A stretch of 64,000 nucleotides of DNA, taken from positions 3,522-67,521 of the forward strand of contig JBDTLP010000009.1 of the NCBI GenBank assembly GCA_039934735.1. The letters are read 5' to 3'. Below the pieces are notes generated by a model, which searched no databases, was not told the DNA's origin, and worked only from the letters and a program-made list of their open reading frames with translations. This stretch comes from Ferruginibacter sp. GTDB taxonomy: Bacteria > Bacteroidota > Bacteroidia > Chitinophagales > Chitinophagaceae. Shown piece by piece: positions 1 to 64,000 of the stretch. The first letter of the stretch is position 1, and each line of letters opens with the position of its first letter. The translations under genes were made by a program, and so were the position numbers.

Positions 1-2168
1 GTAATTTTTTCACGGATAAACTCTAGAAAATAAGGGTGTGTTTGGTCTAATAATTTTCGATGATTTAAATTATTATTTTTTGGCTCTATAATGCCATGGT
101 CTAAATAAAGGGATATACAAAACATCATAAAATTATCAAACTGCATCCACGAATATTTATCCCAATCGTGAAAAAATCTATGTTGAAATTCATTTTCAGG
201 GCTGTATCGTTCGCTATAATGGTTTGCAAATTCGAATTCTATTGACCTGTCCCGCGAACTGCTACCTTCAATAGCAATAGTTTTGTTTGTAGTAATACAC
301 ATTTTTGTTTTAATCAAAAACGGATTCTGATGTTTTTTTTCTACGGTAATTCCTTCCGTAATATCATTATAAAGAACTTCGAACTTAAAATTATTCCTTA
401 CATCATTTAAGAAAATAATTTGTGTGTCCAAACTTGCATCCTGGTATTTATATCTTTGTGTCGGATCAAAGTCTTTACCATTGACTTGAGTAAGTTTTTT
501 AATCTTGCCGAGGGTCTGTCCAAATAGTGTTTTTCCAGTACGTCCATTAGCCTCTTCACTTATACGGCTATCCGTCAATATTACAGCTTTCATTTTTACT
601 TCTGTAAAACTATGAAGCAAATACCCGGTAAGACTGCAAAGGCTGTTAAATCGACTATTATCTTTGTCGCTAACGTTGTACAAAAATTGTGCGTATACAC
701 TGCATTTTTTAATCTCTAAAATTGGGATATCTTGATATGTGAATTCCCGATTAATAATTTGATTGTACCAAATAAATCCTCTCAATTCATTATATGGCTT
801 TAAATGCCATGCATCTTTATTGCAAACAACAAAGCCATTTTTATAATAAATAAAACATTCATTTTTTGTATCGGCATTAAAGAATATTTCATCTTTACTA
901 ACGAGTAAGGATAATCTATTGTCGCAAAAATAATTTTTTGGATTATTATACATTTTTTCTTTCAACTGTTTTTTAGTAACATTATTTGAAAGTTGATCCG
1001 GTAAGCTTTCCAGGTATGTAAAAAAATAATCTTGAATCTGTAAAACAGTTACTTCCTTTATTACATTTTCTTGAAGCCGGATGTAAATAAAATCTTTGTC
1101 AATATCAAACCGTCGAAAACCAAAAGAGTAAATTAAATCTACAAATTTTACGTAGTTAATTTTGATATCCTTTAATACCTGGTTATTGTCTTCGTCGTTT
1201 TTTAAAACGGGTGTATAGAAAACTATCGATTCTTTGTTGGATAGATTTTTTGCGCTTTTAACGTCCTTAGATTTGGCTACACCATTTTGAATTGGTTCCC
1301 GTGCGTAAATATTAAAACCTTTAGCGATTGAAAATAATGTATTGATCGCAATGCCGCTTTTCCTGCCCTTACAACATTCTTTGTATTGAGTTCTACAATC
1401 GGCTTCCTTATATTTCGGGCTTAAACTGGATATCCTATGAAAGAAGCTTTCACCAGGCAAGCCAAATTCACTGGCGATTGCAAATCCAATATTTACCCAT
1501 TGCCTGTATTCGTCTGTTATATCGGTTTTACTGGCCTCAATTTTGGAAATAAGTAATTCGACCTCTTTTTGCTTATCGTGGCCAGTTCTTGAGCTGATAG
1601 TTCTTAGGGGAATTTTTAGCGGATCTTTGTTAGCTGCGAAAACTACACTGTCAAAATTTTCATACAAATCATTATCCATGCTTACAAACATTGCCCGGCT
1701 AACATTGGAACAACTTGAATCTAATAACAGTTTATATTTTGTGCTGTAATATTCCTGCAGGCTATTATATACCTCTTTATCCTGATCCGGTTCTATTCGT
1801 ACCAATAATTTAACGCCGGTCCCTGTAGGGCTTATAAATGCCGCAAAAGTGAACTTGTCATTTGATAAAACTTTCTTCGCCGCCCATGGATCCATGTCCG
1901 GGTTTTTATCTTTATCAAAATCAATTTGTTTTAAAGTGCTGTGATTGATTAATGCTGAATCTATACGTTTTGAAAATGTACCTGATGACGTAATATTTGG
2001 CAGCTGTTTTTTTAAATCTGATTGTTGACTTTTTGTATTTGCCTGGCGAAGCTGATCAATCTGTTTTTTGTATTTACCGGTTTTAATGGCTTTTAAAAAC
2101 GATTCAATTTTTATAACTTCTTTACTGGTAGTGTCCGCAATATTTTTATAAAAGGAAACCTGAAACAT
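1..2168 (-). CDS. Primase/helicase-like replication protein of an integrative element (VirE/BT4734-type N-terminal domain plus P-loop NTPase); C-terminus cut by window edge
   Basis: The minus-strand frame is open from the ATG at 2168 to the left window edge. It is absent from the ORF track because no stop lies inside the window. The N-terminus MFQVSFYKNIADTTSKEV...LPNITSSGTFSKRIDSALINHS resembles BT4734/VirE-type primase N-domains. Walker A ANGRTGKT is encoded at ~525-548. Co-oriented with the excisionase and integrase genes. Confidence 0.75.
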   Translation of the reverse strand, partial: MFQVSFYKNIADTTSKEVIKIESFLKAIKTGKYKKQIDQLRQANTKSQQSDLKKQLPNITSSGTFSKRIDSALINHSTLKQIDFDKDKNPDMDPWAAKKVLSNDKFTFAAFISPTGTGVKLLVRIEPDQDKEVYNSLQEYYSTKYKLLLDSSCSNVSRAMFVSMDNDLYENFDSVVFAANKDPLKIPLRTISSRTGHDKQKEVELLISKIEASKTDITDEYRQWVNIGFAIASEFGLPGESFFHRISSLSPKYKEADCRTQYKECCKGRKSGIAINTLFSIAKGFNIYAREPIQNGVAKSKDVKSAKNLSNKESIVFYTPVLKNDEDNNQVLKDIKINYVKFVDLIYSFGFRRFDIDKDFIYIRLQENVIKEVTVLQIQDYFFTYLESLPDQLSNNVTKKQLKEKMYNNPKNYFCDNRLSLLVSKDEIFFNADTKNECFIYYKNGFVVCNKDAWHLKPYNELRGFIWYNQIINREFTYQDIPILEIKKCSVYAQFLYNVSDKDNSRFNSLCSLTGYLLHSFTEVKMKAVILTDSRISEEANGRTGKTLFGQTLGKIKKLTQVNGKDFDPTQRYKYQDASLDTQIIFLNDVRNNFKFEVLYNDITEGITVEKKHQNPFLIKTKMCITTNKTIAIEGSSSRDRSIEFEFANHYSERYSPENEFQHRFFHDWDKYSWMQFDNFMMFCISLYLDHGIIEPKNNNLNHRKLLDQTHPYFLEFIREKI

Positions 2169-2249
2169 GTGTTATAATTTTGGTATTAGTAAAAACAACG
2201 GCCGGTAAATTAGAAGGGAGAACATTTGAATATTCTCCCTTCAATTACA

Positions 2250-2639
2250 TTATTTCATTTTTGATAATTCGTAGTAAAAAATAAACGGCTGGTAGAAGTG
2301 AATAAAAACATCATTAGAAATTTCAAATTGTGTTCGACCCGTAAAATCTGTACCTGCTAAATAATCAACTGCACCTTTGAATCTGGTAAACATTTCGTCC
2401 ACGAGGTTAACGCCATCTAGCAAATGGCTTTCATTAAGCGCCTGGCTGATTTGATTTGAAGAAAAGTCTGTTAAGAAGATTTTTGCCGCTGTCGTGGGCT
2501 TTACGTTAGCTGATTCATTAACCTGTAATGAAGCTGCTGTGTTGGTTCTTGTATTTGGCATAAAACAAAGAAAGCTCACGTGTGCCAAATACAAGTCTAC
2601 TTGCGTAGAATGAATCAAACGGATTGAGTACCGTTTCAC
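2250..2639 (-). CDS. Hypothetical protein of integrative element
   Basis: Track ORF with no recognisable motif. A more plausible start is MPNTRTN at 2561. Same orientation as, and tightly packed with, neighbouring element genes. Confidence 0.4.
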   Translation of the reverse strand: MKRYSIRLIHSTQVDLYLAHVSFLCFMPNTRTNTAASLQVNESANVKPTTAAKIFLTDFSSNQISQALNESHLLDGVNLVDEMFTRFKGAVDYLAGTDFTGRTQFEISNDVFIHFYQPFIFYYELSKMK

Positions 2640-2812
2640 GTGAGCGTATTTTTAAAATAAGTTGGAAAAACATTTGACTTGTATTTGGCAATTCAAAAAT
2701 AATATAAAAAATGTGATATCAAAAAAATCTTTTAAAAATGGGCACCTAAAAAAGTGCCCAAATCAAAACTACCTGCCCGGCATTTCGCTCGGCATTTCAT
2801 ATTCCTACCTTT

Positions 2813-3211
2813 TTAAAGAAGATTAACACCATGATTGTTTGCGTCGGCTACAATTTCCTGGAGTTCCATTTTTTTCCATTTCGCTTCCAATTTTGCTGAC
2901 CCTTCTGGCATTCCTAATTGCCAGAGATATTTTTTTATTAAGTCTTGTAGAATAAATGCATTTCTAGATTCGAGTAAAATCCCATGTTTATATGCATCAT
3001 TTAAAATTTCCTGATCAGACATTAACCGCCATTTCGCTTCTAATTTTGGTGAACCTTCTGGCAACCCTAACTGCCAGAGGTATTTTTTTATAAGTTTTTC
3101 TTTATAACCGCTGGTGCTACCAACAGCACCGCTTGCTTTTTGTTGAGATCCTGAATAAATAAAAAATCCGGCTATCGCTAATCCAATCAGGAGTGTATTA
3201 TTATTTTTCAT
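2813..3211 (-). CDS. Small secreted protein with internal tandem duplication
   Basis: Signal-like N-terminus MKNNNTLLIGLAIAGFFIYSG, followed by two ~45-aa copies of LIKKYLWQLG(L/M)PEGS(P/A)KLEAKW..(Q)EI..DA..HG. Confidence 0.55.
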   Translation of the reverse strand: MKNNNTLLIGLAIAGFFIYSGSQQKASGAVGSTSGYKEKLIKKYLWQLGLPEGSPKLEAKWRLMSDQEILNDAYKHGILLESRNAFILQDLIKKYLWQLGMPEGSAKLEAKWKKMELQEIVADANNHGVNLL

Positions 3212-3277
3212 GACATACTTTTTTTAGATTAAAGACAGCCAAAACCAAATGAATTGTTTGGCTGTCTTTAAAAATTA

Positions 3278-3547
3278 CTAATTGAAAAAGCCTTCTCCAA
3301 TGCTTACATTTTCGATATCTTTTTTTATTCCGTGTTCATTAAATGAATACAGTTCCAGTTTTATACTTTCCTGGCTTTTAACACTACGCTTTTTTAAAAG
3401 ATCATATTGAGCTTTTGCGCTGTTAATGTCTCCAAAGGTTTCCTGGTAACCCTTTGTTTTCACAGTAAACTTTTCAGTTTGTTTTGAAGCAGGTTTTGCG
3501 GCTTCGTTTGTACCAGTAAGAACTGGCGTTTTTTTTGTCGTTTTCAT
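3278..3547 (-). CDS. Hypothetical small lysine-rich protein
   Basis: Track ORF, co-oriented in the element gene string; no motif recognised. Confidence 0.45.
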   Translation of the reverse strand: MKTTKKTPVLTGTNEAAKPASKQTEKFTVKTKGYQETFGDINSAKAQYDLLKKRSVKSQESIKLELYSFNEHGIKKDIENVSIGEGFFN

Positions 3548-3589
3548 GACTGTTGTTTTTTTTGTTTTTGATAATTATTAAAAGAAAAT

Positions 3590-4156
3590 CTATGCTGCTA
3601 TGGAAACAGGAAATTTATTAACCCGATCAACAAATGCTTTTTTAAATTTATCAGAAAAATGTTTTGAAGACTGATAGTAATTGATTCTTGCAGTTCGTAA
3701 TGTTTGATAAAATTGGACAGGTAGTTTATTAATGATATCAATTACATCTTTCGTGAGACTGGTTTTTGATGTATTAGTAATATGTGGATCTAGCAAACTG
3801 ACAGAGTTGTTGATCACTCCAACAGCTGCATTTTGTTTGTGAACTATAAAATCGTAAATGAAATTTGCTATTACCTGGTTCTTTATTAAATCACCAGACA
3901 GAATTTTATTCCAAAAATTATTTTTATAGAAATCACTTACCAGGTTTTCTAAAATGGAATCATTAAATATTTTATATCGTGGTATTTCCTGACCGTTAAA
4001 AAACTTTTTTTGTAATTCCTGCAGTCTATTCCAACCGGGCCAAAAAGGATAGTTGTTTTTAGTTATGCCGGCATAAGTCCAACCGGCTGAAGGATCATTC
4101 CAAAAACCACCTTCGATATTTTTTGTCAATTCTCTGGAAATAAAAAAATTTGCCAT
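3590..4156 (-). CDS. Glycoside hydrolase family 108-like protein (phage-type lysozyme / secretion activator family)
   Basis: NIEGGFWNDPSAGWTYAGIT near the N-terminus matches the EGG(Y/F)xxDPxDxGGxTxxGIT signature of GH108. Confidence 0.6.
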   Translation of the reverse strand: MANFFISRELTKNIEGGFWNDPSAGWTYAGITKNNYPFWPGWNRLQELQKKFFNGQEIPRYKIFNDSILENLVSDFYKNNFWNKILSGDLIKNQVIANFIYDFIVHKQNAAVGVINNSVSLLDPHITNTSKTSLTKDVIDIINKLPVQFYQTLRTARINYYQSSKHFSDKFKKAFVDRVNKFPVSIAA

Positions 4157-4160
4157 AGGA

Positions 4161-4436
4161 TTAGAATTTAACTCCTGTTTTCATTTTAAAAGAAGAAATG
4201 ATTTGTGATTTATTATAAAAAATCTTTTTACCAATTCTAGTAAAAGGAATTTTATTATTATCCCGCCACGCTTGTAAGGTATTACTACTAATATTCAGGA
4301 ATTTTTTCACTTGACTGCTTGTAAGCAGTTCTTCTAACTGCGAGGGATTTTGTTCTCTAAGAACTTTTCTTATAGTTTCTTCTATCTGATGTAGAAAATC
4401 AGGAGCTGGTACAAGTAATACGGAATTTTCATTCAT
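4161..4436 (-). CDS. Excisionase/AlpA-type helix-turn-helix DNA-binding protein
   Basis: 91 aa. LTSSQVKKFLNISSNTLQAWRDNNKIPFTRIGKKIFY is a typical MerR-superfamily excisionase HTH. Only 4 nt separate it from the downstream gene. Confidence 0.7.
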   Translation of the reverse strand: MNENSVLLVPAPDFLHQIEETIRKVLREQNPSQLEELLTSSQVKKFLNISSNTLQAWRDNNKIPFTRIGKKIFYNKSQIISSFKMKTGVKF

Positions 4437-4518
4437 ACTTCAAAATTTAGATTCCAAAAATCTACATTTGAAGTCATTTCACACCATATTGCATCTTACT
4501 TTTGGGTGAGGTAAGGGC

Positions 4519-5172
4519 TTACTTTTTTTCTTTGATATTATCTTTATCATTTCGCAGCTGTAATACAACCTTTTCCAACAATTCAATACTTTCTGAATAA
4601 ATGTCAACGGGGTATTTTCTTACACTCATTTGTTGGCTTGTAGATTCGGGCAAAAATCTTTCATTTGTTAGCCAAAAAACTGCATTTCCAACTTTGTCTA
4701 GAATTGTATCGGCAAATAACTCATTTTTAAAATTCTTCAAAATTAATTGCAGTATCGCCCTTCGGTTTTCATCTTCTTTGGTAATCAAAACATCACCTTT
4801 TATTTTTTTTGTGGCCTTATCTAATTTCAGTGCAAAGGGTTTAAAATAGCTTTGTCCACTTTCGGCTTCAAATATAGCTATATCAGATTTTAAGTATCTA
4901 GCCATTTCCGTTAGTTCACTTGACATGTTTACAAAATCATCGTAATCCCAATTATTATATGTGGTTGCAAAAAAAGAAAAATGGCTACATAAATATTCCA
5001 TTTTCGCTTTAATAAATTCAACATATTCTAGTCTCTCATATAAGTAATCTATCCTATCCCTTGGGTTTTCGAATTTCTTTTTAATGGAATTATTTTCGAA
5101 CAAATCGTATAGAGGTTCGAATTCTTCACTGATAAAAAAATCTATAGCTTCGTGATTCATTTCGAATGTCAT
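4519..5172 (-). CDS. Hypothetical protein co-transcribed with integrase
   Basis: Track ORF. Its ATG overlaps the integrase stop (ATGA at 5169-5172). Acidic, with no motif recognised. Confidence 0.55.
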   Translation of the reverse strand: MTFEMNHEAIDFFISEEFEPLYDLFENNSIKKKFENPRDRIDYLYERLEYVEFIKAKMEYLCSHFSFFATTYNNWDYDDFVNMSSELTEMARYLKSDIAIFEAESGQSYFKPFALKLDKATKKIKGDVLITKEDENRRAILQLILKNFKNELFADTILDKVGNAVFWLTNERFLPESTSQQMSVRKYPVDIYSESIELLEKVVLQLRNDKDNIKEKK

Positions 5173-6449
5173 TTCGTTTTTTCTTTTAAAGGATTCAGAT
5201 ATTTGTTACTTATTTTCATCATTTCTTTTTTATTGAAATCGTCATCATTTTGAATGTACTTTTTTAAAGTTTGGAAGCTGCTATGGCCAACAACACGCCT
5301 TACAACTTCCTGCGGTACTCCTAATTGGATACAATTTGTAATAAAGCTATGCCTGGCAACATGCCAACTAATCATTTCCCAAGCTTGATATGTTTTTTCA
5401 ACCGATGTTTTATTTTTTTTCTGTATGTAATTGAAGCTTCGATTTAGCTTTGCTGTTTTCGCTAATTCCTTTAAATACTCATTACCTTTTTGATTTGTAA
5501 TTTGCGGCAATGGATTATTCTTCAACCAATATTTATTAAATAATTCTTGTAATTCAGGAATGACAGGAATTTTTACAAACTCGTTAGTTTTCACTGCAAT
5601 TTTTGTTATCATTCCATCTTCAACATGAATAGGTTTCAATGTCACCAGGTCGCTAAATCTCAATCCGCAGTAACAAGCCATTAAAAACAAGTCTCTTACT
5701 TTGTCTAACCTGGTATCTAGTTCGACTTTTGATAACGTTTGAATTTCGTCAAGTTTTAAGAAAAAATGCGCTTTCCCATCTTCATTAGTAATCTTCCACT
5801 TTCTAAAGAATATAAATTCGTTGTAGCCTTTATCATTTGCCCAATTAAGGAACGTTTTTAAGTTTTTGATATAAAACCCAAACGAATTGTCATACATGCT
5901 TAAATAGTCTCTAAATCGTTTGTAGAAGTCATCATTAAAATCTTTAAAAGAAAGGGGAGGAGTTGATTGTAATTCGTAAGAAATTAAATAATTCAATGTT
6001 GTGTTGTAACCCTTAATAGTTCTTGCTGCCCGGTCTGATCCATGTTGATCAATAAATTTTTGAAATAATGACAGCGGTTTAAAATCTTTTACCTCAATCG
6101 AATTTGTCCATGGAAGTTGAATAACAATAGTTTCCTTATTAACCGGCTTCCCAGCTAATTCAAGATTTAAAATAATTCGCTCGATGTCATTTTGCTGTTT
6201 TTTGAAAAGGGCGTTGAAAACGTCGTAATTGGCTTTTGTCCTTTTTACAATTTGTTTTTTTTCTTTATCAGGTTTTGACTGGGTATCCTGATCCGGATTT
6301 TTATTGATCCCACTGTCCCAATGTTTTGGCTCAATGGCCTGGCCTGTACTGATTCGAAATCTTGATCCTTTGTAATGAATGGAATGATATACCGTAACCG
6401 GCCGGATTCCGGTTGATTTATCCAAATTAAGGTTCAATTTCGCTCCCAT
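5169..6449 (-). CDS. int: Site-specific tyrosine recombinase (phage-type integrase, Bacteroidetes family)
   Basis: 426 aa with an arm-binding/SAM-like N-terminal region. Catalytic residues are visible in GLRFSDL (Arg), HVARHSFITN (His-x-x-Arg) and VGHSSFQTLKKY (His..Tyr). Confidence 0.9.
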   Translation of the reverse strand: MGAKLNLNLDKSTGIRPVTVYHSIHYKGSRFRISTGQAIEPKHWDSGINKNPDQDTQSKPDKEKKQIVKRTKANYDVFNALFKKQQNDIERIILNLELAGKPVNKETIVIQLPWTNSIEVKDFKPLSLFQKFIDQHGSDRAARTIKGYNTTLNYLISYELQSTPPLSFKDFNDDFYKRFRDYLSMYDNSFGFYIKNLKTFLNWANDKGYNEFIFFRKWKITNEDGKAHFFLKLDEIQTLSKVELDTRLDKVRDLFLMACYCGLRFSDLVTLKPIHVEDGMITKIAVKTNEFVKIPVIPELQELFNKYWLKNNPLPQITNQKGNEYLKELAKTAKLNRSFNYIQKKNKTSVEKTYQAWEMISWHVARHSFITNCIQLGVPQEVVRRVVGHSSFQTLKKYIQNDDDFNKKEMMKISNKYLNPLKEKTK

Positions 6450-6626
6450 TTCGTGCAGTTGTATTCCTATCTACTTACAAAGTAACTGACAGTTTGTTGT
6501 TTGTATCAAAAGTATTGAACTTTATTCAAATGACATAAAAACTATATCAGCAAAGGATTTGAGAGGCTATTTGGATTGACTAGAATTCATTATAAACCAT
6601 TAGTATTATTCCTTTCGTGGGCACAG

Positions 6627-6653
6627 ACCGGAGTTTTAAACTCCGGTTTTTTT
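6627..6653 (+). terminator. Hairpin plus T-run (intrinsic-terminator-like) in the gap right of the integrase
   Basis: accggagtttt/aaaactccggt forms an 8-10 bp stem followed by ttttttt. There is no plus-strand gene upstream, so its role is unclear; it may mark the old target site. Confidence 0.45.
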
Positions 6654-6979
6654 ATTTATTATACTTCTGATTACTCAAGTACTGATTTTTCTAATTCAAA
6701 GTAATAGTTGATTTTTTTATCTGGATTATTTGAAAACTGAAAAAATAATTTACATAATATTATAAGCACAATTATTTTTTGTATGTTGTGAATGTTTTCG
6801 CAACCCTCCTAAAATAAACTCAACAGATTCTCCCACTGTTAGATTATTCTTAATTTATTTATGTTTCACTTTTATGTTAGCATATTTAAATTCATGTATT
6901 TTTTCATACAAAAGAATTTTATTAAACAGGATTTTAATTACCAGTAATATTATTAAACCAAAACTTCAACTTTTACATC

Positions 6980-9900
6980 ATGAAAAGAACACAATGCTGC
7001 AACGCAACAGCAATTTTTAAATTTTGCTCCACCAGGTTTTTAGTGCTTTTCCTTATTTTCTTTATTGCCTGTAACCCTGCAAAAGCACTAATAACGAACT
7101 ATACTTTTGAGTCTACTTCAGGCAGCTATGTGCCATTAGCCGGCGGAACAACGTATCTCACAGGTTCTGCCTGGGATGATGGCGTATCTTCATTGATTCA
7201 AATGCCATTTGCATTTAATTATAACAATCTATCTTATACAACCCTATCTATAAATGCGAATGGATTTATTACGATGGGGGCTACTTCTTCCAGTACTACC
7301 TATTGCGGGCTACAACAAAGTACTGCAAATTCAATTGCAGGTTATGGTGCTGATCTAAGGGCCGCAAGCGCAGGATCTTCTATCCAATACGGAGTTATGG
7401 GGGTGGCACCGAACCGCCAGTTTGTTATTCAATGGACGGACTGCCGCCAATTTTTCTCTGCAACAACCAATCACTGGTCATTCCAGATCATACTGAACGA
7501 GACCAGCAACGAAGTGCAAGTTGTAATGGGCACTATAACCAGTACAACAACATTGGGGGCAAATAATTGTGCGGATGTCGCAGGAGAATCTGGTGATGTG
7601 GGTTTATTGGGTAATTCAACCCAGGATTTTAATTTGAGAAGTGTTACCAATGGTACAGATACATGGGCAACTTCAGGAACTGGGATAGCTATAAATGCTG
7701 TTTGTAATTTATCATCAACAAATTTTCCGGCTTCAGGGTTAACTTATACCTGGACTCCTGGGCCCGCTTTACCCATGGTTTACGTTTCATCTACTACTTC
7801 ATTTGTAAATAACACAGGGAGGATTCCAAGGAATACATCAAACAACGCTGTTATTAAAGTGCAGGTTGTTACCACAGGAAGTAGCTCAGCATTAAATGTT
7901 ACTAACCTCAATCTTTCTACAACAGGTTCTACAAACCCCCTGGCGGATATTACCAATATAAAAGTGTTTTTTACTGGTGCCAGCAATACTTTTTCTACTG
8001 CTTCACAATTTGGAACTAACATTACGGGTGCTAACGGATCTTATTCTGTTTCAGGATCAGCAATTCTGAGTGAGGGAATCAATTATTTTTGGGTGACCTA
8101 TAGTATCAGTGCAACGGCAACTTTTGGTAATATTTTATCAGGATGTTGTTCACAGGTAACAGGTTCAGGCAGTATGGGCATCCAAACACCTGCGGTTACA
8201 TGCCCGGCAGGATCACAAACAATTATTGATGAGGGGGTTTGGACACCAGTAGCGGCTACCGCACCTCATGATAATCATGGAGTAATGTTGCTACTTTCTG
8301 ATGGTTCAGTCATATGTCATTCAAATGCTGGTGGCGCTGATGGAAACGGAACATTGTGGGATAAGCTTACCCCGGATATTCACGGAAGTTATATAAATGG
8401 TACATGGTCAACCACTGCACCTATGAATGATACGAGGCTATTCTTTTCATCCCAGGTATTAAAAGATGGACGTGTTTATGTAGGGGGAGGTGAGTATGGT
8501 ACAGGCGGTGCAAAGGCGGAAATTTACGACCCGCTAACAAATGTATGGACTGCAGCACCAGCTCCTGGTGTTACTCTCAGTGATGCGAATTCTGAAATCC
8601 TGGAAGACGGTAGAATATTACAGGCCGTAGTTGATGGCGGGGTGAGCCCTTTTTTAAGAACGACCAAAATTTATAATCCTTCAAATAATACGTATGTAAC
8701 CGGACCAACCACCAATGGAATACATAATGAATCTGTATGGGTAAAGCTACCCGATAACAGCATCTTGTTCATAGACAGGCTAAGTACAAATTCGGAAAGA
8801 TATATACCTGCAACGAATACATGGATTACGGATGCAACTGTCCCAATAAATCTATATGATCCTTTTGGTGATGAAACAGGTGCCGGAATATTATTACCTG
8901 ATGGGAGAGCTTTTTTCATAGGTTCCCAGGGAACTACAGCATTTTATACGCCTTCCGGCAATGCTGCTCCAGGTAGCTGGAGTGTAGGTCCGGTATTGCC
9001 AAATTCAACGGGAGCACCCGATGCGCCAATGGCGATGATGGCCAATGGAAAAGTACTTTGTGCAGTTTCACCGGGCCCAACATCAACAGGAACACAATTT
9101 ATACCTCCAACTTATTTTTATGAATTTGATTATTTAACAAATTCATTTACCCTTATTCATGCACCTGGTGAAGTAGCTTCATTGAATATCGCCTGTTATC
9201 AAACAACTTTTCTTGACTTGCCCGACGGTAGTGTGTTATATGCACAAAATCAGAGCAACAGCTCATCACAATATTATATTTATACGCCAACAGGCTCACC
9301 TATTGCTGCAGGAAAACCAACAATCAGTAGTATCACTCAAACTTCTTGTACTTCGTTTCAAATTGACGGAACACAGTTTAATGGAATTTCCCAGGGAGCT
9401 TCTTATGGTGATGACTGGCAGATGTCTACCAATTATCCGGTAATCCGGTTAACCAATGGTTCCAACGTTTATTATTGCAGAACTTTTAATTGGAATTCAA
9501 CTGGCGTTAAAAGAGGAAATCAACCAGATAATGCACAGTTTACGCTTCCGGCGGGTTTGCCTATAGCAACTTACCAGTTGGTTGTAACTGCAAATGGAAT
9601 TGCTTCAGATCCTGTTTCATTTACTCCTACCCCTTATTTAACAAGCACACTAACAGCACCCGCTACATGTAGTAATATAGCATTCAGTTATGTACCGGTT
9701 ATTGCACCTGCAGGTTCAACCTACAGTTGGACGAGGGCTGCAATTACAGGCATAAGTAATGCTGCTGTAGTAATTCCACAAACTTCAAATCCTAATGAAG
9801 TATTAATCAATACTACATCCAGCCCTGTGACCGTGCTGTACGATTTCACGATTACATCAAATGGTTGTAGCAACACACAGCAGGTAACCGTTATAGTGAA

Positions 9901-12214
9901 TCCAACTCCGGTACCTGTTATTTCAGGTAACGCAGCTATTTGTATAGGCAATCCCATTACTTTGGATGCAGGTGCTGGATATACGGCATATAGCTGGTCA
10001 AATGGCGCTATCAGCCAGGCAGTGAATATTTCTACTGCAGGTTTGATAAGTGTTACAGTAACTGATGGAAATGGTTGCATTGGTTCAGATGCCGTAACTA
10101 CAAGTATTGCTTCATACACCATAACTGGTACTGCCGGATTAAATGGAAGTATTTCAGAAAATGGATCTACGGAAGTAATATGCGGAACAAACCAGGTTTA
10201 TACGATCAATGCAAGCCCATGTTATCAAATTGCAGATGTATTGGTAGATGGCGTTTCACAAGGTGCTGTTTCAACATATACATTTACTAACGTACATGTT
10301 GCTCACACAATCAGTGCAAGCTTCTCACAAATTACTTATAACATAACATCGGGAGCAGGAGCAAATGGAATTATTTCTCCCAATGGGATTACAAATGTCA
10401 ATTGCAATGGAAGTCAAACCTATATTATTACTCCTGACGGTGGTTCTGTTATACAGGATGTAATAGTAGACAATGTTTCACAAGGTGCAATTTTCCAATA
10501 TACATTTTCTAATGTATCGGCTAGCCATACGATCAATGTGACATTCTCGCAATCTACTTATTCAATTACTTCAAGTTCAGGTTCTAACGGAAGTATTTCG
10601 CCATCGGGTACAATACTTGTTAATTCCGGCAGCAACGAGATTTATAATATATCCGCAAATTCATGTTATCATATTGCAGATGTTATTGTAGATGGCATTT
10701 CCCAGGGAGCAATTTCAACATATACATTTGCTAATGTAACTTCTGTACATTCCATCAGTGCAACGTTTGCTTTGAATGCTGCATTTCCGGTTCCCGGACC
10801 ATTTGCTGGTCCGTCAAATGTTTGTCCTTATGTGGGAAACAGCACACCCGTTACATATTCTATCCCTGTAATTCCTGGCGCAACTTCCTACAATTGGGTA
10901 TTGCCTGCTAATACCAATTTAATTTCCGGGGCTGGCACAAATACGATTACCGTAACTTTTGCGGTTGGATTTACTCAGCAAGCAAACAAGCAGATACGGG
11001 TAACCGCATTGTCGTCATGTGGCAATAGTCCCCTGGCTATATTATACCTGAATTCGCAATTGCCGGGAACGCCTTCTCCATTTTCAGGAAATACGAGTGT
11101 TTGTGGATTTCTGGGTTCCGGATCAATTACATATTCCATTCCGCCTGTTTTGGGAGCAACATCTTATGTATGGACTACCCAATCGGGAACGACCAATATT
11201 ACTTTCCCCAATGGAACGGGAGAAAATGGTTATACTGTAAATGTGGCATTCACAAATGCATATACTACAAATGCAATTACCGTTCAGGCAGTAAATGCAT
11301 GTGGAATAAGTGGTGCAAGAAGCATAACGGTAACCCGTACAAGCCCTTTCACTCCGGGACCAATAGCAGGGCCAACAAATATTTGTGCTAATATAGCACC
11401 CAATGGTAATATCGCCAGTTATTCAGTTTCGCCAAAGGATGGAGTTACTTATGAATGGACTGTTCCAGCAGGTTCTATTGGACTAACCGGGCAGGGTTCG
11501 AACACGATATCTTTTATGTATCCAATAGGTTATTCCAGCGGGATATTTTCTGTTGTAGCTTCAAATGATTGTGGTTCAAGTGCAACCCGAAACCTTGCTG
11601 TATCTAAATTAAATGCTGCAACTCCAGGTGTAATTGATGTTATTGAAACTGCATTTTGCCCGGACAGAGTTTATACTTACACGTTGTCAACCTTACCTGC
11701 TAATGCAACCTCTGTACAATGGACAATTCCAGCAATACCGGGCGTTTTATTAGTAAGTGGTCAAGGCTCTACAAGCATTACTGTCTCATATCCTCCAACT
11801 GCAGTACAGGGAAATGTTACGGCACAGTCAATCAATAATTGCTCTGCAAGTACAATTCGTTCAACAGCAGTTAGATTGCCTGCATGTGCTCCCACTTTAA
11901 TTGTAAAAAGCGATAACTATAACTTTAACCAATTTAGCAAAACTTATGAAGAAAAGGAAATTTCTGAAATGCTGGATGTAAAAATTTATCCTAATCCATC
12001 TGTGAGTAGCTTTAATATAAAAGTAATGACTCCTGCTAAAGAAGTGATAAATGTTCGGGTCTTTGATGAACAGGGACGTTTTATCAAGGCTTTCGCAGCC
12101 TTACCTTTTCAAATATATAGTTTTGGAGAAACTTTTAAAGCGGGAGTTTATCTAATAGAATTTAAACAGGGTGAAAGGATTGAAAGAAAAAAGTTGATAA
12201 AATTAACTGAATAA
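6980..12214 (+). CDS. Giant T9SS-secreted multidomain protein (Kelch/galactose-oxidase-like propeller, Ig-like repeats, PKD-like modules, T9SS C-terminal sorting domain)
   Basis: 1744 aa with a signal-like N-terminus. Propeller-type repeats: DGRVYVGGGEYG, DGRILQ, DGRAFFIG. Three ~75-aa Ig-like repeats lie at nt ~10118-10790 and four GPxNVCPY-type PKD-like modules at nt ~10790-11890. C-terminal sorting domain: VKIYPNPSVSSFNIKV...GVYLIEFKQGERIERKKLIKL. Confidence 0.85.
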   Translation: MKRTQCCNATAIFKFCSTRFLVLFLIFFIACNPAKALITNYTFESTSGSYVPLAGGTTYLTGSAWDDGVSSLIQMPFAFNYNNLSYTTLSINANGFITMGATSSSTTYCGLQQSTANSIAGYGADLRAASAGSSIQYGVMGVAPNRQFVIQWTDCRQFFSATTNHWSFQIILNETSNEVQVVMGTITSTTTLGANNCADVAGESGDVGLLGNSTQDFNLRSVTNGTDTWATSGTGIAINAVCNLSSTNFPASGLTYTWTPGPALPMVYVSSTTSFVNNTGRIPRNTSNNAVIKVQVVTTGSSSALNVTNLNLSTTGSTNPLADITNIKVFFTGASNTFSTASQFGTNITGANGSYSVSGSAILSEGINYFWVTYSISATATFGNILSGCCSQVTGSGSMGIQTPAVTCPAGSQTIIDEGVWTPVAATAPHDNHGVMLLLSDGSVICHSNAGGADGNGTLWDKLTPDIHGSYINGTWSTTAPMNDTRLFFSSQVLKDGRVYVGGGEYGTGGAKAEIYDPLTNVWTAAPAPGVTLSDANSEILEDGRILQAVVDGGVSPFLRTTKIYNPSNNTYVTGPTTNGIHNESVWVKLPDNSILFIDRLSTNSERYIPATNTWITDATVPINLYDPFGDETGAGILLPDGRAFFIGSQGTTAFYTPSGNAAPGSWSVGPVLPNSTGAPDAPMAMMANGKVLCAVSPGPTSTGTQFIPPTYFYEFDYLTNSFTLIHAPGEVASLNIACYQTTFLDLPDGSVLYAQNQSNSSSQYYIYTPTGSPIAAGKPTISSITQTSCTSFQIDGTQFNGISQGASYGDDWQMSTNYPVIRLTNGSNVYYCRTFNWNSTGVKRGNQPDNAQFTLPAGLPIATYQLVVTANGIASDPVSFTPTPYLTSTLTAPATCSNIAFSYVPVIAPAGSTYSWTRAAITGISNAAVVIPQTSNPNEVLINTTSSPVTVLYDFTITSNGCSNTQQVTVIVNPTPVPVISGNAAICIGNPITLDAGAGYTAYSWSNGAISQAVNISTAGLISVTVTDGNGCIGSDAVTTSIASYTITGTAGLNGSISENGSTEVICGTNQVYTINASPCYQIADVLVDGVSQGAVSTYTFTNVHVAHTISASFSQITYNITSGAGANGIISPNGITNVNCNGSQTYIITPDGGSVIQDVIVDNVSQGAIFQYTFSNVSASHTINVTFSQSTYSITSSSGSNGSISPSGTILVNSGSNEIYNISANSCYHIADVIVDGISQGAISTYTFANVTSVHSISATFALNAAFPVPGPFAGPSNVCPYVGNSTPVTYSIPVIPGATSYNWVLPANTNLISGAGTNTITVTFAVGFTQQANKQIRVTALSSCGNSPLAILYLNSQLPGTPSPFSGNTSVCGFLGSGSITYSIPPVLGATSYVWTTQSGTTNITFPNGTGENGYTVNVAFTNAYTTNAITVQAVNACGISGARSITVTRTSPFTPGPIAGPTNICANIAPNGNIASYSVSPKDGVTYEWTVPAGSIGLTGQGSNTISFMYPIGYSSGIFSVVASNDCGSSATRNLAVSKLNAATPGVIDVIETAFCPDRVYTYTLSTLPANATSVQWTIPAIPGVLLVSGQGSTSITVSYPPTAVQGNVTAQSINNCSASTIRSTAVRLPACAPTLIVKSDNYNFNQFSKTYEEKEISEMLDVKIYPNPSVSSFNIKVMTPAKEVINVRVFDEQGRFIKAFAALPFQIYSFGETFKAGVYLIEFKQGERIERKKLIKLTE

Positions 12215-12272
12215 AGTACCAGGTAAAATCTGATTGTATTGCTGGCAAGCAATTATATATCATCATTTAATT

Positions 12273-12307
12273 TAAGAGCGGCTGTAATTAGCCGCTCTTA
12301 TTTATAA
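12273..12307 (+). terminator. Intrinsic terminator after the 1744-aa gene
   Basis: taagagcggct / agccgctctta forms a perfect 11-bp stem with a 6-nt loop, followed by a T-rich tail. Confidence 0.6.
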
Positions 12308-12502
12308 GGTAAAAGGTAAAAAAAATTTCTATTTATCATCTTGCCTAAAATCGGGAGTTTATTTGGTTAAAAATTACTTGCTGCTTTGCCAGTCTTTGAC
12401 TGGTTTAGGACTTAATATTTTTCTTTCTGAACTAAATTTTCATTAGTGGTAAAATGGCCTCATGTATTTTCCAATAGATACCTTAGTGCCAAACGTAATA
12501 GT

Positions 12503-13111
12503 ATGTCAGTTAAATAAAAACAGAGATGATCAATTACCGCATTTTCTTACTTTTAGTGTTGTTGAATGCCTGCCCGACAAGTCATTCAGGCGGGGATAGA
12601 TGCATTAACGAGAAATGAGTATAAGATATCATTGTTGAAAGCTTAAAGCATTGCTTAGAAAATAAAGGACTGCTATTGAATGCATGGATAATAATGAGTA
12701 ATCATGTACATTTAATTGGGAGTACAAAAATTGGTTTTACAATAAGTGATATTTTGCATGATCTGAAAAAGTTTACCAGCAAGCAAATATTTAAGGCAAT
12801 CAAAGAAAATCCGAAAGAGAGCAGAAAGGAGTGCCTGTCCGGCTGACACCATTCAGACTGGGATGACCTATATGTTTGAAAGAGCGGCTAAGCGAAACAG
12901 TAATAACAAGGATTTTCAATTTTGGCAGCAAGACAATCATCCGGTTGAGTTATGCAATCCTGGAATGCTGAAACAAAAGTTAGATTATTTGCATGAGAAC
13001 CCTGTAAGAGGAGGTATTGTATTTGAACCGCAGCAGTTCGTTTACAGTAGCGCTGGGGATTACTACACAAATCAAAAAGGGCGTATATTGATTGAGCATT
13101 TGCAGTGCTAA
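12503..13111 (+). pseudogene. Decayed IS200/IS605-superfamily Y1 (RAYT-like) transposase
   Basis: Homology can be read across three frames. The pieces are MSVK-stop, then ..DDQLPHFLTFSVVEC.., then DIIVESLKHCLENKGLLLNAWIIMSNHVHLIGS (HUH motif H-V-H) ..KKFTSKQIFKAIKENPKESRKEC, then the track ORF 12863-13111 (FWQQDNHPVEL...NPVRGGIV..YSSAGDYY, carrying the catalytic Tyr region). At least two premature stops and two frameshifts are present. Confidence 0.7.
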
Positions 13112-13175
13112 GACTGGTCGAAGACATGCAATCTTAAATAGACACAAGTGATCCTGCGGAACACTTGCGCCAGAG

Positions 13176-13215
13176 GGTTGAAACTCTTACTTTATGGAGT
13201 TTCGACCATTTTTAT
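13176..13215 (+). terminator. Hairpin plus T-rich tail after the transposase pseudogene
   Basis: ggttgaaactc / gagtttcgacc forms an 11-bp stem (one G-U), followed by atttttattt. Confidence 0.5.
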
Positions 13216-13701
13216 TTATTTATACTTACAATTTTGCTGACAGTTTCTTTGTTAACGCTGAAATATCACTTGCAATAAATTACAACAACGGGAATAAACT
13301 TTAATGCTATGCATTTACAGGCACCTAATAATGGGTGAAGTAAACAATAGGGGCAATTACGAATTACCAGCTCTTGCAAAAATAAAGTAAATAACCTTTG
13401 CGAACAGTGTATAACGGTTATGCCTAATCCAAGTCAACATTATTTTTAATCAGGCATGGCACAAAGAAGAAGATCATACCGCTGCTGAAATCATAATGCA
13501 CCTGTTTTTAATAAGGAAAAGAGCTTTAACGGGCATGTTGAGGCTCTTTTCGGCGCTATGCATTTTTAAGCTATTGCAACTAGTCATTTTATTTAAGTAA
13601 ATCAGATTATTTTGTAATAATTGTTAAACAAAATGCTTATTTTCAATTTACGTCTGCTATTAACACCCTTCCTTATTTCTTCAAACATTCAACCAAGACT
13701 A

Positions 13702-16677
13702 ATGAAAAAGATTACGTTTATCATTACGCTTTTTTTAGCGTTTGTATTTACCAATTCAGCCTTATCACAAACGAGACGCTATGTAAGAGCGGCTTCTGTC
13801 GGAACAGGTGACGGATCTTCATGGGGCAATGCCAGTTCTAACCTGCAGGCAATGATCGATGCTTCTGCACCATATGATGAGGTATGGGTAGGTAAAGGCA
13901 CATATCATCCTACCGCACACGTTGGTTACAACGCTGCACATGTTGCTTATACAGATGACAGGCATAAAAGTTTTTATAACACGACAGGTGCTCTGTTATA
14001 TGGTGGTTTTAATGGCAATGAATCTTCATTGGGACTTAGGAATTTTGGCGCATATAAAACCATTCTTTCCGGTGACCTGCTGGGAAATGATGTTGGTTTT
14101 ACCAACAATGCGGAGAATGTTTATCATGTGGTAGTTTTTGCAACATCTGCGTTAACAACGTTAGACGGATTTGTAATAACAGGTGGTAATACAACTGGGA
14201 TGCCGCCGACTTACTTTAATGATGCTCCAACATACAGCCAAATACAAAGCGACGGAGCAGGCTATTTAGGATATCAAAATGCTAACCTTACCAGCGACGT
14301 TTTTACAAATAATTATTCCACTGGAAATGGTGGCGCTATTCACCTTTCTACCGGTGGTTTACATGTGGATATTGTTAATAGCCTTTTTGTAAATAATCGG
14401 GCAGCACAGGGATCTGCTATATATATTGATGGACAAGAACCTTTAAATGCCAGGGTAAGGGTTACTAATTGTACCATGGCTAATAATATTTCTACCGGCG
14501 CAACTATTTTTGATATTGGTACAGTCCTCTGCGAAATCTGGAATTCAATTGTGTGGAATAATACCGATGGTGCTCAAACAAATTTTGATGTTTACGAGAG
14601 TATTGTACAAAACATAATCACTACCGGTGGCGCACATGCGATGGGCGGGGCTTCACAAGCCGATCCATTATTTATCAATGCTGCTGACCCTGATGGCGCA
14701 GATAATATATTTGGAACATCAGATGATGGTTTTATTCCTCAATGCGGGCCTGCGATCAATACAGGTAATAATAATTTTTTACCATGGACTTTGCCTTCAA
14801 GAGATATCAAGGGAGGATCGCGTATTCAAAGTAGCAATCCAGATCTGGGGGCTTATGAAACACCGCTTTACGGGCCGGTTACCGGTATTTCAGTCTCTAT
14901 GGGTTTTGCTCATAATCCATTTTATTATATTGATGATGATAATCCTAACAACGATTTACCCAGTGATGGACTTTGCGAAGGAGGTATAGTGAATTTTTAT
15001 GCTTCAAACGGTAATAGCGGCGGTGTTTATCAATGGAAAAGAAATGGCATTAATGTAGGAACAAATAGTCCTTCATACAGGCCCTCAGATTGTCACCAGG
15101 GCGACCTGGTCTATTGTCTTTTTACAGCTCCGGCAAGTTGTGGAGGAGCATCAAATGTGCAAAGTAATACAGTAAGCGTGGATAGTGTATCCGTTGGATT
15201 GCCTGTTATTCCATCTGTAATTACCGGTCCAGTAAATGTATGCCCTTATATAAACGGGCCGGCAGTCACGTATAAGATAAATAAAGCGCCAGGTGCAAAA
15301 ATTTATGTCTGGCCACAAAATAGTACAGGAATGACCATCACGCATCCGAATGGGCTTGGTGTGAACGATACAATCATCTCGGTAATATTTACGACGGGTT
15401 TTGTACCTGGATCACTAACGGTTGGGGGTGGTAACTGGTGTGGGCTGGGCAGGATGAAAAATCTTACGCTCAATACAAATCTGGCTTCACAGGCAGGAAC
15501 CATTACCGGACCGGTTGATCTATGCCCGTTTATGCAGTCTGTAACAAATCCATCGGGAATACCTGCTACTTATACGATCAGGAAAGTTGTTGATGCTTCT
15601 TCATATGTATGGACGGTTCCGGCAGATGCAATCATAACTTCACATCCCGGCGGGGCCGGCTTTAATGATACAATAATAGCGGTAGTGTATAATAGCAATT
15701 TTGTTTCCGGATCAGTAACAGCTCAGGCTGTTAATGTATGTGGTGCAAAATCTGCACGTGCAGTGAGCGTTTCAAGAAAAGTATCGGGAACACCAGGGAG
15801 CATTGTTGGGCCAACTACTGTTTGTGATTACAAACAATCTTCATCTAACCCTACAGGTACCCCGGTTGATTATCACATAAAAAAAGTGACTTACGCTACT
15901 TCTTATACCTGGACAATTCCCGCAGGAGCAAGTGCTGTTCATCCCCAGCCTTCGGGGGTAAATGATACCATCATAACGGTCACCTATAGCAGCGGTTTTA
16001 CAGGGGGTGCCATCACTGTTAAGTCAAATACAAATTGTAATACCAGTGTGGTAAGGTCATTATCTATTTCATATTTATTGCCCTCAACACCTGGCACAAT
16101 AACAGCTACCATAGCAACTGCATGTCCGCAAAGGCAAATCACTTATTCGCTGGTGGCACTTCCTACCCGTGCAACGTCCGTATTATGGACAGCACCGGCA
16201 AGTGGAACGATCATTAGCGGGCAAGGAACACTCAGCCTGGTAGTTCAATATTCCGGACCAACATCAGTAACTGATACCATCAGGGTTGTGGGTGTGAATG
16301 GTTGTGGTACCAGCACTCAAAGAAAACTGAAAGTAGCAGCCCTAACAGGCGCCTGTCGTTTTACAGGCAAATACAATGAACAAAACGTTCCTGCCGCGGT
16401 AACAATTACAAAACCAGTTATAACAAACAATGCAACTGGGTTTGATGTAACAGTGATGCCTAACCCAAGCCAGCAGCATTTTACGTTACAGTTAGCAGGT
16501 GCCGATATTAATATTCCGGCAATGATACAGGTAACTGATGCAGCGGGCAGGACTATTGAAATAAAAAACCACATTCAGGGCACAATTATAATTGGTGAAA
16601 CATATAAGCGAGGTATCTACTTCGCAACAATTACACAGGGAGAAAAGAGGAAGGTTGTAAGGTTGGTAAAATTGTAA
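13702..16677 (+). CDS. T9SS-secreted protein with beta-helix (pectate-lyase-like) head, four PKD-like modules and T9SS C-terminal domain
   Basis: The track ORF 13621-16677 starts at a TTG. The signal peptide MKKITFIITLFLAFVFTNSALSQ begins at ATG 13702. Beta-helix-type repeats include GGAIHLSTGG and NNRAAQGSAIYIDG. The modules GPVNVCPY.., GPVDLCPF.., GPTTVCDY.. are paralogous to those of the previous gene. C-terminal domain: VTVMPNPSQQHFTLQL...GIYFATITQGEKRKVVRLVKL. Confidence 0.85.
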   Translation: MKKITFIITLFLAFVFTNSALSQTRRYVRAASVGTGDGSSWGNASSNLQAMIDASAPYDEVWVGKGTYHPTAHVGYNAAHVAYTDDRHKSFYNTTGALLYGGFNGNESSLGLRNFGAYKTILSGDLLGNDVGFTNNAENVYHVVVFATSALTTLDGFVITGGNTTGMPPTYFNDAPTYSQIQSDGAGYLGYQNANLTSDVFTNNYSTGNGGAIHLSTGGLHVDIVNSLFVNNRAAQGSAIYIDGQEPLNARVRVTNCTMANNISTGATIFDIGTVLCEIWNSIVWNNTDGAQTNFDVYESIVQNIITTGGAHAMGGASQADPLFINAADPDGADNIFGTSDDGFIPQCGPAINTGNNNFLPWTLPSRDIKGGSRIQSSNPDLGAYETPLYGPVTGISVSMGFAHNPFYYIDDDNPNNDLPSDGLCEGGIVNFYASNGNSGGVYQWKRNGINVGTNSPSYRPSDCHQGDLVYCLFTAPASCGGASNVQSNTVSVDSVSVGLPVIPSVITGPVNVCPYINGPAVTYKINKAPGAKIYVWPQNSTGMTITHPNGLGVNDTIISVIFTTGFVPGSLTVGGGNWCGLGRMKNLTLNTNLASQAGTITGPVDLCPFMQSVTNPSGIPATYTIRKVVDASSYVWTVPADAIITSHPGGAGFNDTIIAVVYNSNFVSGSVTAQAVNVCGAKSARAVSVSRKVSGTPGSIVGPTTVCDYKQSSSNPTGTPVDYHIKKVTYATSYTWTIPAGASAVHPQPSGVNDTIITVTYSSGFTGGAITVKSNTNCNTSVVRSLSISYLLPSTPGTITATIATACPQRQITYSLVALPTRATSVLWTAPASGTIISGQGTLSLVVQYSGPTSVTDTIRVVGVNGCGTSTQRKLKVAALTGACRFTGKYNEQNVPAAVTITKPVITNNATGFDVTVMPNPSQQHFTLQLAGADINIPAMIQVTDAAGRTIEIKNHIQGTIIIGETYKRGIYFATITQGEKRKVVRLVKL

Positions 16678-16696
16678 TATTATTAATTTCTATAAA

Positions 16697-16726
16697 AGCC
16701 TCAACGCAATTGTTGGGGCTTTTTTA
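16697..16726 (+). terminator. Intrinsic terminator after the 13702-16677 gene
   Basis: agcctcaac / gttggggct forms a 9-bp stem (one G-U) with loop gcaatt, followed by tttttt. Confidence 0.6.
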
Positions 16727-17260
16727 TTGTCCATTGAAGCCTCATCCAATATATAAATAGTCTTTGAATTAGTTGCCTGCTCTTTTTTTGATACCTACAA
16801 CAATTTCTTCCGCCGCCAGGTTGCCTGATTTTTTTTCGAGAAGAAAGAGCAACCATGTAGGTTGCCTTTTTTTTGATGCGATTTTTTATGCAACCTGTCA
16901 AAAGAATCCGGTTTCGTGCTGCCAGGCTGGTTATAGATCCGAACCGAATTGCTTTTACCAAGTAATTACTAATAACCGTTGCGTTTTCTATATAAATCTC
17001 GATCTTTTATAGAATCCTGGACCTGGTTACAGCGTAAGGCGGCAGTAACTTATTATCAGTTTTCTTAAAAAAAGTTACGGTTTATGCCATTTATCCTTCC
17101 ATAAATCCGCTCATCTAATTCCAATTTCTGTTACTAATAAAGGCCGATAGATCATTTAGTTATTGATTATCAAGTACTTAAGTAAATTATATAGTATTAA
17201 CTACTGCCAATTACCATAAATAAACAAGTACTTTGTTTAACATAGTACTAAAATTCACCT

Positions 17261-17268
17261 TATCTTTG
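17261..17268 (+). promoter_or_regulatory. Candidate Bacteroidetes -7 promoter box (TAnnTTTG) upstream of the micro-ORF cluster
   Basis: TATCTTTG lies 73 nt upstream of ATG 17341. A TTTG at 17232-17235 could be the -33 element, but the spacing is longer than consensus. Confidence 0.3.
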
Positions 17269-17340
17269 TTTTATCAAAGTAGGAAAGGGGTAAAAACTCC
17301 AAACATCAAAAAAAATAAAAAACTTATAAAAATAAAAATC

Positions 17341-17514
17341 ATGAAAAAGCAATCACAAACCTTATTTAATCAAATAAGTAAAACATCAACAGACAGCTTA
17401 AATGCAATGGGTGAAACAACAGTAAAAGGCCTGAACAATGGCCATGTTAAAATGTTCAGTTCTGCCGATCTATGGAACATCCAACGCCAAAGAAGATCCA
17501 TCGTGATCAGGTAA
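17341..17514 (+). CDS. Micro-protein, DLWNIQRxRR-tail family, copy 1a (57 aa)
   Basis: MKKQSQTLFNQISKTSTDSLNAMGETTVKGLNNGHVKMFSSADLWNIQRQRRSIVIR. It is the internal ATG of track ORF 17233-17514. The paralog follows 47 nt downstream, and the differences between copies in the motif are mostly synonymous. Confidence 0.7.
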   Translation: MKKQSQTLFNQISKTSTDSLNAMGETTVKGLNNGHVKMFSSADLWNIQRQRRSIVIR

Positions 17515-17561
17515 TTAATTAAAACAGCAATCATTTAAAACAACTTATAAATAGTTCGATC

Positions 17562-17738
17562 ATGAAAATGCAATCACAAAACTTATTTACTCAAATAAGT
17601 AAAACAACATCAGGAAACGTAACAACACAAGTAGCAGAAACATTTGCAAAAGGATTCAACAACAACCAGGCAAAAACATTCCGCACCGTTGATTTGTGGA
17701 ATATTCATCGCCAGAGAAGAACAACAGTAATAAGATAA
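17562..17738 (+). CDS. Micro-protein, DLWNIQRxRR-tail family, copy 1b (58 aa)
   Basis: MKMQSQNLFTQISKTTSGNVTTQVAETFAKGFNNNQAKTFRTVDLWNIHRQRRTTVIR. Below the track length cut-off; found by manual translation. Confidence 0.7.
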   Translation: MKMQSQNLFTQISKTTSGNVTTQVAETFAKGFNNNQAKTFRTVDLWNIHRQRRTTVIR

Positions 17739-17751
17739 GTAATCAGCAACA

Positions 17752-17826
17752 AACCGCCGACAGGGCCGATAGCCGCTGTCGGGGTTATCGAAACCCTGTC
17801 GGCGGTTGCAAACCCCGACAGCGGTT
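17752..17826. repeat. REP-like palindromic element with four interleaved CCGACAG/CTGTCGG segments
   Basis: aaccgccgacaggg (17752-17765) is the exact reverse complement of ccctgtcggcggtt (17794-17807). ccgctgtcggggtt (17773-17786) is the exact reverse complement of aaccccgacagcgg (17811-17824). A 36-nt block (17791-17826) recurs inverted at 57664-57699 with 2 mismatches. Confidence 0.8.
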
Positions 17827-17887
17827 AAGAAAGAAATCGCCTACAGCATTTAAGAAATAATGTTACTAAACCACTAAAAAATGAACC

Positions 17888-18013
17888 ATGAAAATCCAAA
17901 ACAAAATGTTTTTCAAAAGAATAATCAAACCCGTAGTTGTGAATTTTTCAAATATCATTACAAGTTCGCTTGGAAAGTTTCTTGACAAAGTAGGAGGGTT
18001 TCTTAACTATTGA
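17888..18013 (+). CDS. Possible third, divergent member of the micro-ORF cluster (41 aa)
   Basis: MKIQNKMFFKRIIKPVVVNFSNIITSSLGKFLDKVGGFLNY. The N-terminus and start context (catgaaaat) resemble copies 1b, 2a and 2b, but the basic tail motif is absent. Confidence 0.3.
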   Translation: MKIQNKMFFKRIIKPVVVNFSNIITSSLGKFLDKVGGFLNY

Positions 18014-18315
18014 TCACGTTGATATTTTAAGGTACGTTTGTTAATGAGCAGTCCCACAAGTTCTCAACCTGGCTATAAAAATTCATAGGGAAAAGATGTT
18101 GCAGGTTTATCAACTTGGGTAAATTTGAATATAGCAAAAGCATGTATCTGATACCAGATCGTTTTTATCAACTCCACTTAATCGCCAGCCCAAATACAGT
18201 TTATACGATTGATTTTAAAAGCGTTTATGCCCAAACGCTTTAAATGAGCTGTTACACTTTGTAGTTCCAATAAAAATCGGTTACTTTATTTCTTACCAGC
18301 ACGACGATCATAAAT

Positions 18316-20220
18316 ATGTCGAAAAAGAAAAAATTAACTGCTAAAGCCGAAATAGAAGTAAAGCCAGCTGAAATGCTGAAGGAGATCCCTCAACTGTTTC
18401 CGCCATGGAGTTTTAAATTGATGGCCATTATTGTTTTTGTATTTGCAGTTGGTTTGTATGCCAATACAATCACTCATGAATATGCATTGGATGACGGCAT
18501 CGTTATCACTGAGAATGATTTTACTAAAAAAGGATTCTCAGGCATTGCAGATATTTTATCGCATGAATCGTTTGCAAATGTGGCTACTTCAAAAGATGAA
18601 CTTTCGGGTGGCCGTTACCGTCCGCTCTCTGTAGTTACTTTCGCAATGGAATATGGGATTTTTGGGGCAAGGCCCTCTGTGAGTCATTTAGGAAATGTTT
18701 TGCTCTATGGTTTATTATGCGTGTTGCTTTTTTATTTTTTAAAACAGGCCGTATTTAAAAATAATACAGCAGCCGCATTCATCGCTACATTGATATTTGC
18801 TGCACACCCGCTTCATACCGATGTTGTTTCAAACATCAAAGGTCGTGATGAATTATTATCACTCCTGTTGCTGCTAGTGTGTTTGATATTTTACCAGTCA
18901 TATACTGAAAGAAAGAAATTTAGTTTACTTTTTGTTTCGTTGGCCGCTTACTTTTTTTCATTGTTGGCGAAAGAGAATGGGATCACTTTTATTGCAGTGA
19001 TTCCGCTTATTCTTTATTTCTTCAACAATAAAAAATTAAAGGAATCTATCTCAGCAGCTTTTCCTTTTATTTTTGTTTTTGCATTCTATTTATTGATAAG
19101 GTTGAAAATTACGGGCCTTCCTTCAGGTGTTACAAAAGAAGTAATGAATGCACCCTTCGTTCTTGCTACCGGCGACCAGGCATTCGCAACTAAAATTATG
19201 ATCCTTGGAAAATATCTTGTAATGCTTGTCTTTCCTCAAACACTTTCTTATGATTATTCTTACAATCAAATTCCTTATGTTCATTTAACAGACTGGAAAT
19301 GTCTTTTATCAATACTCTTTAACGGAGGACTTGCTTTTTTTGCAATAATACTTTTCAAAAGAAGGCATATGATCTCTTTTGCTATCCTGTTTTATTTCAT
19401 CACCATTTCGATTGTTTCAAATTTCGTGTTTGATGTGGGCTCGCCATTTAATGAACGGTTTCTTTTTCAACCTTCTATTGGTTTCGCCATTGCAATAGCA
19501 TTTTTAATAAATTTTATTGGAACTATAAAACAAGAAAATGTTGTTTTTAAAAGCATCGCTCTTGTATTCTTTTTATCAGTCATCATTGCTGGCGGAATAA
19601 GAACAATTTTGCGAAATCCTGATTGGAAAAATAATGAGACATTATTTTCTGCAGATGCAGTTCATTCGCCCAACAGTGCAAAAACACAGACTTACCAGGG
19701 AGTGGCTTTATTAAACAAAGGGAGTGCAGAAAAGGATTCGATCCAAAAGAATAAATATTTTGACAGGGCTATTCCTTATTTTAAAAAAGCCTTGAAGATA
19801 TATCCAGCCTTCGCAGATCCTAATATTGATCTCGGTAATATTTATGCCCAACAGGGAAAACTGGATAGTGCAAAAGAAAGCCTGCTGGAAGCGAAAGCGA
19901 TCTACTCAGATATTCCTGCTTTAAATACTAATTTACTTTATCTCTCACAACAGTATGATAAGAAAGCGACTGAATATTTTGCACAGAACAATGTTTCCGA
20001 AGCCATTAAATATGTCAATGCATCATTGGAATGTAATCCCAATAATGTGAGTGGCCTGTACAATCTTGGTGGTTATTACCTGAATTTACACGACGTTGAA
20101 AAAGCGAAGGAGGCATGGACGAGGGCACTTCAGTTAGACCCTGGAAATGCCAATGTAAAATATTGGCTGAATAGAATTTCTCTGCCTCAACAAAATGGGC
20201 CAATTGCACCAAATAAATAA
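18316..20220 (+). CDS. TMTC/PMT-like GT-C family membrane glycosyltransferase with C-terminal TPR repeats
   Basis: 634 aa with many TM helices followed by TPR repeats. The DDGIVITEN and YRPLSVVTFAMEY motifs are typical of DUF1736/TMTC-type GT-C enzymes. Confidence 0.75.
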   Translation: MSKKKKLTAKAEIEVKPAEMLKEIPQLFPPWSFKLMAIIVFVFAVGLYANTITHEYALDDGIVITENDFTKKGFSGIADILSHESFANVATSKDELSGGRYRPLSVVTFAMEYGIFGARPSVSHLGNVLLYGLLCVLLFYFLKQAVFKNNTAAAFIATLIFAAHPLHTDVVSNIKGRDELLSLLLLLVCLIFYQSYTERKKFSLLFVSLAAYFFSLLAKENGITFIAVIPLILYFFNNKKLKESISAAFPFIFVFAFYLLIRLKITGLPSGVTKEVMNAPFVLATGDQAFATKIMILGKYLVMLVFPQTLSYDYSYNQIPYVHLTDWKCLLSILFNGGLAFFAIILFKRRHMISFAILFYFITISIVSNFVFDVGSPFNERFLFQPSIGFAIAIAFLINFIGTIKQENVVFKSIALVFFLSVIIAGGIRTILRNPDWKNNETLFSADAVHSPNSAKTQTYQGVALLNKGSAEKDSIQKNKYFDRAIPYFKKALKIYPAFADPNIDLGNIYAQQGKLDSAKESLLEAKAIYSDIPALNTNLLYLSQQYDKKATEYFAQNNVSEAIKYVNASLECNPNNVSGLYNLGGYYLNLHDVEKAKEAWTRALQLDPGNANVKYWLNRISLPQQNGPIAPNK

Positions 20221-20287
20221 TGCTGCTATTTTCAAACAATATCAATCGTTTAGTGATTGGTAAAGTTTGTATAATTGAATCTTTTTA

Positions 20288-20389
20288 TTTAGAAGGTTTA
20301 GGAGTTTAGAAGATCATTATAAAACTGTCGACTATAAAAAATAATTATCTGCTTGTTGGTTATTTTCTAAACTTATAAACTTCTAAACC
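20288..20389. repeat. Short-period-repeat hairpin (arms tttagaaggtttaggagtttagaag / ttctaaacttataaacttctaaacc)
   Basis: Imperfect inverted repeat between the GT-C and GT2 genes. The arms are built from an ~8-nt GTTTAGAA-type period. Confidence 0.65.
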
Positions 20390-20447
20390 ATGAAGTTTGC
20401 GCTAGAAAGTGCTTACTAATTACTAAAAGCTTAATATCTTTAAATGC

Positions 20448-21197
20448 ATGTTCCAGAATAAAAAGATCGTAGTTGTTCTTCCGGCTTATAATGCAGCACT
20501 TACACTTGAACGTACGTATGCAGAAATTCCGCATGATATCGTAGATGAAGTTGTACTAGTAGATGATGCCAGCAGTGACCAGACATTGGAGATAGCCAGT
20601 CGGCTTGGTATCAAACATCTTATTCGCCACGAAAAAAATAAAGGCTATGGCGGCAATCAAAAAACATGTTACAACAAAGCCATTGAGTTGGGCGCTGATA
20701 TTGTTATCATGCTACATCCCGATTACCAGTACACGCCCAAACTGATTCCTGCTATGGCCACGTTGATCAGTAGCGGCTTATATCCCGTGGTACTCGGCTC
20801 CCGCATTCTTGGTAAGGGAGCATTAAGAGGTGGAATGCCTTTTCATAAATTTATTTCAAACAGGATACTCACCTTCATTGAAAATATTCTGTTGAACGAA
20901 AAGCTTTCTGAATATCATACAGGCTACCGGGCTTATTCAAGAGAAGTACTTGAAACGATCAACTATCCCGCTAACTCTGATAATTTTGTTTTTGATAACC
21001 AGGTGCTTTCGCAAATTGTTTACCACCGGTTTCCCATAGCCGAAATTACCTGCCCCACAAAATATTTTGAAGAAGCTTCTTCAATAAATTTATCCAACAG
21101 TATTACTTATGGAATGGGCGTATTGAAAGTGAGTATACTTCACCGGATGCAGCGGTGGGGGATGGTGAATTTGGAAGTGTATAAGAAAAGGTTGTGA
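20448..21197 (+). CDS. Family 2 glycosyltransferase (polyprenyl-phosphate sugar synthase-like)
   Basis: VVLPAYNAA, VDDASSD and HPDYQY motifs in a GT-A fold. 249 aa, of the type related to Dpm1/GtrB. Confidence 0.85.
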   Translation: MFQNKKIVVVLPAYNAALTLERTYAEIPHDIVDEVVLVDDASSDQTLEIASRLGIKHLIRHEKNKGYGGNQKTCYNKAIELGADIVIMLHPDYQYTPKLIPAMATLISSGLYPVVLGSRILGKGALRGGMPFHKFISNRILTFIENILLNEKLSEYHTGYRAYSREVLETINYPANSDNFVFDNQVLSQIVYHRFPIAEITCPTKYFEEASSINLSNSITYGMGVLKVSILHRMQRWGMVNLEVYKKRL

Positions 21198-21266
21198 GTT
21201 ATGAGTTATGAGTTGTGAGTTGTGAGTTGTGAGTTGTGAGTTGTGAGTTGTGAGTTGTGAGTTGTG
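21191..21266. repeat. (GAGTTGT)n heptamer array, ~11 units, beginning in the GT2 stop codon
   Basis: gttgtgagttatgagttatgagttgtgag...; the GT2 stop TGA (21195-21197) is the first TGA of the array. Confidence 0.9.
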
Positions 21267-21349
21267 TTTAAAATAACAGGAAAGTTAGGTTATTTCCTCA
21301 TGTTTTTTTTGAAGGGCTTTATTAGTTTTGGGTAACAAAATTTATAAAG

Positions 21350-21715
21350 ATGGGTGACTCTAATAGTGTTATAGAAAAGAAATCATACTTTTTTGCTTTG
21401 CAGATAATTAAGTTATACAAATATCTTAGCACTGAGAAAAAAGATTATACATTATCAAAACAAATCTTACGGGCAGGTACATCTATTGGCGCTAACATTG
21501 TAGAGGCATTATCTGCTGAATCGAAACGTGATTTTGTACATAAATTAGGAATAGCTCAAAAAGAGATTAAAGAGACATCTTACTGGTTGAATTTATTATT
21601 GGATAGTGAATATATTTCAAAAGAAAGGTTCACTGAATTAATAAAACTTTGTGATGAACTGTATAGAATTTTAACGGCTATCATACTTACAACAAAACAG
21701 CGATACCTTAAATGA
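21350..21715 (+). CDS. Four-helix-bundle protein (TIGR02436 / 23S rRNA intervening-sequence protein family)
   Basis: 121 aa. KSYFFALQIIKLYKYL...ILRAGTSIGANIVEA...DFVHKLGIAQKEIKETSYWL is characteristic of the family. Confidence 0.85.
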   Translation: MGDSNSVIEKKSYFFALQIIKLYKYLSTEKKDYTLSKQILRAGTSIGANIVEALSAESKRDFVHKLGIAQKEIKETSYWLNLLLDSEYISKERFTELIKLCDELYRILTAIILTTKQRYLK

Positions 21716-21732
21716 GTTGTGAGTTGTGAGTT
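21713..21732. repeat. Second short (GAGTTGT)n block, beginning in the stop codon of the four-helix-bundle gene
   Basis: tgagttgtgagttgtgagtt is a direct repeat of the array at 21191-21266. Confidence 0.85.
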
Positions 21733-21781
21733 TGTCCTTTCAGCATAAAAAAATCTTCCATGCTATGATCATTATAGCTCT

Positions 21782-21980
21782 ATCAATTATAAAAAATACC
21801 GCAGCCTATCTTGGTTGAAAAAATCTTCTCTTGTAATAAACATACTCTCAACTCACCATTCACCACTCAATTAAGTCCTAATCAATTATCAAAAAAACAC
21901 CACAGCCTTTCCAATTTGAAAAAATCTTTTCTTGTAATAAACACACTCACAATTCACCACTCACAATTCACCACTCAATT
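21782..21980. repeat. Two tandem ~95-bp units, each ending in a C-rich arm complementary to (GAGTTGT)n
   Basis: Unit 1 (21782-21872) and unit 2 (21881-21980) both begin atcaattat..aaaaaatctt(c/t)t..cttgtaataaaca. They end ctcaactcaccattcaccactcaatt and cactcacaattcaccactcacaattcaccactcaatt respectively. Unit 2 overlaps the stop of the cyclase gene. Confidence 0.8.
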
Positions 21981-23957
21981 CAATTCCTTGTCCACAAAAT
22001 ACATATCAATCTCCCCAATATTTTTCGCAAATATTTTACCACGATGGGTGCAGGCGTATTGGTGTTTTATCAATTCATAAGTAGCTTCTGAAATATTTAC
22101 ACGGCCTGCTTCGCCATTGCTTTCCATACGGCTGGCAACATTTACAGTGCCTCCCCAGATATCATAAGCGTATTTCTTTTTGCCCACCACACCCGCTACA
22201 AGAGGCCCTGTATTTACGCCTATTCGTATATCCCATGGCGGTAGGTTCTCTGAAACTCTTTTTTCATTTCTATCTTTAATGAATTCCTGTATTTCCAGGC
22301 TTGCTTTTATAATATTGATAATATGAGAATCATCAATTCTTGGTATCCCGCCTGCACACATGTATGAATCACCGATGGTCTTTATTTTTTCAAGATTGTA
22401 TTTTTCAATGATATCATCAAAAGCAACAAAACATTCATTCAGTTCGGTAACTACTTCCTGGGGAGAAAGTTCATCTGCCAGTTTTGAGAAGCTTTTTATA
22501 TCGGTAAATAGAACCGAAGCTCTTTCATAATACCTTGCTGTAGCAACACCATGTTTTTGAAGTTCCTGTGCTACATCAGCAGGAAGAATATTTAATAAAA
22601 GTGTTTCAATTTCTGTTTTTTGTTCGTCAAGTATTTTATTTGTTTTTAGTTTGTTGCGGTAGTTCCTGTAAATAATAACAGCAATGATCATAGCTAGTGT
22701 AAGTCCCCCGATCAACGCATTTCTAGTAAGCTTTTGTCTTTTGATATTAACTTCCTGTAGTGCTTTGTCTTTCGTTAAAAGGTTGATCTCCCCCTGTTTT
22801 TTTTCAATATCAAATTCGAATTGAAGCTTGTCTAATTTTTTATCAGAGCCATTGCTATATAAGCTGTCTTTGATACTAGATAGTAATTGTTCATATCTAT
22901 ATGCATTCACAAAATCTTTCTGGTCCGCGTATGTTTTTGCAAGACCAACATAAACATCTTTAATTAAACTTTTGGCACCAATGTCAACACCAAGTGACTC
23001 TGCATCGGTGTAAAATTGAAGCGCATTCTTTTTATCTCCCTGTTGATAATAAGTATCTCCCAATTCTTTCAATGATTTTGTCATATCAAGTCTGGCATCA
23101 AGAGTTTTAGCACTATTGTATGCATCATGCAGGTACTGCAGTGCCAGCTCATACTCATTTTTTTTGGCGTATAATTTCCCGAGATTCATCAATGCATACG
23201 GATAACTATCTGATCCCTCGTATGCTTTGCGGGATTTGCGGAAATTAATAAGGGCTGAATCAAGGGCAGAGGCTGAATCAATAGATGACTTAGCTTTCAA
23301 CATATACATTTCTCCAAGGTTGGCGGTACTTGTACCAATGAGATAATCATCTTTTATTTCTTCTGCAAGCGGCAGAGCCATCAGATAATATTTTACCGCT
23401 TTATCGATGTTCTCATTGGTTGGGATAATGACAGCCTTATTTGAATAAACAGAACCAATATTCAACAGGGCTGTAGCAGTTCTTAACTTATCACCAATTT
23501 CTTCCGATAGTTTGAGTGATCTCAGGTAATAATCAAGGGCCTTGTTGTCATCAGATATATCAAAATAAACAGAGCCTATATTACTGAGAATATTGCTTGA
23601 CCCTTTTTTATCACCAAGGGAATCAAATACGGCGAGGGACTGATTGTAATTTTCTAAGGAAAGCGGGTAATTGCTCTGCATATAATTAGCGATACCAATG
23701 TTCTTAAATGCATATGCAAGCCCTGGTTTAAAATCTATCTTTTCGGAAAGGTTCCTGGCCTGTGTTGCATATTTGATTGATTCATTTGGAGCAGAACTAA
23801 AAAAACGCTTACTGATGCTTAATAATGTATTTACCTTAAAACTATCTTCTTTCCCGGATGCAACGAGTTTTTTCATACTGTCTAACTGAGCATCCTGCGA
23901 CCAACAAAATAAAGGAATAAAATAAATGAAGAAAAGGTAAGTTATTTTGGCGGTCAT
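21975..23957 (-). CDS. TPR-repeat sensor adenylate/guanylate cyclase (class III)
   Basis: 660 aa: signal peptide, ~8 TPR repeats, one TM helix, then the catalytic domain (ASVLFTDIKSFS...IKTIGDSYMCAGG...WGGTVNVASRMES). Confidence 0.85.
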   Translation of the reverse strand: MTAKITYLFFIYFIPLFCWSQDAQLDSMKKLVASGKEDSFKVNTLLSISKRFFSSAPNESIKYATQARNLSEKIDFKPGLAYAFKNIGIANYMQSNYPLSLENYNQSLAVFDSLGDKKGSSNILSNIGSVYFDISDDNKALDYYLRSLKLSEEIGDKLRTATALLNIGSVYSNKAVIIPTNENIDKAVKYYLMALPLAEEIKDDYLIGTSTANLGEMYMLKAKSSIDSASALDSALINFRKSRKAYEGSDSYPYALMNLGKLYAKKNEYELALQYLHDAYNSAKTLDARLDMTKSLKELGDTYYQQGDKKNALQFYTDAESLGVDIGAKSLIKDVYVGLAKTYADQKDFVNAYRYEQLLSSIKDSLYSNGSDKKLDKLQFEFDIEKKQGEINLLTKDKALQEVNIKRQKLTRNALIGGLTLAMIIAVIIYRNYRNKLKTNKILDEQKTEIETLLLNILPADVAQELQKHGVATARYYERASVLFTDIKSFSKLADELSPQEVVTELNECFVAFDDIIEKYNLEKIKTIGDSYMCAGGIPRIDDSHIINIIKASLEIQEFIKDRNEKRVSENLPPWDIRIGVNTGPLVAGVVGKKKYAYDIWGGTVNVASRMESNGEAGRVNISEATYELIKHQYACTHRGKIFAKNIGEIDMYFVDKELN

Positions 23958-24009
23958 TTTTCTGATTTATGCTATTGGCGACCAAATATACAAAGTTTCA
24001 AAGGTTGAC

Positions 24010-24092
24010 AAGGTTGAAAAGTTGAAAGGGTTGAAAAAGTTAATAAAGGAATAACCTTCTAACTTTTTCAACCCTTTCAACTTTTCAACCTT
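24010..24092. repeat. Perfect 33-bp-stem hairpin built from GGTTGAAA-type repeats
   Basis: aaggttgaaaagttgaaagggttgaaaaagtta (24010-24042) is the exact reverse complement of 24060-24092, with a 17-nt loop. It ends 3 nt from the stop codon of the 1914-aa gene. Confidence 0.9.
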
Positions 24093-24095
24093 TTG

Positions 24096-27000
24096 TTACT
24101 GCTTCAAAATCCTAAACTGTTTATAAGCATTGTCAACCTTTACTTTAATATAATAAACGCCCGAACTTAGTTTTGATAGATCGAGTTCAATACTATTGCC
24201 CGAAAGCGATGTAGCTCTTGAAACGGGCCATGTTCTTCCTGTCATATCAATAACTGCCACGCCCTTCGTAGATACCACGGCACCATTTACAGTTATCCTT
24301 ACTTTATTTGTTACCGGGTTAGGGTAAACGTTAGTATTGCCGGAAAACAGGTCATTAGCTGATGATTGTGTTGCAGCCTTAATATCTTTTTTCCCGATGT
24401 CAGGTGTTGATGATACTCCTCGTGTATAAATATTAGTAGCACAAGATGGCGAAGATGGAGTGGCTGTTACATAAACCGTGGTCTTTGTATTTACACAATA
24501 AGTAGCAACTGTCCATTTTAGGCTCGTACCATTGAAGAATACATCGAAGGTGGTTTTGCCAGGCTGGAATACTACAGGGATTGTACCACTCCACATTCCG
24601 GCTGGGGTGAGATTATTATCTGTTCCAACAGCTACATAAACAGGGGTTGCATTACCGTTAGTCGCTTCAAAATGCGCTACATAAGAATACCCTGATGGAT
24701 GATTGGTGAGCACATCTTTACATCTTAGAGCAAGCGTTATGTTTTTTGCACCCGTTCCTTTCGGATTGATGTATAATTTACCGGGCATATAGCTGATCGT
24801 ATAATAATTCCTGGTTGGGCTTGACAAAACAAGATTAGAAGGAGTGATCGTATATACACCCGCAGCACCAGAACAGGAAGGGCTGATAGTATATGTAGGG
24901 CCGGATGTACATTTAGCCTGGTCATTGTTTACATAACCCGTGATGGTAGATGTATAGGTTGGTAATGAACTTCCTTTGAAAATTACTTTATCGTCAGCCG
25001 TTACAATTAAATTCCTCTTCCCAATCGTTAGTGTTCCATTTGTATTAACGATGTTGTAATTATTGGAAGAGCCTCCGGTTAGTGTGATTGGGTAAGTTCC
25101 AACGCCGGATGTAACGGTAGCCGTAGTCGCAGCAACTGGTTGCGTAATATTTGCAGGCCCGTCGCCATTTACAAACCCGGTATATGTAATCCGGAAAACA
25201 GGATTTGCATTTCCATAGATACAGCTTGTGTCAACAGCTCTTGCCGTTAATGCAGCTTTGCCAACATTAAGTGCACCACTGGTATAATCAATGGTATAGT
25301 TAGCAGGTTGAATTAATGAAGCCGCTGGTACAATAATAAAAGTTCCGGAAGGAATATTTGTATTCGGTATTGTTAAGTTGGAAGCATTTAACAATGAGTA
25401 TGTAAGCGGCCCTGTAAATACATTACTTGCATCATCCTGGAATTTATATCCCGTAACAGTAGATGTGAATGCTGGAAGTGCAGCTCCATAGATCATGTTT
25501 GCATTGCCGGTAGTTACAGTAAGATGAGCAGCTGAGATGGTTAAATTTCCAAGATGATAACTCACATCAAAATTTTCTGAAACGAATGCGGCAGGAACAA
25601 TCTTATGAAGTCCCGATGTCATTCCCGTAATCAAATTAATAGGAATGAAATCAACAAGCGTATCATTGGCAGGTGCATATACATCTGTTGAATCAATGAT
25701 CACTACAAGATCCTGGTTGGTTTCATCATTTACAGTACTTGCATTTACAAACGGTGAATTCAATGCCAATGCTCTTGTGTTTACAACAGCCCCGCCATTT
25801 ACTGCTGCTCTTACATTTACGGCTGCACGTGTGTTCACCGCGGCTCTTACATTTACCAATGTCGTTACTGCAGAATCCTGCTGGTAATTATAAATTGATT
25901 TTGGCGAAAGATCAACCACATAAGTTGTATCAAACACTACTGAATTTACAGCCGCTCTTACATTTACTGCCGCTCTCACATTCACTGCCGCTCTTACACT
26001 AACGAGGAAACTTAGATCAGTAAGATCAGAAGTTTGTAAAGTTCTTCCATCAACAACTGTTTGATCATCTACCAATGCAACTGCGTTGGATACTTTTTGT
26101 GTATGAGCTGTTTTTAAATTAGCAAAGAATGCAGCTTTATCTTCATCGGCAATATTTGCGTCATTATAATCATAATTGAATTGAAGATTAGTAATCTTAT
26201 CACCATATTCTAAAGTTGTATCTCTTGATGTGATGGTTACTGGTAATTTATTTATTGTTAGTAATCCATTTACAAAAGTATAATCGTACAATTCTGGTAA
26301 CCCGGCATCAAAAGGATCATTCATATCAAGCACACGCATGGCAGGTTTAATTGCATAGATACCTGTATTGCTGAAATTGGTTGCTGTAGTTGTAAAACTG
26401 ATCGGGTCGAGGCCAAGTTGCAGTAATGAAAATCCGGAGTTTTCCAAAGGTACATTATCAACAGTAACGGTTGCGGTTAACGCAGGAATTTTTTCTCCAT
26501 ATTTTTTTACTTTGTTCTCAGCTGTAATTACAACGTGTTTTTTAACTGGTGTAAAGAAATATAAAGAATTTGAAAGTCCGCCATCTGTACCATTTACGGA
26601 TACCGGAGCTGTATATACCTGTATAGCAGGATTACCGGTGAATGCAGGAATGGTTGCAGAAAGGGTAGTTGCATTAACAACAGTTGTTGGTAATGGATTG
26701 CCCCTGAAATTAATTACCGATTGTCCATCAAGATAATTTCCCTGTACAGTTAAAACTACGGGTGCAGGTCCAGGCGTTGTAGGAGGAACCAGTAACTGCA
26801 GATCATTGATCACAGGTGTTGGTGTTGCAAACGTACGCATCGCTGTATTTGCCTGGATAAAACCATAGCCTGTATTGAAATCAAAACCAGTAGCATCCAT
26901 ATCAAGTGCTGTAGTTTCCATCAATGTTCTTAATGCGGCAGGAGTAATGGTTTGGTTTGCAAATTTTCTTTTTCCTTCTATCAATAAAGCAGCAACAGCA

Positions 27001-29840
27001 GCAGCATGTGGAGCAGCAGCTGATGTACCAAAGAAATTTGGCAGTGGATCTCCATCAATATTTACACCGCCAAAATTTACAGTTGTGTTTACACCATTTG
27101 GTGCTGTGAATTCAGGTTTGTTCCTTACAACATTATTTACAGGTGTGCCTCCCCGTGAGGAAAAGGATGCAACTGTTGGCGGGTTAACACCATAAGCGGG
27201 TGTATTTGTATAAAGCACAGCACCAACAGCCATCGCACCTGCTGCATTTGCCTGGCCAACAATTGTTGAGTTACCGGAATTGTATTCACTGATAACAGTA
27301 TTGCCGCGGAAGAAAATGTACTTAAATCTTACGTTGCTGGTACCGGCAGCTCTTACAATTAGAATATTTGTAGTTGTATTTTGTGTAACAGTAAAAGGAA
27401 GTATTTCCAATGGATCTCCACCAAGATTGTTCCTGTTGAAACCAAATAATGGTTGTCCATTGTTATCAGTTAAATAAATATCAAGGTCATTGGCCGTTCC
27501 ATTTTGTGCTGGCCCGAGTGAATAAATATCGTCTTCCCATTGAAGTACGACGGTGTAGGTACCAGGCGTAAGCGTTATGTTTTGGAAAACGTCGGTGCCA
27601 GTTGTACTAAAATTATGTGCCTGCCCAACAATACCATTCGGAGCAGTTACCGGGCGGAAAACACTTTCATAAGATTGATTTCCAAAATTTCCTGCTGCAG
27701 AAAAATAACTTACGCCTTTGCTTGTTACAGAATCAACTGCTTTTGCAACAACGCCATCCTGGAAAAAAGGTTCAGTTATAAATGTAACATCATCTACAAT
27801 TACATTACATGAATCCTGTTGCAATTGTAAAATGCCTTGGGCAAAATCACCTGCACTTACAAATCCTGTACGGAAAGCGAGTTTTGCTTTTGGGGCAATA
27901 TCATGTACGATCTGCAACATCGCCCTTCCTTCATCCGTACGTTTACCAAAAGGATAATCTTTAATAACATGAACAGGATTTTCATTGTCAGGATTTCCAG
28001 GGCCAGGAAGATCACCATTCAAAACATCTGTACCTGCAGGATCTCCGGGTATTGTATTGTAGCTATCTGATAATACACCCACTTTTACACTATCACCCGA
28101 AAGGCCATAACCATTGCGAACAAAATCTGCTCTCACTGCTGTATCGCCTGCGGAATTTGCAACACCTACATTTCCCAATGGTGGAAACACAGGACGTACA
28201 TAATCGATCAATGTAGGAATACTATCTAATTTTTTTAAATGATTGATGGGATACCTGCCAGTAATGATCAATGAATTTGGTCCGTTATCAACCAGGTTTC
28301 TTATTCCGTAAGGAGTTGTTTGCAATAAGGTTAATAGTTGAGTGTATTGACCGGTACGTGATATCACTTCGATCATTACACTATCGTTACTTAAAAGAAA
28401 AATATTTTGGGCAGTATCAGTAACAAAACCAAAGTATTGATACAAGGAACTTAATTCCGAACCGATAATGTTATCAAGTTTACCATTTGGTGGTGGTGGA
28501 TAATAAGGAAAGATGCATTGCACAAAATTCACAAGCACTGTGTCTGTTGCATAACAACCACCATTTGGATCAGTAACCGTTAAAACATATTTAGCCGCTA
28601 CATCCACAACAGGAGTAAGTGTAGTTGCGCCTGAAACAATATGGCCATTCCCAATTGGCATCCAGTTATATTGTACATTTTGATTTGTAGAAGAGCCATT
28701 TAGCTGAACAGATGAAACCGTGCAGTTCAATTCTTTATCGGGCCCTGCATTTACATTCGGAGTGGAGCAGGATATTAGTGGTTGATAAATTACTGTGATA
28801 CCACATTGAACATTTACCTGTGTGCCGCTCCACAATGCACCGGTAATGGTAGTATTGCCGCTGGTTGCACCAATATTTATTCCTCCAAAAGGAGCCCACA
28901 CTGTTCCAAGCCATTTTGAACAACTCGATTGAGAAGTACCATTGGCTATCGCAAACGAATAGCTGCCAAGCGAACAACTAGATCCTGTTCCATGTGTTTC
29001 TGTATAAATTCTTGCTGCACTTCCTCCATTTGAAGTGGTAGCAGTTACTTTATTTAGATCAATATCACCCTGGACATAAATTTTAATATTGCCACTGGTA
29101 GTATTATTAAAATTGAAAACAAAACTATTGTTGGCGCCTGTATTTTTTATTGATTTAAAAACATAAACACCAGGGCCGGAAAAAGTAATCGTCTTTCCAC
29201 CACTCAATGTCATAGCGCAATAATTTCCAGGGGTAATTGTTTTTGTTGTAGTAATATTCGTAGTGCCATAAGCAGGAAATGTTGTAATGGGCGGCATTAT
29301 AGGAAGTATAGGTAGAGTAGGCGTTCCTGTTACGTTAGTACCGCCTGGCGTTGGACCCGTATAGGTTGTTCCAGAAGGATGGGTTACCCTGCCCAATACA
29401 GTTCCACTGGTTACGATTATCTTTCCTTTTACATCAATATTGCCTTTTAAGTTTGCGCCTGATCCCACAGAAAGAATCGTACCCGTTGAATTAGCACTAT
29501 TAGCAGCCGTTATTTTCCCCGTAACAGTGTTGCTATTTGAAAGTACAACAGTTCCGCCACTATAAATGTTTCCTGTGATGTTTGAACTGCCTGTTGATTT
29601 TACAAGATTGAAACTTCCAATAGAACCTCCCTGTATGCTCGTTGAAGAACCTAACTGTACAGCACAACCGGGTGATGCCGGAGTAGATTGGCCAGATCCA
29701 CCGGGACAGCTTCCATTTCCGCCAAATAAAACAAAGTCGGAAATATTTAATTGCTGTGCTCCTGCCTGGAAACTTAACAATAAGATCACAACAATAGCAG
29801 CACTGAATTTACACAATGATGCGAAGAGATTTTTTTTCAT
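24096..29840 (-). CDS. Giant T9SS-secreted S8 (subtilisin-like) peptidase with beta-helical N-region, IPT/Ig and multiple MBG (YG-type) domains
   Basis: 1914 aa with a signal peptide. The S8 triad context is VGVLSDSYN (Asp), DEGRAMLQIVHDIAP (His) and FFGTSAAAPHAAA (Ser). Repeated MBG motifs: KKYGEKIPALTATV, LEYGDKITNL, MIYGAALPAFTSTVTGY, CIYGNANPVFRITYTGF. T9SS C-terminal domain: TNVYPNPVTNKVRITV...GVYYIKVKVDNAYKQFRILKQ. Confidence 0.85.
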   Translation of the reverse strand: MKKNLFASLCKFSAAIVVILLLSFQAGAQQLNISDFVLFGGNGSCPGGSGQSTPASPGCAVQLGSSTSIQGGSIGSFNLVKSTGSSNITGNIYSGGTVVLSNSNTVTGKITAANSANSTGTILSVGSGANLKGNIDVKGKIIVTSGTVLGRVTHPSGTTYTGPTPGGTNVTGTPTLPILPIMPPITTFPAYGTTNITTTKTITPGNYCAMTLSGGKTITFSGPGVYVFKSIKNTGANNSFVFNFNNTTSGNIKIYVQGDIDLNKVTATTSNGGSAARIYTETHGTGSSCSLGSYSFAIANGTSQSSCSKWLGTVWAPFGGINIGATSGNTTITGALWSGTQVNVQCGITVIYQPLISCSTPNVNAGPDKELNCTVSSVQLNGSSTNQNVQYNWMPIGNGHIVSGATTLTPVVDVAAKYVLTVTDPNGGCYATDTVLVNFVQCIFPYYPPPPNGKLDNIIGSELSSLYQYFGFVTDTAQNIFLLSNDSVMIEVISRTGQYTQLLTLLQTTPYGIRNLVDNGPNSLIITGRYPINHLKKLDSIPTLIDYVRPVFPPLGNVGVANSAGDTAVRADFVRNGYGLSGDSVKVGVLSDSYNTIPGDPAGTDVLNGDLPGPGNPDNENPVHVIKDYPFGKRTDEGRAMLQIVHDIAPKAKLAFRTGFVSAGDFAQGILQLQQDSCNVIVDDVTFITEPFFQDGVVAKAVDSVTSKGVSYFSAAGNFGNQSYESVFRPVTAPNGIVGQAHNFSTTGTDVFQNITLTPGTYTVVLQWEDDIYSLGPAQNGTANDLDIYLTDNNGQPLFGFNRNNLGGDPLEILPFTVTQNTTTNILIVRAAGTSNVRFKYIFFRGNTVISEYNSGNSTIVGQANAAGAMAVGAVLYTNTPAYGVNPPTVASFSSRGGTPVNNVVRNKPEFTAPNGVNTTVNFGGVNIDGDPLPNFFGTSAAAPHAAAVAALLIEGKRKFANQTITPAALRTLMETTALDMDATGFDFNTGYGFIQANTAMRTFATPTPVINDLQLLVPPTTPGPAPVVLTVQGNYLDGQSVINFRGNPLPTTVVNATTLSATIPAFTGNPAIQVYTAPVSVNGTDGGLSNSLYFFTPVKKHVVITAENKVKKYGEKIPALTATVTVDNVPLENSGFSLLQLGLDPISFTTTATNFSNTGIYAIKPAMRVLDMNDPFDAGLPELYDYTFVNGLLTINKLPVTITSRDTTLEYGDKITNLQFNYDYNDANIADEDKAAFFANLKTAHTQKVSNAVALVDDQTVVDGRTLQTSDLTDLSFLVSVRAAVNVRAAVNVRAAVNSVVFDTTYVVDLSPKSIYNYQQDSAVTTLVNVRAAVNTRAAVNVRAAVNGGAVVNTRALALNSPFVNASTVNDETNQDLVVIIDSTDVYAPANDTLVDFIPINLITGMTSGLHKIVPAAFVSENFDVSYHLGNLTISAAHLTVTTGNANMIYGAALPAFTSTVTGYKFQDDASNVFTGPLTYSLLNASNLTIPNTNIPSGTFIIVPAASLIQPANYTIDYTSGALNVGKAALTARAVDTSCIYGNANPVFRITYTGFVNGDGPANITQPVAATTATVTSGVGTYPITLTGGSSNNYNIVNTNGTLTIGKRNLIVTADDKVIFKGSSLPTYTSTITGYVNNDQAKCTSGPTYTISPSCSGAAGVYTITPSNLVLSSPTRNYYTISYMPGKLYINPKGTGAKNITLALRCKDVLTNHPSGYSYVAHFEATNGNATPVYVAVGTDNNLTPAGMWSGTIPVVFQPGKTTFDVFFNGTSLKWTVATYCVNTKTTVYVTATPSSPSCATNIYTRGVSSTPDIGKKDIKAATQSSANDLFSGNTNVYPNPVTNKVRITVNGAVVSTKGVAVIDMTGRTWPVSRATSLSGNSIELDLSKLSSGVYYIKVKVDNAYKQFRILKQ
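25779..26003 (-). repeat. In-frame 18-nt tandem repeats encoding (V/T)RAAVN hexapeptides, in two clusters
   Basis: Nt 25944-26003 encode VRAAVN three times. Nt 25779-25857 encode VNVRAAVNTRAAVNVRAAVNGGAVVNT. The copies differ at synonymous positions. Confidence 0.85.
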
Positions 29841-30232
29841 GATAAACTTAGTTAAAGATAATTAGGGCTGATACCTCAATATAGTGGTATCGCATCCATA
29901 TGCGCTTAGTATAAGTTAAAGGGGGTAAACAAAGTCAGCAATGACCCTATTTTTACAGGTAGTTATCAGTAAGTACAAATAACAGTTACGTATTTCAGAG
30001 AAGGGAGCAGCAGTAGGTTTTGATCGGTATTGAATCCTTCTTATTAATTGGCGACGTAATTTATGATTTTTTTTTCGATGTTCAGGCACTTACCTCCAAA
30101 AACCGTGAAATCAACCGGGGGGCGGGGTATTAACCTATTCGTATTTTTAATAATATTTTTCTCCGTCACTTTATAAATGTTTCCTGAGTTCCTATCTCAA
30201 TATTTATTGATATCTGTTGTATATTTATCGCC

Positions 30233-32983
30233 ATGAAAGAACGTTTATACAAGATCCTGAATATTAAACATTCAGAGTCGAGCCAGGTTTTTGATCTCTT
30301 AACCGTTCAGTTCTTTATTGGTTTGGCAAATGCCCTTGTTGGTGTAATTGCTTTAACACTTTTTGTTCACTTTCTTACTATTTATTCTTTACCCTGGGTT
30401 TACCTTGTTGTTGCAGGTTTGCTGATGCTCATCAATTTCATTTATGAAAAACTGGAGCATAAATTTTCTCCCTTACAATTGCTTAAATATATCATTGGCT
30501 TTGGTGCTATAATATTGGTTGTATTATGGGCCGGCCTTCGTTTTGGAAATGAGAATGATTTTATTTTTATCTTACTCGTATCAAGTATTTTAATTTACAT
30601 GGTAACCGGGTATGCATTCTGGGGGCTGGTTTCATTGTTGTTTAATGTAAGGGAAAGCCGGAGGGTTTTCTCCATTGTTGGATCCGGTGATATTCCTGCT
30701 AAATTGATTGGTTATATTATAACTCCTTTGCTTATTCCTTTTGTAGGATTGAGCAACCTGCTTTGGCTGGCTATTTTTTCATTCTGTACAGGGTTTATTT
30801 TATTTGGACGTTTTATAAAAAAGAAGAGTTGGGAAACGATCAGGAATAAACCTCATTTAGAGCACCATCATGAAAAACATAATAAGAAGCAGGGTCTTGT
30901 TGCATTCTTCTTCAAACACAAACTGATATTCGCCATTTCTCTTTTATCCATTATAAGTTATAATGTATTCGTACTTGTTGATTATACATTTATTTCACAG
31001 GTTAAATTAAAGTTTGAAAATATTGCTGACCTGGCTGCATACATTTCAATCTTCTTTGCATTTGGAAGATTGATCGCACTCGCTTTTAAACTGATCTTCA
31101 CGAGCCGCCTGATAGAAAGATTAGGAGTAATTTATTGTTTATTCATCACGCCGATTGCGTTATTCTTATTTTGCCTGGTTTTTTTTATTAACGGAGATCA
31201 TTCAACCTATAACCTTTTTATTTTCGGATTGATGGCCATGCTGACAGAAGTTCTTCGTTCTACGATGCAGGAACCTGTTTTTCTTATACTTTTTCAACCT
31301 TTAAAAGAGAACCTCAGGTTGAAGGGGCATATCATTTCGAAGGGATATATGTATCCACCATCACTTATTATTGTTGGATTGTCATTGCTATTCCTCCATA
31401 ATGGCGGAGCACATATTACAATATTGCTTGCTGTTAAAGTAGTGATCTTTAATTTATGTATCTGGGCAGCGATCATATTTTTATTGCGTCGCACGTACCT
31501 GAATACCATTCATGCGTCTATCAAAAAAGGGATATTTAGTAGTGAAGATATTTATATAACCGACCAGCAAACGATTGATATCTTATTGGGAAAAATTAAA
31601 GCAGGAAAAAGAATTGAAGTTATTTATGCACTTAATCTATTGGAGAATTCTGGTTATGCAGGGTTCGATGCTTTGCTGCAAAACCAGGTTTTGGAAGCCA
31701 GGGATGTAGAAGTAAAGAAATATGCATTGGACAGAATGGAAGTGCTGGAAAAAATAAATGTAACCATTCTCAGGGATATGCTTAATGCTGTGAGTGATGA
31801 TGAACTTGAACAAAAGATCGTTTCATTACTTTGCAAATACGATGAAGAATTTTTGGAGAAGGTTTCTGAAAACATCAGTGCCAATGAAGAGCATATAAGA
31901 AAGATCATTATCATCAATTTGCTAAACCACCGTGAGTTTAAATATTTATTTATTGCAGGACAAGAAATCAACCGTTTGTTATATTCTGCCGATCCTGGTG
32001 AAAGAGAACTTGCAGTAAGTATTATCAGCGAACTAAAGAATGTACAATTCTCTGATGCGATTGAACGGCTTATCAATGATGAAGAGATTGCCGTTCAAAG
32101 GGTGGCCATAACGGCGGCGTGTAAACTAAGAATGGAAAAACTGCTTCCATCGATCATTGATCTTTTGGATCAGCCTGCACATAAAAATATTGTTTTAAAA
32201 GGGCTACAGGTATATGGCGATATTCTTTTTGAAGATATCAAACACCGGGCTGTAAATATTCCGGCGAAATATATGTCGGATCTTGTTAAGCTGGCTGGAA
32301 AAACGAGAGGAGAGCATTCAACAACATTCCTTATTTCAAAAATGAATGATGATGATTCATTTCCGAAGGATAATATCCTGCATGCACTTTGGTTGAAAGA
32401 GTATGAACCAACAGGTGTGGACGAGAAAGAAAGATTTTCTTACGTACTGAATAATTATCTGAAATCAGGATTGGACAAGATCCAGGATTACATTCATATC
32501 CCCGATTTTGAACAGCAGGAACTGATAAGAAGATCTATCTTCAACGAAGTGAGGAATGACCTGCAGGCTGCACTAAAAGCCTGTGCTGTTTTATTCAGGA
32601 AAAAGGAGATCAACAGGATATTGGAACTGATGGAAATTGTTAAGCAGGATAAGTTGTATAATGCAATGGAAATGCTTGAACTTGTGTTACCAAAAAAAAT
32701 ATCCAAGGACCTGAATCAGTTATTCGATTTTATTCTTGATCCACATAATAGCAGCAGGATAGCAGTAAAAACTGAAATAAAATCATTTTATAAAAAGGTA
32801 ATTTTTACTTCACCCCTATTGTACAACCCCTGGACAAAGGCTGTCTGTATCTATTCCTCCTGGAAAAATAATGAAACTGATTTTCTCGATAAATTGAAAG
32901 ACCATATACACGCAGATGATCATTATCTTGTAAAGGAGGTAAAGGATTTTGTGAACGAGGAGATGGGGGAGCGGGTGGGGTGA
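30233..32983 (+). CDS. Membrane permease (MFS/TLC-like, ~11-12 TM) fused to a large HEAT-like helical repeat domain
   Basis: 916 aa. The N-terminal ~430 aa are polytopic; the C-terminal ~480 aa are helical repeats. The next gene encodes a cNMP-binding domain. Confidence 0.7.
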   Translation: MKERLYKILNIKHSESSQVFDLLTVQFFIGLANALVGVIALTLFVHFLTIYSLPWVYLVVAGLLMLINFIYEKLEHKFSPLQLLKYIIGFGAIILVVLWAGLRFGNENDFIFILLVSSILIYMVTGYAFWGLVSLLFNVRESRRVFSIVGSGDIPAKLIGYIITPLLIPFVGLSNLLWLAIFSFCTGFILFGRFIKKKSWETIRNKPHLEHHHEKHNKKQGLVAFFFKHKLIFAISLLSIISYNVFVLVDYTFISQVKLKFENIADLAAYISIFFAFGRLIALAFKLIFTSRLIERLGVIYCLFITPIALFLFCLVFFINGDHSTYNLFIFGLMAMLTEVLRSTMQEPVFLILFQPLKENLRLKGHIISKGYMYPPSLIIVGLSLLFLHNGGAHITILLAVKVVIFNLCIWAAIIFLLRRTYLNTIHASIKKGIFSSEDIYITDQQTIDILLGKIKAGKRIEVIYALNLLENSGYAGFDALLQNQVLEARDVEVKKYALDRMEVLEKINVTILRDMLNAVSDDELEQKIVSLLCKYDEEFLEKVSENISANEEHIRKIIIINLLNHREFKYLFIAGQEINRLLYSADPGERELAVSIISELKNVQFSDAIERLINDEEIAVQRVAITAACKLRMEKLLPSIIDLLDQPAHKNIVLKGLQVYGDILFEDIKHRAVNIPAKYMSDLVKLAGKTRGEHSTTFLISKMNDDDSFPKDNILHALWLKEYEPTGVDEKERFSYVLNNYLKSGLDKIQDYIHIPDFEQQELIRRSIFNEVRNDLQAALKACAVLFRKKEINRILELMEIVKQDKLYNAMEMLELVLPKKISKDLNQLFDFILDPHNSSRIAVKTEIKSFYKKVIFTSPLLYNPWTKAVCIYSSWKNNETDFLDKLKDHIHADDHYLVKEVKDFVNEEMGERVG

Positions 32984-33113
32984 AAGAGTTAATAATGTTA
33001 ATAGAGTTAATAGAGTTAATAAAGTTGATAAAGTTGATAGAGTTAATAAAGTTGGCGAAGTTGATAAAGTTTATACAGGAGACATCCTTGTTAACTGTAT
33101 CAACTTCGTCAAC
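32984..33113. repeat. 9-nt-period (AGAGTTAAT/AAAGTTGAT) array plus inverted partner, filling the whole intergenic gap
   Basis: Starts immediately after the stop at 32983. The distal part gttggcgaagttgataaagttta pairs with ttaactgtatcaacttcgtcaac (33091-33113). It ends 2 nt before ATG 33116. Confidence 0.8.
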
Positions 33114-33115
33114 AT

Positions 33116-33595
33116 ATGAACTTCGTGAAGATCATCGACCATAAAAAAAGTTATATGCTGATTATAGAAAAAATATTATTACTAAAGAACTCCGACATTT
33201 TTAAAAACTGTAGCGAAGTGGATCTTATTGAGATCGCTTCTATTTGTGAAGAAAGCCAGGTGGATAAGGATATTATGTTGTTTAAAAAGGGAGATGCCGG
33301 TAACTGTATGTATTTTATCTATTCCGGGAATGTGTCTATACATGATGAAGAGCACCAGTTGGCTACACTTTCTGATAATGAAATATTTGGAGAACTATCA
33401 TTGCTTGATTCGGAAACAAGATCAGCAAGCGTAACAACTTTAACTGATTGTATCTTTTTAAAAATTGAACAAGAAGCTTTTTATGATGTTGTTGCCATCA
33501 ACACAGATATCTTAAAAGGGATTATGAGGACATTGTGCAGGCGGTTGAGGGAACAGGATCGTATAACGGTTGAGATGAAACGAAAAGTTTCTTAA
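33116..33595 (+). CDS. Cyclic-nucleotide-binding domain protein (no DNA-binding domain)
   Basis: FKKGDAGNCMYFIYSGNVSI...IFGELSLLDSETRSASVTT is the canonical CAP/PKA-type cNMP-binding signature (FGE...RSA). Confidence 0.8.
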   Translation: MNFVKIIDHKKSYMLIIEKILLLKNSDIFKNCSEVDLIEIASICEESQVDKDIMLFKKGDAGNCMYFIYSGNVSIHDEEHQLATLSDNEIFGELSLLDSETRSASVTTLTDCIFLKIEQEAFYDVVAINTDILKGIMRTLCRRLREQDRITVEMKRKVS

Positions 33596-33759
33596 GTGTA
33601 TGATGTATGATTTAAGATATAAGATTTAAGATGTATGATTTAAGATGTATGATGTAAGATGTATGATGTAAGATGTATGATGTATGATGTATGATGTAAG
33701 ATTTGTGAGAAGGTTCTAAATTGAAAGACATCTTAAATCTTAGATCTTCAATCTTACAT
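33596..33759. repeat. ~15-unit heptamer array (GATGTAA/GATGTAT/GATTTAA) plus inverted arm
   Basis: The left arm (33596-33704) starts right after the stop codon. The right arm acatcttaaatcttagatcttcaatcttacat (33728-33759) ends 1 nt before the stop of the convergent HD gene. Confidence 0.85.
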
Positions 33760-33760
33760 G

Positions 33761-34333
33761 CTATGTGATTTTCTTAATATTCGCCTTCTTAATCGGCTCC
33801 CTTATAAGTTGTGAAGAATTTGTATGGTAAGCATGATTTTCAAGGAATTTCAACTGCATCTTTTGCCATTCCTCTTCACTCGCTACAATTCCATAACTTA
33901 AAAATTCTTTTTTCAACCTTGTAGCGATATCGTGAAAATCATGACGTCCAAGATAATCAAGGTCAGCATCACATATTATTTTTTGCAATAAAGTTTTTGG
34001 ATTTTGTGGAACCCTTGTTGCCATGATCAGATCCTGTATGATCTTTATCTCTCCCTCTTTAAAATGAAATGGTATACTATCTTCTAAAAAGATCTCACAA
34101 CTTTTAATTTCATGATCCTTGTAAGTATATAAAAAGCCAGTGTCGTGATATAAAGCAGCCACCTTCAACAGGAATAATTCTTTTTCATTAATGCTCTCAT
34201 CTATGCCTACTCTTGCAGTATGCTTCACTACATCAAGTGTATGTTCTATACAATGGTAAGTTAACTCTGGATCCAGGTCTCTCAACTTCAAAATCACATG
34301 CTTATATATCGTATCAAAATGACGTTCCGGCAT
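33761..34333 (-). CDS. HD-domain phosphohydrolase
   Basis: HCIEHTLDV...AALYHDTGF gives the H...HD metal-binding motif. 190 aa. Confidence 0.8.
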   Translation of the reverse strand: MPERHFDTIYKHVILKLRDLDPELTYHCIEHTLDVVKHTARVGIDESINEKELFLLKVAALYHDTGFLYTYKDHEIKSCEIFLEDSIPFHFKEGEIKIIQDLIMATRVPQNPKTLLQKIICDADLDYLGRHDFHDIATRLKKEFLSYGIVASEEEWQKMQLKFLENHAYHTNSSQLIREPIKKANIKKIT

Positions 34334-34692
34334 AAGGAGGCAAATGTTTCAGTGTACTAATATAATAAAAATTCAATTAGATGCATTAGTTATTTGGTGC
34401 TATGAATATAGATTATAAGTGCGTAAAAAAAAGTTCAATTATTTCTTAATTAGTATTAATAACGTCCACGACTATTTTTAGTTTAATTAATTGGAAGAGA
34501 CTTAATGCTATGCCTTGTAAATAGGGATTGTCCGCATAGTGTATCAAAAAAGTGAGAAAGTGTTCGGAACCGGACATTTTTTATGTTCATAAATAAATGT
34601 TAATTGACTGTATATCAATGAGTTGATATAGTGGCACGGTTTGCGAATAGCAGTGCTACCAAACACAATTAAAACTTTTAAAAACATCAATT

Positions 34693-34869
34693 ATGAAAAT
34701 GCTATCACAGATATTATTCAGCAAAATGAGCAAAGCGGTTGTAACAGACCTTACCACAACTGTTGAAGAAACACTATCAAAAGAATTTGATAACGGCCAA
34801 CGCAAGGTATTTAGTGCTGCAGATCTATGGAACATCCAGCGCAGGAGAAGATCAACCGTTATCAGGTAA
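34693..34869 (+). CDS. Micro-protein, DLWNIQRxRR-tail family, copy 2a (58 aa)
   Basis: MKMLSQILFSKMSKAVVTDLTTTVEETLSKEFDNGQRKVFSAADLWNIQRRRRSTVIR. Manual translation; below the track cut-off. Confidence 0.7.
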   Translation: MKMLSQILFSKMSKAVVTDLTTTVEETLSKEFDNGQRKVFSAADLWNIQRRRRSTVIR

Positions 34870-34900
34870 ACAACATTTTTAAACCAATAATATTATAATC

Positions 34901-35068
34901 ATGAAAAAGTTAGAAAAAGTATTTTTTAAATACATCGTCAGTCCAAAAATTGAAGCAAGTCCTGAAATGACAGCAGTTAAAAGGCCCAGCAATAATACAG
35001 GGAAAATATTTAGTTCAGTGGATCTATGGAACATCCAGCGCAGGAAAAGGTTAACGTTAGTAAGGTAA
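34901..35068 (+). CDS. Micro-protein, DLWNIQRxRR-tail family, copy 2b (55 aa)
   Basis: MKKLEKVFFKYIVSPKIEASPEMTAVKRPSNNTGKIFSSVDLWNIQRRKRLTLVR. Manual translation; starts 31 nt after copy 2a. Confidence 0.65.
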   Translation: MKKLEKVFFKYIVSPKIEASPEMTAVKRPSNNTGKIFSSVDLWNIQRRKRLTLVR

Positions 35069-35138
35069 TTGTTGTATAAATCATCTATGATTGTTTCTGC
35101 AGCATATTTTTCTATAATTTTATTTAAACTTAGAAATT

Positions 35139-35831
35139 ATGCAAAAGACAGCGATCATAACCGGAGCTGCCGGTAATATGGGCCAGGCAATTGTGAGGAA
35201 ATTTTTGAAAGAAGGTTATCATGTTGTAGGTACCATTACTTCCAATGATCCTGCTTCCATTAATATTGATGATACAAATTTTGAAAAAGTAGCTGTAGAT
35301 CTCATGAGCGAAGAAGCAGCAGAGAAAGCCGTTGGCGAGGTCATTACTAAAAATAAAACAATAGATGCTGCTGTACTGACTGTTGGTGGTTTTGCAATGG
35401 GCAAAGTTTCTGATACAAAATCGGCAGATGTTCTGAAACAATACAAACTGAATTTTGAAACCGCTTACCATGTTGCCCGCCCCGTATTTATTCAAATGAT
35501 GCAACAAGGATATGGAAGAATATTTCTCGTAGGCTCACGGCCTGGCCTAAGTGCCAAAGATGGAAAGGGATTGATCGCTTATGGTTTATCCAAATCTTTA
35601 ATTTTTCGATTAGCAGAACTGATGAATGAAGAAGCAAAAGGAACCAACGTGGTAACATGTGTATTGGTTCCCAGCACCATTGATACGCCACAAAACCGCA
35701 AATCCATGCCCGACGCAGATTTTAGCAGTTGGGTAAAAGCAGAAGCCATTGCAGATACGGTTTATTTTTATTGTACGGATGAAGCTGCTGCAGTGAGGGA
35801 ACCGGTGATTAAAATGTATAATAACTCGTGA
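35139..35831 (+). CDS. Short-chain dehydrogenase/reductase (SDR)
   Basis: TGAAGNMG (TGxxxGxG) cofactor motif and the YGLSK catalytic YxxxK. 230 aa. Confidence 0.85.
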   Translation: MQKTAIITGAAGNMGQAIVRKFLKEGYHVVGTITSNDPASINIDDTNFEKVAVDLMSEEAAEKAVGEVITKNKTIDAAVLTVGGFAMGKVSDTKSADVLKQYKLNFETAYHVARPVFIQMMQQGYGRIFLVGSRPGLSAKDGKGLIAYGLSKSLIFRLAELMNEEAKGTNVVTCVLVPSTIDTPQNRKSMPDADFSSWVKAEAIADTVYFYCTDEAAAVREPVIKMYNNS

Positions 35832-35898
35832 GGCTGTGCTGAATTAAAAATTAAGAATTAAAAATTAATTTTCAACAATTTGTCGATTTGCCGATTCG

Positions 35899-37257
35899 TT
35901 ACTCATGACTCGTTATCCACGCAGAATGCCTGAACATTTCCCACTTTACATTTGCAAGATCAACGGTGCTATCCACCAATGGCATTGGTTTACTCCTGTT
36001 AAGGCTTACTGTTCCAATCGCATATACCTGCACGTTAGGAAACCCTTTTTCGGCGAATTCCTTTTTTAATCTTTGGGCATATTGCCAGATGATATCAGGT
36101 GAAATAGCCAGCCACATTATTTGTTTGGGTACAAATATTTTACCTGGTTCTACATTCCATATTTTGTGTGAGCTGGAGTCCATTACTTTAAAATATACCT
36201 TTCCACTCTTGGTTCTCATCATCATCTTCCAACTCATCCTGTAGCCTTCTTCGGTCCAGAAAACATTGCCAGGGAAAAGCCATGAGCGCATGGGAATAAG
36301 CAGTTGAAAAAAAAGATAGATTCCAAAACAGGCCATTAATATTTTTCTTTTCCTTGTATCTTTTTGCAAAGCAGAATTGTCTTCAATAACTGGCTGCTGC
36401 CGCCTGAAAAAGAAACGCTGAACCATTGGGGGATTCAAAAAAAATAAATTAAGTGCAATGGATAAGTAAGGGAAAATACCAATGCTAAATGTATATGAAT
36501 TAAAAAGATGAAACAGGCAAGCTATGAAGAAAGCACTTGTCTTTGTTCGTCTCCACAAAAGCAACGGAATGATCAGCAGGTCGAATAAAAAACCCCCATA
36601 GCAAATGAATAACTGAAACCATTTTTGTGCATAGAATTTTCCTGTTAAAAACCGGTGCGTAAAACCAGAGAATTGTATCCCGATGTATTTTCCCGAAAAC
36701 CAGTCTGACGACAATTTACTTGTAGCAGCAAAAAAATAAACGATCGCAACCTGCACCATGAAGATCCACAAATAATATCGATGACAACTGTTTGTTGTTT
36801 TAACTGCATGTCGTTTTGAGTCTATAGAAAAATAGCGGTTTGCCGGCATAAAGATCATGATCCAGGAAAGCAACAACATTAAATAATAATGATTATTGTA
36901 ATCCGCTTTTTGCATGAGGTACATAGCTGTCCACATTAAAGTAAAAGCGGTTATTGCAAACCGATACCAGGCACCCAGCATAATAAGCAGTGCCAATACG
37001 ATCATGATGCCTACATAGAAATACATTCCATTTCCCGGCAAGGATTGTAAAAATTCAAAACCGATATAAGTAAACGTAAATGGTGGCTTTATAAAATTTT
37101 CGTAAATGGTTCCATTAAAAATGGCCGTAAGAAAATGATAAGCCATTAAAAAACCAAATAACATTCTGAAAGCAATAAGCGGGCTGTTATTTACAGGCAA
37201 GAAAAGCCTTTGATAAAAAGATTGCTTTGGAAGATTATTTGCAAGCTGTGATGGCAT
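35899..37257 (-). CDS. HTTM-domain (vitamin-K-dependent gamma-carboxylase-like) membrane protein
   Basis: The N-terminus LFLPVNNSPLIAFRMLFGFLMAYHFL and the polytopic profile are typical of HTTM proteins. 452 aa. Confidence 0.75.
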   Translation of the reverse strand: MPSQLANNLPKQSFYQRLFLPVNNSPLIAFRMLFGFLMAYHFLTAIFNGTIYENFIKPPFTFTYIGFEFLQSLPGNGMYFYVGIMIVLALLIMLGAWYRFAITAFTLMWTAMYLMQKADYNNHYYLMLLLSWIMIFMPANRYFSIDSKRHAVKTTNSCHRYYLWIFMVQVAIVYFFAATSKLSSDWFSGKYIGIQFSGFTHRFLTGKFYAQKWFQLFICYGGFLFDLLIIPLLLWRRTKTSAFFIACLFHLFNSYTFSIGIFPYLSIALNLFFLNPPMVQRFFFRRQQPVIEDNSALQKDTRKRKILMACFGIYLFFQLLIPMRSWLFPGNVFWTEEGYRMSWKMMMRTKSGKVYFKVMDSSSHKIWNVEPGKIFVPKQIMWLAISPDIIWQYAQRLKKEFAEKGFPNVQVYAIGTVSLNRSKPMPLVDSTVDLANVKWEMFRHSAWITSHE

Positions 37258-37411
37258 AAGTGAAGAAAAAAAGTGGGTTAAAGTAAAGGTAATGAGTAAT
37301 ACGGAAATTTTTTTGGCAGGATTGTATAAATTGAAGAGTAAGCTACGACTGTTTTATGGTATGTATTTCAAACTAAATTTGCGATACCACCATTAACAAA
37401 GATTATAAGTA

Positions 37412-37419
37412 TAATTTTG
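37412..37419 (+). promoter_or_regulatory. Candidate -7 box (TAATTTTG) upstream of the SatD-like gene
   Basis: Matches TAnnTTTG and lies ~90 nt upstream of the start, immediately followed by two tandem 27-nt repeats. Confidence 0.3.
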
Positions 37420-37425
37420 TTCAAC

Positions 37426-37481
37426 AGGTTAAAAGCTTATAATATGGTATTATCAGGTTTAAGGCTTATATTATGTAATTA
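37426..37481 (+). promoter_or_regulatory. Two tandem 27-nt direct repeats (operator-like) between candidate promoter and SatD-like start
   Basis: aggttaaaagcttataatatggtatta (37426-37452) and aggtttaaggcttatattatgtaatta (37455-37481). Confidence 0.45.
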
Positions 37482-37509
37482 TTAGCTTTATTGCTTATTT
37501 TGTATAAAT

Positions 37510-38208
37510 TTGAATATTATGATTCAAGCTACAATTACGGGAGATGTAATTCATTCCACCAGACTGAATATTGAATATAGAGATTGGCTGTTTACAGAAA
37601 TTGCAGGTGTACTAAAACAGTTGAACATTGATTTTGGGATGAGAAGTGAAACTTTTCGTGGCTATAGTTTTCAGTGCTTAGTTAAAAAGCCTGTAGATGC
37701 TTTGAGGATTGCATTGCTTCAGAAGACATTTATAAGAAGCCTAAATCCAAGCGATTTATATGAGGGTCGAAAAAAAAATAAATCTTCGGCAGGAAAGGGG
37801 ATATTTTTTCCGACCTGGATATTTGATGCCCGAATTGCCATTGGCATAGGTGATGTAGATTCGGTGAAAAATAGTTTGGCTGCTTCAGGAGGGAAAGCAT
37901 TTCGATTGTCAGGGCAATTATTGGATAATATGAAAAAAAGAAAGCAATCATTTGCAATCGCTACTGATGACAAGTTCAATGATGAACTCGAAACGGAATT
38001 TATCTTATTAGATGCTATTATTTCAAAAACAACTGCGCTGCAATGTGAAGTAATAAACCTCAAATTACTGGGCTATACTGAAATGGAAATTGCAAAACGA
38101 TTAGATATTATGCAATCAGCCGTGAACCAGCGTAGTAATAGTGGAAATTGGAATGCTATGGAATCAATGCTAAAGCGTTTTGAAAAAATATACAATAATG
38201 AAAAATGA
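37510..38208 (+). CDS. SatD-family protein with C-terminal sigma70-region-4/LuxR-like HTH
   Basis: N-terminal ITGDVIHSTRL (the SatD GDxxxSR motif) and C-terminal LLGYTEMEIAKRLDIMQSAVNQR. TTG start at 37510 with an alternative ATG at 37519. Confidence 0.6.
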   Translation: MNIMIQATITGDVIHSTRLNIEYRDWLFTEIAGVLKQLNIDFGMRSETFRGYSFQCLVKKPVDALRIALLQKTFIRSLNPSDLYEGRKKNKSSAGKGIFFPTWIFDARIAIGIGDVDSVKNSLAASGGKAFRLSGQLLDNMKKRKQSFAIATDDKFNDELETEFILLDAIISKTTALQCEVINLKLLGYTEMEIAKRLDIMQSAVNQRSNSGNWNAMESMLKRFEKIYNNEK

Positions 38209-38254
38209 ACTTGTAATTTTTTCTATAGAACAGGGGAATTTGTAAATTCGCCTG

Positions 38255-38965
38255 TTGCTGGCACACATTATTAGTGATTTTATTCTGCAAACTGACAGGA
38301 TGGTTCAAAATAAGAAGTGGATTTCCGGGTATATGTTTTTGCATATAGCAATAGTATTTATCAGTTCTTTTATCCTAAGTGGTTTTTGGAAAATAAGTAT
38401 CATCATAGCAGTACTGCATTGGTTACTTGATTCGATTAAAGTTGAAATGCAATCAAGAACTTCTATAAAGTCTAATGTGTTATTTATTACGGATCAACTT
38501 TTTCATTTCCTGGTTATTGCATTGGTTTGGTTTATACATTTTGGCATATTTGATAAATTTCTTCAAACAATAGCAATGCCATTTTTTAATTATAAATGGA
38601 GTCTAATTCTATTGGCTTATGTATGGCTGTATTTTCCAGCGGGATACCTTATAAAATTTGCAACACAAAGTATTAGTCACACTACAGCAAATTCACAAAA
38701 TTCAGGGACAGTCGCAGAAGACAGGATTGAACATGGGGGAAAACTCATAGGGCAATTTGAAAGAGTAATTATCCTTACACTTGTTTTACTAAATCAATAT
38801 GATGCAATCGGATTTTTAATAACGAGAAAAAGTATTATTCGCTTTGCTGACCATAATAGCAATTTGAGAAGTGAATATGTGTTGGTAGGTACTATGATGA
38901 GTTATGCTTTTGCAATACTTACAGGGGCTTTTGTGAATTATATGCTTTCACTTTATATAAAATAA
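38255..38965 (+). CDS. DUF3307-family membrane protein (usual partner of SatD)
   Basis: LLAHIISDFILQTDRMVQNKK is the DUF3307 signature. Polytopic, with a TTG start. Confidence 0.6.
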   Translation: MLAHIISDFILQTDRMVQNKKWISGYMFLHIAIVFISSFILSGFWKISIIIAVLHWLLDSIKVEMQSRTSIKSNVLFITDQLFHFLVIALVWFIHFGIFDKFLQTIAMPFFNYKWSLILLAYVWLYFPAGYLIKFATQSISHTTANSQNSGTVAEDRIEHGGKLIGQFERVIILTLVLLNQYDAIGFLITRKSIIRFADHNSNLRSEYVLVGTMMSYAFAILTGAFVNYMLSLYIK

Positions 38966-39102
38966 GGAATACTGGATAATGCCTTATCGGTTTGGACTTG
39001 ATATTCAATTAAAGAAAAAGGATTAATAAAAAATTCGTTACCTTAATAAGCGATTAATCCAAATTGCTCCCAAGATTTTCTACCGAAACTAAAAACCCGA
39101 CC

Positions 39103-40032
39103 ATGAAACAAATTATTCTCTTTGTATTCACTGCATTTTTTATTACCGGCATTTATGCACAACCTTTCAGCAGCTACATCAATTCAACTTCTACCTGGAG
39201 TATGTACACGGGCGCTGCCGACGGAGTTAATTTTTACATGTCTCATTTTAGGTATGAGATCAATGCCGATACTACCATTGCGGGTAAAAATTATTTCAAA
39301 CTTTACAGGGTAGGAGTGGATTCCATTGTTCATTTCATGTATTCAGCACCTCCTGATGTAAGTTTTGATAGCAGCTACATAGGTGCGTTAAGGGAAGACC
39401 CATCTAAGAAACTTTATTTTATTTTTAAGAATGAATCAGTAGAAAGATTTCTTTACGACTTTGGTCTATTGCCTGGCATGACCTTACAAAATATGCATTC
39501 AAACTATGGTTGTAATAGCCCGGCGTTGGTAGTTCAGAGTTACGATATTGTTTATCTTGGCAATGTAGCTTTAAAAAGATTCAGGCTCGACAATCTTTTA
39601 ATAGAACCGATCATTGAAGGTGTTGGCAGTGTTGGTGGACTCATTGAGCAGGGGAGTATGTGTTTGGCTTATCATAATAACACAACCCTGATCTGTTATA
39701 AAAAAGACAATGCTATCCTTGAAGTAAACACGGCAAACTTTCCATGCAATCAGAAAATAGATAGCATCTTAGTTCCTGTTGTTGATAATCCCTGCAATGA
39801 ATTTTTAATTTACCCAAATCCTGCTATCGATAAAATTTACATTCGTGCTGCCTGCGCAGACCAGATCAGGGCAGTCAGATTGATTAATCCATTGGGACAA
39901 AAAATTATGATCCTAACAGGCTTGCAGCAAAATTATTTAGCGCTAAATGTTTCTATGTTACCCAAGGGTGTGTTTTTTGTTTGCATTGAAACGAATAAGG
40001 GCCTTATTACAAAAAAAGTTGTGAAGGGTTGA
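39103..40032 (+). CDS. T9SS-secreted protein of unknown function
   Basis: Signal peptide MKQIILFVFTAFFITGIYAQ at ATG 39103 (the track ORF begins at an upstream TTG). T9SS C-terminal domain: FLIYPNPAIDKIYIR...GVFFVCIETNKGLITKKVVKG. Confidence 0.7.
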   Translation: MKQIILFVFTAFFITGIYAQPFSSYINSTSTWSMYTGAADGVNFYMSHFRYEINADTTIAGKNYFKLYRVGVDSIVHFMYSAPPDVSFDSSYIGALREDPSKKLYFIFKNESVERFLYDFGLLPGMTLQNMHSNYGCNSPALVVQSYDIVYLGNVALKRFRLDNLLIEPIIEGVGSVGGLIEQGSMCLAYHNNTTLICYKKDNAILEVNTANFPCNQKIDSILVPVVDNPCNEFLIYPNPAIDKIYIRAACADQIRAVRLINPLGQKIMILTGLQQNYLALNVSMLPKGVFFVCIETNKGLITKKVVKG

Positions 40033-40055
40033 TATTATCTTTACCAACTTAACAC

Positions 40056-41072
40056 ATGAATATAAATAAGTGTCTGCAAATGCGAAATTATTTTATAGCA
40101 ATCTCTCTTTTACTTTCTCTTCATTTATTTGCACAAACCCCAACGCCGGAAAGTTTAGGGCTTCGACACTTACAAACAATTTATCAAAATGATACCGTTG
40201 ATATTTTAATAAAATCAAAAAAAGGAGATGAGCTAAAACCAAAACCTGTTTTTTTATTTATACAAGGCTCTCTGCCAAAGCCATTGATCATTGTGTATGA
40301 TACAACACATGCCTACCAGGTTTTTCCTTTTAAGCTAGATAGCATGTTGGAAAAATATCATGTCGCCATCATTGGCAAACCTTATATTCCTTTAGTCGTG
40401 AATCAAAATGAATTGACAAAAACAAATTATGTAGATCCAGCCACAAAAGAATTTCCTGCAGCTTATACAAAAAGAAATTACCCCGGCTATTATGTTCAGC
40501 GGGATAAAGTTGTGATCCGGTTTTTACAAAAGCAATCGTGGGTAACGAAAAATAAGTTTGTTGTTGCAGGGCATTCAGAAGGAAGTACGGTTGCAGCAAA
40601 GCTGGCAAGTATTTCAAAAGAAGTGACCCAACTTATTTATTTAAGTGGAAATCCTTTTGGCAGAATATTATCAATGATAGAAGAAAGCCGCAGTAAAGAA
40701 ACAAATGCCAATATGCTTGCTGAAAATAATTTCACTTATTGGGAAAGGGTAGTAGATAGTCCCAATGATATGAATGATAAAGGCGATACACATAAAGCAA
40801 CATACGATTTTTCATTTCCATCCATTGAGTATTTAAAAAGGTTATCCATTCCCGTTTTAGTTGCGTACGGAACAAAAGATTATTGCTCTCCCTATAATGA
40901 TCTTTTGCGTGTGGAAATGATGCGGTCAAAGAAAAATAATTTTACTTTCAAAGCTTATATTGGGCTTGAGCATAATTTTTTTCCATTGGATAAGAATGGA
41001 ATGCCTGATTATGATATTTATAATTGGGACAAGATTGGCGAGGATATATACCAATGGCTGATTTCACAATAA
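40056..41072 (+). CDS. Secreted alpha/beta-hydrolase
   Basis: Nucleophile elbow VVAGHSEGSTVAA (GxSxG) and a signal-like N-terminus; the start may be MRNYF at 40080. Confidence 0.7.
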   Translation: MNINKCLQMRNYFIAISLLLSLHLFAQTPTPESLGLRHLQTIYQNDTVDILIKSKKGDELKPKPVFLFIQGSLPKPLIIVYDTTHAYQVFPFKLDSMLEKYHVAIIGKPYIPLVVNQNELTKTNYVDPATKEFPAAYTKRNYPGYYVQRDKVVIRFLQKQSWVTKNKFVVAGHSEGSTVAAKLASISKEVTQLIYLSGNPFGRILSMIEESRSKETNANMLAENNFTYWERVVDSPNDMNDKGDTHKATYDFSFPSIEYLKRLSIPVLVAYGTKDYCSPYNDLLRVEMMRSKKNNFTFKAYIGLEHNFFPLDKNGMPDYDIYNWDKIGEDIYQWLISQ

Positions 41073-41124
41073 GAGAATCATTATAATGTTATGTATTGTA
41101 ACTTCAGCCAAAAAATAAAGGCTT

Positions 41125-41934
41125 ATGCGATCTTTTTTATTGAGCTTATTGATGTTATCATGCAACGATTGTTTCGCACAAAACATAAGTGAGCAAAAAT
41201 TATTGCAAACAATAAAATCAGGTTTCTGTGAAGATAATCATGCAAAGTGTATTGCCAAACAACTTCGGTATTTAAATGCATGTGATCAACTTGGAGATTA
41301 TTATTTAAAGCAAAAAAAATATTTGCCAGCGTTTAAATATTATACTTTGCCAATGAGCCTGAATGGACATACAACTATGTTCATTTCTGATGCTGCTTTA
41401 AAATTAAGAAACGATGTAATTGGAAAGGCTGGCAACATGATATTACTGGGGCAGGGAAGGATGAAAAATAAGAAAGAAGCTTTTTATTATCATAACCAAC
41501 TACCCTATACGTTATCAAATGACCAGCGTTTGAATTATTCGAATATTTATTTTAATTCACTAAAAGATACATGCTATTTTTCTGGCCGGGATGCTAATAA
41601 CCAGTTGTTACTGGTTATATCAATAAACCCATTTTTTGTTGATGACAGTTTAACGATTGTTAAAGTGAGGAATGAAGTTTTATATATTAAAAAAATACTT
41701 TCGGCTGATAGTAGCATGACTTGTGTTTTGGGAATACTTCCTGGATCTATTCCAATTAGCGAAGAAGGTCAAGGGCATTTGCAACTTTTTTTGAATAAAG
41801 TAAGTAAGCAATTGATAGCTGAATATCCTGGAAGAGTTGATGGAGAGTTGGTGATAGGAGAGGAACTTCCAATGCAGTTTAGAAAAAATGGAATTGTTTT
41901 TCCGGCATTGAAAATTTCACTGAATAAAAAATGA
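41125..41934 (+). CDS. Hypothetical secreted protein
   Basis: Signal-like MRSFLLSLLMLSCNDCFAQ; no catalytic motif recognised. Confidence 0.5.
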   Translation: MRSFLLSLLMLSCNDCFAQNISEQKLLQTIKSGFCEDNHAKCIAKQLRYLNACDQLGDYYLKQKKYLPAFKYYTLPMSLNGHTTMFISDAALKLRNDVIGKAGNMILLGQGRMKNKKEAFYYHNQLPYTLSNDQRLNYSNIYFNSLKDTCYFSGRDANNQLLLVISINPFFVDDSLTIVKVRNEVLYIKKILSADSSMTCVLGILPGSIPISEEGQGHLQLFLNKVSKQLIAEYPGRVDGELVIGEELPMQFRKNGIVFPALKISLNKK

Positions 41935-41983
41935 TGGTGGTTATAAGAAGCTGTTTAAAAATAGAATTTTTATTTTCCAGCTT

Positions 41984-42289
41984 GAGGTTGGTGGGGACAC
42001 CAACCTCGGCGTAACACCGTGGCTGGTGTCGCCACTACAACTGTTCGGAAGATTTTTACAAAAGATCTACGCCGAGGATTGGAACGTGGATGACACGGAC
42101 CCGGCGCCTGCCCGGCTGATGCCAGTCAGACGGGGATTATCAGTGATAAGCTGCGACAGCAGCTTATCACTGATAATAAACTTATTAATTGATCTGTAAT
42201 TTTTTGGAACAAAAAATAAATCCGTGTTCATCCGCCTGGTCCGTGTCATCCGCGTTCCAATCATTGGGGTAGATAAAAAACTTCCGAAC
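41984..42289 (+). other. GC-rich, highly structured ~300-nt element (candidate ncRNA or MITE)
   Basis: Nested inverted repeats. Hairpin 41984-42007: 10-bp stem with a GGGA loop. cctcggcg (42004) pairs with cgccgagg (42071). gttcggaag (42043) pairs with cttccgaac (42281). The 25-nt gattggaacgtggatgacacggacc (42077-42101) pairs with 42238-42262, with a single T-G (wobble) mismatch. A perfect 18-19-bp hairpin at 42137-42176 has a GACA loop. Confidence 0.6.
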
Positions 42290-42371
42290 ACTTATGGTGT
42301 CGCCACCGGTCACTCATTAATTATAAGATATTCTAAAAATCGTTTTTGCATTGTTACTAAAAGGATAGTAG

Positions 42372-42923
42372 TTATTTTTCAAGCAACACTTTTAGCACTT
42401 CCAATTTCTTTCCCCAATAATCTTTTAACTCTATTGCATTTTCATTATCAGCAATTTTCATGTGCTGTACAACTACCTGCGATTTATTTTCTCCTTTTGT
42501 ATAAAAGTCAACACTCAGGCTTGTAATGCCATCACTCCAGGTAATTCTTGCTGATTTATTTTGGGTCGCTTTGCGTATGATGATCTTTTCTTTAGCAAGC
42601 CATTTGTTTCTGAGTTTATCATCTATCCAGTGATTATATAAAATATCGATGGATACATTTATTGTTTTACTAACGCCAATTTCAAAACCATTTTCTTTTT
42701 CGCCGCGTTCTTTTATTCCGCGGTTCCATTCATAAGTGGTTGTAAAAAGATTCTGGTTCCATTCACCAAGCAGGTTTAATTCTTTAATGCTGCCAACAAG
42801 ATTAAAAATGTCGATATGCTTCATTTTATTTGCGCCTTTTTTATCAAGCAGTTTAAACCATTCCTCCATGGTCTTTCCTGTTTTTTCAACTACAAGTTTA
42901 TCGGTAATAATAGCCCTGGCCAT
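42372..42923 (-). CDS. DUF4287 plus SRPBCC (AHSA1-like) domain protein
   Basis: The likely start is MARAIITDKLVVEKTGKTMEEWFKLL at 42923. The track ORF extends upstream through a repeat hairpin. The C-terminal part resembles the Aha1/SRPBCC fold. Confidence 0.6.
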   Translation of the reverse strand: MARAIITDKLVVEKTGKTMEEWFKLLDKKGANKMKHIDIFNLVGSIKELNLLGEWNQNLFTTTYEWNRGIKERGEKENGFEIGVSKTINVSIDILYNHWIDDKLRNKWLAKEKIIIRKATQNKSARITWSDGITSLSVDFYTKGENKSQVVVQHMKIADNENAIELKDYWGKKLEVLKVLLEK

Positions 42924-42950
42924 ATGTACATTTTTAGGAATGAAGATACA

Positions 42951-43018
42951 AAATGTCTGATGTCTGATGTTTTGATGTCTGAATTTGGCTATGTCCGACA
43001 TGCAAAAATCAGACATTT
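42951..43018. repeat. (ATGTCTG)n-type hairpin between divergent genes
   Basis: aaatgtctgatgtctgatgttttgatgtctga pairs with ..tcagacattt. It includes the local palindrome atgtccgacat. Confidence 0.7.
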
Positions 43019-43053
43019 GAGATTTTTTTGTAAGTTTACGCCACAATAAAACA

Positions 43054-43434
43054 ATGGACATGAAAAAAGTAATTTTTGTTTCTTTCTCGGTTCTAACATT
43101 TATAGCTTGTTCTCATAAAGTAATTAGTTCAACTTCTGCTTCCGGTTCTGCTTCAACAGAAAAACCAAAAATGGATGCTACGGGCTTGTATAATTCCAAT
43201 GTAAAAGCTATTCTTGAAGCTAAATGTACACCTTGTCATTTTCCTGCTCAAGGGGGAAATAAGCCTGCATTTGACAGCTATACTTCTGCAAGTTCACAAA
43301 TAGATGAAATGCTTGAAAGGGTACAATTGAAACCTGACGAGCGTGGTTACATGCCATTCAAGGGAAAGAAGGAAGCACTGACTGCAGCAGAAATTGCTTC
43401 TCTTAAAGAATGGAAAGCGGCATTGGGAAAATAA
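43054..43434 (+). CDS. Lipoprotein with c-type cytochrome (CxxCH, PSCyt1-like) domain
   Basis: Lipobox TFIAC and the heme motif CTPCH, followed by a distal MPF and a WKA tail typical of PSCyt1-like domains. Confidence 0.6.
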   Translation: MDMKKVIFVSFSVLTFIACSHKVISSTSASGSASTEKPKMDATGLYNSNVKAILEAKCTPCHFPAQGGNKPAFDSYTSASSQIDEMLERVQLKPDERGYMPFKGKKEALTAAEIASLKEWKAALGK

Positions 43435-43436
43435 GA

Positions 43437-43469
43437 CCAATTGACAATTAACAATTGATAATTGACAAT
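43437..43469. repeat. CAATTGA/CAATTAA heptamer array
   Basis: ccaattgacaattaacaattgataattgacaat starts 3 nt after the stop at 43434. The units are self-complementary (CAATTG). Confidence 0.7.
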
Positions 43470-43532
43470 GCTGAGGTTCTAAGAGATACAAACAAGCGTT
43501 TGTTCAAAATCATAGCAATTGTATTTAGAAAT

Positions 43533-43823
43533 ATGTTAGAATTACGTCCAACCTGCGAGCATTGTAATAAGCCATTACCATACAATTCTACTGAAGCGAT
43601 GATCTGTACATTTGAATGTACATTTTGTGAAGAATGTGTAAGTGAATTGCTTATGAATGTTTGCCCTAATTGCGGAGGCGGATTTGTTTCACGCCCAATA
43701 AGGCCAAAGAGCTATCTTGAAAAATATCCTCCCGGCACAGTACCTGTATATAAACCTTTCGATCTTGTAACACATGCAGTACGAATACAAAATCTTTCAA
43801 ACATACACCCCAAAGACAGGTAG
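43533..43823 (+). CDS. DUF1272-family cysteine-rich (zinc-ribbon-like) protein
   Basis: MLELRPTCEHCNKPLPYNSTEAMICTFECTFCEECV...CPNCGGGFVSRPIRP matches the DUF1272 pattern. The track start at 43455 lies inside the repeat array. Confidence 0.7.
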   Translation: MLELRPTCEHCNKPLPYNSTEAMICTFECTFCEECVSELLMNVCPNCGGGFVSRPIRPKSYLEKYPPGTVPVYKPFDLVTHAVRIQNLSNIHPKDR

Positions 43824-43850
43824 TAAAGACCAACATAAGAAAATCATTCC

Positions 43851-43871
43851 CGATTGCCGATTGCCGATTGC
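43851..43871. repeat. (CGATTGC)x3 heptamer repeat
   Basis: cgattgccgattgccgattgc; no inverted partner nearby. Confidence 0.7.
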
Positions 43872-43916
43872 CTTCCCCTTCGTAATTTGCCGCACTAAAC
43901 GCATATACCAAACAGT

Positions 43917-45545
43917 ATGAATATCGAATTCAACAAAAATGAAGATGCCCTTAAACTGGCATGGAGCCAGGTGAGGCAAAAGCTTGAAAAAATTTATGAA
44001 GGTGGTGGAAAGAAATCAGCCCAGAAACAAAAGGAAAAAAATAAACTCACTGCAAGAGAGCGAATCAGTTATTTAACGGATGATAATACGCCATTCATTG
44101 AAATTGGCGCCTTTGCAGGTTATGAAATGTATGAAGAGTATGGCGGTTGTCCGGCAGGCGGCACCGTTAGTGGCGTTGGTTATGTGAGTGGAAGACAATG
44201 TATCATTGTTGCCAATGACCAAACAGTAAAAGCAGGTGCCTGGTTTCCAATAACAGGGAAGAAGAATTTACGCATGCAGGAAATTTCCATGGAGAACAAA
44301 TTGCCGATCATTTATATTGTAGATAGCGCAGGTGTTTTTCTTCCAATGCAGGATGAAATATTTCCTGATAAAGAAAACTTCGGACGTATTTTCAGGAACA
44401 ATGCAAAGATGAGTGCCATGGGCATTACCCAGATAGCGGCTGTAACTGGTGCTTGTGTTGCAGGTGGTGCATACCTGCCTATCATGAGCGATGAGACGCT
44501 GATCGTTGAAGGCAATGGTTCTATTTATTTAGCGGGCCCTTATCTGGTTAAAGCAGCCATTGGTGAAGACGTTGATAGTGAAACTTTGGGTGGTGCTGTT
44601 ACACATACAGAAATTTCCGGCATTGCAGATTATAAATTTAAAACGGAACAGGAATGTCTTGATAAGGTTAAAAGCATCATGGGCAAACTTGGACCTGTTA
44701 CCCATGCAGGTTTCAATCGTGTTCCTGCAAAACTTCCAAAAAGCGATAAGGGTGAAATATATGGCATCATGAGTGAAGGAAATACAAAGCCTTATGATAT
44801 GTTGCATTTGATCGATTGTATTATTGATGCAAATAGTTTTGATGAATTTAAACAAGACTATGGTAAAACAATTGTGTGTGGTTATGCACGTGTGGATGGA
44901 TGGGCAGTTGGTATTGTTGCTAATCAGCGCCTCATTGTGAAAAGTAAAAAAGGAGAGATGCAACTAGGCGGAGTAATTTATAATGACAGTGCCGATAAAG
45001 CAGCAAGATTTATTATGAATTGTAACCAGAAAAAAATTCCTTTGGTTTTTTTACAGGATGTTACAGGATTTATGGTTGGCAGCAGGAGTGAGCATTCAGG
45101 TATCATTAAAGATGGAGCGAAGCTGGTGAATGCGGTGTCAAATTCTGTGGTGCCAAAAATTACAATCATAGTTGGTAATTCTTACGGTGCTGGTAATTAT
45201 GCCATGTGCGGTAAAGCATACGATCCCCGTTTTATTTATGCATGGCCAACGGCAAAGATTGCAGTAATGGGTGGCGAACAGGCAGCAAAGACCATGTTGC
45301 AGATACAGGTTGCCGGTATGAAAGCGAAGGGGCAGGAGGTAAGTGCCGAAGAAGAAAAAGCTATACTTGACAAAATTACGGATAACTACACCAGGCAGAC
45401 AAAACCTTTTTATGCAGCCGCACGCTTATGGGTAGACGCAATCATTGATCCGGGAGAAACACGCCGTGTTATTTCAGAAGGAATTAAAGCAGCTGATCAT
45501 AATTCGGATATGGCGGAGTTTAAGATGGGGGTATTCCAGGTGTGA
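43917..45545 (+). CDS. Acyl-CoA carboxylase carboxyltransferase (beta) subunit (methylcrotonyl/propionyl-CoA carboxylase type)
   Basis: 542 aa. LTARERISYL...GVGYVSGRQCIIVANDQTVKAGAW and the second CT subdomain are diagnostic of carboxyl_trans family proteins. Confidence 0.9.
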   Translation: MNIEFNKNEDALKLAWSQVRQKLEKIYEGGGKKSAQKQKEKNKLTARERISYLTDDNTPFIEIGAFAGYEMYEEYGGCPAGGTVSGVGYVSGRQCIIVANDQTVKAGAWFPITGKKNLRMQEISMENKLPIIYIVDSAGVFLPMQDEIFPDKENFGRIFRNNAKMSAMGITQIAAVTGACVAGGAYLPIMSDETLIVEGNGSIYLAGPYLVKAAIGEDVDSETLGGAVTHTEISGIADYKFKTEQECLDKVKSIMGKLGPVTHAGFNRVPAKLPKSDKGEIYGIMSEGNTKPYDMLHLIDCIIDANSFDEFKQDYGKTIVCGYARVDGWAVGIVANQRLIVKSKKGEMQLGGVIYNDSADKAARFIMNCNQKKIPLVFLQDVTGFMVGSRSEHSGIIKDGAKLVNAVSNSVVPKITIIVGNSYGAGNYAMCGKAYDPRFIYAWPTAKIAVMGGEQAAKTMLQIQVAGMKAKGQEVSAEEEKAILDKITDNYTRQTKPFYAAARLWVDAIIDPGETRRVISEGIKAADHNSDMAEFKMGVFQV

Positions 45546-45646
45546 AGAATTTAGAATTTAGAATTATGAATGTAGAATGTTTCGTAACGAATTGCATTCA
45601 TAATTCATTAATTCTGCATTCATAATTCTACATTCATAATTCTAAA
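45546..45646. repeat. (AGAATTT)-type heptamer hairpin filling the carboxylase-rnhA gap
   Basis: The left arm agaatttagaatttagaattatgaatgtagaatg starts the base after the stop codon. The right arm gcattcataattc...ctacattcataattctaaatt ends 2 nt before the rnhA start. Confidence 0.85.
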
Positions 45647-45648
45647 TT

Positions 45649-46107
45649 TTGAGCAAAATTACCATATACACAGACGGTTCCTCACGCGGCAATCCTGGGC
45701 CCGGCGGCTATGGCGCTATATTGATGTATGGGGAACACAGGAAGGAAATTTCAAAAGGCTTTCGACGTACAACCAATAACAGGATGGAGTTGATGGCAGT
45801 TATTGAAGGATTGAAACTGATTAAAAAACCGGAGCTCCCTGTTGTTATTTATTCCGATAGCCAGTATGTTGTAAGAGCCATTGAAGAAGGTTGGTTGAAG
45901 AACTGGATTAAGACAAATTTTAAAGGTGGCAAAAAGAACAGAGACCTTTGGGAAGAATATTATGATCTCTCTCAAAAAATGAATGTAAAAATGGTTTGGG
46001 TAAAGGGGCATGCTACCAATCCTTTTAATAATCGTTGTGATGAATTGGCGACAAGTGCTGCGGATGGAAAGGACTTAATTGTTGACGAAGGATATGAGGA
46101 AATATAA
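45649..46107 (+). CDS. rnhA: Ribonuclease HI
   Basis: DGSSRGNPGPGGYG, TNNRMEL, DSQY and GH..NPFNNRCDELA give the complete RNase H catalytic DEDD context. Confidence 0.9.
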   Translation: MSKITIYTDGSSRGNPGPGGYGAILMYGEHRKEISKGFRRTTNNRMELMAVIEGLKLIKKPELPVVIYSDSQYVVRAIEEGWLKNWIKTNFKGGKKNRDLWEEYYDLSQKMNVKMVWVKGHATNPFNNRCDELATSAADGKDLIVDEGYEEI

Positions 46108-46247
46108 AATGTAAAATGTAAAATGTAAAATGTAAAATGTAAAATGTAAAATGTAAAATGTAGGAAGATATAATTGGTGAAGATACTATCGATTATAATA
46201 AAGCTTAACTTTTACATTTTGCATTCAATATTTTGCATTTTACATTT
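46105..46247. repeat. (AAATGTA)x8 array overlapping the rnhA stop, plus inverted arm
   Basis: The rnhA stop TAA (46105-46107) is the first unit. Eight perfect units run to 46162. The right arm tttacattttgcattcaatattttgcattttacattt is at 46211-46247. Confidence 0.9.
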
Positions 46248-46295
46248 AAAGAAAAAGCCACTCATAAGAGTGGCTTAAAAAAAAATAATTTATTC

Positions 46296-46847
46296 TTAAA
46301 CTGCAGCCTGCTTGTTATTCATCGCATAAGTAGTGATCAAATAATAACTTCCAAATAAAATCCCGCTGAATGCAAGATCAACATACCATTTAAAAAATGG
46401 GATTGCTTTTACATAACAGGCAATGAAACCTCCAACTGTATTCGGATAAGTATGATAAACCGGATTGTCGATAATAAAAAAGCCAAGGTTTGACAATACA
46501 AAAAAGATCGCTGAAGAAATAAGTGAAAAGCCAACTACATTTTTCACATTTATCTTTTTAAGCCTGAATCCGAAAACTGTCACTAGCGCTAAAACGCCAT
46601 AATTTACCAGCTGGCTCCAACCATAAAATCCCTGGCCAATACCTGATGCTTCCAACATGATATCCGATAATAACATAGCAAATATGGGCAATACAAATGC
46701 AAATCTTTTGTCTTTAACTACGGCACCGCTAAACAAGGCCATTCCTATAATTGGATCAAACGTATGTGGATAGGTGATCACTTTAGAAATAGCTGCTGCC
46801 AATATCAATATAACCGCAAGCAATAGATTTGTCTTATTTTGTTTCAT
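46296..46847 (-). CDS. Polytopic membrane protein of unknown function
   Basis: The likely start is MKQNKTNLLLAVILILAAA at 46847. Five to six TM helices. Confidence 0.55.
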   Translation of the reverse strand: MKQNKTNLLLAVILILAAAISKVITYPHTFDPIIGMALFSGAVVKDKRFAFVLPIFAMLLSDIMLEASGIGQGFYGWSQLVNYGVLALVTVFGFRLKKINVKNVVGFSLISSAIFFVLSNLGFFIIDNPVYHTYPNTVGGFIACYVKAIPFFKWYVDLAFSGILFGSYYLITTYAMNNKQAAV

Positions 46848-46954
46848 CTGCTGATAATTTAGGCAAAAATAAGCAAATAACAACGGAAATAATACATCAA
46901 TTAAACTGTTTTTTCACCGGGGAAATTATCGTTCCATAAGATAGATTGCGTTTA

Positions 46955-47053
46955 ATGTCTGATGTATGATGTTGGATGTATGATTTGAAATACAGTCTCT
47001 TTTCAAAAATCATACATCATACATCTAACACCATACATCTTACATCATACATC
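46955..47053. repeat. (GATGTAT)-type heptamer hairpin upstream of the YraN-like gene
   Basis: atgtctgatgtatgatgttggatgtatgattt pairs with aaatcatacatcatacatctaacaccatacatcttacatcatacatc. Confidence 0.8.
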
Positions 47054-47056
47054 TTT

Positions 47057-47413
47057 ATGGCTGCACACAATGAAAAAGGAAAACTAGGTGAACAACTGGC
47101 TGTAGATTATTTTTCAAATCTCGGTTATGAAATTATGTACCAAAACTGGAGACACAGGCATTGGGAAGTTGATATCATCGCAAGTAAAAAAAATATGCTT
47201 CATTTTATAGAAGTAAAATGCAGGTCATCTGCTCAATATGGTTTTCCTGAAGAAGCGGTAAGCCTGAAAAAAATAAAACATCTTATTGATGCATCGGCAG
47301 AATTTCTTTTTCAATTTCCTCAATGGAAAAGGATACAGTTTGATGTATTGTCCATTCATTTTTTAAGGAATGGAGAAGCGGAGTATTTTTTGATAGAGGA
47401 TGTTTATCTCTAA
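47057..47413 (+). CDS. YraN-family (UPF0102) endonuclease-like protein
   Basis: GKLGEQLAVDYFSNLGYEIMYQNWRHRHWEVDIIA..HFIEVKCR is the family signature. The track start at 46976 lies inside the hairpin. Confidence 0.8.
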   Translation: MAAHNEKGKLGEQLAVDYFSNLGYEIMYQNWRHRHWEVDIIASKKNMLHFIEVKCRSSAQYGFPEEAVSLKKIKHLIDASAEFLFQFPQWKRIQFDVLSIHFLRNGEAEYFLIEDVYL

Positions 47414-47919
47414 CGTTTTATTTTAAGATCAATGAGATTGGTCATTTTCTCAACCATCTTAAATGTAGCAGGACAATAATCAATATTTTGTTTGTGAACA
47501 TGGGCATATTCGCTCCATTTTCTTTTTGATAAATGTGGAAATCCTGAACAATCTGCCGGCCTTATTGCATAAATGGAACACTTATTATCCTGTAAGTTTA
47601 GAAACTGGCAAGGTTCGCTTTTATTCACCAGATCTTTGTTGCTGTCTTTCTTAAGCCATTGTTTCCTGAATTGTTCAGGTGTTTGATTAAAATGAGCTGA
47701 GATCCTTTTTAGATCTTTAGGTGTAAAAGTCGGTGTCATTTTTTTACAACAATTTGCACAACTGAGGCAATCAACTTCTGCCCAGACTTCTTTTTCTACA
47801 ATAGGCGAAAGTGTGTCAAAACCTTTTGGATTTTTTTCTGATTTGTTTAAAAAACTCCTGAAGAACTTCCTGTAATGGGAAAGTTTTTTTCTGTACGATC
47901 TGAAATTTACCGGCTCCAT
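47410..47919 (-). CDS. YkgJ-family cysteine-cluster protein
   Basis: The CLSCANCCKK (CxxCxxCC) and CSIY..RP..C motifs are present. Overlaps the previous gene by 4 nt (convergent). Confidence 0.75.
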   Translation of the reverse strand: MEPVNFRSYRKKLSHYRKFFRSFLNKSEKNPKGFDTLSPIVEKEVWAEVDCLSCANCCKKMTPTFTPKDLKRISAHFNQTPEQFRKQWLKKDSNKDLVNKSEPCQFLNLQDNKCSIYAIRPADCSGFPHLSKRKWSEYAHVHKQNIDYCPATFKMVEKMTNLIDLKIKR

Positions 47920-48008
47920 GTAAGCTATTATCTTTTTAAATATTTGTAAGCGAAAGTAATGTTTAATTAAATTGTATCATCATTGTTCTTTTAAGATTCG
48001 TATAAATT

Positions 48009-48908
48009 ATGTGGGAAGCATACAAAAAAGGGTATAAAGCATGGTTGCAACTGGAGAAATCGCTTGCAGATAATTCCGTACAATCTTATTTGCAGGACAT
48101 CGACAAGTTCACCGGTTACCTGCAGTTAAAGAGTGATATGAAAACGCCGGGGGATATCGTACTTAAAGATCTTGAGAAGTTTATAGAATGGATACACGAA
48201 CTTGGTTTAACCGCATCATCACAGGCAAGGATCATATCTGGCTTGCGTAGCTTTTATAAATATTGTTTACTGGAACAGATCACCGTTATTGATCCAACTG
48301 TATTAATGGAAGCGCCCAAACTAAAAAGAACGTTGCCGGATATCCTGGCATTTGAAGAAATAGAAAGGATCATCTCAGCTATTGACTTAAGTAAACCAGA
48401 AGGTGGCAGGAATAAAGCAATATTTGAAACCATGTACAGTTGCGGATTAAGGGTGACTGAAACGGTAAATTTAAAAATCAGTTGCCTTTATCTTGATGTA
48501 GGTTTTATTAAAGTGATTGGAAAAGGGGATAAAGAAAGATTGGTGCCCATTGGGACAGATGCCATTAAATTTATTAATATTTATAAAAATAATATTCGCA
48601 TTCACATACCAATTGCAGCAGGGGAGGAAGACATTCTTTTCTTAAACAGGAGAGGGAGCAGGCTGAGCCGGGTTATGATCTTTTTAATTTTGAAAGAACT
48701 TGTAAGAAAAGCGGGTATCAAAAAAAATATTTCACCACATACATTTCGTCATTCATTTGCCACGCATCTTGTAGAGGGAGGCGCCGATCTAAGAGCGGTA
48801 CAGGAAATGCTTGGCCATGAAAGTATTACTACCACGGAAATATATACGCATCTTGACAGGGAGTTTTTGAGGAACACGTTGCAGCAGTTTCATCCGGCGT
48901 TTAAGTGA
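48009..48908 (+). CDS. xerD: Tyrosine recombinase XerD
   Basis: 299 aa. GLRVTE (Arg) and HTFRHSFATHLVEGGADLRAVQEMLGHESITTTEIYTH (HxxR, H, Y). Confidence 0.9.
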   Translation: MWEAYKKGYKAWLQLEKSLADNSVQSYLQDIDKFTGYLQLKSDMKTPGDIVLKDLEKFIEWIHELGLTASSQARIISGLRSFYKYCLLEQITVIDPTVLMEAPKLKRTLPDILAFEEIERIISAIDLSKPEGGRNKAIFETMYSCGLRVTETVNLKISCLYLDVGFIKVIGKGDKERLVPIGTDAIKFINIYKNNIRIHIPIAAGEEDILFLNRRGSRLSRVMIFLILKELVRKAGIKKNISPHTFRHSFATHLVEGGADLRAVQEMLGHESITTTEIYTHLDREFLRNTLQQFHPAFK

Positions 48909-49087
48909 GCTGTTAGCTATAAGCTTTAAGCTTTAAGCTATAAGCTGGCCGTGATGATAGAAGTTTATTTTTTTAGGAAACTGTATAATATTTTGAAGTT
49001 ATTGGTAATTTAACCGTTTAGATTTCCTGAAGAATAGGGGAATATCAAATTTAAAAAAAACGACTTACAGCTTATAGCTTGAAGCTA
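48908..49087. repeat. (AGCTATA/AGCTTTA) heptamer hairpin bridging two convergent stop codons
   Basis: The left arm (48908-48948) starts in the xerD TGA. The right arm cttacagcttatagcttgaagcta (49064-49087) contains the TAG of the GT2 gene. The loop is ~115 nt. Confidence 0.8.
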
Positions 49088-49879
49088 CTTCCCTTCCACA
49101 ACTACATCTTTCGAAGGAAACACCACTTTCTCATCAGGTGCTTTATTCGCTACCCTTCGCCTGTAATTTTTAAACATACTTTGCCAGCGTAATTTTAGTA
49201 CGCCAAGAATACCTTCTTTTACAATACCCTTATTCATTTTACTTGCACCAAGTTTACGATCCTTGAAAGTAATAGGAACTTCTTTGATCTTAAATCCAAG
49301 CTTCCAGGTGGCAAATTTCATTTCTATCTGGAACGCATAGCCGACAAAACTAATGCTGTCGAAATTCATGGCTTCAAGTACTTCTCTTTTATAACAAACA
49401 AATCCTGCAGTAGGATCATTAACGGGCATCCAGGTAATCATCTTTGTATAAAGGGCACCTCCTTTTGATAAGAAGATCCTGTCGGCTGGCCAGTTCTCAA
49501 TTTTTCCACCTCTTACATAGCGGGAACCAACGGCAAGTCCAGCACCATTTTTACATGCTTCGTATAATCTTTCAAGATCCTCGGGATTGTGAGAAAAATC
49601 AGCATCCATTTCAAATATATACCTGTAACCTTTGCTGAGTGCCCATTTAAAACCATGTATGTAAGCGGTACCCAGTCCTAGCTTCCCACGCCTTTCTTCT
49701 AAAAATACCTGGCCGGGATATTTTGGAAACAATGATTTTACTATGGAAGCAGTGCCATCTGGTGAGCCATCATCAATAATAAGTATATGATAATCCTGTT
49801 GTAAATTAATTACAGTTTTAATAATTGCTTCAATGTTTTCTTTTTCATTGAATGTTGGTATGATGACTAGTTTTTCCAA
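49085..49879 (-). CDS. Polyprenol-monophosphomannose synthase-like GT2
   Basis: IIPTFNEKENI, IIDDGSPDGT and EMDADFSH are motifs of Dpm1/Ppm1-type enzymes. Confidence 0.85.
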   Translation of the reverse strand: MEKLVIIPTFNEKENIEAIIKTVINLQQDYHILIIDDGSPDGTASIVKSLFPKYPGQVFLEERRGKLGLGTAYIHGFKWALSKGYRYIFEMDADFSHNPEDLERLYEACKNGAGLAVGSRYVRGGKIENWPADRIFLSKGGALYTKMITWMPVNDPTAGFVCYKREVLEAMNFDSISFVGYAFQIEMKFATWKLGFKIKEVPITFKDRKLGASKMNKGIVKEGILGVLKLRWQSMFKNYRRRVANKAPDEKVVFPSKDVVVEGK

Positions 49880-49957
49880 TAGCAGTAAAAAGGGCTAGAG
49901 ACAAATTTAATATTAAAAATTCTGACAGCGATAAATATGAAAAAGCTGCGAGGCTAT

Positions 49958-50728
49958 TTAATTTATTTTTAACAAGGTGCGATTTAAAATCTCGGTCAGT
50001 TTTTGTTTTGTATGAAGCGGAAAATCTCCTTTCATCATCCAATCATAATATTGGGGTTCAGATTTTAAAACCTCTGTTACGGCCCTGCCTTTGAATTTTC
50101 CAAAATTAAAAACCTCAACACCTTTGTCGTCAAAGCAGAACCTTCTTGCATAGTCAACAATCTTATCTTCTCCAATGGTTCCAAGAATAGAATCAACAGA
50201 ATTGCCAAGATTTTTATAGCGATCTACCTGTGAAAGAAACACATCAATGGTTGCTTCTACATCAGCTTCTGCGCTATGAGCGTTGATCAATTCCTTCTGG
50301 CAATAAAATTTATATGCTGCAGTAAGCGTGCGTGGCTCCATCGTATAAAAAATATGTTGCACATCAATCATACGCCTGTTGCTAAGGTCAACCTCCATGC
50401 CTGCCCGCAGAAATTCTTCCATCAAAATGGGAATATCAAAACGGTTGCTGTTGTATCCACCCAGGTCACAGTTTTCCAAATATTGTTTTATTTCATTTCC
50501 TGCCTGTTTAAAAGTAGGTGCATCTTTCACCATTTCATCTGTTATTCCATGAATATCTGTAGATGATTTTGGAATTGCTATTTGTGGATTGATCAGTTTT
50601 CTTTTAACCTGCCTGCTATTATCGGGTAAAACTTTTATGATCGCAATTTCAACAATTCTGTCTGATGATAAACTTACGCCCGTGGTTTCAAGGTCTATAA
50701 ATGCAATGGGGCGGTTCAATTGTAACAT
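49958..50728 (-). CDS. DEDDh 3'-5' exonuclease (DNA pol III epsilon-like) with C-terminal extension
   Basis: FIDLETTG (ExoI), GYNSNRFDIPIL (ExoII) and HSAEADVEAT (ExoIII). The likely start is MLQLNRP at 50728. Confidence 0.8.
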   Translation of the reverse strand: MLQLNRPIAFIDLETTGVSLSSDRIVEIAIIKVLPDNSRQVKRKLINPQIAIPKSSTDIHGITDEMVKDAPTFKQAGNEIKQYLENCDLGGYNSNRFDIPILMEEFLRAGMEVDLSNRRMIDVQHIFYTMEPRTLTAAYKFYCQKELINAHSAEADVEATIDVFLSQVDRYKNLGNSVDSILGTIGEDKIVDYARRFCFDDKGVEVFNFGKFKGRAVTEVLKSEPQYYDWMMKGDFPLHTKQKLTEILNRTLLKIN

Positions 50729-50846
50729 GGCTATTGGGGTTTTTAAAAGGTGAAATGAATAGGGCACTCAAATGTAAGTAGAATTGCCAGTATTTTAGAG
50801 CGCAAAAGTAATTTTTGAATCAATTTTTCGTTTACCGTTCATATAT

Positions 50847-50854
50847 TATCTTTG
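50847..50854 (+). promoter_or_regulatory. Candidate -7 box TATCTTTG
   Basis: Matches TAnnTTTG, 24 nt upstream of the TTG at 50878. Confidence 0.35.
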
Positions 50855-50877
50855 CAGCACAATCAAAAACAAAAAAA

Positions 50878-50988
50878 TTGAAAAAAGTATTCTTTTTAGC
50901 ATTATTGGCAACAACACTTGTAATTTCTTTTACAAGTTGTGCACCCAAATATGGTTGCCCTTCAACAGAAAAAATGAACAGACCATAA
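50878..50988 (+). CDS. Possible 36-aa lipoprotein micro-ORF, translationally coupled to ytxJ
   Basis: TTG start; MKKVFFLALLATTLVISFTSCAPKYGCPSTEKMNRP with a lipobox-like FTSC. Its stop overlaps the ytxJ ATG (TAATG at 50986-50990). Confidence 0.4.
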   Translation: MKKVFFLALLATTLVISFTSCAPKYGCPSTEKMNRP

Positions 50989-51320
50989 TGAACTGGAAAT
51001 TGCTAACCACTGAGGATCAGTTACATCAAATCAAAGAAGCATCTGCACAAACAGCCCAGGTAATATTTAAACATAGCACCCGTTGTTCGGTAAGCAGCAT
51101 TGCAAAGAGCCGTCTTGAAAGGGCAGAAACTCCCGAAAAAGTTGATTTCTATTTTCTTGATCTCATTAAATACCGGAATATTTCAAATAAGATCGAATCC
51201 GATTTTATGGTGAATCACCAATCGCCCCAGGTTTTACTTATAAAAAATGGTGAATGTGTTTATGAGGAAAGCCATAATGGGATAACGATGGATGAGATTG
51301 TGGAACAAATAAATAGCTAG
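50988..51320 (+). CDS. ytxJ: YtxJ-family (DUF2847) monothiol thioredoxin-like protein
   Basis: MNWKLLTTEDQL...VIFKHSTRCSVSSIAKSRLE carries the TRCxxS active-site motif. The track ORF begins at an upstream TTG. Confidence 0.75.
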   Translation: MNWKLLTTEDQLHQIKEASAQTAQVIFKHSTRCSVSSIAKSRLERAETPEKVDFYFLDLIKYRNISNKIESDFMVNHQSPQVLLIKNGECVYEESHNGITMDEIVEQINS

Positions 51321-51386
51321 TTAGGGGCTCTGAGAAATTGGGGCCTTTTTTTATATGTATGATGTAAGATTTAAGATGTAAGATTT
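51309..51386 (+). repeat. Left copy of a ~75-bp direct repeat flanking the helicase gene
   Basis: ataaatag(ctag)ttaggggctctgagaaattggggccttttttt-atatgtatgatgtaagatttaagatgtaagattt is ~85 percent identical to 56477-56548. It begins in the last codons of ytxJ. Confidence 0.8.
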
Positions 51387-51416
51387 GTTGAAGGTTTGAG
51401 CTTTGCAATGGTTAAT

Positions 51417-54400
51417 TTATCTTTCAAAATGTAGTTCAGGTAAGATAATTTTCACTTCTTGTTCTTTATCTTCGGCTTTCCAATGAACAATGAAATTTAC
51501 TTTTGCTTCCCTCAATTCAAAACCATTTTTCTTTATTTCTGCTAATCTATCAATGAATTTCTTCGAGAACTTTAAAACCAATTCAGCTTTTTGATTCTTG
51601 CATCCTTCATCTGAAATCGTAATTGAATCTCCACTTGTCAATGCATTTACTCTTTTTTGTATAAATTCAAAATATCCTAACTGTAAATCTTTGTGCGAAA
51701 GATGTAATGCCAAACTGCCTGGCGGTTGGAATGTGTTATTGTTTTCTATCCTTTCTAATCCCCCGGTCATTAGCTTGTCAAGATAATTTCCATTCAAATG
51801 GATTGTCAGATTTTGTTTTGCTCTTGTCATGGCAACATACAACTGTCGTTTCATTTTATCCTCCCGTGCATCAAAGTTTTCAAGCATCAGAAAAACATTA
51901 TCAAACTCTTTTCCTTTTGCTTTATGAATGGTTGAAACAAAAATTGTTTCTCCATTTTCACTTATAAAATCTTCAAGCTTTGATTCCCGGATAAACACTT
52001 CAAAATCGGATTTGTATTTCTTCTTTGTGTTTGTGGCTTCAAAATCCTTAATGAGGTTATTGCAAATTTCAAACTTTGTACTTTGCTTAAATTTGTCAAT
52101 CACTTTTCTTTTAGCATCTCCCCATACGTCATCGCTAATTGTAAAAACTCCGTCGTCTAATTTTAATTCATTTAAAAAAAAGCGAATCTCCGCAAGATTA
52201 AACAAACTAAAACCATCGTTGGATTGAATCAGTTTTGCTTTCAAACCTTTCTTTATCAAAAGCCCTGCAACCTGGAACGCTTCTTCGTTCTTGTGTGTAA
52301 GAATACAAGTCGTTCCTGATAATCCAGTAGAAAGTATGTCATCAACTAAAGGAATGATCAGATTGCTATTCTTGTAATGAATAATTTTAATTTTTCCATT
52401 GTCGGTTTGTTTTGTTTCAATGGGGATTTCTTTCAATCGTAATTGAATTGTCTTTACAAACTGATTAGTGAATGAAACCAAATTGCTTTTACTTCTGTAA
52501 TTTGTAATGAGCTCATATTTAGCTGCTTTTTTTTCTGTAATGAAACTTGACAGGTATTTTGAATTAGCCCCACGCCATTCATAAATGTTTTGGTCATCAT
52601 CACCAACGGCAATCACTCTCATGTCATCATTCTTTTCCATCATTACTTTTATCAACTCAAATTCATCCTCGTCCATATCCTGTGCTTCATCAATTACCAA
52701 AACTGTTTTTGTAATTCTGCTTATCTCAACTTCGTTATTCTTAATTTTTTCAACGGTGGTTTTAATAATTGCATCTGCTTTGTCAATCGTTCCAACTTTA
52801 CCAAGCAAGTCAAAACAATAGGAGTGAAAAGTTTTTATGTCGATGAAATGGGCAGCGTTTCCAATTAACTCAATTAATCTTTTTTTAAATTCTGTTGCCG
52901 CTGCTCTTGAAAATGTAACCATCAGAAGTTGTTCATGCTTTACATCTTCCATCAAAAGCAAAGAAGCTAATTTGTGGACTAAAACTTTTGTCTTCCCGCT
53001 TCCTGGTCCTGCTGCAACTACAATGTATTGGGATTTTTTGTCGTCAATGATTCTTCGCTGAACATCGGATAACGAATCAAAAAGTTGCTTGTATTTTTTA
53101 GGGGTGATGTTTCTTTTAATTTCAGACTCTCTGCTGCCTTTAAAATATTTACTTAGGAATGAAGGGAAATTCAATTGAAAATAGTCGTCAACAAATGTCA
53201 ATGCCCCGGTGTAATCATCAACCATCTTCTTCGCATATTCACCAACGATATGAATTTGCTGAACCTTATGGTCGTAATAATCACTTAGCTTCTGATAATC
53301 CTGTTCCTTGTATTGAATTCTTGGGTTTTGTTCAATCTTGTCAATAGTAAGCCTGTTGTACACAACAAGAAAACCGCCTTCTATTTTTATTGCTTCAATT
53401 CTTGATAGATAAAACAAAGTATCCTCAATCTCCTCAATCGTTGCTTTCACTTCAAACAACTGAATCTGATTACTAAATGCTGCTAATAATTCCAGAACAG
53501 AAAATTCAACCAACACTTCATCTTTTTCAGCTTCAGCTTCTTCTTTAATTGTGTTGCTCTTCTCATACAAATAGCCAACAATAAATTTAGATAAGAGGTG
53601 CCGTTTCTCCAGCCTTTCTTTTAATACTTCTTTGGGCTGACAACTTATTGCTGCAATATGATTTTTGTCATAATCTTTATTATACCGCTTAATCCAATGC
53701 TTGATTGCCCAAAAATTTAAGAGGGTTTTTATTTTATTTGGTGTTACATCCTTGCATCCATTTTCTTCCGCTTGTTCATTAAGTTCCTTTATATGAAATG
53801 TTTTTTCCTGCTCTTCAAACAAGGGGCAAAGAAAATTTTCAATCAGCCCGTAGGATTCGGCAATATCAAGTGAACTTTTTTTACTAACGCCCTTTTTGAC
53901 AAATGCAGTCAAATCTTTTGCATCTGCTAAAATCTTCTCGTCACGCAAAAGATTTATTACTGAAATAACATTTCTTATTTCAATTCCTAAATTGTCAGAG
54001 ATATAATCAACCCTGGATTCTGCTTCGTCTTGCTTTGATTGCTTTCTACTCTTACTCGAAAAAAGTGTTTTAATAATTCTTGTTGCAGTAATTTTTTGTT
54101 CTTCACTAAATTTTTGGGAACGCATTATTTTGTCAATAGCTTCTTGTGCAGTCTTTGATAAAATACTGTTGGCAAAAATTCTTGGCATATTCTGGTTTCG
54201 CTTCAAATAGCCAGCTTCTTCTAATGCTGCAATTGCAGTAGTTACCCTCCTCTCAATTTCTTTTAGATTGTCATCCCAACCTGCGGCTCTTGCAATTTCT
54301 AAAGCAGATTTCTGAACACTTGATTTGAATTTGGTAATGAATTTTATTGCCTTCCAGATTTGTTGTATCTCATGTATGTTGAGTTTTGTTTGGTTTAACA

Positions 54401-56216
54401 AAATAAAATGCTTTGCCAGATCTTCTTCGTTAAATAAAACATAGCAAACGGCTGTAATATTTTCATCTCGTCCTGCTCTTCCAGCTTCCTGTACATAATT
54501 TTCAAGTGAATCTGAAATCTCATAATGAATAACCATTCCAACATCTTTCTTGTCAACTCCCATTCCGAAAGCAGAAGTGGCAACCATTATCTGAACGTCA
54601 CCTGCTATGAAAGCATTCTGATTTTCTGTTTTCTCCCGGCTTTCCATTTTTCCATGAAATGCTTTTGCATTAAATCCATCTTTACATAATCGGGCTGCCA
54701 GCGCTTCGGCTCTCTTTGTTCTTGAAACATAAATGATAGTAGGGCAATCTTTTTCTTCAATCAAATCCCTGGCTGAGTTATACTTTTCTTCATCGTCTCC
54801 TTTTTCAAAAACTTTGTAATGCAGATTTGTTCTTGTCGCTTTGGAAGGAAATATTTCCAACCTGATTCCTAACTTTTCTTTGAAGTATGCACAAATATCT
54901 TCAATGACTTTTTGTTTCGCTGTTGCAGTAAAACACGAAACTGGAATTTGCTCTTCAAGATTTTTATTCTCTTGAAGCAGTTTGATAAAATCACCGATGT
55001 ATAAATAATCAACCCTAAAATCTTGTCCCCATGATGAAAAGCAGTGAGCTTCATCAATTACAAAGCGAACGACTTTTCTTCCCAACATTAAATTCTCGAT
55101 TGTCTTTGAACGCAAAGATTCGGGAGAAATATAAAGTATGGAGGCAAATCCATCCTGCACTCTTTGAATTGATTTTGCCCTTTCAATGGGATCAAGCAAA
55201 CCATTTATTGTAACAGCATCAGTGATTCCAATTTTTTCAAGATTGTCAACCTGGTCTTTCATCAAGGATTGTAAAGGAGAAATTACAACTGTCAAACCTT
55301 TAGTATTTTCTCCACTCATTAAAGCTGGAACCTGGAATGTGATTGATTTGCCGCCGCCTGTAGGAAACACTGCTAAGATTGATTTGTTATCTACAGCTGC
55401 CTGAACAGCATTTTCTTGCAATTGCTCACCTGCATAACTTCTGTATTTATCAAAGCCGAAATAATTTTTCAATGCGTAATGTATGTTTAATGCCTGGTCA
55501 CAATACACGCAACCAGTCAAACATGGATTGTTTCTTAGCAGAAACATTATACGTTCAACTTTGGGATAATTCTTTAAAACCCAGGGTGGTGTTATTGAAT
55601 AACGGTTGTTACAATTTATGAGTGCTAAACAATAAGCCAATTCAATTGGATGTTCAGAAATTATTTTAGGCAGGTTTGCGTTTTCACAAATTAGATATTG
55701 AAATTTTTCTTTGATTACTTTTTCAATATCTGATTCGTGGCACTTATATGCGATGAAACTGAAAAAGGAGTGAAATTCCTTTTTATCGTTTAATAACAAA
55801 TAGAAAATTTGTTTTAGTTTTTCTTCAACTTGATTGAAAATAGAAACTTCTTCAAGGAAAAGGTCTTTGGCTTTTATAGAATCATTAAGCGGATTGTTTG
55901 TGTCCTCTGTTTGCAGTTTATCGTCTTTAAGCAAAGCATGATAAGGCCTTGTTGGAAACAAAAGAGGAGACAGAAATAAAGTATCAATAATGTTAGCTGG
56001 ATTTATTTTGGCATCGGTTACTGCTTGCTGAATATACAGTAAGTCGTGATTCAAAATGTTGTGTCCGCAAATGTACTCAGTGCCATTTAAGAATTTAATA
56101 AAGTCAGTAACGGAATTTGAATGAAAAGAATTGCCGTTGTCCTTAACACTTCCAATGTCAAGAATTTTATGGCTCTTTGGCTCAATCTCGGTATCTATAA
56201 AAGCAATTGAGTTCAT
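51417..56216 (-). CDS. Exonuclease-RecQ-UvrD triple-fusion helicase (1599 aa)
   Basis: N-terminal DEDD exonuclease motifs: IAFIDTEIEP, GHNILNHD. RecQ core: FPTGGGKS, VISPLQSLMKDQ, DEAHCFSSWGQDFR, QEAGRAGRD. C-terminal UvrD/Rep core: AAGPGSGKT, VIDEAQD, TNYRS, STIHKAKGKEFD, YVAMTRAK. Confidence 0.9.
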   Translation of the reverse strand: MNSIAFIDTEIEPKSHKILDIGSVKDNGNSFHSNSVTDFIKFLNGTEYICGHNILNHDLLYIQQAVTDAKINPANIIDTLFLSPLLFPTRPYHALLKDDKLQTEDTNNPLNDSIKAKDLFLEEVSIFNQVEEKLKQIFYLLLNDKKEFHSFFSFIAYKCHESDIEKVIKEKFQYLICENANLPKIISEHPIELAYCLALINCNNRYSITPPWVLKNYPKVERIMFLLRNNPCLTGCVYCDQALNIHYALKNYFGFDKYRSYAGEQLQENAVQAAVDNKSILAVFPTGGGKSITFQVPALMSGENTKGLTVVISPLQSLMKDQVDNLEKIGITDAVTINGLLDPIERAKSIQRVQDGFASILYISPESLRSKTIENLMLGRKVVRFVIDEAHCFSSWGQDFRVDYLYIGDFIKLLQENKNLEEQIPVSCFTATAKQKVIEDICAYFKEKLGIRLEIFPSKATRTNLHYKVFEKGDDEEKYNSARDLIEEKDCPTIIYVSRTKRAEALAARLCKDGFNAKAFHGKMESREKTENQNAFIAGDVQIMVATSAFGMGVDKKDVGMVIHYEISDSLENYVQEAGRAGRDENITAVCYVLFNEEDLAKHFILLNQTKLNIHEIQQIWKAIKFITKFKSSVQKSALEIARAAGWDDNLKEIERRVTTAIAALEEAGYLKRNQNMPRIFANSILSKTAQEAIDKIMRSQKFSEEQKITATRIIKTLFSSKSRKQSKQDEAESRVDYISDNLGIEIRNVISVINLLRDEKILADAKDLTAFVKKGVSKKSSLDIAESYGLIENFLCPLFEEQEKTFHIKELNEQAEENGCKDVTPNKIKTLLNFWAIKHWIKRYNKDYDKNHIAAISCQPKEVLKERLEKRHLLSKFIVGYLYEKSNTIKEEAEAEKDEVLVEFSVLELLAAFSNQIQLFEVKATIEEIEDTLFYLSRIEAIKIEGGFLVVYNRLTIDKIEQNPRIQYKEQDYQKLSDYYDHKVQQIHIVGEYAKKMVDDYTGALTFVDDYFQLNFPSFLSKYFKGSRESEIKRNITPKKYKQLFDSLSDVQRRIIDDKKSQYIVVAAGPGSGKTKVLVHKLASLLLMEDVKHEQLLMVTFSRAAATEFKKRLIELIGNAAHFIDIKTFHSYCFDLLGKVGTIDKADAIIKTTVEKIKNNEVEISRITKTVLVIDEAQDMDEDEFELIKVMMEKNDDMRVIAVGDDDQNIYEWRGANSKYLSSFITEKKAAKYELITNYRSKSNLVSFTNQFVKTIQLRLKEIPIETKQTDNGKIKIIHYKNSNLIIPLVDDILSTGLSGTTCILTHKNEEAFQVAGLLIKKGLKAKLIQSNDGFSLFNLAEIRFFLNELKLDDGVFTISDDVWGDAKRKVIDKFKQSTKFEICNNLIKDFEATNTKKKYKSDFEVFIRESKLEDFISENGETIFVSTIHKAKGKEFDNVFLMLENFDAREDKMKRQLYVAMTRAKQNLTIHLNGNYLDKLMTGGLERIENNNTFQPPGSLALHLSHKDLQLGYFEFIQKRVNALTSGDSITISDEGCKNQKAELVLKFSKKFIDRLAEIKKNGFELREAKVNFIVHWKAEDKEQEVKIILPELHFER

Positions 56217-56476
56217 TCTTTTATTTACTGATTATGATTTATTATTAAGTTCTTAAGACAAGATAATAAAACAAGATGGTTTTTTCTATTCGAGATTAAT
56301 CATTTTGCTCTTTCACATCATAGGGTTGGAACATGAAAAGTATTTGTTTTTTGCAAAGATTACAAACAGGTAGCATTTTTTAAAAGCCAGGAGTAAATGA
56401 AACCACAAAGCGTAGCAGGATTGGAAAACAAAATTACTATTGCCAATTGGCTGGCAGGTAACAAGATTGAAAACTT

Positions 56477-56548
56477 ATAAATAGTTAGGAGCGCTGAGAG
56501 ATCGGGGCCTTTTTACATGTAGGATTTAAGATGTAAGATTTAAGATTT
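56477..56548 (+). repeat. Right copy of the direct repeat flanking the helicase gene
   Basis: ataaatagttaggagcgctgagagatcggggccttttt-acatgtaggatttaagatgtaagatttaagattt. Confidence 0.8.
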
Positions 56549-56620
56549 AAGATATGTAAATCATTACAAAGCCCAAATCTTAAATCTTACATTTTAAATC
56601 TTACATCTTAGATCATACAT
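56521..56620. repeat. (GATTTAA/GATGTAA) heptamer hairpin abutting the galM stop
   Basis: The left arm aggatttaagatgtaagatttaagatttaagat pairs with the right arm aaatcttaaatcttacattttaaatcttacatcttagatc, which ends 1-2 nt before the galM stop (56622). Confidence 0.85.
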
Positions 56621-56621
56621 T

Positions 56622-57626
56622 TTACAAAGCTGAAATCTTATAAATAGTAACCTGCCTGTATGCTTCTCCAGGCTTTAATAACGTATTTGGAAATGATGGT
56701 TCATTTGGACTGTTGGGATAATGCTGCGCTTCCAAGCATAGCCCAAATTGATTACCCTGCTCTTGATTTCCTGAATAAAATTGAACAGCAGGTTCGGTTG
56801 TGAACATTTGCATGAAGCGGCCACTTACAGGTTCATATAAATTAGCAGCTATCGTAAGACCTGTTGAATGATCATCTTTTCGAATGATCATATTATGATC
56901 GTATCCTCCAATAGCAGCAATATCTTTTCCTGTTTTTTTTGTTGATGTAAAATCAAGTGCGGTATTTTTTACGGAAGCAATTTCGCCGGTAGGGATGAGC
57001 GTTGCATCTGAAACGGTATAGCTATCTGCAAACAACTGTAATTCATGATCAAGAATGGGTGTATTGCTATTTCCAGATAAATTAAAATAACAATGATTGG
57101 TAAAATTAACTGATGTTGATTGATCTGTAGTTGCTTTATAATCTATTTTAACTTCGTTATCATCAGTTAGGCTATATATAACCGTTATATTAAGGTTGCC
57201 GGGAAAACCTTCTTCGCCATCTTTGCTTAGGTAAGTTAGTTTTAAACTATTATCGGCTTCATTTGGTTCGGCATTCCACCATGCTTTATCAAAACCTTTG
57301 TTGCCGCCGTGTAAACTATGCTCACCATGATTTTTTGCAAGTTTGTATTCTTTCCCATCAATAGTAAAAATTCCATGAGCGATCCTGTTACAATAACGGC
57401 CAACAATGCAGCCCATGTAAGGATTGCTGCTGTTTAAATAATCGTCAAGATTATCAAAGCCATTAACCACATTGGCAAACATATTATTCTTATCCGCAGT
57501 AATGATCTTTGTTACTGTAGCGCCATAATTAATAATGGAAACCTGCATACCGCTGGCATTTTGTAATGTGTATTCTGTAACAGGTTTGTTTTCGAAATTC
57601 CCAAAGGGCTTTTTTGAAATACTCAT
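56622..57626 (-). CDS. galM: Aldose 1-epimerase (galactose mutarotase)
   Basis: 334 aa. HSLHGGNKGFDKAWW and the C-terminal E..HYPNSPN motifs are typical of GalM. Confidence 0.9.
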   Translation of the reverse strand: MSISKKPFGNFENKPVTEYTLQNASGMQVSIINYGATVTKIITADKNNMFANVVNGFDNLDDYLNSSNPYMGCIVGRYCNRIAHGIFTIDGKEYKLAKNHGEHSLHGGNKGFDKAWWNAEPNEADNSLKLTYLSKDGEEGFPGNLNITVIYSLTDDNEVKIDYKATTDQSTSVNFTNHCYFNLSGNSNTPILDHELQLFADSYTVSDATLIPTGEIASVKNTALDFTSTKKTGKDIAAIGGYDHNMIIRKDDHSTGLTIAANLYEPVSGRFMQMFTTEPAVQFYSGNQEQGNQFGLCLEAQHYPNSPNEPSFPNTLLKPGEAYRQVTIYKISAL

Positions 57627-57663
57627 AATTAATGAAACGTTTGAATTTTATGATCAGGTTGTC

Positions 57664-57714
57664 AACCGCTGCCGGTGTTTGCAACCGCCGACAGGGTTTT
57701 ACAATCGACCCTGT
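57664..57714. repeat. Second (partial, inverted) copy of the CCGACAG palindromic element
   Basis: aaccgctgccggtgtttgcaaccgccgacagggttt matches the reverse complement of 17791-17826 with 2 mismatches. It is followed by the local hairpin acaggg..ccctgt, which abuts the SGLT stop codon. Confidence 0.75.
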
Positions 57715-59400
57715 TTACCAAAACAAACTATACAATGCCAATAAAATTCCACATATGATCAATGCGCCAACTACAAAAGATGTGTCTACTTTAAACATTG
57801 TTTTATCAATTTCCAATCCATTAGGTTTAATGCCTTTTTTATTTTCAATTTTACTGATGATGAACATTCCGGTGATACAAAGAACAAAGATGATGGCCAT
57901 CCTGTCGAGGAAAGGAATAATATAAACGCCTTTATCAAGTGTTGAGAAACCTGAACTTGCCAGGAAAGAAAGATCCATAAAGCCAGGAAGGAACTTGAAG
58001 AACAATGCGAATAAGAATCCGCCGATCATTGCAAACAAAGCAGCGTTCGATGTCGTTTTTTTCCAGAAGAAACCAAGGATGAACATCGCAAAAATACCGG
58101 GTGAAACAAATCCTGTGTATTCCTGTATGTATTGAAATCCTTGTTTTCCTTCACCCATTAATTTTTCTCCGACAACAAATGCTAACAAAACTGCAATGAG
58201 CACAGAAACAATAACGGTTATTTTTCCTACGCTGACAAGTTTTTTATCATCCGCATTTTTGTTGATCGCTTTTTTATAGATGTCCAATGAAAATATCGTT
58301 GCGATACTATTTGCTTTACCTGCCAGTGATGCAACGATCGCTGCGGTCAACGCTGCAAATGATAATCCTTTTAAACCAACAGGTAATAAATTCAATAAAG
58401 ATGGATATGCTTTATTCACATCAGTGATACCTTTTGAATCGAGCATTTCTGTATGGAACATTCCTTTTTGATACAATACATAAGCTGCAATACCAGGCAA
58501 TACAACGATCACCGGCATCAGTAATTTTAAGAATGCTGCAAACAACAATCCTTTTCGTGCTGTTGGCAGGTTAGCGCCTAATGCCCTCTGTGTAATGTAT
58601 TGATTACATCCCCAGTAATTAAGATTGGCGATCCACAATCCACCCAACAAAACAGACAGGCCTGGGAGATCGCCATAACTGCTATTGTCTTTTTTTAATA
58701 TCATATGAAAATGATCATTGGCCTGTGTTGTCAATAAATTAAATCCATTTAATAATCCTGTTTGGCCTGATTGTTTTGCAACTAAATTCAAAGCAATATA
58801 TGTTGCAACCAATCCTCCCAATACTAAAAAGAAAACCTGTATCACATCTGTATAGCCAATTACCTTCATGCCACCCAATGTGATGATGACTGCAAAAATG
58901 GCTAAGAGGCCAATGCACAAACCAATATCCAATCCTGATATGCCATGAATGGCCAATGCTCCCAAATAAAGAATAGACATCAGGTTAACGACAACGTATA
59001 GCAGCAACCAGAACACAGCCATGATCATAGCCACTGTTCCATTATAACGCTGACTTAAAAACTGTGGCATCGTGAATATCTTATTCTTAAGATAAACTGG
59101 CATAAAGAAGACCGCAACGAGAATCAATGTCAATGCAGCCATCCATTCGTAAGACGATATGGCGAGTCCCATTTTAAAACCGCTTCCGCTCATACCTATA
59201 AATTGTTCAGCAGATATATTGGATGCAATCAATGATGCTCCAATTGCCCACCAGGTAAGAGAACCTTCTGCTAAAAAATAATCATGGGAAGCAGATGTAG
59301 TTAGTTTGTTCTTGCGGCGATATACCCAGTAACCGTAGCCAGAAACTACGATGAAGTAAAAAAGAAAAACGAGGTAGTCACTTGTTGTTAATGCATTCAT
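57715..59400 (-). CDS. Sodium:solute symporter (SGLT-type sugar transporter)
   Basis: 561 aa with 13-14 TM helices. WWAIGASLIASNISAEQFIGMSGSG is the SSF signature. It sits between galK and galM. Confidence 0.9.
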   Translation of the reverse strand: MNALTTSDYLVFLFYFIVVSGYGYWVYRRKNKLTTSASHDYFLAEGSLTWWAIGASLIASNISAEQFIGMSGSGFKMGLAISSYEWMAALTLILVAVFFMPVYLKNKIFTMPQFLSQRYNGTVAMIMAVFWLLLYVVVNLMSILYLGALAIHGISGLDIGLCIGLLAIFAVIITLGGMKVIGYTDVIQVFFLVLGGLVATYIALNLVAKQSGQTGLLNGFNLLTTQANDHFHMILKKDNSSYGDLPGLSVLLGGLWIANLNYWGCNQYITQRALGANLPTARKGLLFAAFLKLLMPVIVVLPGIAAYVLYQKGMFHTEMLDSKGITDVNKAYPSLLNLLPVGLKGLSFAALTAAIVASLAGKANSIATIFSLDIYKKAINKNADDKKLVSVGKITVIVSVLIAVLLAFVVGEKLMGEGKQGFQYIQEYTGFVSPGIFAMFILGFFWKKTTSNAALFAMIGGFLFALFFKFLPGFMDLSFLASSGFSTLDKGVYIIPFLDRMAIIFVLCITGMFIISKIENKKGIKPNGLEIDKTMFKVDTSFVVGALIICGILLALYSLFW

Positions 59401-59434
59401 GATGGCATTGGTTTATTAAAATAATAACATTGGT

Positions 59435-60586
59435 TTATAATTCACAGCAGCTTGTTCCATTTTCAATTACAGCAATATAACTTGTTAGTGGAAGTTTCAT
59501 TGCTGCTTCATATGCAATGCTTACCTCTTTAATTAATCTTTCAATCGCATCTTCCTGTACAATGTTGATGGTACAACCACCAAAGCCGCCACCCATCATT
59601 CTTGCGCCAACAACGCCAGGAATTAGTTTCACATGATCTACAAGAAAATCAAGTTCTTTACAACTCACTTCATATTCAGTGCTCAGTCCCATATGTGCCT
59701 GGTACATTTTATTTCCAAGTGCAACAATATTTCCATTCTTCAGATCTTCACATGCAGCAAGCAGGCGCATGTTTTCTTTTATCACATACTTGCAACGCTG
59801 GTGAATTAGTGGATGTTCAAAAGCAACATATTTATCAAGCATGTCCATACTTACATCTCTCAGGCTTTTTACTTCAGGATGAAATGCTTTGATGATGGCA
59901 ACAGCTTCTTCACATTGTTGCCTGCGGATATTATATTCAGAAGAAGCAAGATTGTGTTTTACATTGGTATTTAGCAATACAATTTTATAACCATCCAGTT
60001 TAAAAGGAATGTATTCGTATTTCAATGAACGGCAATCTAATTTTATTACATGATCTTTTTTTCCGAGCATACTTGCAAACTGGTCCATAATGCCACAATT
60101 CACGCCAGCGAATACATGCTCTGCTTTTTGAGCCATGTAACTCAGTTTTATTCTATCAAAACCAAGTTCAAATATTTCATTCAATGCAAATGCAGTTGCA
60201 CATTCAACAGCAGCAGAGGAGGAGAGGCCGGCGCCAATGGGCACATCACCGTCAACCAATAAATTAAACCCTGTTAAAACAGCTCCTGCTTTTTGCAACT
60301 GATCAACTACGCCTAAAATATAATTGGCCCATTGCACAGGTGATTTTTTTACATCTTCTACATTGATTGAAAAATCTTCATTAAAATCTGTTGCATATAG
60401 ATGGATGATGTTGTCGTTCCTTTTACTAACAGCAACGTAAATATTTTTATCAATAGCTCCGGGCAAAACAAATCCTTCATTGTAATCTGTATGTTCGCCA
60501 ATGATATTCACTCTTCCCGGGGAGCGGAATACAGAAGAAGTTGTACCGTATTTTTCTAAGAACACTTTTGTTATCTTTTGTATCAT
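59435..60586 (-). CDS. galK: Galactokinase
   Basis: GRVNIIGEHTDYNEGFVLP (galactokinase signature) and PIGAGLSSSAA (GHMP kinase motif). Confidence 0.92.
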   Translation of the reverse strand: MIQKITKVFLEKYGTTSSVFRSPGRVNIIGEHTDYNEGFVLPGAIDKNIYVAVSKRNDNIIHLYATDFNEDFSINVEDVKKSPVQWANYILGVVDQLQKAGAVLTGFNLLVDGDVPIGAGLSSSAAVECATAFALNEIFELGFDRIKLSYMAQKAEHVFAGVNCGIMDQFASMLGKKDHVIKLDCRSLKYEYIPFKLDGYKIVLLNTNVKHNLASSEYNIRRQQCEEAVAIIKAFHPEVKSLRDVSMDMLDKYVAFEHPLIHQRCKYVIKENMRLLAACEDLKNGNIVALGNKMYQAHMGLSTEYEVSCKELDFLVDHVKLIPGVVGARMMGGGFGGCTINIVQEDAIERLIKEVSIAYEAAMKLPLTSYIAVIENGTSCCEL

Positions 60587-60608
60587 TTTAATAGTAAGTT
60601 GCTTTTTT

Positions 60609-60699
60609 GATATCAGATTTCAGAAATCAGACATCAGCTTTTAATAAAATAAGTAAAACCTCAAGAACATCTGAAATCTGACTTCTGAAATCTGATATC
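60609..60699. repeat. (ATCAGAN) heptamer hairpin between the GH2-GH53 gene and galK
   Basis: gatatcagatttcagaaatcagacatcag pairs with atctgaaatctgacttctgaaatctgatatc. Here the TGA-bearing arm is the distal one. Confidence 0.85.
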
Positions 60700-60706
60700 A
60701 AGCTTC

Positions 60707-63700
60707 TTACTTCAACAGATACTTTTTCAACTCATCATACATCAACAAATTCGCATTTGCCTTTCCATCTTTTTCAAAAAAACGTTCCCATGTACTCAAT
60801 GGTTCCCAGATGCAAGTTCCTTTTCCTCTTCCGCCTGCCACATTAAATCCAAGTTCATTTACTTCTTTTTTTAATTGCGAATATTCAACAACGATCACAT
60901 CTTTATTATACCTGTGTGAAAGATCATTGAGATTGTAATCGAGATCTGCCAATGTATTGTGCCATTTCGGGTAATAAGATAAACCAATAACATCAAATGG
61001 AACGCCACGGGCAATCATATTGTCAAAGAAAAATTTGCTTTCATCATTTTGTCCACCCAATGCAACATGTAACATAATCGTTGTTGATGGAGAAACAGCT
61101 TTTACTCCTTGTATGCCTGCATAAATTAATTGAGCAAGACTGTCTAAATTATTTATAGCACCAATAGGCCACATCATTCCATGATTGATCTCGTTGCCGA
61201 TCTGCACCATATCAGGTGTTGTGCCCTGGTCTTTTAGCGCTTGCACGACCATCTTTGTATAATCATAAACAGCCTGTTTTAATGCTGTTATTGATTTGCC
61301 ACGCCATGCAGCAGGCATATATTGTTTTCCGGGATCGGCCCAATAATCACTGTAATGAAAATCGAGTAATAATTTCATTCCTGCTACTTTCACTCTTTTG
61401 GCCATTTGTTTTGTATGTTCAAGATCGCAGAAACCTTTCTGTGGCGAATAGCCGCTATCTCTTGCGGGATCATTGAAAATACGGAGACGCACATAATTCA
61501 ATCCATGATCTTTTAAAATTTCGATTGCATCTTTTTGTTTTCCATCATTGTCAGTAAACTTCATTCCTTTTTCTTCCAGTTCAGGAAGAAAAGAAATATC
61601 GGCGCCTAACATTTTATCTACAGGAGTACTTTTGAAAGGAATAACAGGAAACGTATTTTTTGATGTGTTTACAGCATGTGGAATTCCCGGTTGAATCGTG
61701 CTGATATCTGTTTCTCCTTTCCATAAACTATCGGATGATGCTTCAAAATGGATCATTGATTGTGTTGTTCCTGATTGAACAATTACCTGGCATTTACCAT
61801 TGAATAAATGTCGTTGCGCAACGGTATCAAAATATTTATCTACTTCATGAGAACTTGGATCGCCATTACCAACGCCAATGATATTTCCATCACCACGCAA
61901 TGAAAATTTTATAAGATTATCTGCATCTGGTACTTCACGCCCCTGTCTATCGATCACCGTTATGTTCATCACCGTTGCATCTTTTCCATCTGCAAGCATG
62001 GTTGTTTTATAGGGACTGATCACAACCTCAGCAGGCTTGCCGGTTGTTTCAACTTTTGTTGTAAGCTTCTTACCTTTTTTATAAGCGATTGCTTCCAATG
62101 TTCCTGCTGCATAATTTACCAGCCATTGTAAGTGGCCATAGCGTGGCATATCTTTTTTGCCAAGACTTGTTCCGTTTAAAAATAATTCAACATTGTCTGC
62201 ATTGCTGTTTACCCAAACGTCAATAGGCGTTCCTTCTTTGCCTTGCCAGTTCCAGTGAGGAGAAATATGCAACACATCTTTATCTGTCCACCATGATTGA
62301 TAATAGTAATAAATATTTTTTGGAAAGCCACAAACATCCATGATACCAAAATGCGAATTAATATTTGGCCATTGGAAAGGGGTCGGTTCTCCACGATAAT
62401 CCAAACCGGTCCATACAAAGCCACCGAGCCAATAATCATTTGGCCCGGCAAGTTTCCACCATGTTTCTGCAGTACTTGCCCACCATGGTGCAGTGATGTC
62501 CTGGTCGGGTACATAACCTTTTATTGAATCCTTCGTGTACTCGCCACGGGTAGTTACAGTACTTCCCATTTCTGTTCCCATTATTGGTTGGAGTGGATGG
62601 TCTTTATGATAATCTGACACTGCATATTCCCTGTAATTAAAACTACGCACAGGAATTACTTCATTGATGCCTTTAATAACATTGCCCATATCTGCAGCAT
62701 AAGTACTAACCCTGGTAGGATCGAGTTCAACTTGTTTTGCAAGTAGTGATTGAGCGATCTTTTTTCCAAAATTATTTCCCTGTACCCAACCTTCTTCATT
62801 TCCAATTGACCACATAAAAACAGAAGGACGGCCCCTGTCCCTTTTTATCAGCCATTCAAAATCCTGCATGTATTGTGGACTACTATTAAGCAAACGATTT
62901 TCATCCAACACAAGCAGTCCAAGGCTATCACACGCATCCAGCAATTCTGGAGTAGGAGGATTATGGCTTGTCCTATATGCATTCACACCAAGTTGTTTTA
63001 AAAGAAACACCCTGTAATACTGAAGATAATCTGGTAATGCACTTCCAACACCGGCATGATCCTGGTGATTGTTGGTGCCTTTTATTTTGGTGTATTTACC
63101 ATTTAAGAATAATCCTTTGGTTGTTACAGCGATGGTACGAATACCAAAACGAATTTTATCTGTATCTATAATTTTTCCTCCCGATATAATAATTGGAATG
63201 ACACGATATAAATATGGATCTTCCAATGACCACAAGCGTGGCATGTTAACCGTTAGTTTCTGTTTTACAACTTTGTCTTCATTTATCTTAAGTGAAATAG
63301 ATTGTTCATCTGTTTGACCAATTTGTTTTCCATCTCTGTTAGTTATGATTGCTGATACCGTAATATGAGAAGCAGCAAGCGATTCATTTTGCACAGCAGT
63401 TTCAATATTTACAGTTGCAATATTATTGCTGACGGTTGTATAAACAAAAACTGGATTTTCCTTAAGATGAACAGGTTGATATTGATCTAACCAAACATGA
63501 CGATAAATACCAGCACCTTCATAGAACCATCCTTCATATTGAGTAGCATCTACTCTTACAACCAATACATTTTCCTTATCAAAATTTAAATAGTTGCTGA
63601 TATCATAAGCTACCCCAACATAACCACTTTTATTATTACCAAGATAAAAACCATTGAGCCAAAAACTGGCATCCCTGAAAACGCCATCAAACTTAATTTG

Positions 63701-64000
63701 AAAATGGCTTGCAGAATCTGATTTAGAAACTGTGAAATGTTTCCTGTACCATCCAATGCTAGTTTCAGGATAAGCACCGCCAACAGGTTTATAACCGTGC
63801 GATTGTACATCAAAATTTGCTGAGTTAGCAAAGGGAAGTTCAACGGCCCAATCATGTGGAAGAGAAAGCATGCGCCAGTTGCTGTCATTGAATTTTGGAT
63901 CGATGGCAGTTTCTTTAGCCGCACCTGTTTTAGCAAAGATGGTTGCGATAGAATAATTAAAATCTTTTAATGGATCATTGGCATTTCCGAAAGCGAATTT
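60707..64000 (-). CDS. GH2 beta-galactosidase fused to a C-terminal GH53 endo-beta-1,4-galactanase; N-terminus beyond the window
   Basis: The track ORF starts at M 63871, but the frame stays open to nt 64000 (KFAFGNANDPLKDF...NDSNWRMLSLPHDW). GH2 core: NAYRTSHNPP, WSIGNEE. GH53 C-terminal domain: GADISFLPELEEKG, YVRLRIFNDP, LLDFHYSDYWADPGKQ, VQIGNEINHGMMWP, IGLSYYPKWH. Confidence 0.85.
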   Translation of the reverse strand, partial: KFAFGNANDPLKDFNYSIATIFAKTGAAKETAIDPKFNDSNWRMLSLPHDWAVELPFANSANFDVQSHGYKPVGGAYPETSIGWYRKHFTVSKSDSASHFQIKFDGVFRDASFWLNGFYLGNNKSGYVGVAYDISNYLNFDKENVLVVRVDATQYEGWFYEGAGIYRHVWLDQYQPVHLKENPVFVYTTVSNNIATVNIETAVQNESLAASHITVSAIITNRDGKQIGQTDEQSISLKINEDKVVKQKLTVNMPRLWSLEDPYLYRVIPIIISGGKIIDTDKIRFGIRTIAVTTKGLFLNGKYTKIKGTNNHQDHAGVGSALPDYLQYYRVFLLKQLGVNAYRTSHNPPTPELLDACDSLGLLVLDENRLLNSSPQYMQDFEWLIKRDRGRPSVFMWSIGNEEGWVQGNNFGKKIAQSLLAKQVELDPTRVSTYAADMGNVIKGINEVIPVRSFNYREYAVSDYHKDHPLQPIMGTEMGSTVTTRGEYTKDSIKGYVPDQDITAPWWASTAETWWKLAGPNDYWLGGFVWTGLDYRGEPTPFQWPNINSHFGIMDVCGFPKNIYYYYQSWWTDKDVLHISPHWNWQGKEGTPIDVWVNSNADNVELFLNGTSLGKKDMPRYGHLQWLVNYAAGTLEAIAYKKGKKLTTKVETTGKPAEVVISPYKTTMLADGKDATVMNITVIDRQGREVPDADNLIKFSLRGDGNIIGVGNGDPSSHEVDKYFDTVAQRHLFNGKCQVIVQSGTTQSMIHFEASSDSLWKGETDISTIQPGIPHAVNTSKNTFPVIPFKSTPVDKMLGADISFLPELEEKGMKFTDNDGKQKDAIEILKDHGLNYVRLRIFNDPARDSGYSPQKGFCDLEHTKQMAKRVKVAGMKLLLDFHYSDYWADPGKQYMPAAWRGKSITALKQAVYDYTKMVVQALKDQGTTPDMVQIGNEINHGMMWPIGAINNLDSLAQLIYAGIQGVKAVSPSTTIMLHVALGGQNDESKFFFDNMIARGVPFDVIGLSYYPKWHNTLADLDYNLNDLSHRYNKDVIVVEYSQLKKEVNELGFNVAGGRGKGTCIWEPLSTWERFFEKDGKANANLLMYDELKKYLLK

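What the first reader, a model, noticed from the sequence alone, without database searches (positions are those of the whole stretch)
20288..60699. Pervasive family of gene-end hairpins whose arms are short-period (mostly 7-nt) tandem repeats, with a different repeat word at each locus
At least 14 intergenic sites share one architecture: a tandem array of a 7-9-nt word, a loop, then the reverse-complement array.

Sites: 20288-20389, 21191-21266 (+21843-21980), 24010-24092, 32984-33113, 33596-33759, 42951-43018, 43437-43469, 45546-45646, 46105-46247, 46955-47053, 48908-49087, 51355-51386, 56521-56620, 60609-60699.

The words differ from site to site (GAGTTGT, AAATGTA, GATGTAA/GATGTAT, AGCTATA/AGCTTTA, AGAATTT, ATCAGAN, CAATTGA, GGTTGAAA, AGAGTTAAT), so this is not one mobile sequence.

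The arrays start at, or overlap, stop codons. The GT2 TGA at 21195, the rnhA TAA at 46105, the xerD TGA at 48906 and the TAG at 49085 are all part of the repeat. Others begin 0-3 nt after the stop.

In most sites the first arm is C-poor and carries TGA, TAA or TAG once per unit. This holds reading from either strand, because the structure is symmetric. With a 7-nt period the stop rotates through all three frames. 60609-60699 has the opposite polarity, and two arrays have 8-9-nt periods, so this three-frame-stop idea is only a hypothesis.

The sites could be this lineage's terminators, translation barriers or recombination sites. I am not aware of a description of them.
Basis: partly seen in the sequence, partly recalled or inferred. 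Interest (0 to 1): 0.7.

Follow-up and report, generated by a model that had tools for sequence, protein, structure and literature searches.

The report
Heptamer-repeat hairpins filling gene gaps
The gaps between genes in this Ferruginibacter (Bacteroidota) genome are often filled by fast-changing DNA hairpins whose two arms are complementary 7-letter microsatellites, and the same structure wraps the enigmatic '23S rRNA intervening-sequence protein' genes across bacteria, so they look like gene-less relatives of those elements rather than the lineage's terminators.

Summary
The window has 31 short-period arrays (23 of period 7), against 3.4 (0.5) in shuffles. Eleven to twelve of the 14 listed sites are hairpins whose arms are complementary arrays; 43437 and 51355 are single arrays. 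The window comes from a Ferruginibacter MAG. In 1.33 Mb from 80 Chitinophagaceae relatives, period 7 also dominates and 25 more such hairpins occur, with 166 different words among 212 arrays.

They do not look like terminators. Arms are 29% GC, none of 36 has a T-tract, and canonical terminators sit beside some of them. They occur equally in convergent, tandem and divergent spacers. Orthologous spacers in relatives are empty, hold plain hairpins, or hold array hairpins with other words.

Hairpin edges lie a median of 1 nt from stop codons. At the GT2 gene the array itself encodes the last residues and the stop in four genomes.

The main new finding concerns PF05635/TIGR02436 genes, the family of the 23S rRNA IVS protein. 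Of 86 such genes, 68 are bracketed by inverted heptamer arrays, against 1.5% of control genes. One copy lies in the window, at 21350-21715.

Best reading: DNA-level, rapidly turning-over IVS-type stem-loops that would be RNase III-type substrates when transcribed. Their function is unproven.

The parts
20288..20389 (.). Hairpin with 8-nt-period arms (TTTAGAAG / CTAAACTT), lying between the stop of the TPR gene (20220) and the GT2 start (20448). This is the weakest member of the set.
   Evidence: mfe -23.9, z -3.4; partner score 24 against a null maximum of 22. L178 has a different-word 8-mer hairpin in the same spacer; L179-L181 have none.
21191..21266 (.). 5' arm: GAGTTGT/GTTGTGA x10.9. It starts 4 nt inside the GT2 ORF and supplies its last codon and the TGA stop (21195-21197).
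21350..21715 (+). Gene for a PF05635 / TIGR02436 'four helix bundle protein' (the 23S rRNA IVS protein family, related to Avd), sitting inside the hairpin.
   Evidence: E 1.6e-30; TIGR02436, E 1.3e-33; PDB 2RLD, E 2.7e-31; an identical protein is annotated in a Ferruginibacter MAG.
21713..21732 (.). TGAGTTG x2.9, a direct copy of the 5'-arm word that overlaps the stop of the IVP gene. The ORF therefore appears to split the 5' arm.
21841..21986 (.). 3' arm units (ACTCACC/CACTCAC/CAATTCAC) in two blocks carried by a 101-nt tandem duplication (21782-21964). The arm overlaps the stop of the cyclase gene (21975-21977, minus strand).
   Evidence: (64 pairs with 21191-21266).
23992..24094 (.). Hairpin with arms of 8-9-nt units (AAGGTTGAA), about 37 bp, 1 nt from the stop of the minus-strand gene 24096-29840.
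   Evidence: mfe -54.7, z -13.0. Relatives have plain hairpins at this position.
32984..33122 (.). Hairpin with a 9-nt-unit array (AGTTAATAA x9.9) and a short inverted arm. It fills the spacer from the stop at 32983 to the start at 33116.
   Evidence: (z -6.9).
33596..33759 (.). Hairpin with very unequal arms, (GATGTAW)x15 against x4, between convergent stops at 33595 and 33761.
42951..43018 (.). Hairpin (ATGTCTG x4.1) in a divergent spacer, about 28 nt from the likely start of the minus-strand gene (42923) and 36 nt from the start at 43054.
   Evidence: z -6.1.
43437..43469 (.). Single array CAATTGA x4.6 with no inverted partner. It is not a two-arm hairpin.
   Evidence: z -1.1.
45546..45648 (.). 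Hairpin (AGAATTT/ATGAATGT units) that fills the whole spacer from the pccB stop (45545) to the TTG start of rnhA (45649). Its words match those of the arms of orthologous IVP cassettes.
   Evidence: z -5.8; absent from most relatives; 60-75% of its 9-mers are shared with IVP arms.
46100..46247 (.). Hairpin (AAATGTA x9 against TTTTACA x5.4) that includes the rnhA TAA stop. A canonical terminator for the minus-strand gene follows at 46255-46276.
   Evidence: z -11.5; (the same word occurs at the same spacer only in L017).
46955..47053 (.). Hairpin (ATGTATG/ATCATAC) in a divergent spacer, between the DUF6580 start (46883, minus strand) and the likely yraN start (about 47057).
   Evidence: (z -7.3).
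48908..49087 (.). Hairpin (AGCTWTA units) with a loop of about 120 nt, between convergent genes. The xerD TGA and the GT2b TAG lie at or inside the arms.
   Evidence: (z -4.7).
51355..51386 (.). Single array ATGTAAG x4.3, directly after the canonical terminator at 51323-51348. It has no inverted partner.
56517..56626 (.). Hairpin (GATTTAA/GATGTAA units, 33 contiguous bp) whose edge overlaps the stop of the minus-strand gene at 56622. A terminator-like hairpin lies upstream at about 56490-56515.
   Evidence: mfe -49.0, z -10.0.
60609..60699 (.). Hairpin (ATCAGAA/ATCTGAA), the one site with reversed or absent G/C polarity, 7 nt from the stop at 60707 (minus strand).
   Evidence: z -8.1.
16651..16677 (.). 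Outside the given range: AAGGTTGT x3.2, overlapping the stop of ORF 13621-16677. It has no partner, and a canonical terminator follows at about 16696-16725.

Best explanation
What they are. These are a lineage-wide class of short-lived DNA palindromes whose two arms are complementary microsatellites, mostly of 7-nt units. They have the same architecture that brackets PF05635/TIGR02436 'four-helix-bundle' genes, the gene family first found inside 23S rRNA intervening sequences. I therefore read them as IVS-type stem-loops resident in mRNA spacers. One copy carries the ORF (21191-21986); the rest are ORF-less.

How they arise (inferred). They are made and remodelled at the DNA level, by slippage in the 7-nt register, with the two arms being arrays of the same word. 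RNA-level selection is not what keeps them complementary. They grow until they meet coding or translation-initiation constraints. That is why they sit flush with stop codons, or overwrite them, but stay about 30 nt from start codons.

What they do when transcribed (inferred). They must fold into 20-45-bp A/U-rich duplexes without a U-tract. Such a duplex is an RNase III-type substrate and a barrier to 3' exonucleases, as shown for IVS stems. It is not an intrinsic terminator. Any benefit to the host is secondary.

Shown here: the architecture, the excess over chance, the family-wide spread, the rapid turnover, the overlap with stop codons, the lack of terminator features, and the association with PF05635 genes.

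Inferred only: the DNA-level mechanism and RNase III processing.
For: Excess over chance and pairing.

Family-wide spread: period 7 accounts for 141 of 277 arrays, and there are 36 hairpins in 1.4 Mb.

PF05635 link:
- 68 of 86 IVP genes have flanking inverted arms, with best period 7 in 62 and 64 of the 68 (random 28-mers give 13%).
- Only 6 of 400 ordinary genes pass the same test.
- Array density is 4.98 per kb beside IVP ORFs against 0.38 per kb elsewhere.
- The orthologous dihydropyrimidinase-IVP-CN_hydrolase cassette has arms TAGAATT-ATGAGTT-ATGAATT, flush with the neighbouring stop and start, in 9 loci, with one change on both arms.
- In the window, the GAGTTGT arms enclose the IVP ORF.
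- In Coxiella, the IVS stem carries tandem GACAGAT units and is cut there by RNase III (PMC4990558).

Turnover:
- Four orthologous spacers across about 40 relatives are mostly empty, or hold hairpins with other words.
- The GT2/cyclase spacer holds an array hairpin with a different word in each of 4 close relatives.

Overwritten gene ends: the GT2 C-terminal tails RL*, RILNAEF*, KQLTSNS* and RIYN* are encoded by the arrays.

Not terminators.

DNA-level complementarity: G.U-type against A.C-type mismatches are 54 against 61 in IVP cassettes and 9 against 13 in solo hairpins.
Against: - There are no transcript data, so RNase III cleavage is an analogy only.
- Only 1 IVP gene was found against 36 hairpins in 1.4 Mb of Chitinophagaceae.
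- No IVP remnants were detected in hairpin loops.
- No IVP gene sits at an orthologous spacer in any relative.
- Sharing of 9-mers between solo arms and IVP arms is only modestly above a period-preserving control: 23.7% against a mean of 12.6% and a maximum of 25.4%.
- The GT2/cyclase spacer keeps a hairpin in all 4 close relatives while its sequence changes. This is also what selection for structure would produce.
- Unit order in the two arms is not mirror-symmetric beyond chance (1 of 15 at p<=0.05), so continuous arm-to-arm copying is not supported.
- The strong G>C polarity of the 5' arm in every gene context (29 of 33) is unexplained by this model.
Confidence: 0.5

Rival explanations
1. 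They are selected RNA elements of this lineage: bidirectional factor-independent terminators, or 3'-UTR/intercistronic stabilisers, in which structure is conserved while sequence is free to change.
For: - Hairpin edges lie a median of 1 nt from stop codons.
- Eleven of 244 convergent spacers are occupied, the highest rate of the three classes.
- The GT2/cyclase spacer has a hairpin in all 4 close relatives despite different words, and the arms changed on both sides between W and L178.
- In relatives the cyclase/big-protein spacer carries plain hairpins where W has an array hairpin.
Against: - None of 36 is followed by a T-tract; arm GC is 29%.
- Canonical terminators sit next to some of them.
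- Occupancy does not differ between convergent, tandem and divergent spacers (p=0.2), and 8 hairpins lie between two gene starts.
- Most orthologous spacers in relatives lack them.
- There is no excess of G.U over A.C mismatches on the sense strand.
Confidence: 0.15
2. They are non-autonomous mobile hairpins, comparable to MITEs or REPINs. They would be copied to new spacers and into the loops of other hairpins by a trans-acting enzyme, with PF05635 ORFs as occasional cargo or helper.
For: - One word family recurs at 5 sites in the window.
- GTTTGGG arrays occur at three or more sites in L009. They are also nested in the loops of other hairpins in L003 and L178.
- Hairpin density differs about 9-fold between genomes: 11 in 64 kb against 25 in 1334 kb.
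- The IVP ORF in the window appears to split a pre-existing arm.
- A Y1 transposase gene lies near one IVP cassette, in L089.
Against: - There are 166 words in 212 arrays, and loops are unrelated between sites.
- No conserved termini or target duplications are visible.
- Filled spacers leave no trace of the ancestral spacer flanking an insert.
- No candidate mobilising gene lies in the window.
Confidence: 0.15
3. They are translation barriers. The 5' arm is selected to carry a stop in every frame, so that ribosomes entering from either gene are released.
For: - First-arm stop density is 0.093, against 0.055 in second arms and 0.063 in intergenic background.
- The arrays really do supply the stop, plus 1-7 tail residues, of GT2 and of the cyclase in several genomes.
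- The same property was noted for TAACTGA repeats (PMC4679880).
Against: - Stop density equals the composition-matched shuffle (0.091).
- All three frames are closed in only 13 and 9 of 36 first arms, against 9.8 expected.
- The same polarity holds in divergent spacers, where no ORF runs into the arm (6 of 7).
Confidence: 0.05
4. They are scars of break repair. Both 3' ends of a double-strand break are extended by reiterative synthesis of a 7-nt unit and then joined head to head, as in a telomere-telomere fusion. Whatever lies at the junction (a loop, another hairpin, an ORF) is trapped.
For: - This model would account for the otherwise unexplained polarity, with the G-rich strand running 5'->3' towards the centre on both strands (29 of 33).
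- It would account for the arms being 'the same word' without mirror-ordered variants, and for DNA-level complementarity.
- It would account for very unequal arm lengths (15 against 4 units at 33596).
- It would account for nested hairpins.
Against: - This is purely inferential, and no enzyme has been identified.
- 20 of 66 IVP cassettes have the opposite polarity.
- Slippage plus selection could give the same picture.
Confidence: 0.08
5. They are structure-specific recombination sites, comparable to integron attC sites or to Xer sites.
For: - attC sites are also hairpins of variable sequence at the 3' ends of cassettes.
- A xerD gene abuts the hairpin at 48908.
Against: - The xerD synteny is conserved in relatives that have no hairpin.
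- No integrase is associated with the sites, and no conserved core is visible.
- The flanking genes are ordinary syntenic housekeeping genes, not cassettes.
Confidence: 0.03

Closest known systems
23S rRNA intervening sequences (IVS) carrying the S23p / PF05635 ORF (Leptospira, Coxiella, Xanthomonas, Brucella)
   Same: - A long stem made by terminal inverted repeats encloses a PF05635 ORF.
- The Coxiella stem contains tandem heptamers (GACAGAT) whose number varies between strains, and RNase III cuts at the first repeat (PMC4990558).
- The window element at 21191-21986 has exactly this layout.
   Different: - The elements here lie in mRNA spacers between protein genes, not in helix 9, 25 or 45 of 23S rRNA.
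- Almost all copies lack the ORF.
- The arms are longer arrays with a different word at each locus.
- Processing has not been tested.
Heptanucleotide long simple-sequence repeats: LSSRs (Mrazek et al. 2007, as summarised in PMC4679880), TAACTGA repeats of Beggiatoaceae, Cyanobacteria and Bacteroidetes (PMC4679880), and cyanobacterial STRR / Nostoc TTTTGAA repeats (bioRxiv 10.1101/2022.06.06.494920)
   Same: - 7-nt period, intergenic location and copy-number variation in 7-nt steps.
- Stops in all frames were noted for TAACTGA.
- Presence in some Bacteroidetes.
   Different: - Those are direct arrays of one or a few dominant words, mostly just upstream of start codons. Only one inverted case was reported among 170 sets.
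- Here the defining feature is the paired inverted array, the words are many, and the arrays sit flush with stop codons.
REP / BIME / REPIN extragenic palindromes
   Same: - Intergenic hairpins, often after stop codons and between convergent genes.
- Neutral to mildly regulatory (mRNA 3' protection).
- Their loops can receive insertions.
   Different: - REPs of one genome share a conserved sequence recognised by a RAYT transposase and have no internal tandem period.
- Here there is no conserved sequence and no RAYT in the window.
Intrinsic (bidirectional) terminators
   Same: A hairpin directly downstream of stop codons, often shared by convergent genes.
   Different: - Stems are 20-45 bp with 29% GC, and there is no U-tract.
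- They also occur between divergently transcribed genes and directly before start codons.
Intercistronic RNase III sites of phage T7 early mRNA (from general knowledge)
   Same: Long stem-loops that fill the gap between cistrons. This is what the pccB-rnhA hairpin and the operon IVP cassettes would work like.
   Different: T7 sites are conserved and have specific internal loops. Nothing has been tested here.

Membership tests
Intrinsic terminator | Short G+C-rich stem (about 5-12 bp) | tested here: not met
   Arm GC averages 29%, and stems are 20-45 bp.
Intrinsic terminator | U/T-tract directly after the stem | tested here: not met
   None of 36 hairpins has 7 or more T in the 10 nt after the hairpin. 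One of 36 has an A-tract before it.
Intrinsic terminator | Location only downstream of genes | tested here: not met
   Eight of 233 divergent spacers are occupied, a rate similar to the other classes. Window sites 42951 and 46955 lie between two gene starts.
IVS element with PF05635 ORF | Terminal inverted repeats form a stem that encloses the ORF | tested here: met
   Met for 21191-21986: 64 pairs enclose the ORF at 21350-21715. Met for 68 of 86 IVP genes elsewhere. The other window hairpins have the stem but no ORF.
IVS element with PF05635 ORF | Inserted in a 23S rRNA helix | tested here: not met
   All sites lie between protein-coding genes. There are no Rfam hits in the window.
IVS element with PF05635 ORF | Excised by RNase III | not testable with these tools
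   This needs RNA 5'/3'-end mapping and an rnc mutant. Stem length of 20 bp or more is compatible.
REP/REPIN | Conserved palindrome sequence shared by the copies within a genome | tested here: not met
   There are 166 canonical units in 212 arrays. In the window there are about 9 unrelated words, plus one family shared by 5 sites.
REP/REPIN | Cognate RAYT (Y1 transposase) gene | tested here: inconclusive
   None among the 40 window ORFs that were scanned. The rest of the genome was not available.
Heptanucleotide LSSR / STRR / TAACTGA-type repeats | Head-to-tail arrays of a 7-nt unit in intergenic DNA | tested here: met
   Twenty-three of 31 window arrays and 141 of 277 arrays across relatives have period 7.
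Heptanucleotide LSSR / STRR / TAACTGA-type repeats | One or a few dominant words per genome, in direct orientation only | tested here: not met
   There are many words, and 40 of 141 period-7 arrays have an inverted partner within 300 nt.
MITE | Near-identical copies with terminal inverted repeats and target-site duplications | tested here: not met
   Loops and words differ between sites. Filled and empty orthologous spacers show no discrete insert boundary. The flank test did detect a true IS, in L076.

The most novel reading that the evidence does not exclude
The hairpins could be products of a dedicated repeat-adding process. In this reading, breaks in intergenic DNA are healed by reiterative 7-nt extension of both 3' ends, possibly by a reverse transcriptase or polymerase working with the Avd-like PF05635 pentamer. 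The ends are then joined head to head, which traps loops, other hairpins or the PF05635 ORF at the junction. The classical 23S rRNA IVSs would then be only the rRNA-resident tip of a phylum-spanning class of self-renewing 'hairpin microsatellite' elements that also rewrite protein C-termini.
Probability: 0.1. Interest if true: 0.9.

Novelty: new variant of a known kind. Interest (0 to 1): 0.62.

Why it matters
- It places the long-puzzling 23S rRNA intervening sequences and their S23p/PF05635 ORF in a much wider context. The same heptamer-armed stem-loop wraps most PF05635 genes sampled from metagenomes, and ORF-less copies litter the spacers of some Bacteroidota genomes.
- It shows microsatellite arrays overwriting stop codons and inventing the last 1-7 residues of housekeeping proteins in closely related genomes.
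- It matters for annotation, because gene ends, start codons and 'terminators' at these sites can be miscalled.
- It matters for assembly, because contigs carrying PF05635 genes are mostly under 2 kb.
- It gives testable predictions: RNase III cleavage, 7-nt copy-number variation, and the polarity rule. Cultured Chitinophagaceae are available, for example Niastella vici (L066 5840-5918).

Tried and rejected
- Rfam gathering scan of the whole window: no family.
- IVP gene remnants in the loops of 36 hairpins (blastx against 120 IVP proteins): nothing better than E=0.03.
- IVP genes in 80 Chitinophagaceae loci: only the window copy. There is none at the orthologous GT2/cyclase spacer of three close relatives.
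- Shared neighbours between window genes and the flanks of IVP loci: none.
- Three-frame-stop enrichment beyond composition: absent.
- Wobble signature of RNA-level selection (G.U against A.C mismatches): absent.
- Mirror order of variant units between arms: not beyond permutation.
- Background G/C skew after stop codons as an explanation of the polarity: absent.
- Terminator features: absent.
- Enrichment in convergent spacers: not significant.
- Sharing of 9-mer vocabulary with IVP arms: only suggestive.
- Literature searches for a prior description of inverted heptamer-array hairpins: related but not equivalent papers only.

Full report
**What is there**

TRF finds 66 rows in the window. 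Merged, these are 31 arrays of period 5-11, of which 23 have period 7. Thirty dinucleotide shuffles of the window give 3.4 arrays on average, 0.5 of period 7, with a best score of 42 against 163 in the real sequence.

For each array I aligned its reverse complement to the 300 nt on either side and compared the score with 40 random placements. Ten sites have a clear inverted partner. Their RNA folds are far more stable than shuffles, with z from -4.7 to -13 for most and stems of 20-45 bp.

- The GAGTTGT array at 21191-21266 has no nearby partner, but it pairs over 64 bp with 21841-21986.
- Site 20288-20389 is a weaker member with an 8-nt period.
- Sites 43437-43469 and 51355-51386 are single arrays, not hairpins.

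**Where the window comes from, and how general the pattern is**

The protein encoded at 21350-21715 and the GT2 protein are identical to proteins annotated in a Ferruginibacter sp. MAG, on a 71.5-kb contig. A scan with the carboxyltransferase at 43917-45545 returned 80 Chitinophagaceae loci, 1.33 Mb in all.

- In these loci period 7 again dominates: 141 of 277 arrays.
- Forty of the 141 period-7 arrays have an inverted partner.
- The pipeline finds 36 array hairpins in total.
- The window is about nine times richer than the average relative: 11 in 64 kb against 25 in 1334 kb.
- Close relatives of the window genome are similarly rich.
- The words are very diverse: 166 canonical units in 212 arrays.

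In the window, however, one word family (ATGTAAG/ATGTATG/ATTTAAG/ATGTCTG) recurs at five sites. GTTTGGG-type arrays recur at several sites in L009.

**Context**

Using rough ORF calls, hairpins occupy 11 of 244 convergent spacers, 14 of 621 tandem spacers and 8 of 233 divergent spacers (p=0.2). They are therefore not restricted to gene ends. Window sites 42951 and 46955 lie between two gene starts.

Where a stop codon flanks a hairpin, the edge is a median of 1 nt away, and 27 of 37 are within 10 nt. Start codons are a median of 31 nt away.

In the GT2 gene the conserved protein ends at ...YKKR. The remaining residues and the stop are encoded by the array itself:

| Genome | C-terminal tail |
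|---|---|
| W | RL* |
| L178 | RILNAEF* |
| L179 | KQLTSNS* |
| L181 | RIYN* |

The convergent cyclase shows the same pattern. The arrays therefore grow into, and rewrite, gene ends.

**They do not look like terminators**

- Arm GC is 29%, and none of 36 hairpins is followed by a T-tract.
- Canonical terminators are present beside hairpins at 46255-46276 and 51323-51348, and by eye at about 16696-16725.
- Four orthologous spacers were compared across about 40 syntenic relatives: pccB-rnhA, rnhA/DUF6580, DUF6580/yraN and xerD/GT2b. Most relatives have short spacers or ordinary terminators. A few have array hairpins with other words. Only L017 shares the AAATGTA word with the window.
- The closest relative, L001, has a plain 55-nt spacer where the window has the hairpin at 45546.

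**One spacer keeps a hairpin while the word changes**

The GT2/cyclase spacer holds an array hairpin in all four close relatives, but the words differ:

| Genome | Words |
|---|---|
| W | GAGTTGT |
| L178 | GAGTTCT/GAATTCT, with a second TTTGGGG/CCCCAAA hairpin nested in the loop |
| L179 | AACAATT/AACAAGT |
| L181 | ATAATTG/CAATTGA |

Between W and L178 the unit changed on both arms.

**The link to PF05635**

The gene at 21350-21715 belongs to PF05635/TIGR02436. Its closest solved structure is 2RLD. The family is related to the Avd accessory protein of diversity-generating retroelements (PMC10053308).

Its closest homologues sit in a conserved operon, dihydropyrimidinase - IVP - CN hydrolase. 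There the ORF is bracketed by TAGAATT-ATGAGTT-ATGAATT|ATG...TAA|its reverse complement, flush with the neighbouring stop and start. These are the words of the window hairpin at 45546.

I then fetched 80 IVP loci from metagenomes and pooled them with the cassette loci.

- Of 86 testable IVP genes, 68 have flanking inverted arms that beat all shuffles.
- The best period is 7 in 62 and 64 of those 68, against 13% for random 28-mers.
- The ORF's stop lies in or against the 3' arm in 40 of the 68.
- The same test is positive for 6 of 400 ordinary genes, one of which is a genuine IS with terminal inverted repeats.
- Arrays are 13 times denser within 200 nt of IVP ORFs than elsewhere in the same loci.

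In Coxiella, the IVS that carries this ORF has tandem GACAGAT units in its stem. Their number varies between strains, and RNase III cuts at the first repeat (PMC4990558).

I found no paper that generalises this, and none that describes the ORF-less hairpins. Direct heptamer arrays in Bacteroidetes are known (PMC4679880).

**Which came first**

At the GT2/cyclase spacer three close relatives have a hairpin but no IVP gene. In the window a direct copy of the arm word follows the IVP stop, as if the ORF split the arm. The hairpin therefore seems older than the ORF at this site. No IVP remnants occur in other loops. Solo hairpins and IVP cassettes are best treated as one structural class; which is parent and which is derivative remains unresolved.

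**RNA-level or DNA-level complementarity**

- Sense-strand G.U-type mismatches do not exceed A.C-type: 54 against 61 in IVP cassettes and 9 against 13 in co-directional solo hairpins.
- The order of variant units in the two arms is not mirrored beyond permutation.
- Arm lengths can be very unequal, for example 15 against 4 units at 33596.

Complementarity therefore looks like 'two arrays of one word', maintained or created at the DNA level, and not like a selected RNA helix. The RNA would fold all the same.

**Three-frame stops and polarity**

First arms are richer in stop triplets than second arms (0.093 against 0.055). This equals the composition-matched expectation (0.091), and all three frames are closed in only 13 and 9 of 36 arms, against 9.8 expected.

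The polarity itself is strong. The 5' arm has G>C in 29 of 33 hairpins, and this holds in every gene context, including divergent spacers. Background composition after stop codons does not explain it. It remains unexplained. It matches what head-to-head joining of two G-strand 3' extensions would give, which I list only as a low-probability novel reading.

**Verdict**

The terminator and translation-barrier readings are not supported.

The best-supported account is a fast-turnover, DNA-level 'hairpin microsatellite' of the IVS/PF05635 type. It fills unconstrained spacer, overwrites gene ends, and would act on RNA as an RNase III-type stem-loop. The function and the generating mechanism are inferred, not shown.

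Noticed in passing
L178 10743-10911: Nested hairpins. A TTTGGGG/TTTGGCG - CCAAACG/CCCCAAA heptamer hairpin sits in the loop of the GAATTCT/GAGTTCT hairpin at the spacer orthologous to the window's IVP cassette. L003 12214-12343 likewise has a GTTTGGY array inside the loop of an AAAAGGTTT hairpin.
   Followed up: partly
L009, minus strand, about 1820, 6809 and 13363: GTTTGGG/GTTTGGC arrays recur at three or more sites within 21 kb. They are typically split by a GC-rich GCGCTRCGCGCG core, which suggests that one word family has dispersed within a genome.
   Followed up: partly
window 21782-21964: A 101-nt tandem duplication (1.8 copies, 83% match) that carries the 3'-arm heptamer units of the IVP hairpin.
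   Followed up: partly
window 1-6449: A low-GC stretch (31-33%) of small minus-strand ORFs that ends with a tyrosine integrase with an Arm-DNA-binding domain (5169-6449, minus strand). It may be an integrated element. No heptamer arrays occur in the first 16 kb of the window.
   Followed up: no
window 37075-37130 and 37410-37498: Repeats of 26-29-nt period (for example AAGCTTATAATATGGTATTATCAGGTTTA) in the divergent spacer upstream of the ORF at 37510. They could be operator-like repeats and are unrelated to the heptamer hairpins.
   Followed up: no
window 45646-45652: rnhA appears to start at a TTG 2 nt after the hairpin. The ATG used in relatives (for example MYTDGS in L001) is absent, as if the hairpin had replaced the original start region.
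   Followed up: partly
window 51417-56216 (minus strand): A 1599-aa protein that fuses a DEAD/Helicase_C module with a UvrD-type helicase module.
   Followed up: no
window 56398-56479: A 27-codon ORF (MKPQSVAGLENKITIANWLAGNKIENL*), followed by a terminator-like hairpin whose sequence resembles the brxC terminator at 51323-51348. Both are followed by arrays of the ATGTAAG/ATTTAAG family.
   Followed up: no
one search hit table (P0002-P0120): Most contigs that carry close homologues of the window IVP gene are only 0.5-2 kb long. This is consistent with the flanking arrays breaking short-read assemblies, so array copy numbers in MAGs may be collapsed.
   Followed up: no
L178 4958-5665, L179 7433-8004, L181 368-929: Three tandem small genes (51-60 aa each, no Pfam hit) are conserved upstream of the TPR-GT2 genes in close relatives. 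The corresponding window region (about 17.2-18.3 kb) was not examined.
   Followed up: no

Follow-up and report, generated by a model that had tools for sequence, protein, structure and literature searches.

A foreign helicase gene within an intergenic heptamer palindrome of Ferruginibacter

The window analysed here, a stretch of 64,000 nucleotides from a Ferruginibacter sp. contig (JBDTLP010000009.1, assembly GCA_039934735.1), raises the question of how a large helicase gene came to lie, bracketed by imperfect direct repeats, between the convergent genes ytxJ and galM. A preliminary description, made from the letters of the window, proposed that about 5.1 kb had been inserted into an ancestral hairpin between the two genes, with duplication of the left flank and left arm. 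We compared the locus with related contigs and with other copies of the helicase gene, and reconstructed the breakpoints at the nucleotide level.

The ytxJ-galM junction and its cargo

The left host gene, ytxJ (50988-51320, + strand, stop codon TAG at 51318-51320), encodes a 110-residue bacillithiol-system monothiol redoxin of the YtxJ/BrxC type (Pfam BrxC, E=2e-36; NCBIfam TIGR04019, 124 bits with a cutoff of 77). The gene order xerD-GT2-exonuclease-ytxJ is kept in four relatives (L002, L003, L089 and L173). On the right, galM (56622-57626, − strand) encodes an aldose 1-epimerase (Pfam Aldose_epim, E=1e-87) and is the last gene of galK-SSF-galM. Between them lies the gene for a 1599-residue fusion helicase (51417-56216, − strand; Pfam DEAD, Helicase_C, UvrD-helicase and UvrD_C), the sole ORF of at least 100 codons in 51387-56476, which agrees with the earlier view that the insert carries nothing but this minus-strand gene and its upstream region. 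No recombinase, transposase or terminal repeats were found in the insert, and no Rfam family reaches its gathering threshold anywhere in the window.

The protein combines a RecQ-like SF2 core (residues about 244-630) with a UvrD/PcrA-like SF1 domain (about 1043-1483). The former scores 275.4 bits with the recQ_fam model TIGR00614 (cutoff 219.8; residues 249-633), and the PDB matches include RECQ5 and RecQ at E of about 1e-52, as well as UvrD. With the canonical bacterial RecQ equivalog TIGR01389, the score is 308 bits (cutoff 640). Neither an RQC nor an HRDC domain has a Pfam match, and the UvrD-like SF1 helicase is fused instead (PF00580, E=2e-32; PF13361, E=2e-20). The protein is not an ortholog of UvrD itself, because every equivalog score falls well short of its cutoff. 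Two assignments to defence systems were considered and rejected. DpdF of the Dpd system (7-deazaguanine DNA modification) gives 222 bits with NF041063 (cutoff 550), the PADLOC matches to DpdF span the RecQ-like part only, and the flanking genes are ytxJ and galM with no dpd neighbours. For Gabija (GajA/GajB), the GajB models match residues 1045-1482 only, and the insert has no second gene. A literature search returned nothing specific on RecQ-UvrD fusion helicases.

By sequence comparison, the gene is foreign and horizontally acquired. Its homologs are 78-91% identical and are assigned by their sources to several Bacteroidota families, and all seven other copies that were fetched sit in unrelated, defence-island-like contexts. 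Identity to Flavobacterium proteins is 80-82% for the helicase, as against only 45-49% between GalM and its Flavobacteriaceae counterparts. Three copies compared by blastn are 86-88% identical at the DNA level, with similarity ending at the ORF ends (window 56231 to 51415); in front of the ATG, the copies have no more than about 15 nt in common. The ORF in the insert apparently misses the final two codons. The adjoining DNA of about 240 bp (56217-56457), which presumably came in with the gene, has no homologs in the fetched loci and yields chance matches only by blastn-short; a + strand ORF of 27 codons (56397-56480) starts inside it. GC content and skew give no clear foreign signal (32-36% GC for the helicase gene vs 35-40% for its flanks). 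No relative was found in viral contigs, and a plasmid origin was rejected, plasmid homologs being at most 50% identical. Nothing comparable to the bracketing repeats surrounds three of the other helicase copies (L082-L084), one of which (L084) has only a locally repeated GCCGACAC-type motif.

The empty site predicted for related genomes exists. In four Ferruginibacter-like contigs (L171, L174, L175 and L173), ytxJ and galM are 43-90 bp apart with no helicase gene, and two of the four (L171 and L174) carry the same GATTTAA/GATGTAA heptamer hairpin at this position. In L171, the closest relative found (ytxJ about 88-90% identical), ytxJ, arm, loop, opposite arm and galM follow one another within 83 bp. 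No relative has the helicase at this junction, which runs counter to a scenario in which all of them would carry it there between non-repeated flanks. These empty sites came from a protein search followed by contig look-ups; in a genome scan with galM and a metagenome scan with ytxJ, the closest relatives were at about 76-81%, and none had an empty site. Neither a duplicated module lacking the helicase nor a helicase lacking the duplication was found as an intermediate.

Three other lineages carry different cargo at the junction: genes for DinB, a 125-residue ORF and a PKD/T9SS protein in L002, a PKD/T9SS protein gene in L003, and an unannotated stretch of similar length in L089. Because of this variety, we regard the junction as an insertion hot spot. 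The L002 insert sits at the base of the hairpin and not at its centre, and no bracketing repeats were found around the L002 and L003 inserts; capture at the centre is therefore no rule.

The split palindrome and the duplicated module

The two direct repeats (51318-51386 and 56482-56548) are 84% identical over 69 columns of a gapped local alignment whose two indels are CTAG and a pair of T in the T-run, close to the roughly 85 percent and two small indels given before. A repeat scan pairs 51313-51350 with 56477-56514 (84% over 38 nt) and the heptamer arms 51355-51388 with 56510-56557. In both copies a core motif, a T-run, AYATGTA and the heptamer arm follow in equal order and spacing. The pattern TTAGGRGCKCTGAGARATYGGGGCC, allowing at most three mismatches, matches at 51321 and 56485 only across the 64 kb, with a shuffle expectation of 0.00; a looser version has no match in 176 fetched loci, and the 25-nt form was not found in viral contigs. 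The heptamer part alone is non-specific, and the same unit family appears again at 33.6 kb and 47.0 kb. Thus, the concern that the repeat might be a common intergenic motif applies to its heptamers, but not to the remainder. By eye from the alignment, the longest exact run common to the repeats is about 19 nt and consists of heptamers, with exact runs of at most 8 nt inside the non-heptamer motif.

As the preliminary description noted, the left copy lacks an inverted partner beside it, and the right copy is followed by a partner arm that reaches the galM stop. The arms at 56517-56559 and 56564-56606 are 86% complementary, are separated by a 4-nt loop, and have a folding energy of −50.7 kcal/mol (z = −9). 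The best partner for the left copy is 5.2 kb away, at 56584-56613. This left arm (51353-51413, + strand) comprises a heptamer array (51355-51386) and a non-heptamer apex (51387-51413). The segment 51355-51413 runs colinear with 56559-56620 when the latter is read as its reverse complement (score 35, reached by none of 2000 shuffles), and the apex alone matches the right arm at 21 of 26 positions (again 0/2000). The left arm also has GATTTGTTGA in common with the arm/loop boundary of L171. We therefore read 51353-51413 as the left arm of the ancestral palindrome, 56561-56620 (+ strand, abutting the galM stop) as its right arm, and 56515-56560 (+ strand) as a duplicate of the left arm that now serves as local partner of the right one. 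The colinearity of left arm and apex with the right arm places the foreign DNA at the palindrome centre, from about 51414/51420 to 56457. Insertion as such, proposed before for the interval 51387-56476, is supported, but the left edge moves inwards, given that 51387-51413 is the apex of the ancestral arm. The hairpin itself is a property of the host locus and not of the cassette, because it is found at the empty sites of L171 and L174; L002, L171 and L174 have orthologous hairpins where galM ends.

The core motif of the left repeat is part of an intrinsic-terminator-like hairpin for ytxJ (51321-51352, + strand) with G-U pairs and a T-run. Its fold, of −12.2 kcal/mol, is confined to the + strand, and 51323-51348 is predicted to be an intrinsic (Rho-independent) terminator of 11 pairs followed by T7. 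The copy on the right (56485-56514, + strand), which is 84% identical to the left terminator, has two broken stem pairs, a weaker fold of −9.8 kcal/mol and no call in the terminator scan, and this spare copy therefore appears to be decaying. The ancestral ytxJ-hairpin-galM junction envisaged in the preliminary description is seen in relatives, but the terminator-like motif is missing from every one of the empty sites. The motif would thus have arisen in this lineage before the duplication, and we infer its presence before the event solely from the host-derived surroundings of both copies.

The original galM 3ˊ end (56624-56647, + strand, last codons antisense), whose sequence is also kept at the end of this gene in L171, L174 and L175, contains a copy of ATAAATAG at 56640-56647. 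A segment at 56461-56484 (+ strand) is identical to it at 20 of 24 positions (score 16; 0/2000 shuffles, shuffle maximum 14) and likewise ends in ATAAATAG (56477-56484), where it adjoins the right terminator copy. The two galM-end segments are 83% identical, and the terminator-plus-arm pair is 84% identical. Since the segment copies the galM end and joins the terminator at ATAAATAG, the whole intergenic module of about 163 bp was duplicated, with the 8-bp ATAAATAG microhomology as the junction. A further ATAAATAG, read directly from the sequence, lies in the last codons of ytxJ (51309-51316, + strand), where the ytxJ 3ˊ end diverges from the sequences of its relatives right after GAACAAAT (around 51309-51310). 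The preliminary description had the left copy begin in these codons; ATAAATAG is indeed there, but a repeat reaching into the ytxJ coding sequence was rejected on finding that the upstream alignment is no better than shuffles (403/500; 130/2000). Because the similarity to the ytxJ end is non-significant, the match there is better read as microhomology and the flank as a galM-end copy. Duplication of a left flank and arm is thus retained in an enlarged form, as a whole module that includes the galM 3ˊ end. A resemblance of the core motif to the continuing galM sequence was at chance level by eye, and was also rejected.

The repeats differ at 16% of positions vs about 43% of four-fold sites between the window and L171, and the duplication is therefore younger than the split from L171. 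In an exact look-up, the GalM protein retrieved only a Logan contig of 2.3 kb, which ends in the hairpin and is uninformative on an empty site; for YtxJ there was no record.

How the helicase gene may have entered

We consider it probable that a foreign fragment was captured at the palindrome centre, together with duplication of the module and with no dedicated recombinase, as the best explanation of this locus. From the observed insertion, empty sites, breakpoints and duplicated segments, we infer the following order of events and enzymology. In the ancestor, ytxJ and galM would have converged on one long, nearly loop-less GATTTAA/GATGTAA heptamer palindrome, with a short terminator between ytxJ and the palindrome in this lineage. 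The palindrome centre may then have taken up a fragment of about 5.04 kb, consisting of the helicase ORF and about 240 bp of upstream DNA. This event, or a preceding one, would have duplicated the module (terminator, both arms and the last 24 nt of galM) at the 8-bp ATAAATAG present at the ytxJ end and near the galM end, and one copy of the right arm would have been lost. The most likely start is breakage or fork stalling at the extruded hairpin; template switching guided by microhomology, or else unequal exchange, would then have followed, with end joining of the foreign DNA. As a predicted outcome, ytxJ would retain a working terminator, the rebuilt hairpin would still close the galK-SSF-galM operon and shield the helicase gene from read-through, and the second terminator copy would be functionless. 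In a two-step version of these events, the base of the lost right arm would have to be the precise endpoint of the deletion.

Campbell-type integration is an unlikely alternative, in which a circle carrying the helicase gene, its upstream region and a junction copy of the galM end, terminator and arm recombined homologously in the terminator-arm/apex region. Such a circle could stem from excision between two ATAAATAG copies in a related strain, and the observed joint of galM end and terminator is exactly that expected of the circle. The same final structure would be reached with no separate loss of a right arm and no deletion ending at the arm base. Moreover, 84% identity between the copies is expected if one of them came from another strain, although the 84% and 83% identities of the two repeat pairs fit decay in place equally well. 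However, the donor strain would already need the helicase inserted at the same locus, which moves the problem back, and circular forms lack evidence. It is far less probable that the locus is a site-specific integrative islet whose 70-bp repeats are the attL and attR of a tyrosine recombinase, acting in trans or encoded by the xerD-like gene at 48009-48908. A single foreign segment bracketed by direct repeats, with a gene of the phage integrase family 2.4 kb away, would suit this reading. Nevertheless, the xerD-like gene looks like a housekeeping Xer because its synteny is conserved in relatives whose site is empty or holds other cargo. In addition, no recombinase ORF lies in the insert, the repeats lack a long identical core, and an att model does not account for the galM-end copy.

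The chief caveat is the derivation of the contig from a metagenome-assembled genome (MAG). An assembly artefact, in which the contig joins different strains or loci via repetitive heptamer arms, also seems very unlikely. Arrays of the same family occur elsewhere in the window, and an independent short-read contig from Logan (L001) breaks inside the hairpin; only the galM-hairpin side has the support of independent assembly, L001 covering the duplicated arm down to about 56527. On the other hand, the repeat copies cannot be a product of the assembler, because they are diverged and not collapsed, with a longest shared exact word of about 19 nt by eye. In addition, the galM-end and terminator copies are distinct sequences with their own substitutions, and the match between the left-arm apex and the right arm, at a distance of 5.2 kb, assigns both sides to a single locus. 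It is most improbable that the helicase gene is ancestral at this junction and was precisely deleted in relatives, or that the repeat copies are independent, convergent terminator-plus-heptamer modules. Slippage between repeats can delete hairpin-flanked DNA and heptamer arrays arise repeatedly in this genome, but clean deletions would be required in four or more separate lineages, and a replacement by unrelated cargo in others, and the seven other fetched copies are in unrelated contexts. Convergence would have to produce twice a 25-nt non-heptamer motif for which 0.00 matches are expected by chance, with motif, T-run, AYATGTA and arm equally arranged.

Relation to known systems and to other heptamer palindromes

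Palindromes of the REP/BIME type in enterobacteria are hot spots of intergenic rearrangement and insertion. The locus resembles them in having repeated hairpin-forming elements at gene 3ˊ ends and between convergent genes, with local duplications and insertions of other DNA, and orthologous hairpins at such ends are present in L002, L171, L174 and L176. It differs in that the hairpins consist of tandem 7-nt units of locus-specific sequence and in that the insert is an ordinary gene and not an IS. Long palindromes are unstable through hairpin or cruciform cleavage (SbcCD-type) and repair of the central break. Consistent with this behaviour, the foreign DNA here is only a few nucleotides from the symmetry centre, between arms of roughly 60 nt, and microhomology is present at the junctions; the model, however, is usually applied to deletions or to repair from a sister template, and not to a foreign gene of 5 kb captured along with a direct duplication of 163 bp. 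In our view, this is a well-resolved case of gene capture at a fragile hairpin between genes, ordinary in its mechanism, with an old local duplication around the captured gene.

The likeness to other mobile systems is partial. As in att-bounded genomic islands, one foreign segment lies between imperfect direct repeats, one of which overlaps a host gene 3ˊ end, and empty sites exist. Unlike such islands, the locus has no element-specific integrase, the 84% identical repeats have scattered mismatches and no identical crossover core, and the right repeat includes a galM-end copy. For a transposon or insertion sequence, there is neither a transposase domain nor any conserved end beyond the ORF in other helicase copies, and the duplication spans about 69-163 bp, as compared to 2-14 bp for the target-site duplications of transposons. 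Like an integron cassette, the cargo is a single-ORF unit whose similarity to other copies stops at the ORF boundaries and which lies beside an imperfect hairpin. However, there is no IntI-like gene between the flanking genes, no attI and no array; the hairpin belongs to the host and is present at empty sites, and the cargo has its own upstream region of 240 bp.

The locus offers a natural example, resolved to the base pair, of a single foreign gene acquired with no mobile-element machinery. Its three breakpoints coincide with hairpin landmarks (the centre, the base of one arm and the 8-bp microhomology) and, together with the empty sites, make palindrome fragility directly testable as a route of horizontal gene capture. 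The unusually well-conserved RecQ-UvrD fusion helicase (78-91%) merits a study of its own, and so do the heptamer-array palindromes, specific to each locus, at the ends of most genes in this genome. In the 64 kb, about 12 arrays have an inverted partner beside them, with units that vary by locus (e.g. GTTGTGA, AAATGTA, AGAATTT, ATCAGAA and GATKTAA). A literature search for heptamer-array hairpins in Bacteroidota yielded a description of direct heptamer repeats (PMC4679880) but none of hairpins.

It is conceivable, but doubtful, that heptamer-array palindromes at convergent gene ends act in Ferruginibacter and related Chitinophagaceae as a general, recombinase-independent device for gene capture, with fragile centres as entry points. 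If so, breakage or stalled replication at palindrome centres would be frequent enough to make them preferred entry points for foreign ORFs, and every capture would leave behind a second copy of an arm, which restores the terminator. Of the roughly twelve hairpins in the window, two are split in this manner, both with empty sites in relatives. The second, at 21.2-22.0 kb, was put forward in the preliminary description as the same pattern, and the parallel holds qualitatively: an ORF for a four-helix-bundle protein (23S_rRNA_IVP) lies between two left-arm copies, a 101-bp tandem duplication is also present, and in L176 the site is empty, with a hairpin between the same two flanking genes. This arrangement recalls the genes for 23S rRNA intervening-sequence proteins (PF05635) that reside in stem-loops, although the 21-kb cassette is located between protein-coding genes and not in rRNA, and the helicase is an unrelated cargo.

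Repeats and palindrome arms at the ytxJ-galM junction

The helicase gene (51417-56216, minus strand) lies between ytxJ (50988-51320), which encodes a YtxJ/BrxC monothiol redoxin, and galM (56622-57626, minus strand), which encodes an aldose 1-epimerase and is the last gene in a galK-SSF-galM row. Genes for an exonuclease, a GT2 glycosyltransferase and a xerD-like recombinase are located upstream of ytxJ. In a genome scan, the nearest species representative is Ferruginibacter sp. 5N328, whose galM is 81% identical. A small lipoprotein-like ORF (50878-50987; MKKVFFLALLATTLVISFTSCAPKYGCPSTEKMNRP) overlaps the ytxJ start (TAATG) and is apparently conserved upstream of ytxJ in two related loci, L003 and L173.

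The preliminary description had proposed that direct repeats with two small indels bracket this gene, and gapped local alignment bears this out, with 84% identity over 69 columns and two indels between 51318-51386 and 56482-56548. On the plus strand, the ytxJ stop codon (TAG, 51318-51320) is followed by TTAGGGGCTCTGAGAAATTGGGGCC, a run of seven T nucleotides, ATATGTATG and four to five GATKTAA heptamers. The right repeat, ~5.16 kb further right, has the same order: ATAAATAG, TTAGGAGCGCTGAGAGATCGGGGCC, five T nucleotides, ACATGTAGG and heptamers. For the non-heptamer part, a repeat search gave 84% identity over 38 nt; it listed the heptamer arms as a separate family. Sought as the degenerate 25-mer TTAGGNGCNCTGAGANATNGGGGCC with three mismatches allowed, the motif has no match in the 64 kb other than these two (shuffle expectation 0.00). 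None of the 176 related loci fetched contains a looser form, and the viral collection lacks the 25-nt form. The heptamer portion alone is not specific, since the same unit family is also present at 33.6 and 47.0 kb and arrays with other units are scattered across the window. As originally described, the left copy lacks an adjacent inverted partner and the right copy has one, its arm pairing with 56564-56606 over a 4-nt loop.

The left arm is longer than was first thought. Rather than ending at 51386 it runs to 51413, and 51355-51413 is colinear with the reverse complement of 56559-56620 (score 35, 0/2000 shuffles). The non-heptamer apex TTGAAGGTTTGAGCTTTGCAATGGTT of the left arm matches at 21/26 positions by itself (0/2000 shuffles), and GATTTGTTGA is common to this arm and the arm/loop boundary of the relative L171. 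This colinearity indicates that the arm beside ytxJ and the arm beside galM are the halves of one palindrome with ~60-nt arms. Everything between the two arms, including the foreign DNA, lies within a few nucleotides of the palindrome centre.

A further repeated segment lies just left of the right terminator-like motif. Positions 56461-56484 (ACAAGATTGAAAACTTATAAATAG) match the 3ˊ end of galM at 56624-56647 (ACAAAGCTGAAATCTTATAAATAG) at 20/24 positions (0/2000 shuffles), with 163 bp from start to start, and in the shuffle test show no significant similarity to the ytxJ end. The sequence ATAAATAG is found at the ytxJ end (51309), at the end of this galM-end copy (56477) and in galM (56640). The resulting succession of galM end, ATAAATAG and terminator is accounted for if the end of the intergenic module was joined to its own start via 8-bp microhomology, and the duplicated unit is therefore the whole module, comprising the terminator, both arms and the last galM codons, rather than only the left flank and arm as previously suggested. 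The left module copy lacks its right arm, and the helicase gene and its upstream region occupy that spot.

Both repeat pairs are equally diverged (84% and 83% identical), a pattern consistent with one event. This divergence is well below the ~43% by which the window and L171 differ at four-fold sites, so the event is placed after the split of these two lineages, in agreement with the empty site in L171. The left terminator-like copy forms its hairpin, which includes G-U pairs, on the plus strand alone and is recognised by a terminator scan. In the right copy two pairs are broken, and the scan does not recognise it. On these folding predictions only the left copy would still work, decay being expected of the redundant right copy.

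Related junctions and the helicase gene

Contigs with an empty site were obtained through a ytxJ protein search and subsequent contig look-ups; in genome and metagenome scans, every relative retrieved either held other cargo or had no galM in the vicinity. The four empty sites are L171 (ytxJ 88-90% identical, 83-bp spacer to galM), L174 (84%, with ytxJ, hairpin and galM adjacent), L175 (85%, junction of ~90 bp) and L173 (80%, junction of 43 bp with a simple terminator). A hairpin of the same GATTTAA/GATGTAA/GATATAA units is present in L171 and L174, and in L171 the ytxJ stop codon falls inside the first heptamers. None of the four carries the helicase gene or the terminator-like motif, and the ancestral ytxJ-hairpin-galM junction that had been predicted is therefore real. 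Other relatives hold different cargo. In L002, genes for DinB, a 125-aa ORF and a 1400-aa PKD/T9SS protein (11094-16989) lie between ytxJ and the galM hairpin, L003 has a 574-aa PKD/T9SS protein at the junction (11075-13090), and the ytxJ-galM gap of L089 (8324-13933) is similar in length to that of L002. The junction is a recurrent insertion hot spot whose cargo differs by lineage.

The 1599-aa helicase combines a RecQ-like SF2 core (~aa 244-630; above the recQ_fam cutoff, with RECQ5 and RecQ structures matching at ~1e-52) and a UvrD/PcrA-like SF1 module (~aa 1043-1483). It falls below the equivalog cutoffs for RecQ, UvrD and DpdF, no Dpd or Gabija partner genes accompany it, and no domain was assigned to aa 1-243, ~635-1040 or 1485-1599. 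Homologs that are 78-91% identical over the full length are labelled in the source databases as Ferruginibacter, Saprospiraceae, Odoribacter, Agriterribacter, Flavobacterium, Arcicella and Pedobacter, whereas galM is only 45-49% identical to its Flavobacteriaceae counterparts. Across the helicase loci considered (L082-L088, L169 and L170), all seven copies fetched have unrelated surroundings, in which HNH, methyltransferase-HIT, DUF1016, Bro-N, Fic and toxin-antitoxin genes are abundant. No relatives were found in viral contigs, and no plasmid relative exceeds 50% identity. The distribution points to horizontal transfer.

DNA identity between the window gene and the three copies compared by blastn (86-88%) extends from ~15 nt before the ATG to the stop codon (window 56231 to 51415-51422), and none of the loci fetched has a match to the 240 bp upstream (56217-56457). 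The window protein ends in HFER, two residues short of the HFERRS of its nearest relatives, and from this comparison the acquired fragment appears to end within the last helicase codons.

Some additional features surround these genes. A putative 27-aa ORF on the plus strand (56397-56480; MKPQSVAGLENKITIANWLAGNKIENL) begins in the helicase upstream region and continues into the galM-end copy; its stop codon lies within ATAAATAG, immediately 5ˊ of the degenerate terminator copy. In L085, the helicase gene apparently shares an operon with HNH and methyltransferase-HIT genes. In L084, clusters of a GCCGACAC-type motif lie to either side of the helicase copy (5670-5890 and 10840-11170), and both sides contain TTTTAAAA(C/A)ATTGCCGACAC (90% over 21 nt); the motif is probably a repeat local to that island and unconnected with the heptamer hairpins.

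Proposed palindrome breakage and alternative explanations

The locus is a validated and unusually well-resolved case of single-gene capture at a heptamer-array palindrome: a foreign, ORF-sized fragment is present at the palindrome centre, along with a microhomology junction and a duplicated host module. It works like known palindrome-driven rearrangements, such as REP/BIME hot spots and the centre-break repair of long palindromes. Presumably, the long palindrome extruded or stalled replication and was broken at its tip. One end might then have been extended on the sister copy, slipped between the two copies of ATAAATAG and halted at the hairpin base, with the foreign DNA joined in afterwards; instead of this extension, a tandem duplication could have come first through unequal exchange.

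The resemblance to an att-bounded islet or an integron cassette is superficial: the integrase, transposase and integron features that define such elements are missing, and the insert carries no recombinase, transposase or terminal repeats. Site-specific integration is hard to credit, because the repeats do not share an identical core, gene order around the xerD-like gene is conserved in relatives whose junction is empty or holds other cargo, and an att model has no place for the galM-end copy. If a circle bearing this galM-end/terminator junction had integrated by a Campbell-type event, the product would be identical; we consider this route unlikely. An assembly chimera is very improbable. Although independent assembly support covers only the galM-hairpin side, the two repeat copies are diverged rather than collapsed, and the apex complementarity ties both sides of the insert to one locus.

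Heptamer-array hairpins across the window

Hairpins with arms built of tandem 7-nt units (some of 8-9 nt) are present at almost all gene or operon ends in the window. They are located at 21191-21977, 23992-24094, 32981-33122, 33597-33759, 45546-45648, 46100-46247, 46955-47055, 48915-49086, 56517-56626 and 60609-60699, and the unit varies by locus (GTTGTGA, AAATGTA, AGAATTT, ATCAGAA and GATKTAA among others). No description of locus-specific heptamer-array palindromes was found in literature searches. Four arrays, of AATTAAA (35842-35868), ATGTCTG (42953-42982), CAATTGA (43438-43469) and ATTGCCG (43846-43872), have no inverted partner within 9 kb and are thus direct-only arrays rather than hairpins.

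Only two of the approximately twelve hairpins are split, at ytxJ-galM and at 21.2-21.9 kb. At the latter site, a four-helix-bundle gene (23S_rRNA_IVP, 21350-21715) is bracketed by two copies of a GTTGTGA left arm. The first, an 11-unit array, holds the stop codon of the GT2 gene upstream; the second has 2.9 units and overlaps the stop codon of the four-helix-bundle gene itself. A 101-bp tandem duplication 3ˊ of this gene (21782-21964; 1.8 copies, 83% matches), each unit of which ends in the complementary right arm, indicates that hairpin modules in this genome do become tandemly duplicated. In L176 (6720-6930), from the same genome as L002, only 131 bp separate the GT2 gene from the cyclase gene, the four-helix-bundle gene is absent, and a homologous outer heptamer hairpin has a second one of GTTTGGG units nested in its loop. 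The claim that both sites follow the same pattern holds: each hairpin is split, each gene lies between two copies of a left arm, and each site is empty in a relative. It does not extend to a rule of centre capture with arm duplication, because the L002 and L003 inserts lack bracketing repeats and that of L002 sits at the hairpin base. With two cases and these counter-examples, it is quite doubtful that heptamer palindromes are a general gene-capture device.

Several ORFs extend into the first heptamers of a neighbouring array, which supplies their stop codon and up to a few residues. This is seen for ytxJ in L171 (1080-1092), for galM in L002 (11005-11029) and, in the window, for the GT2 gene (21195-21197) and the four-helix-bundle gene (21713-21715).
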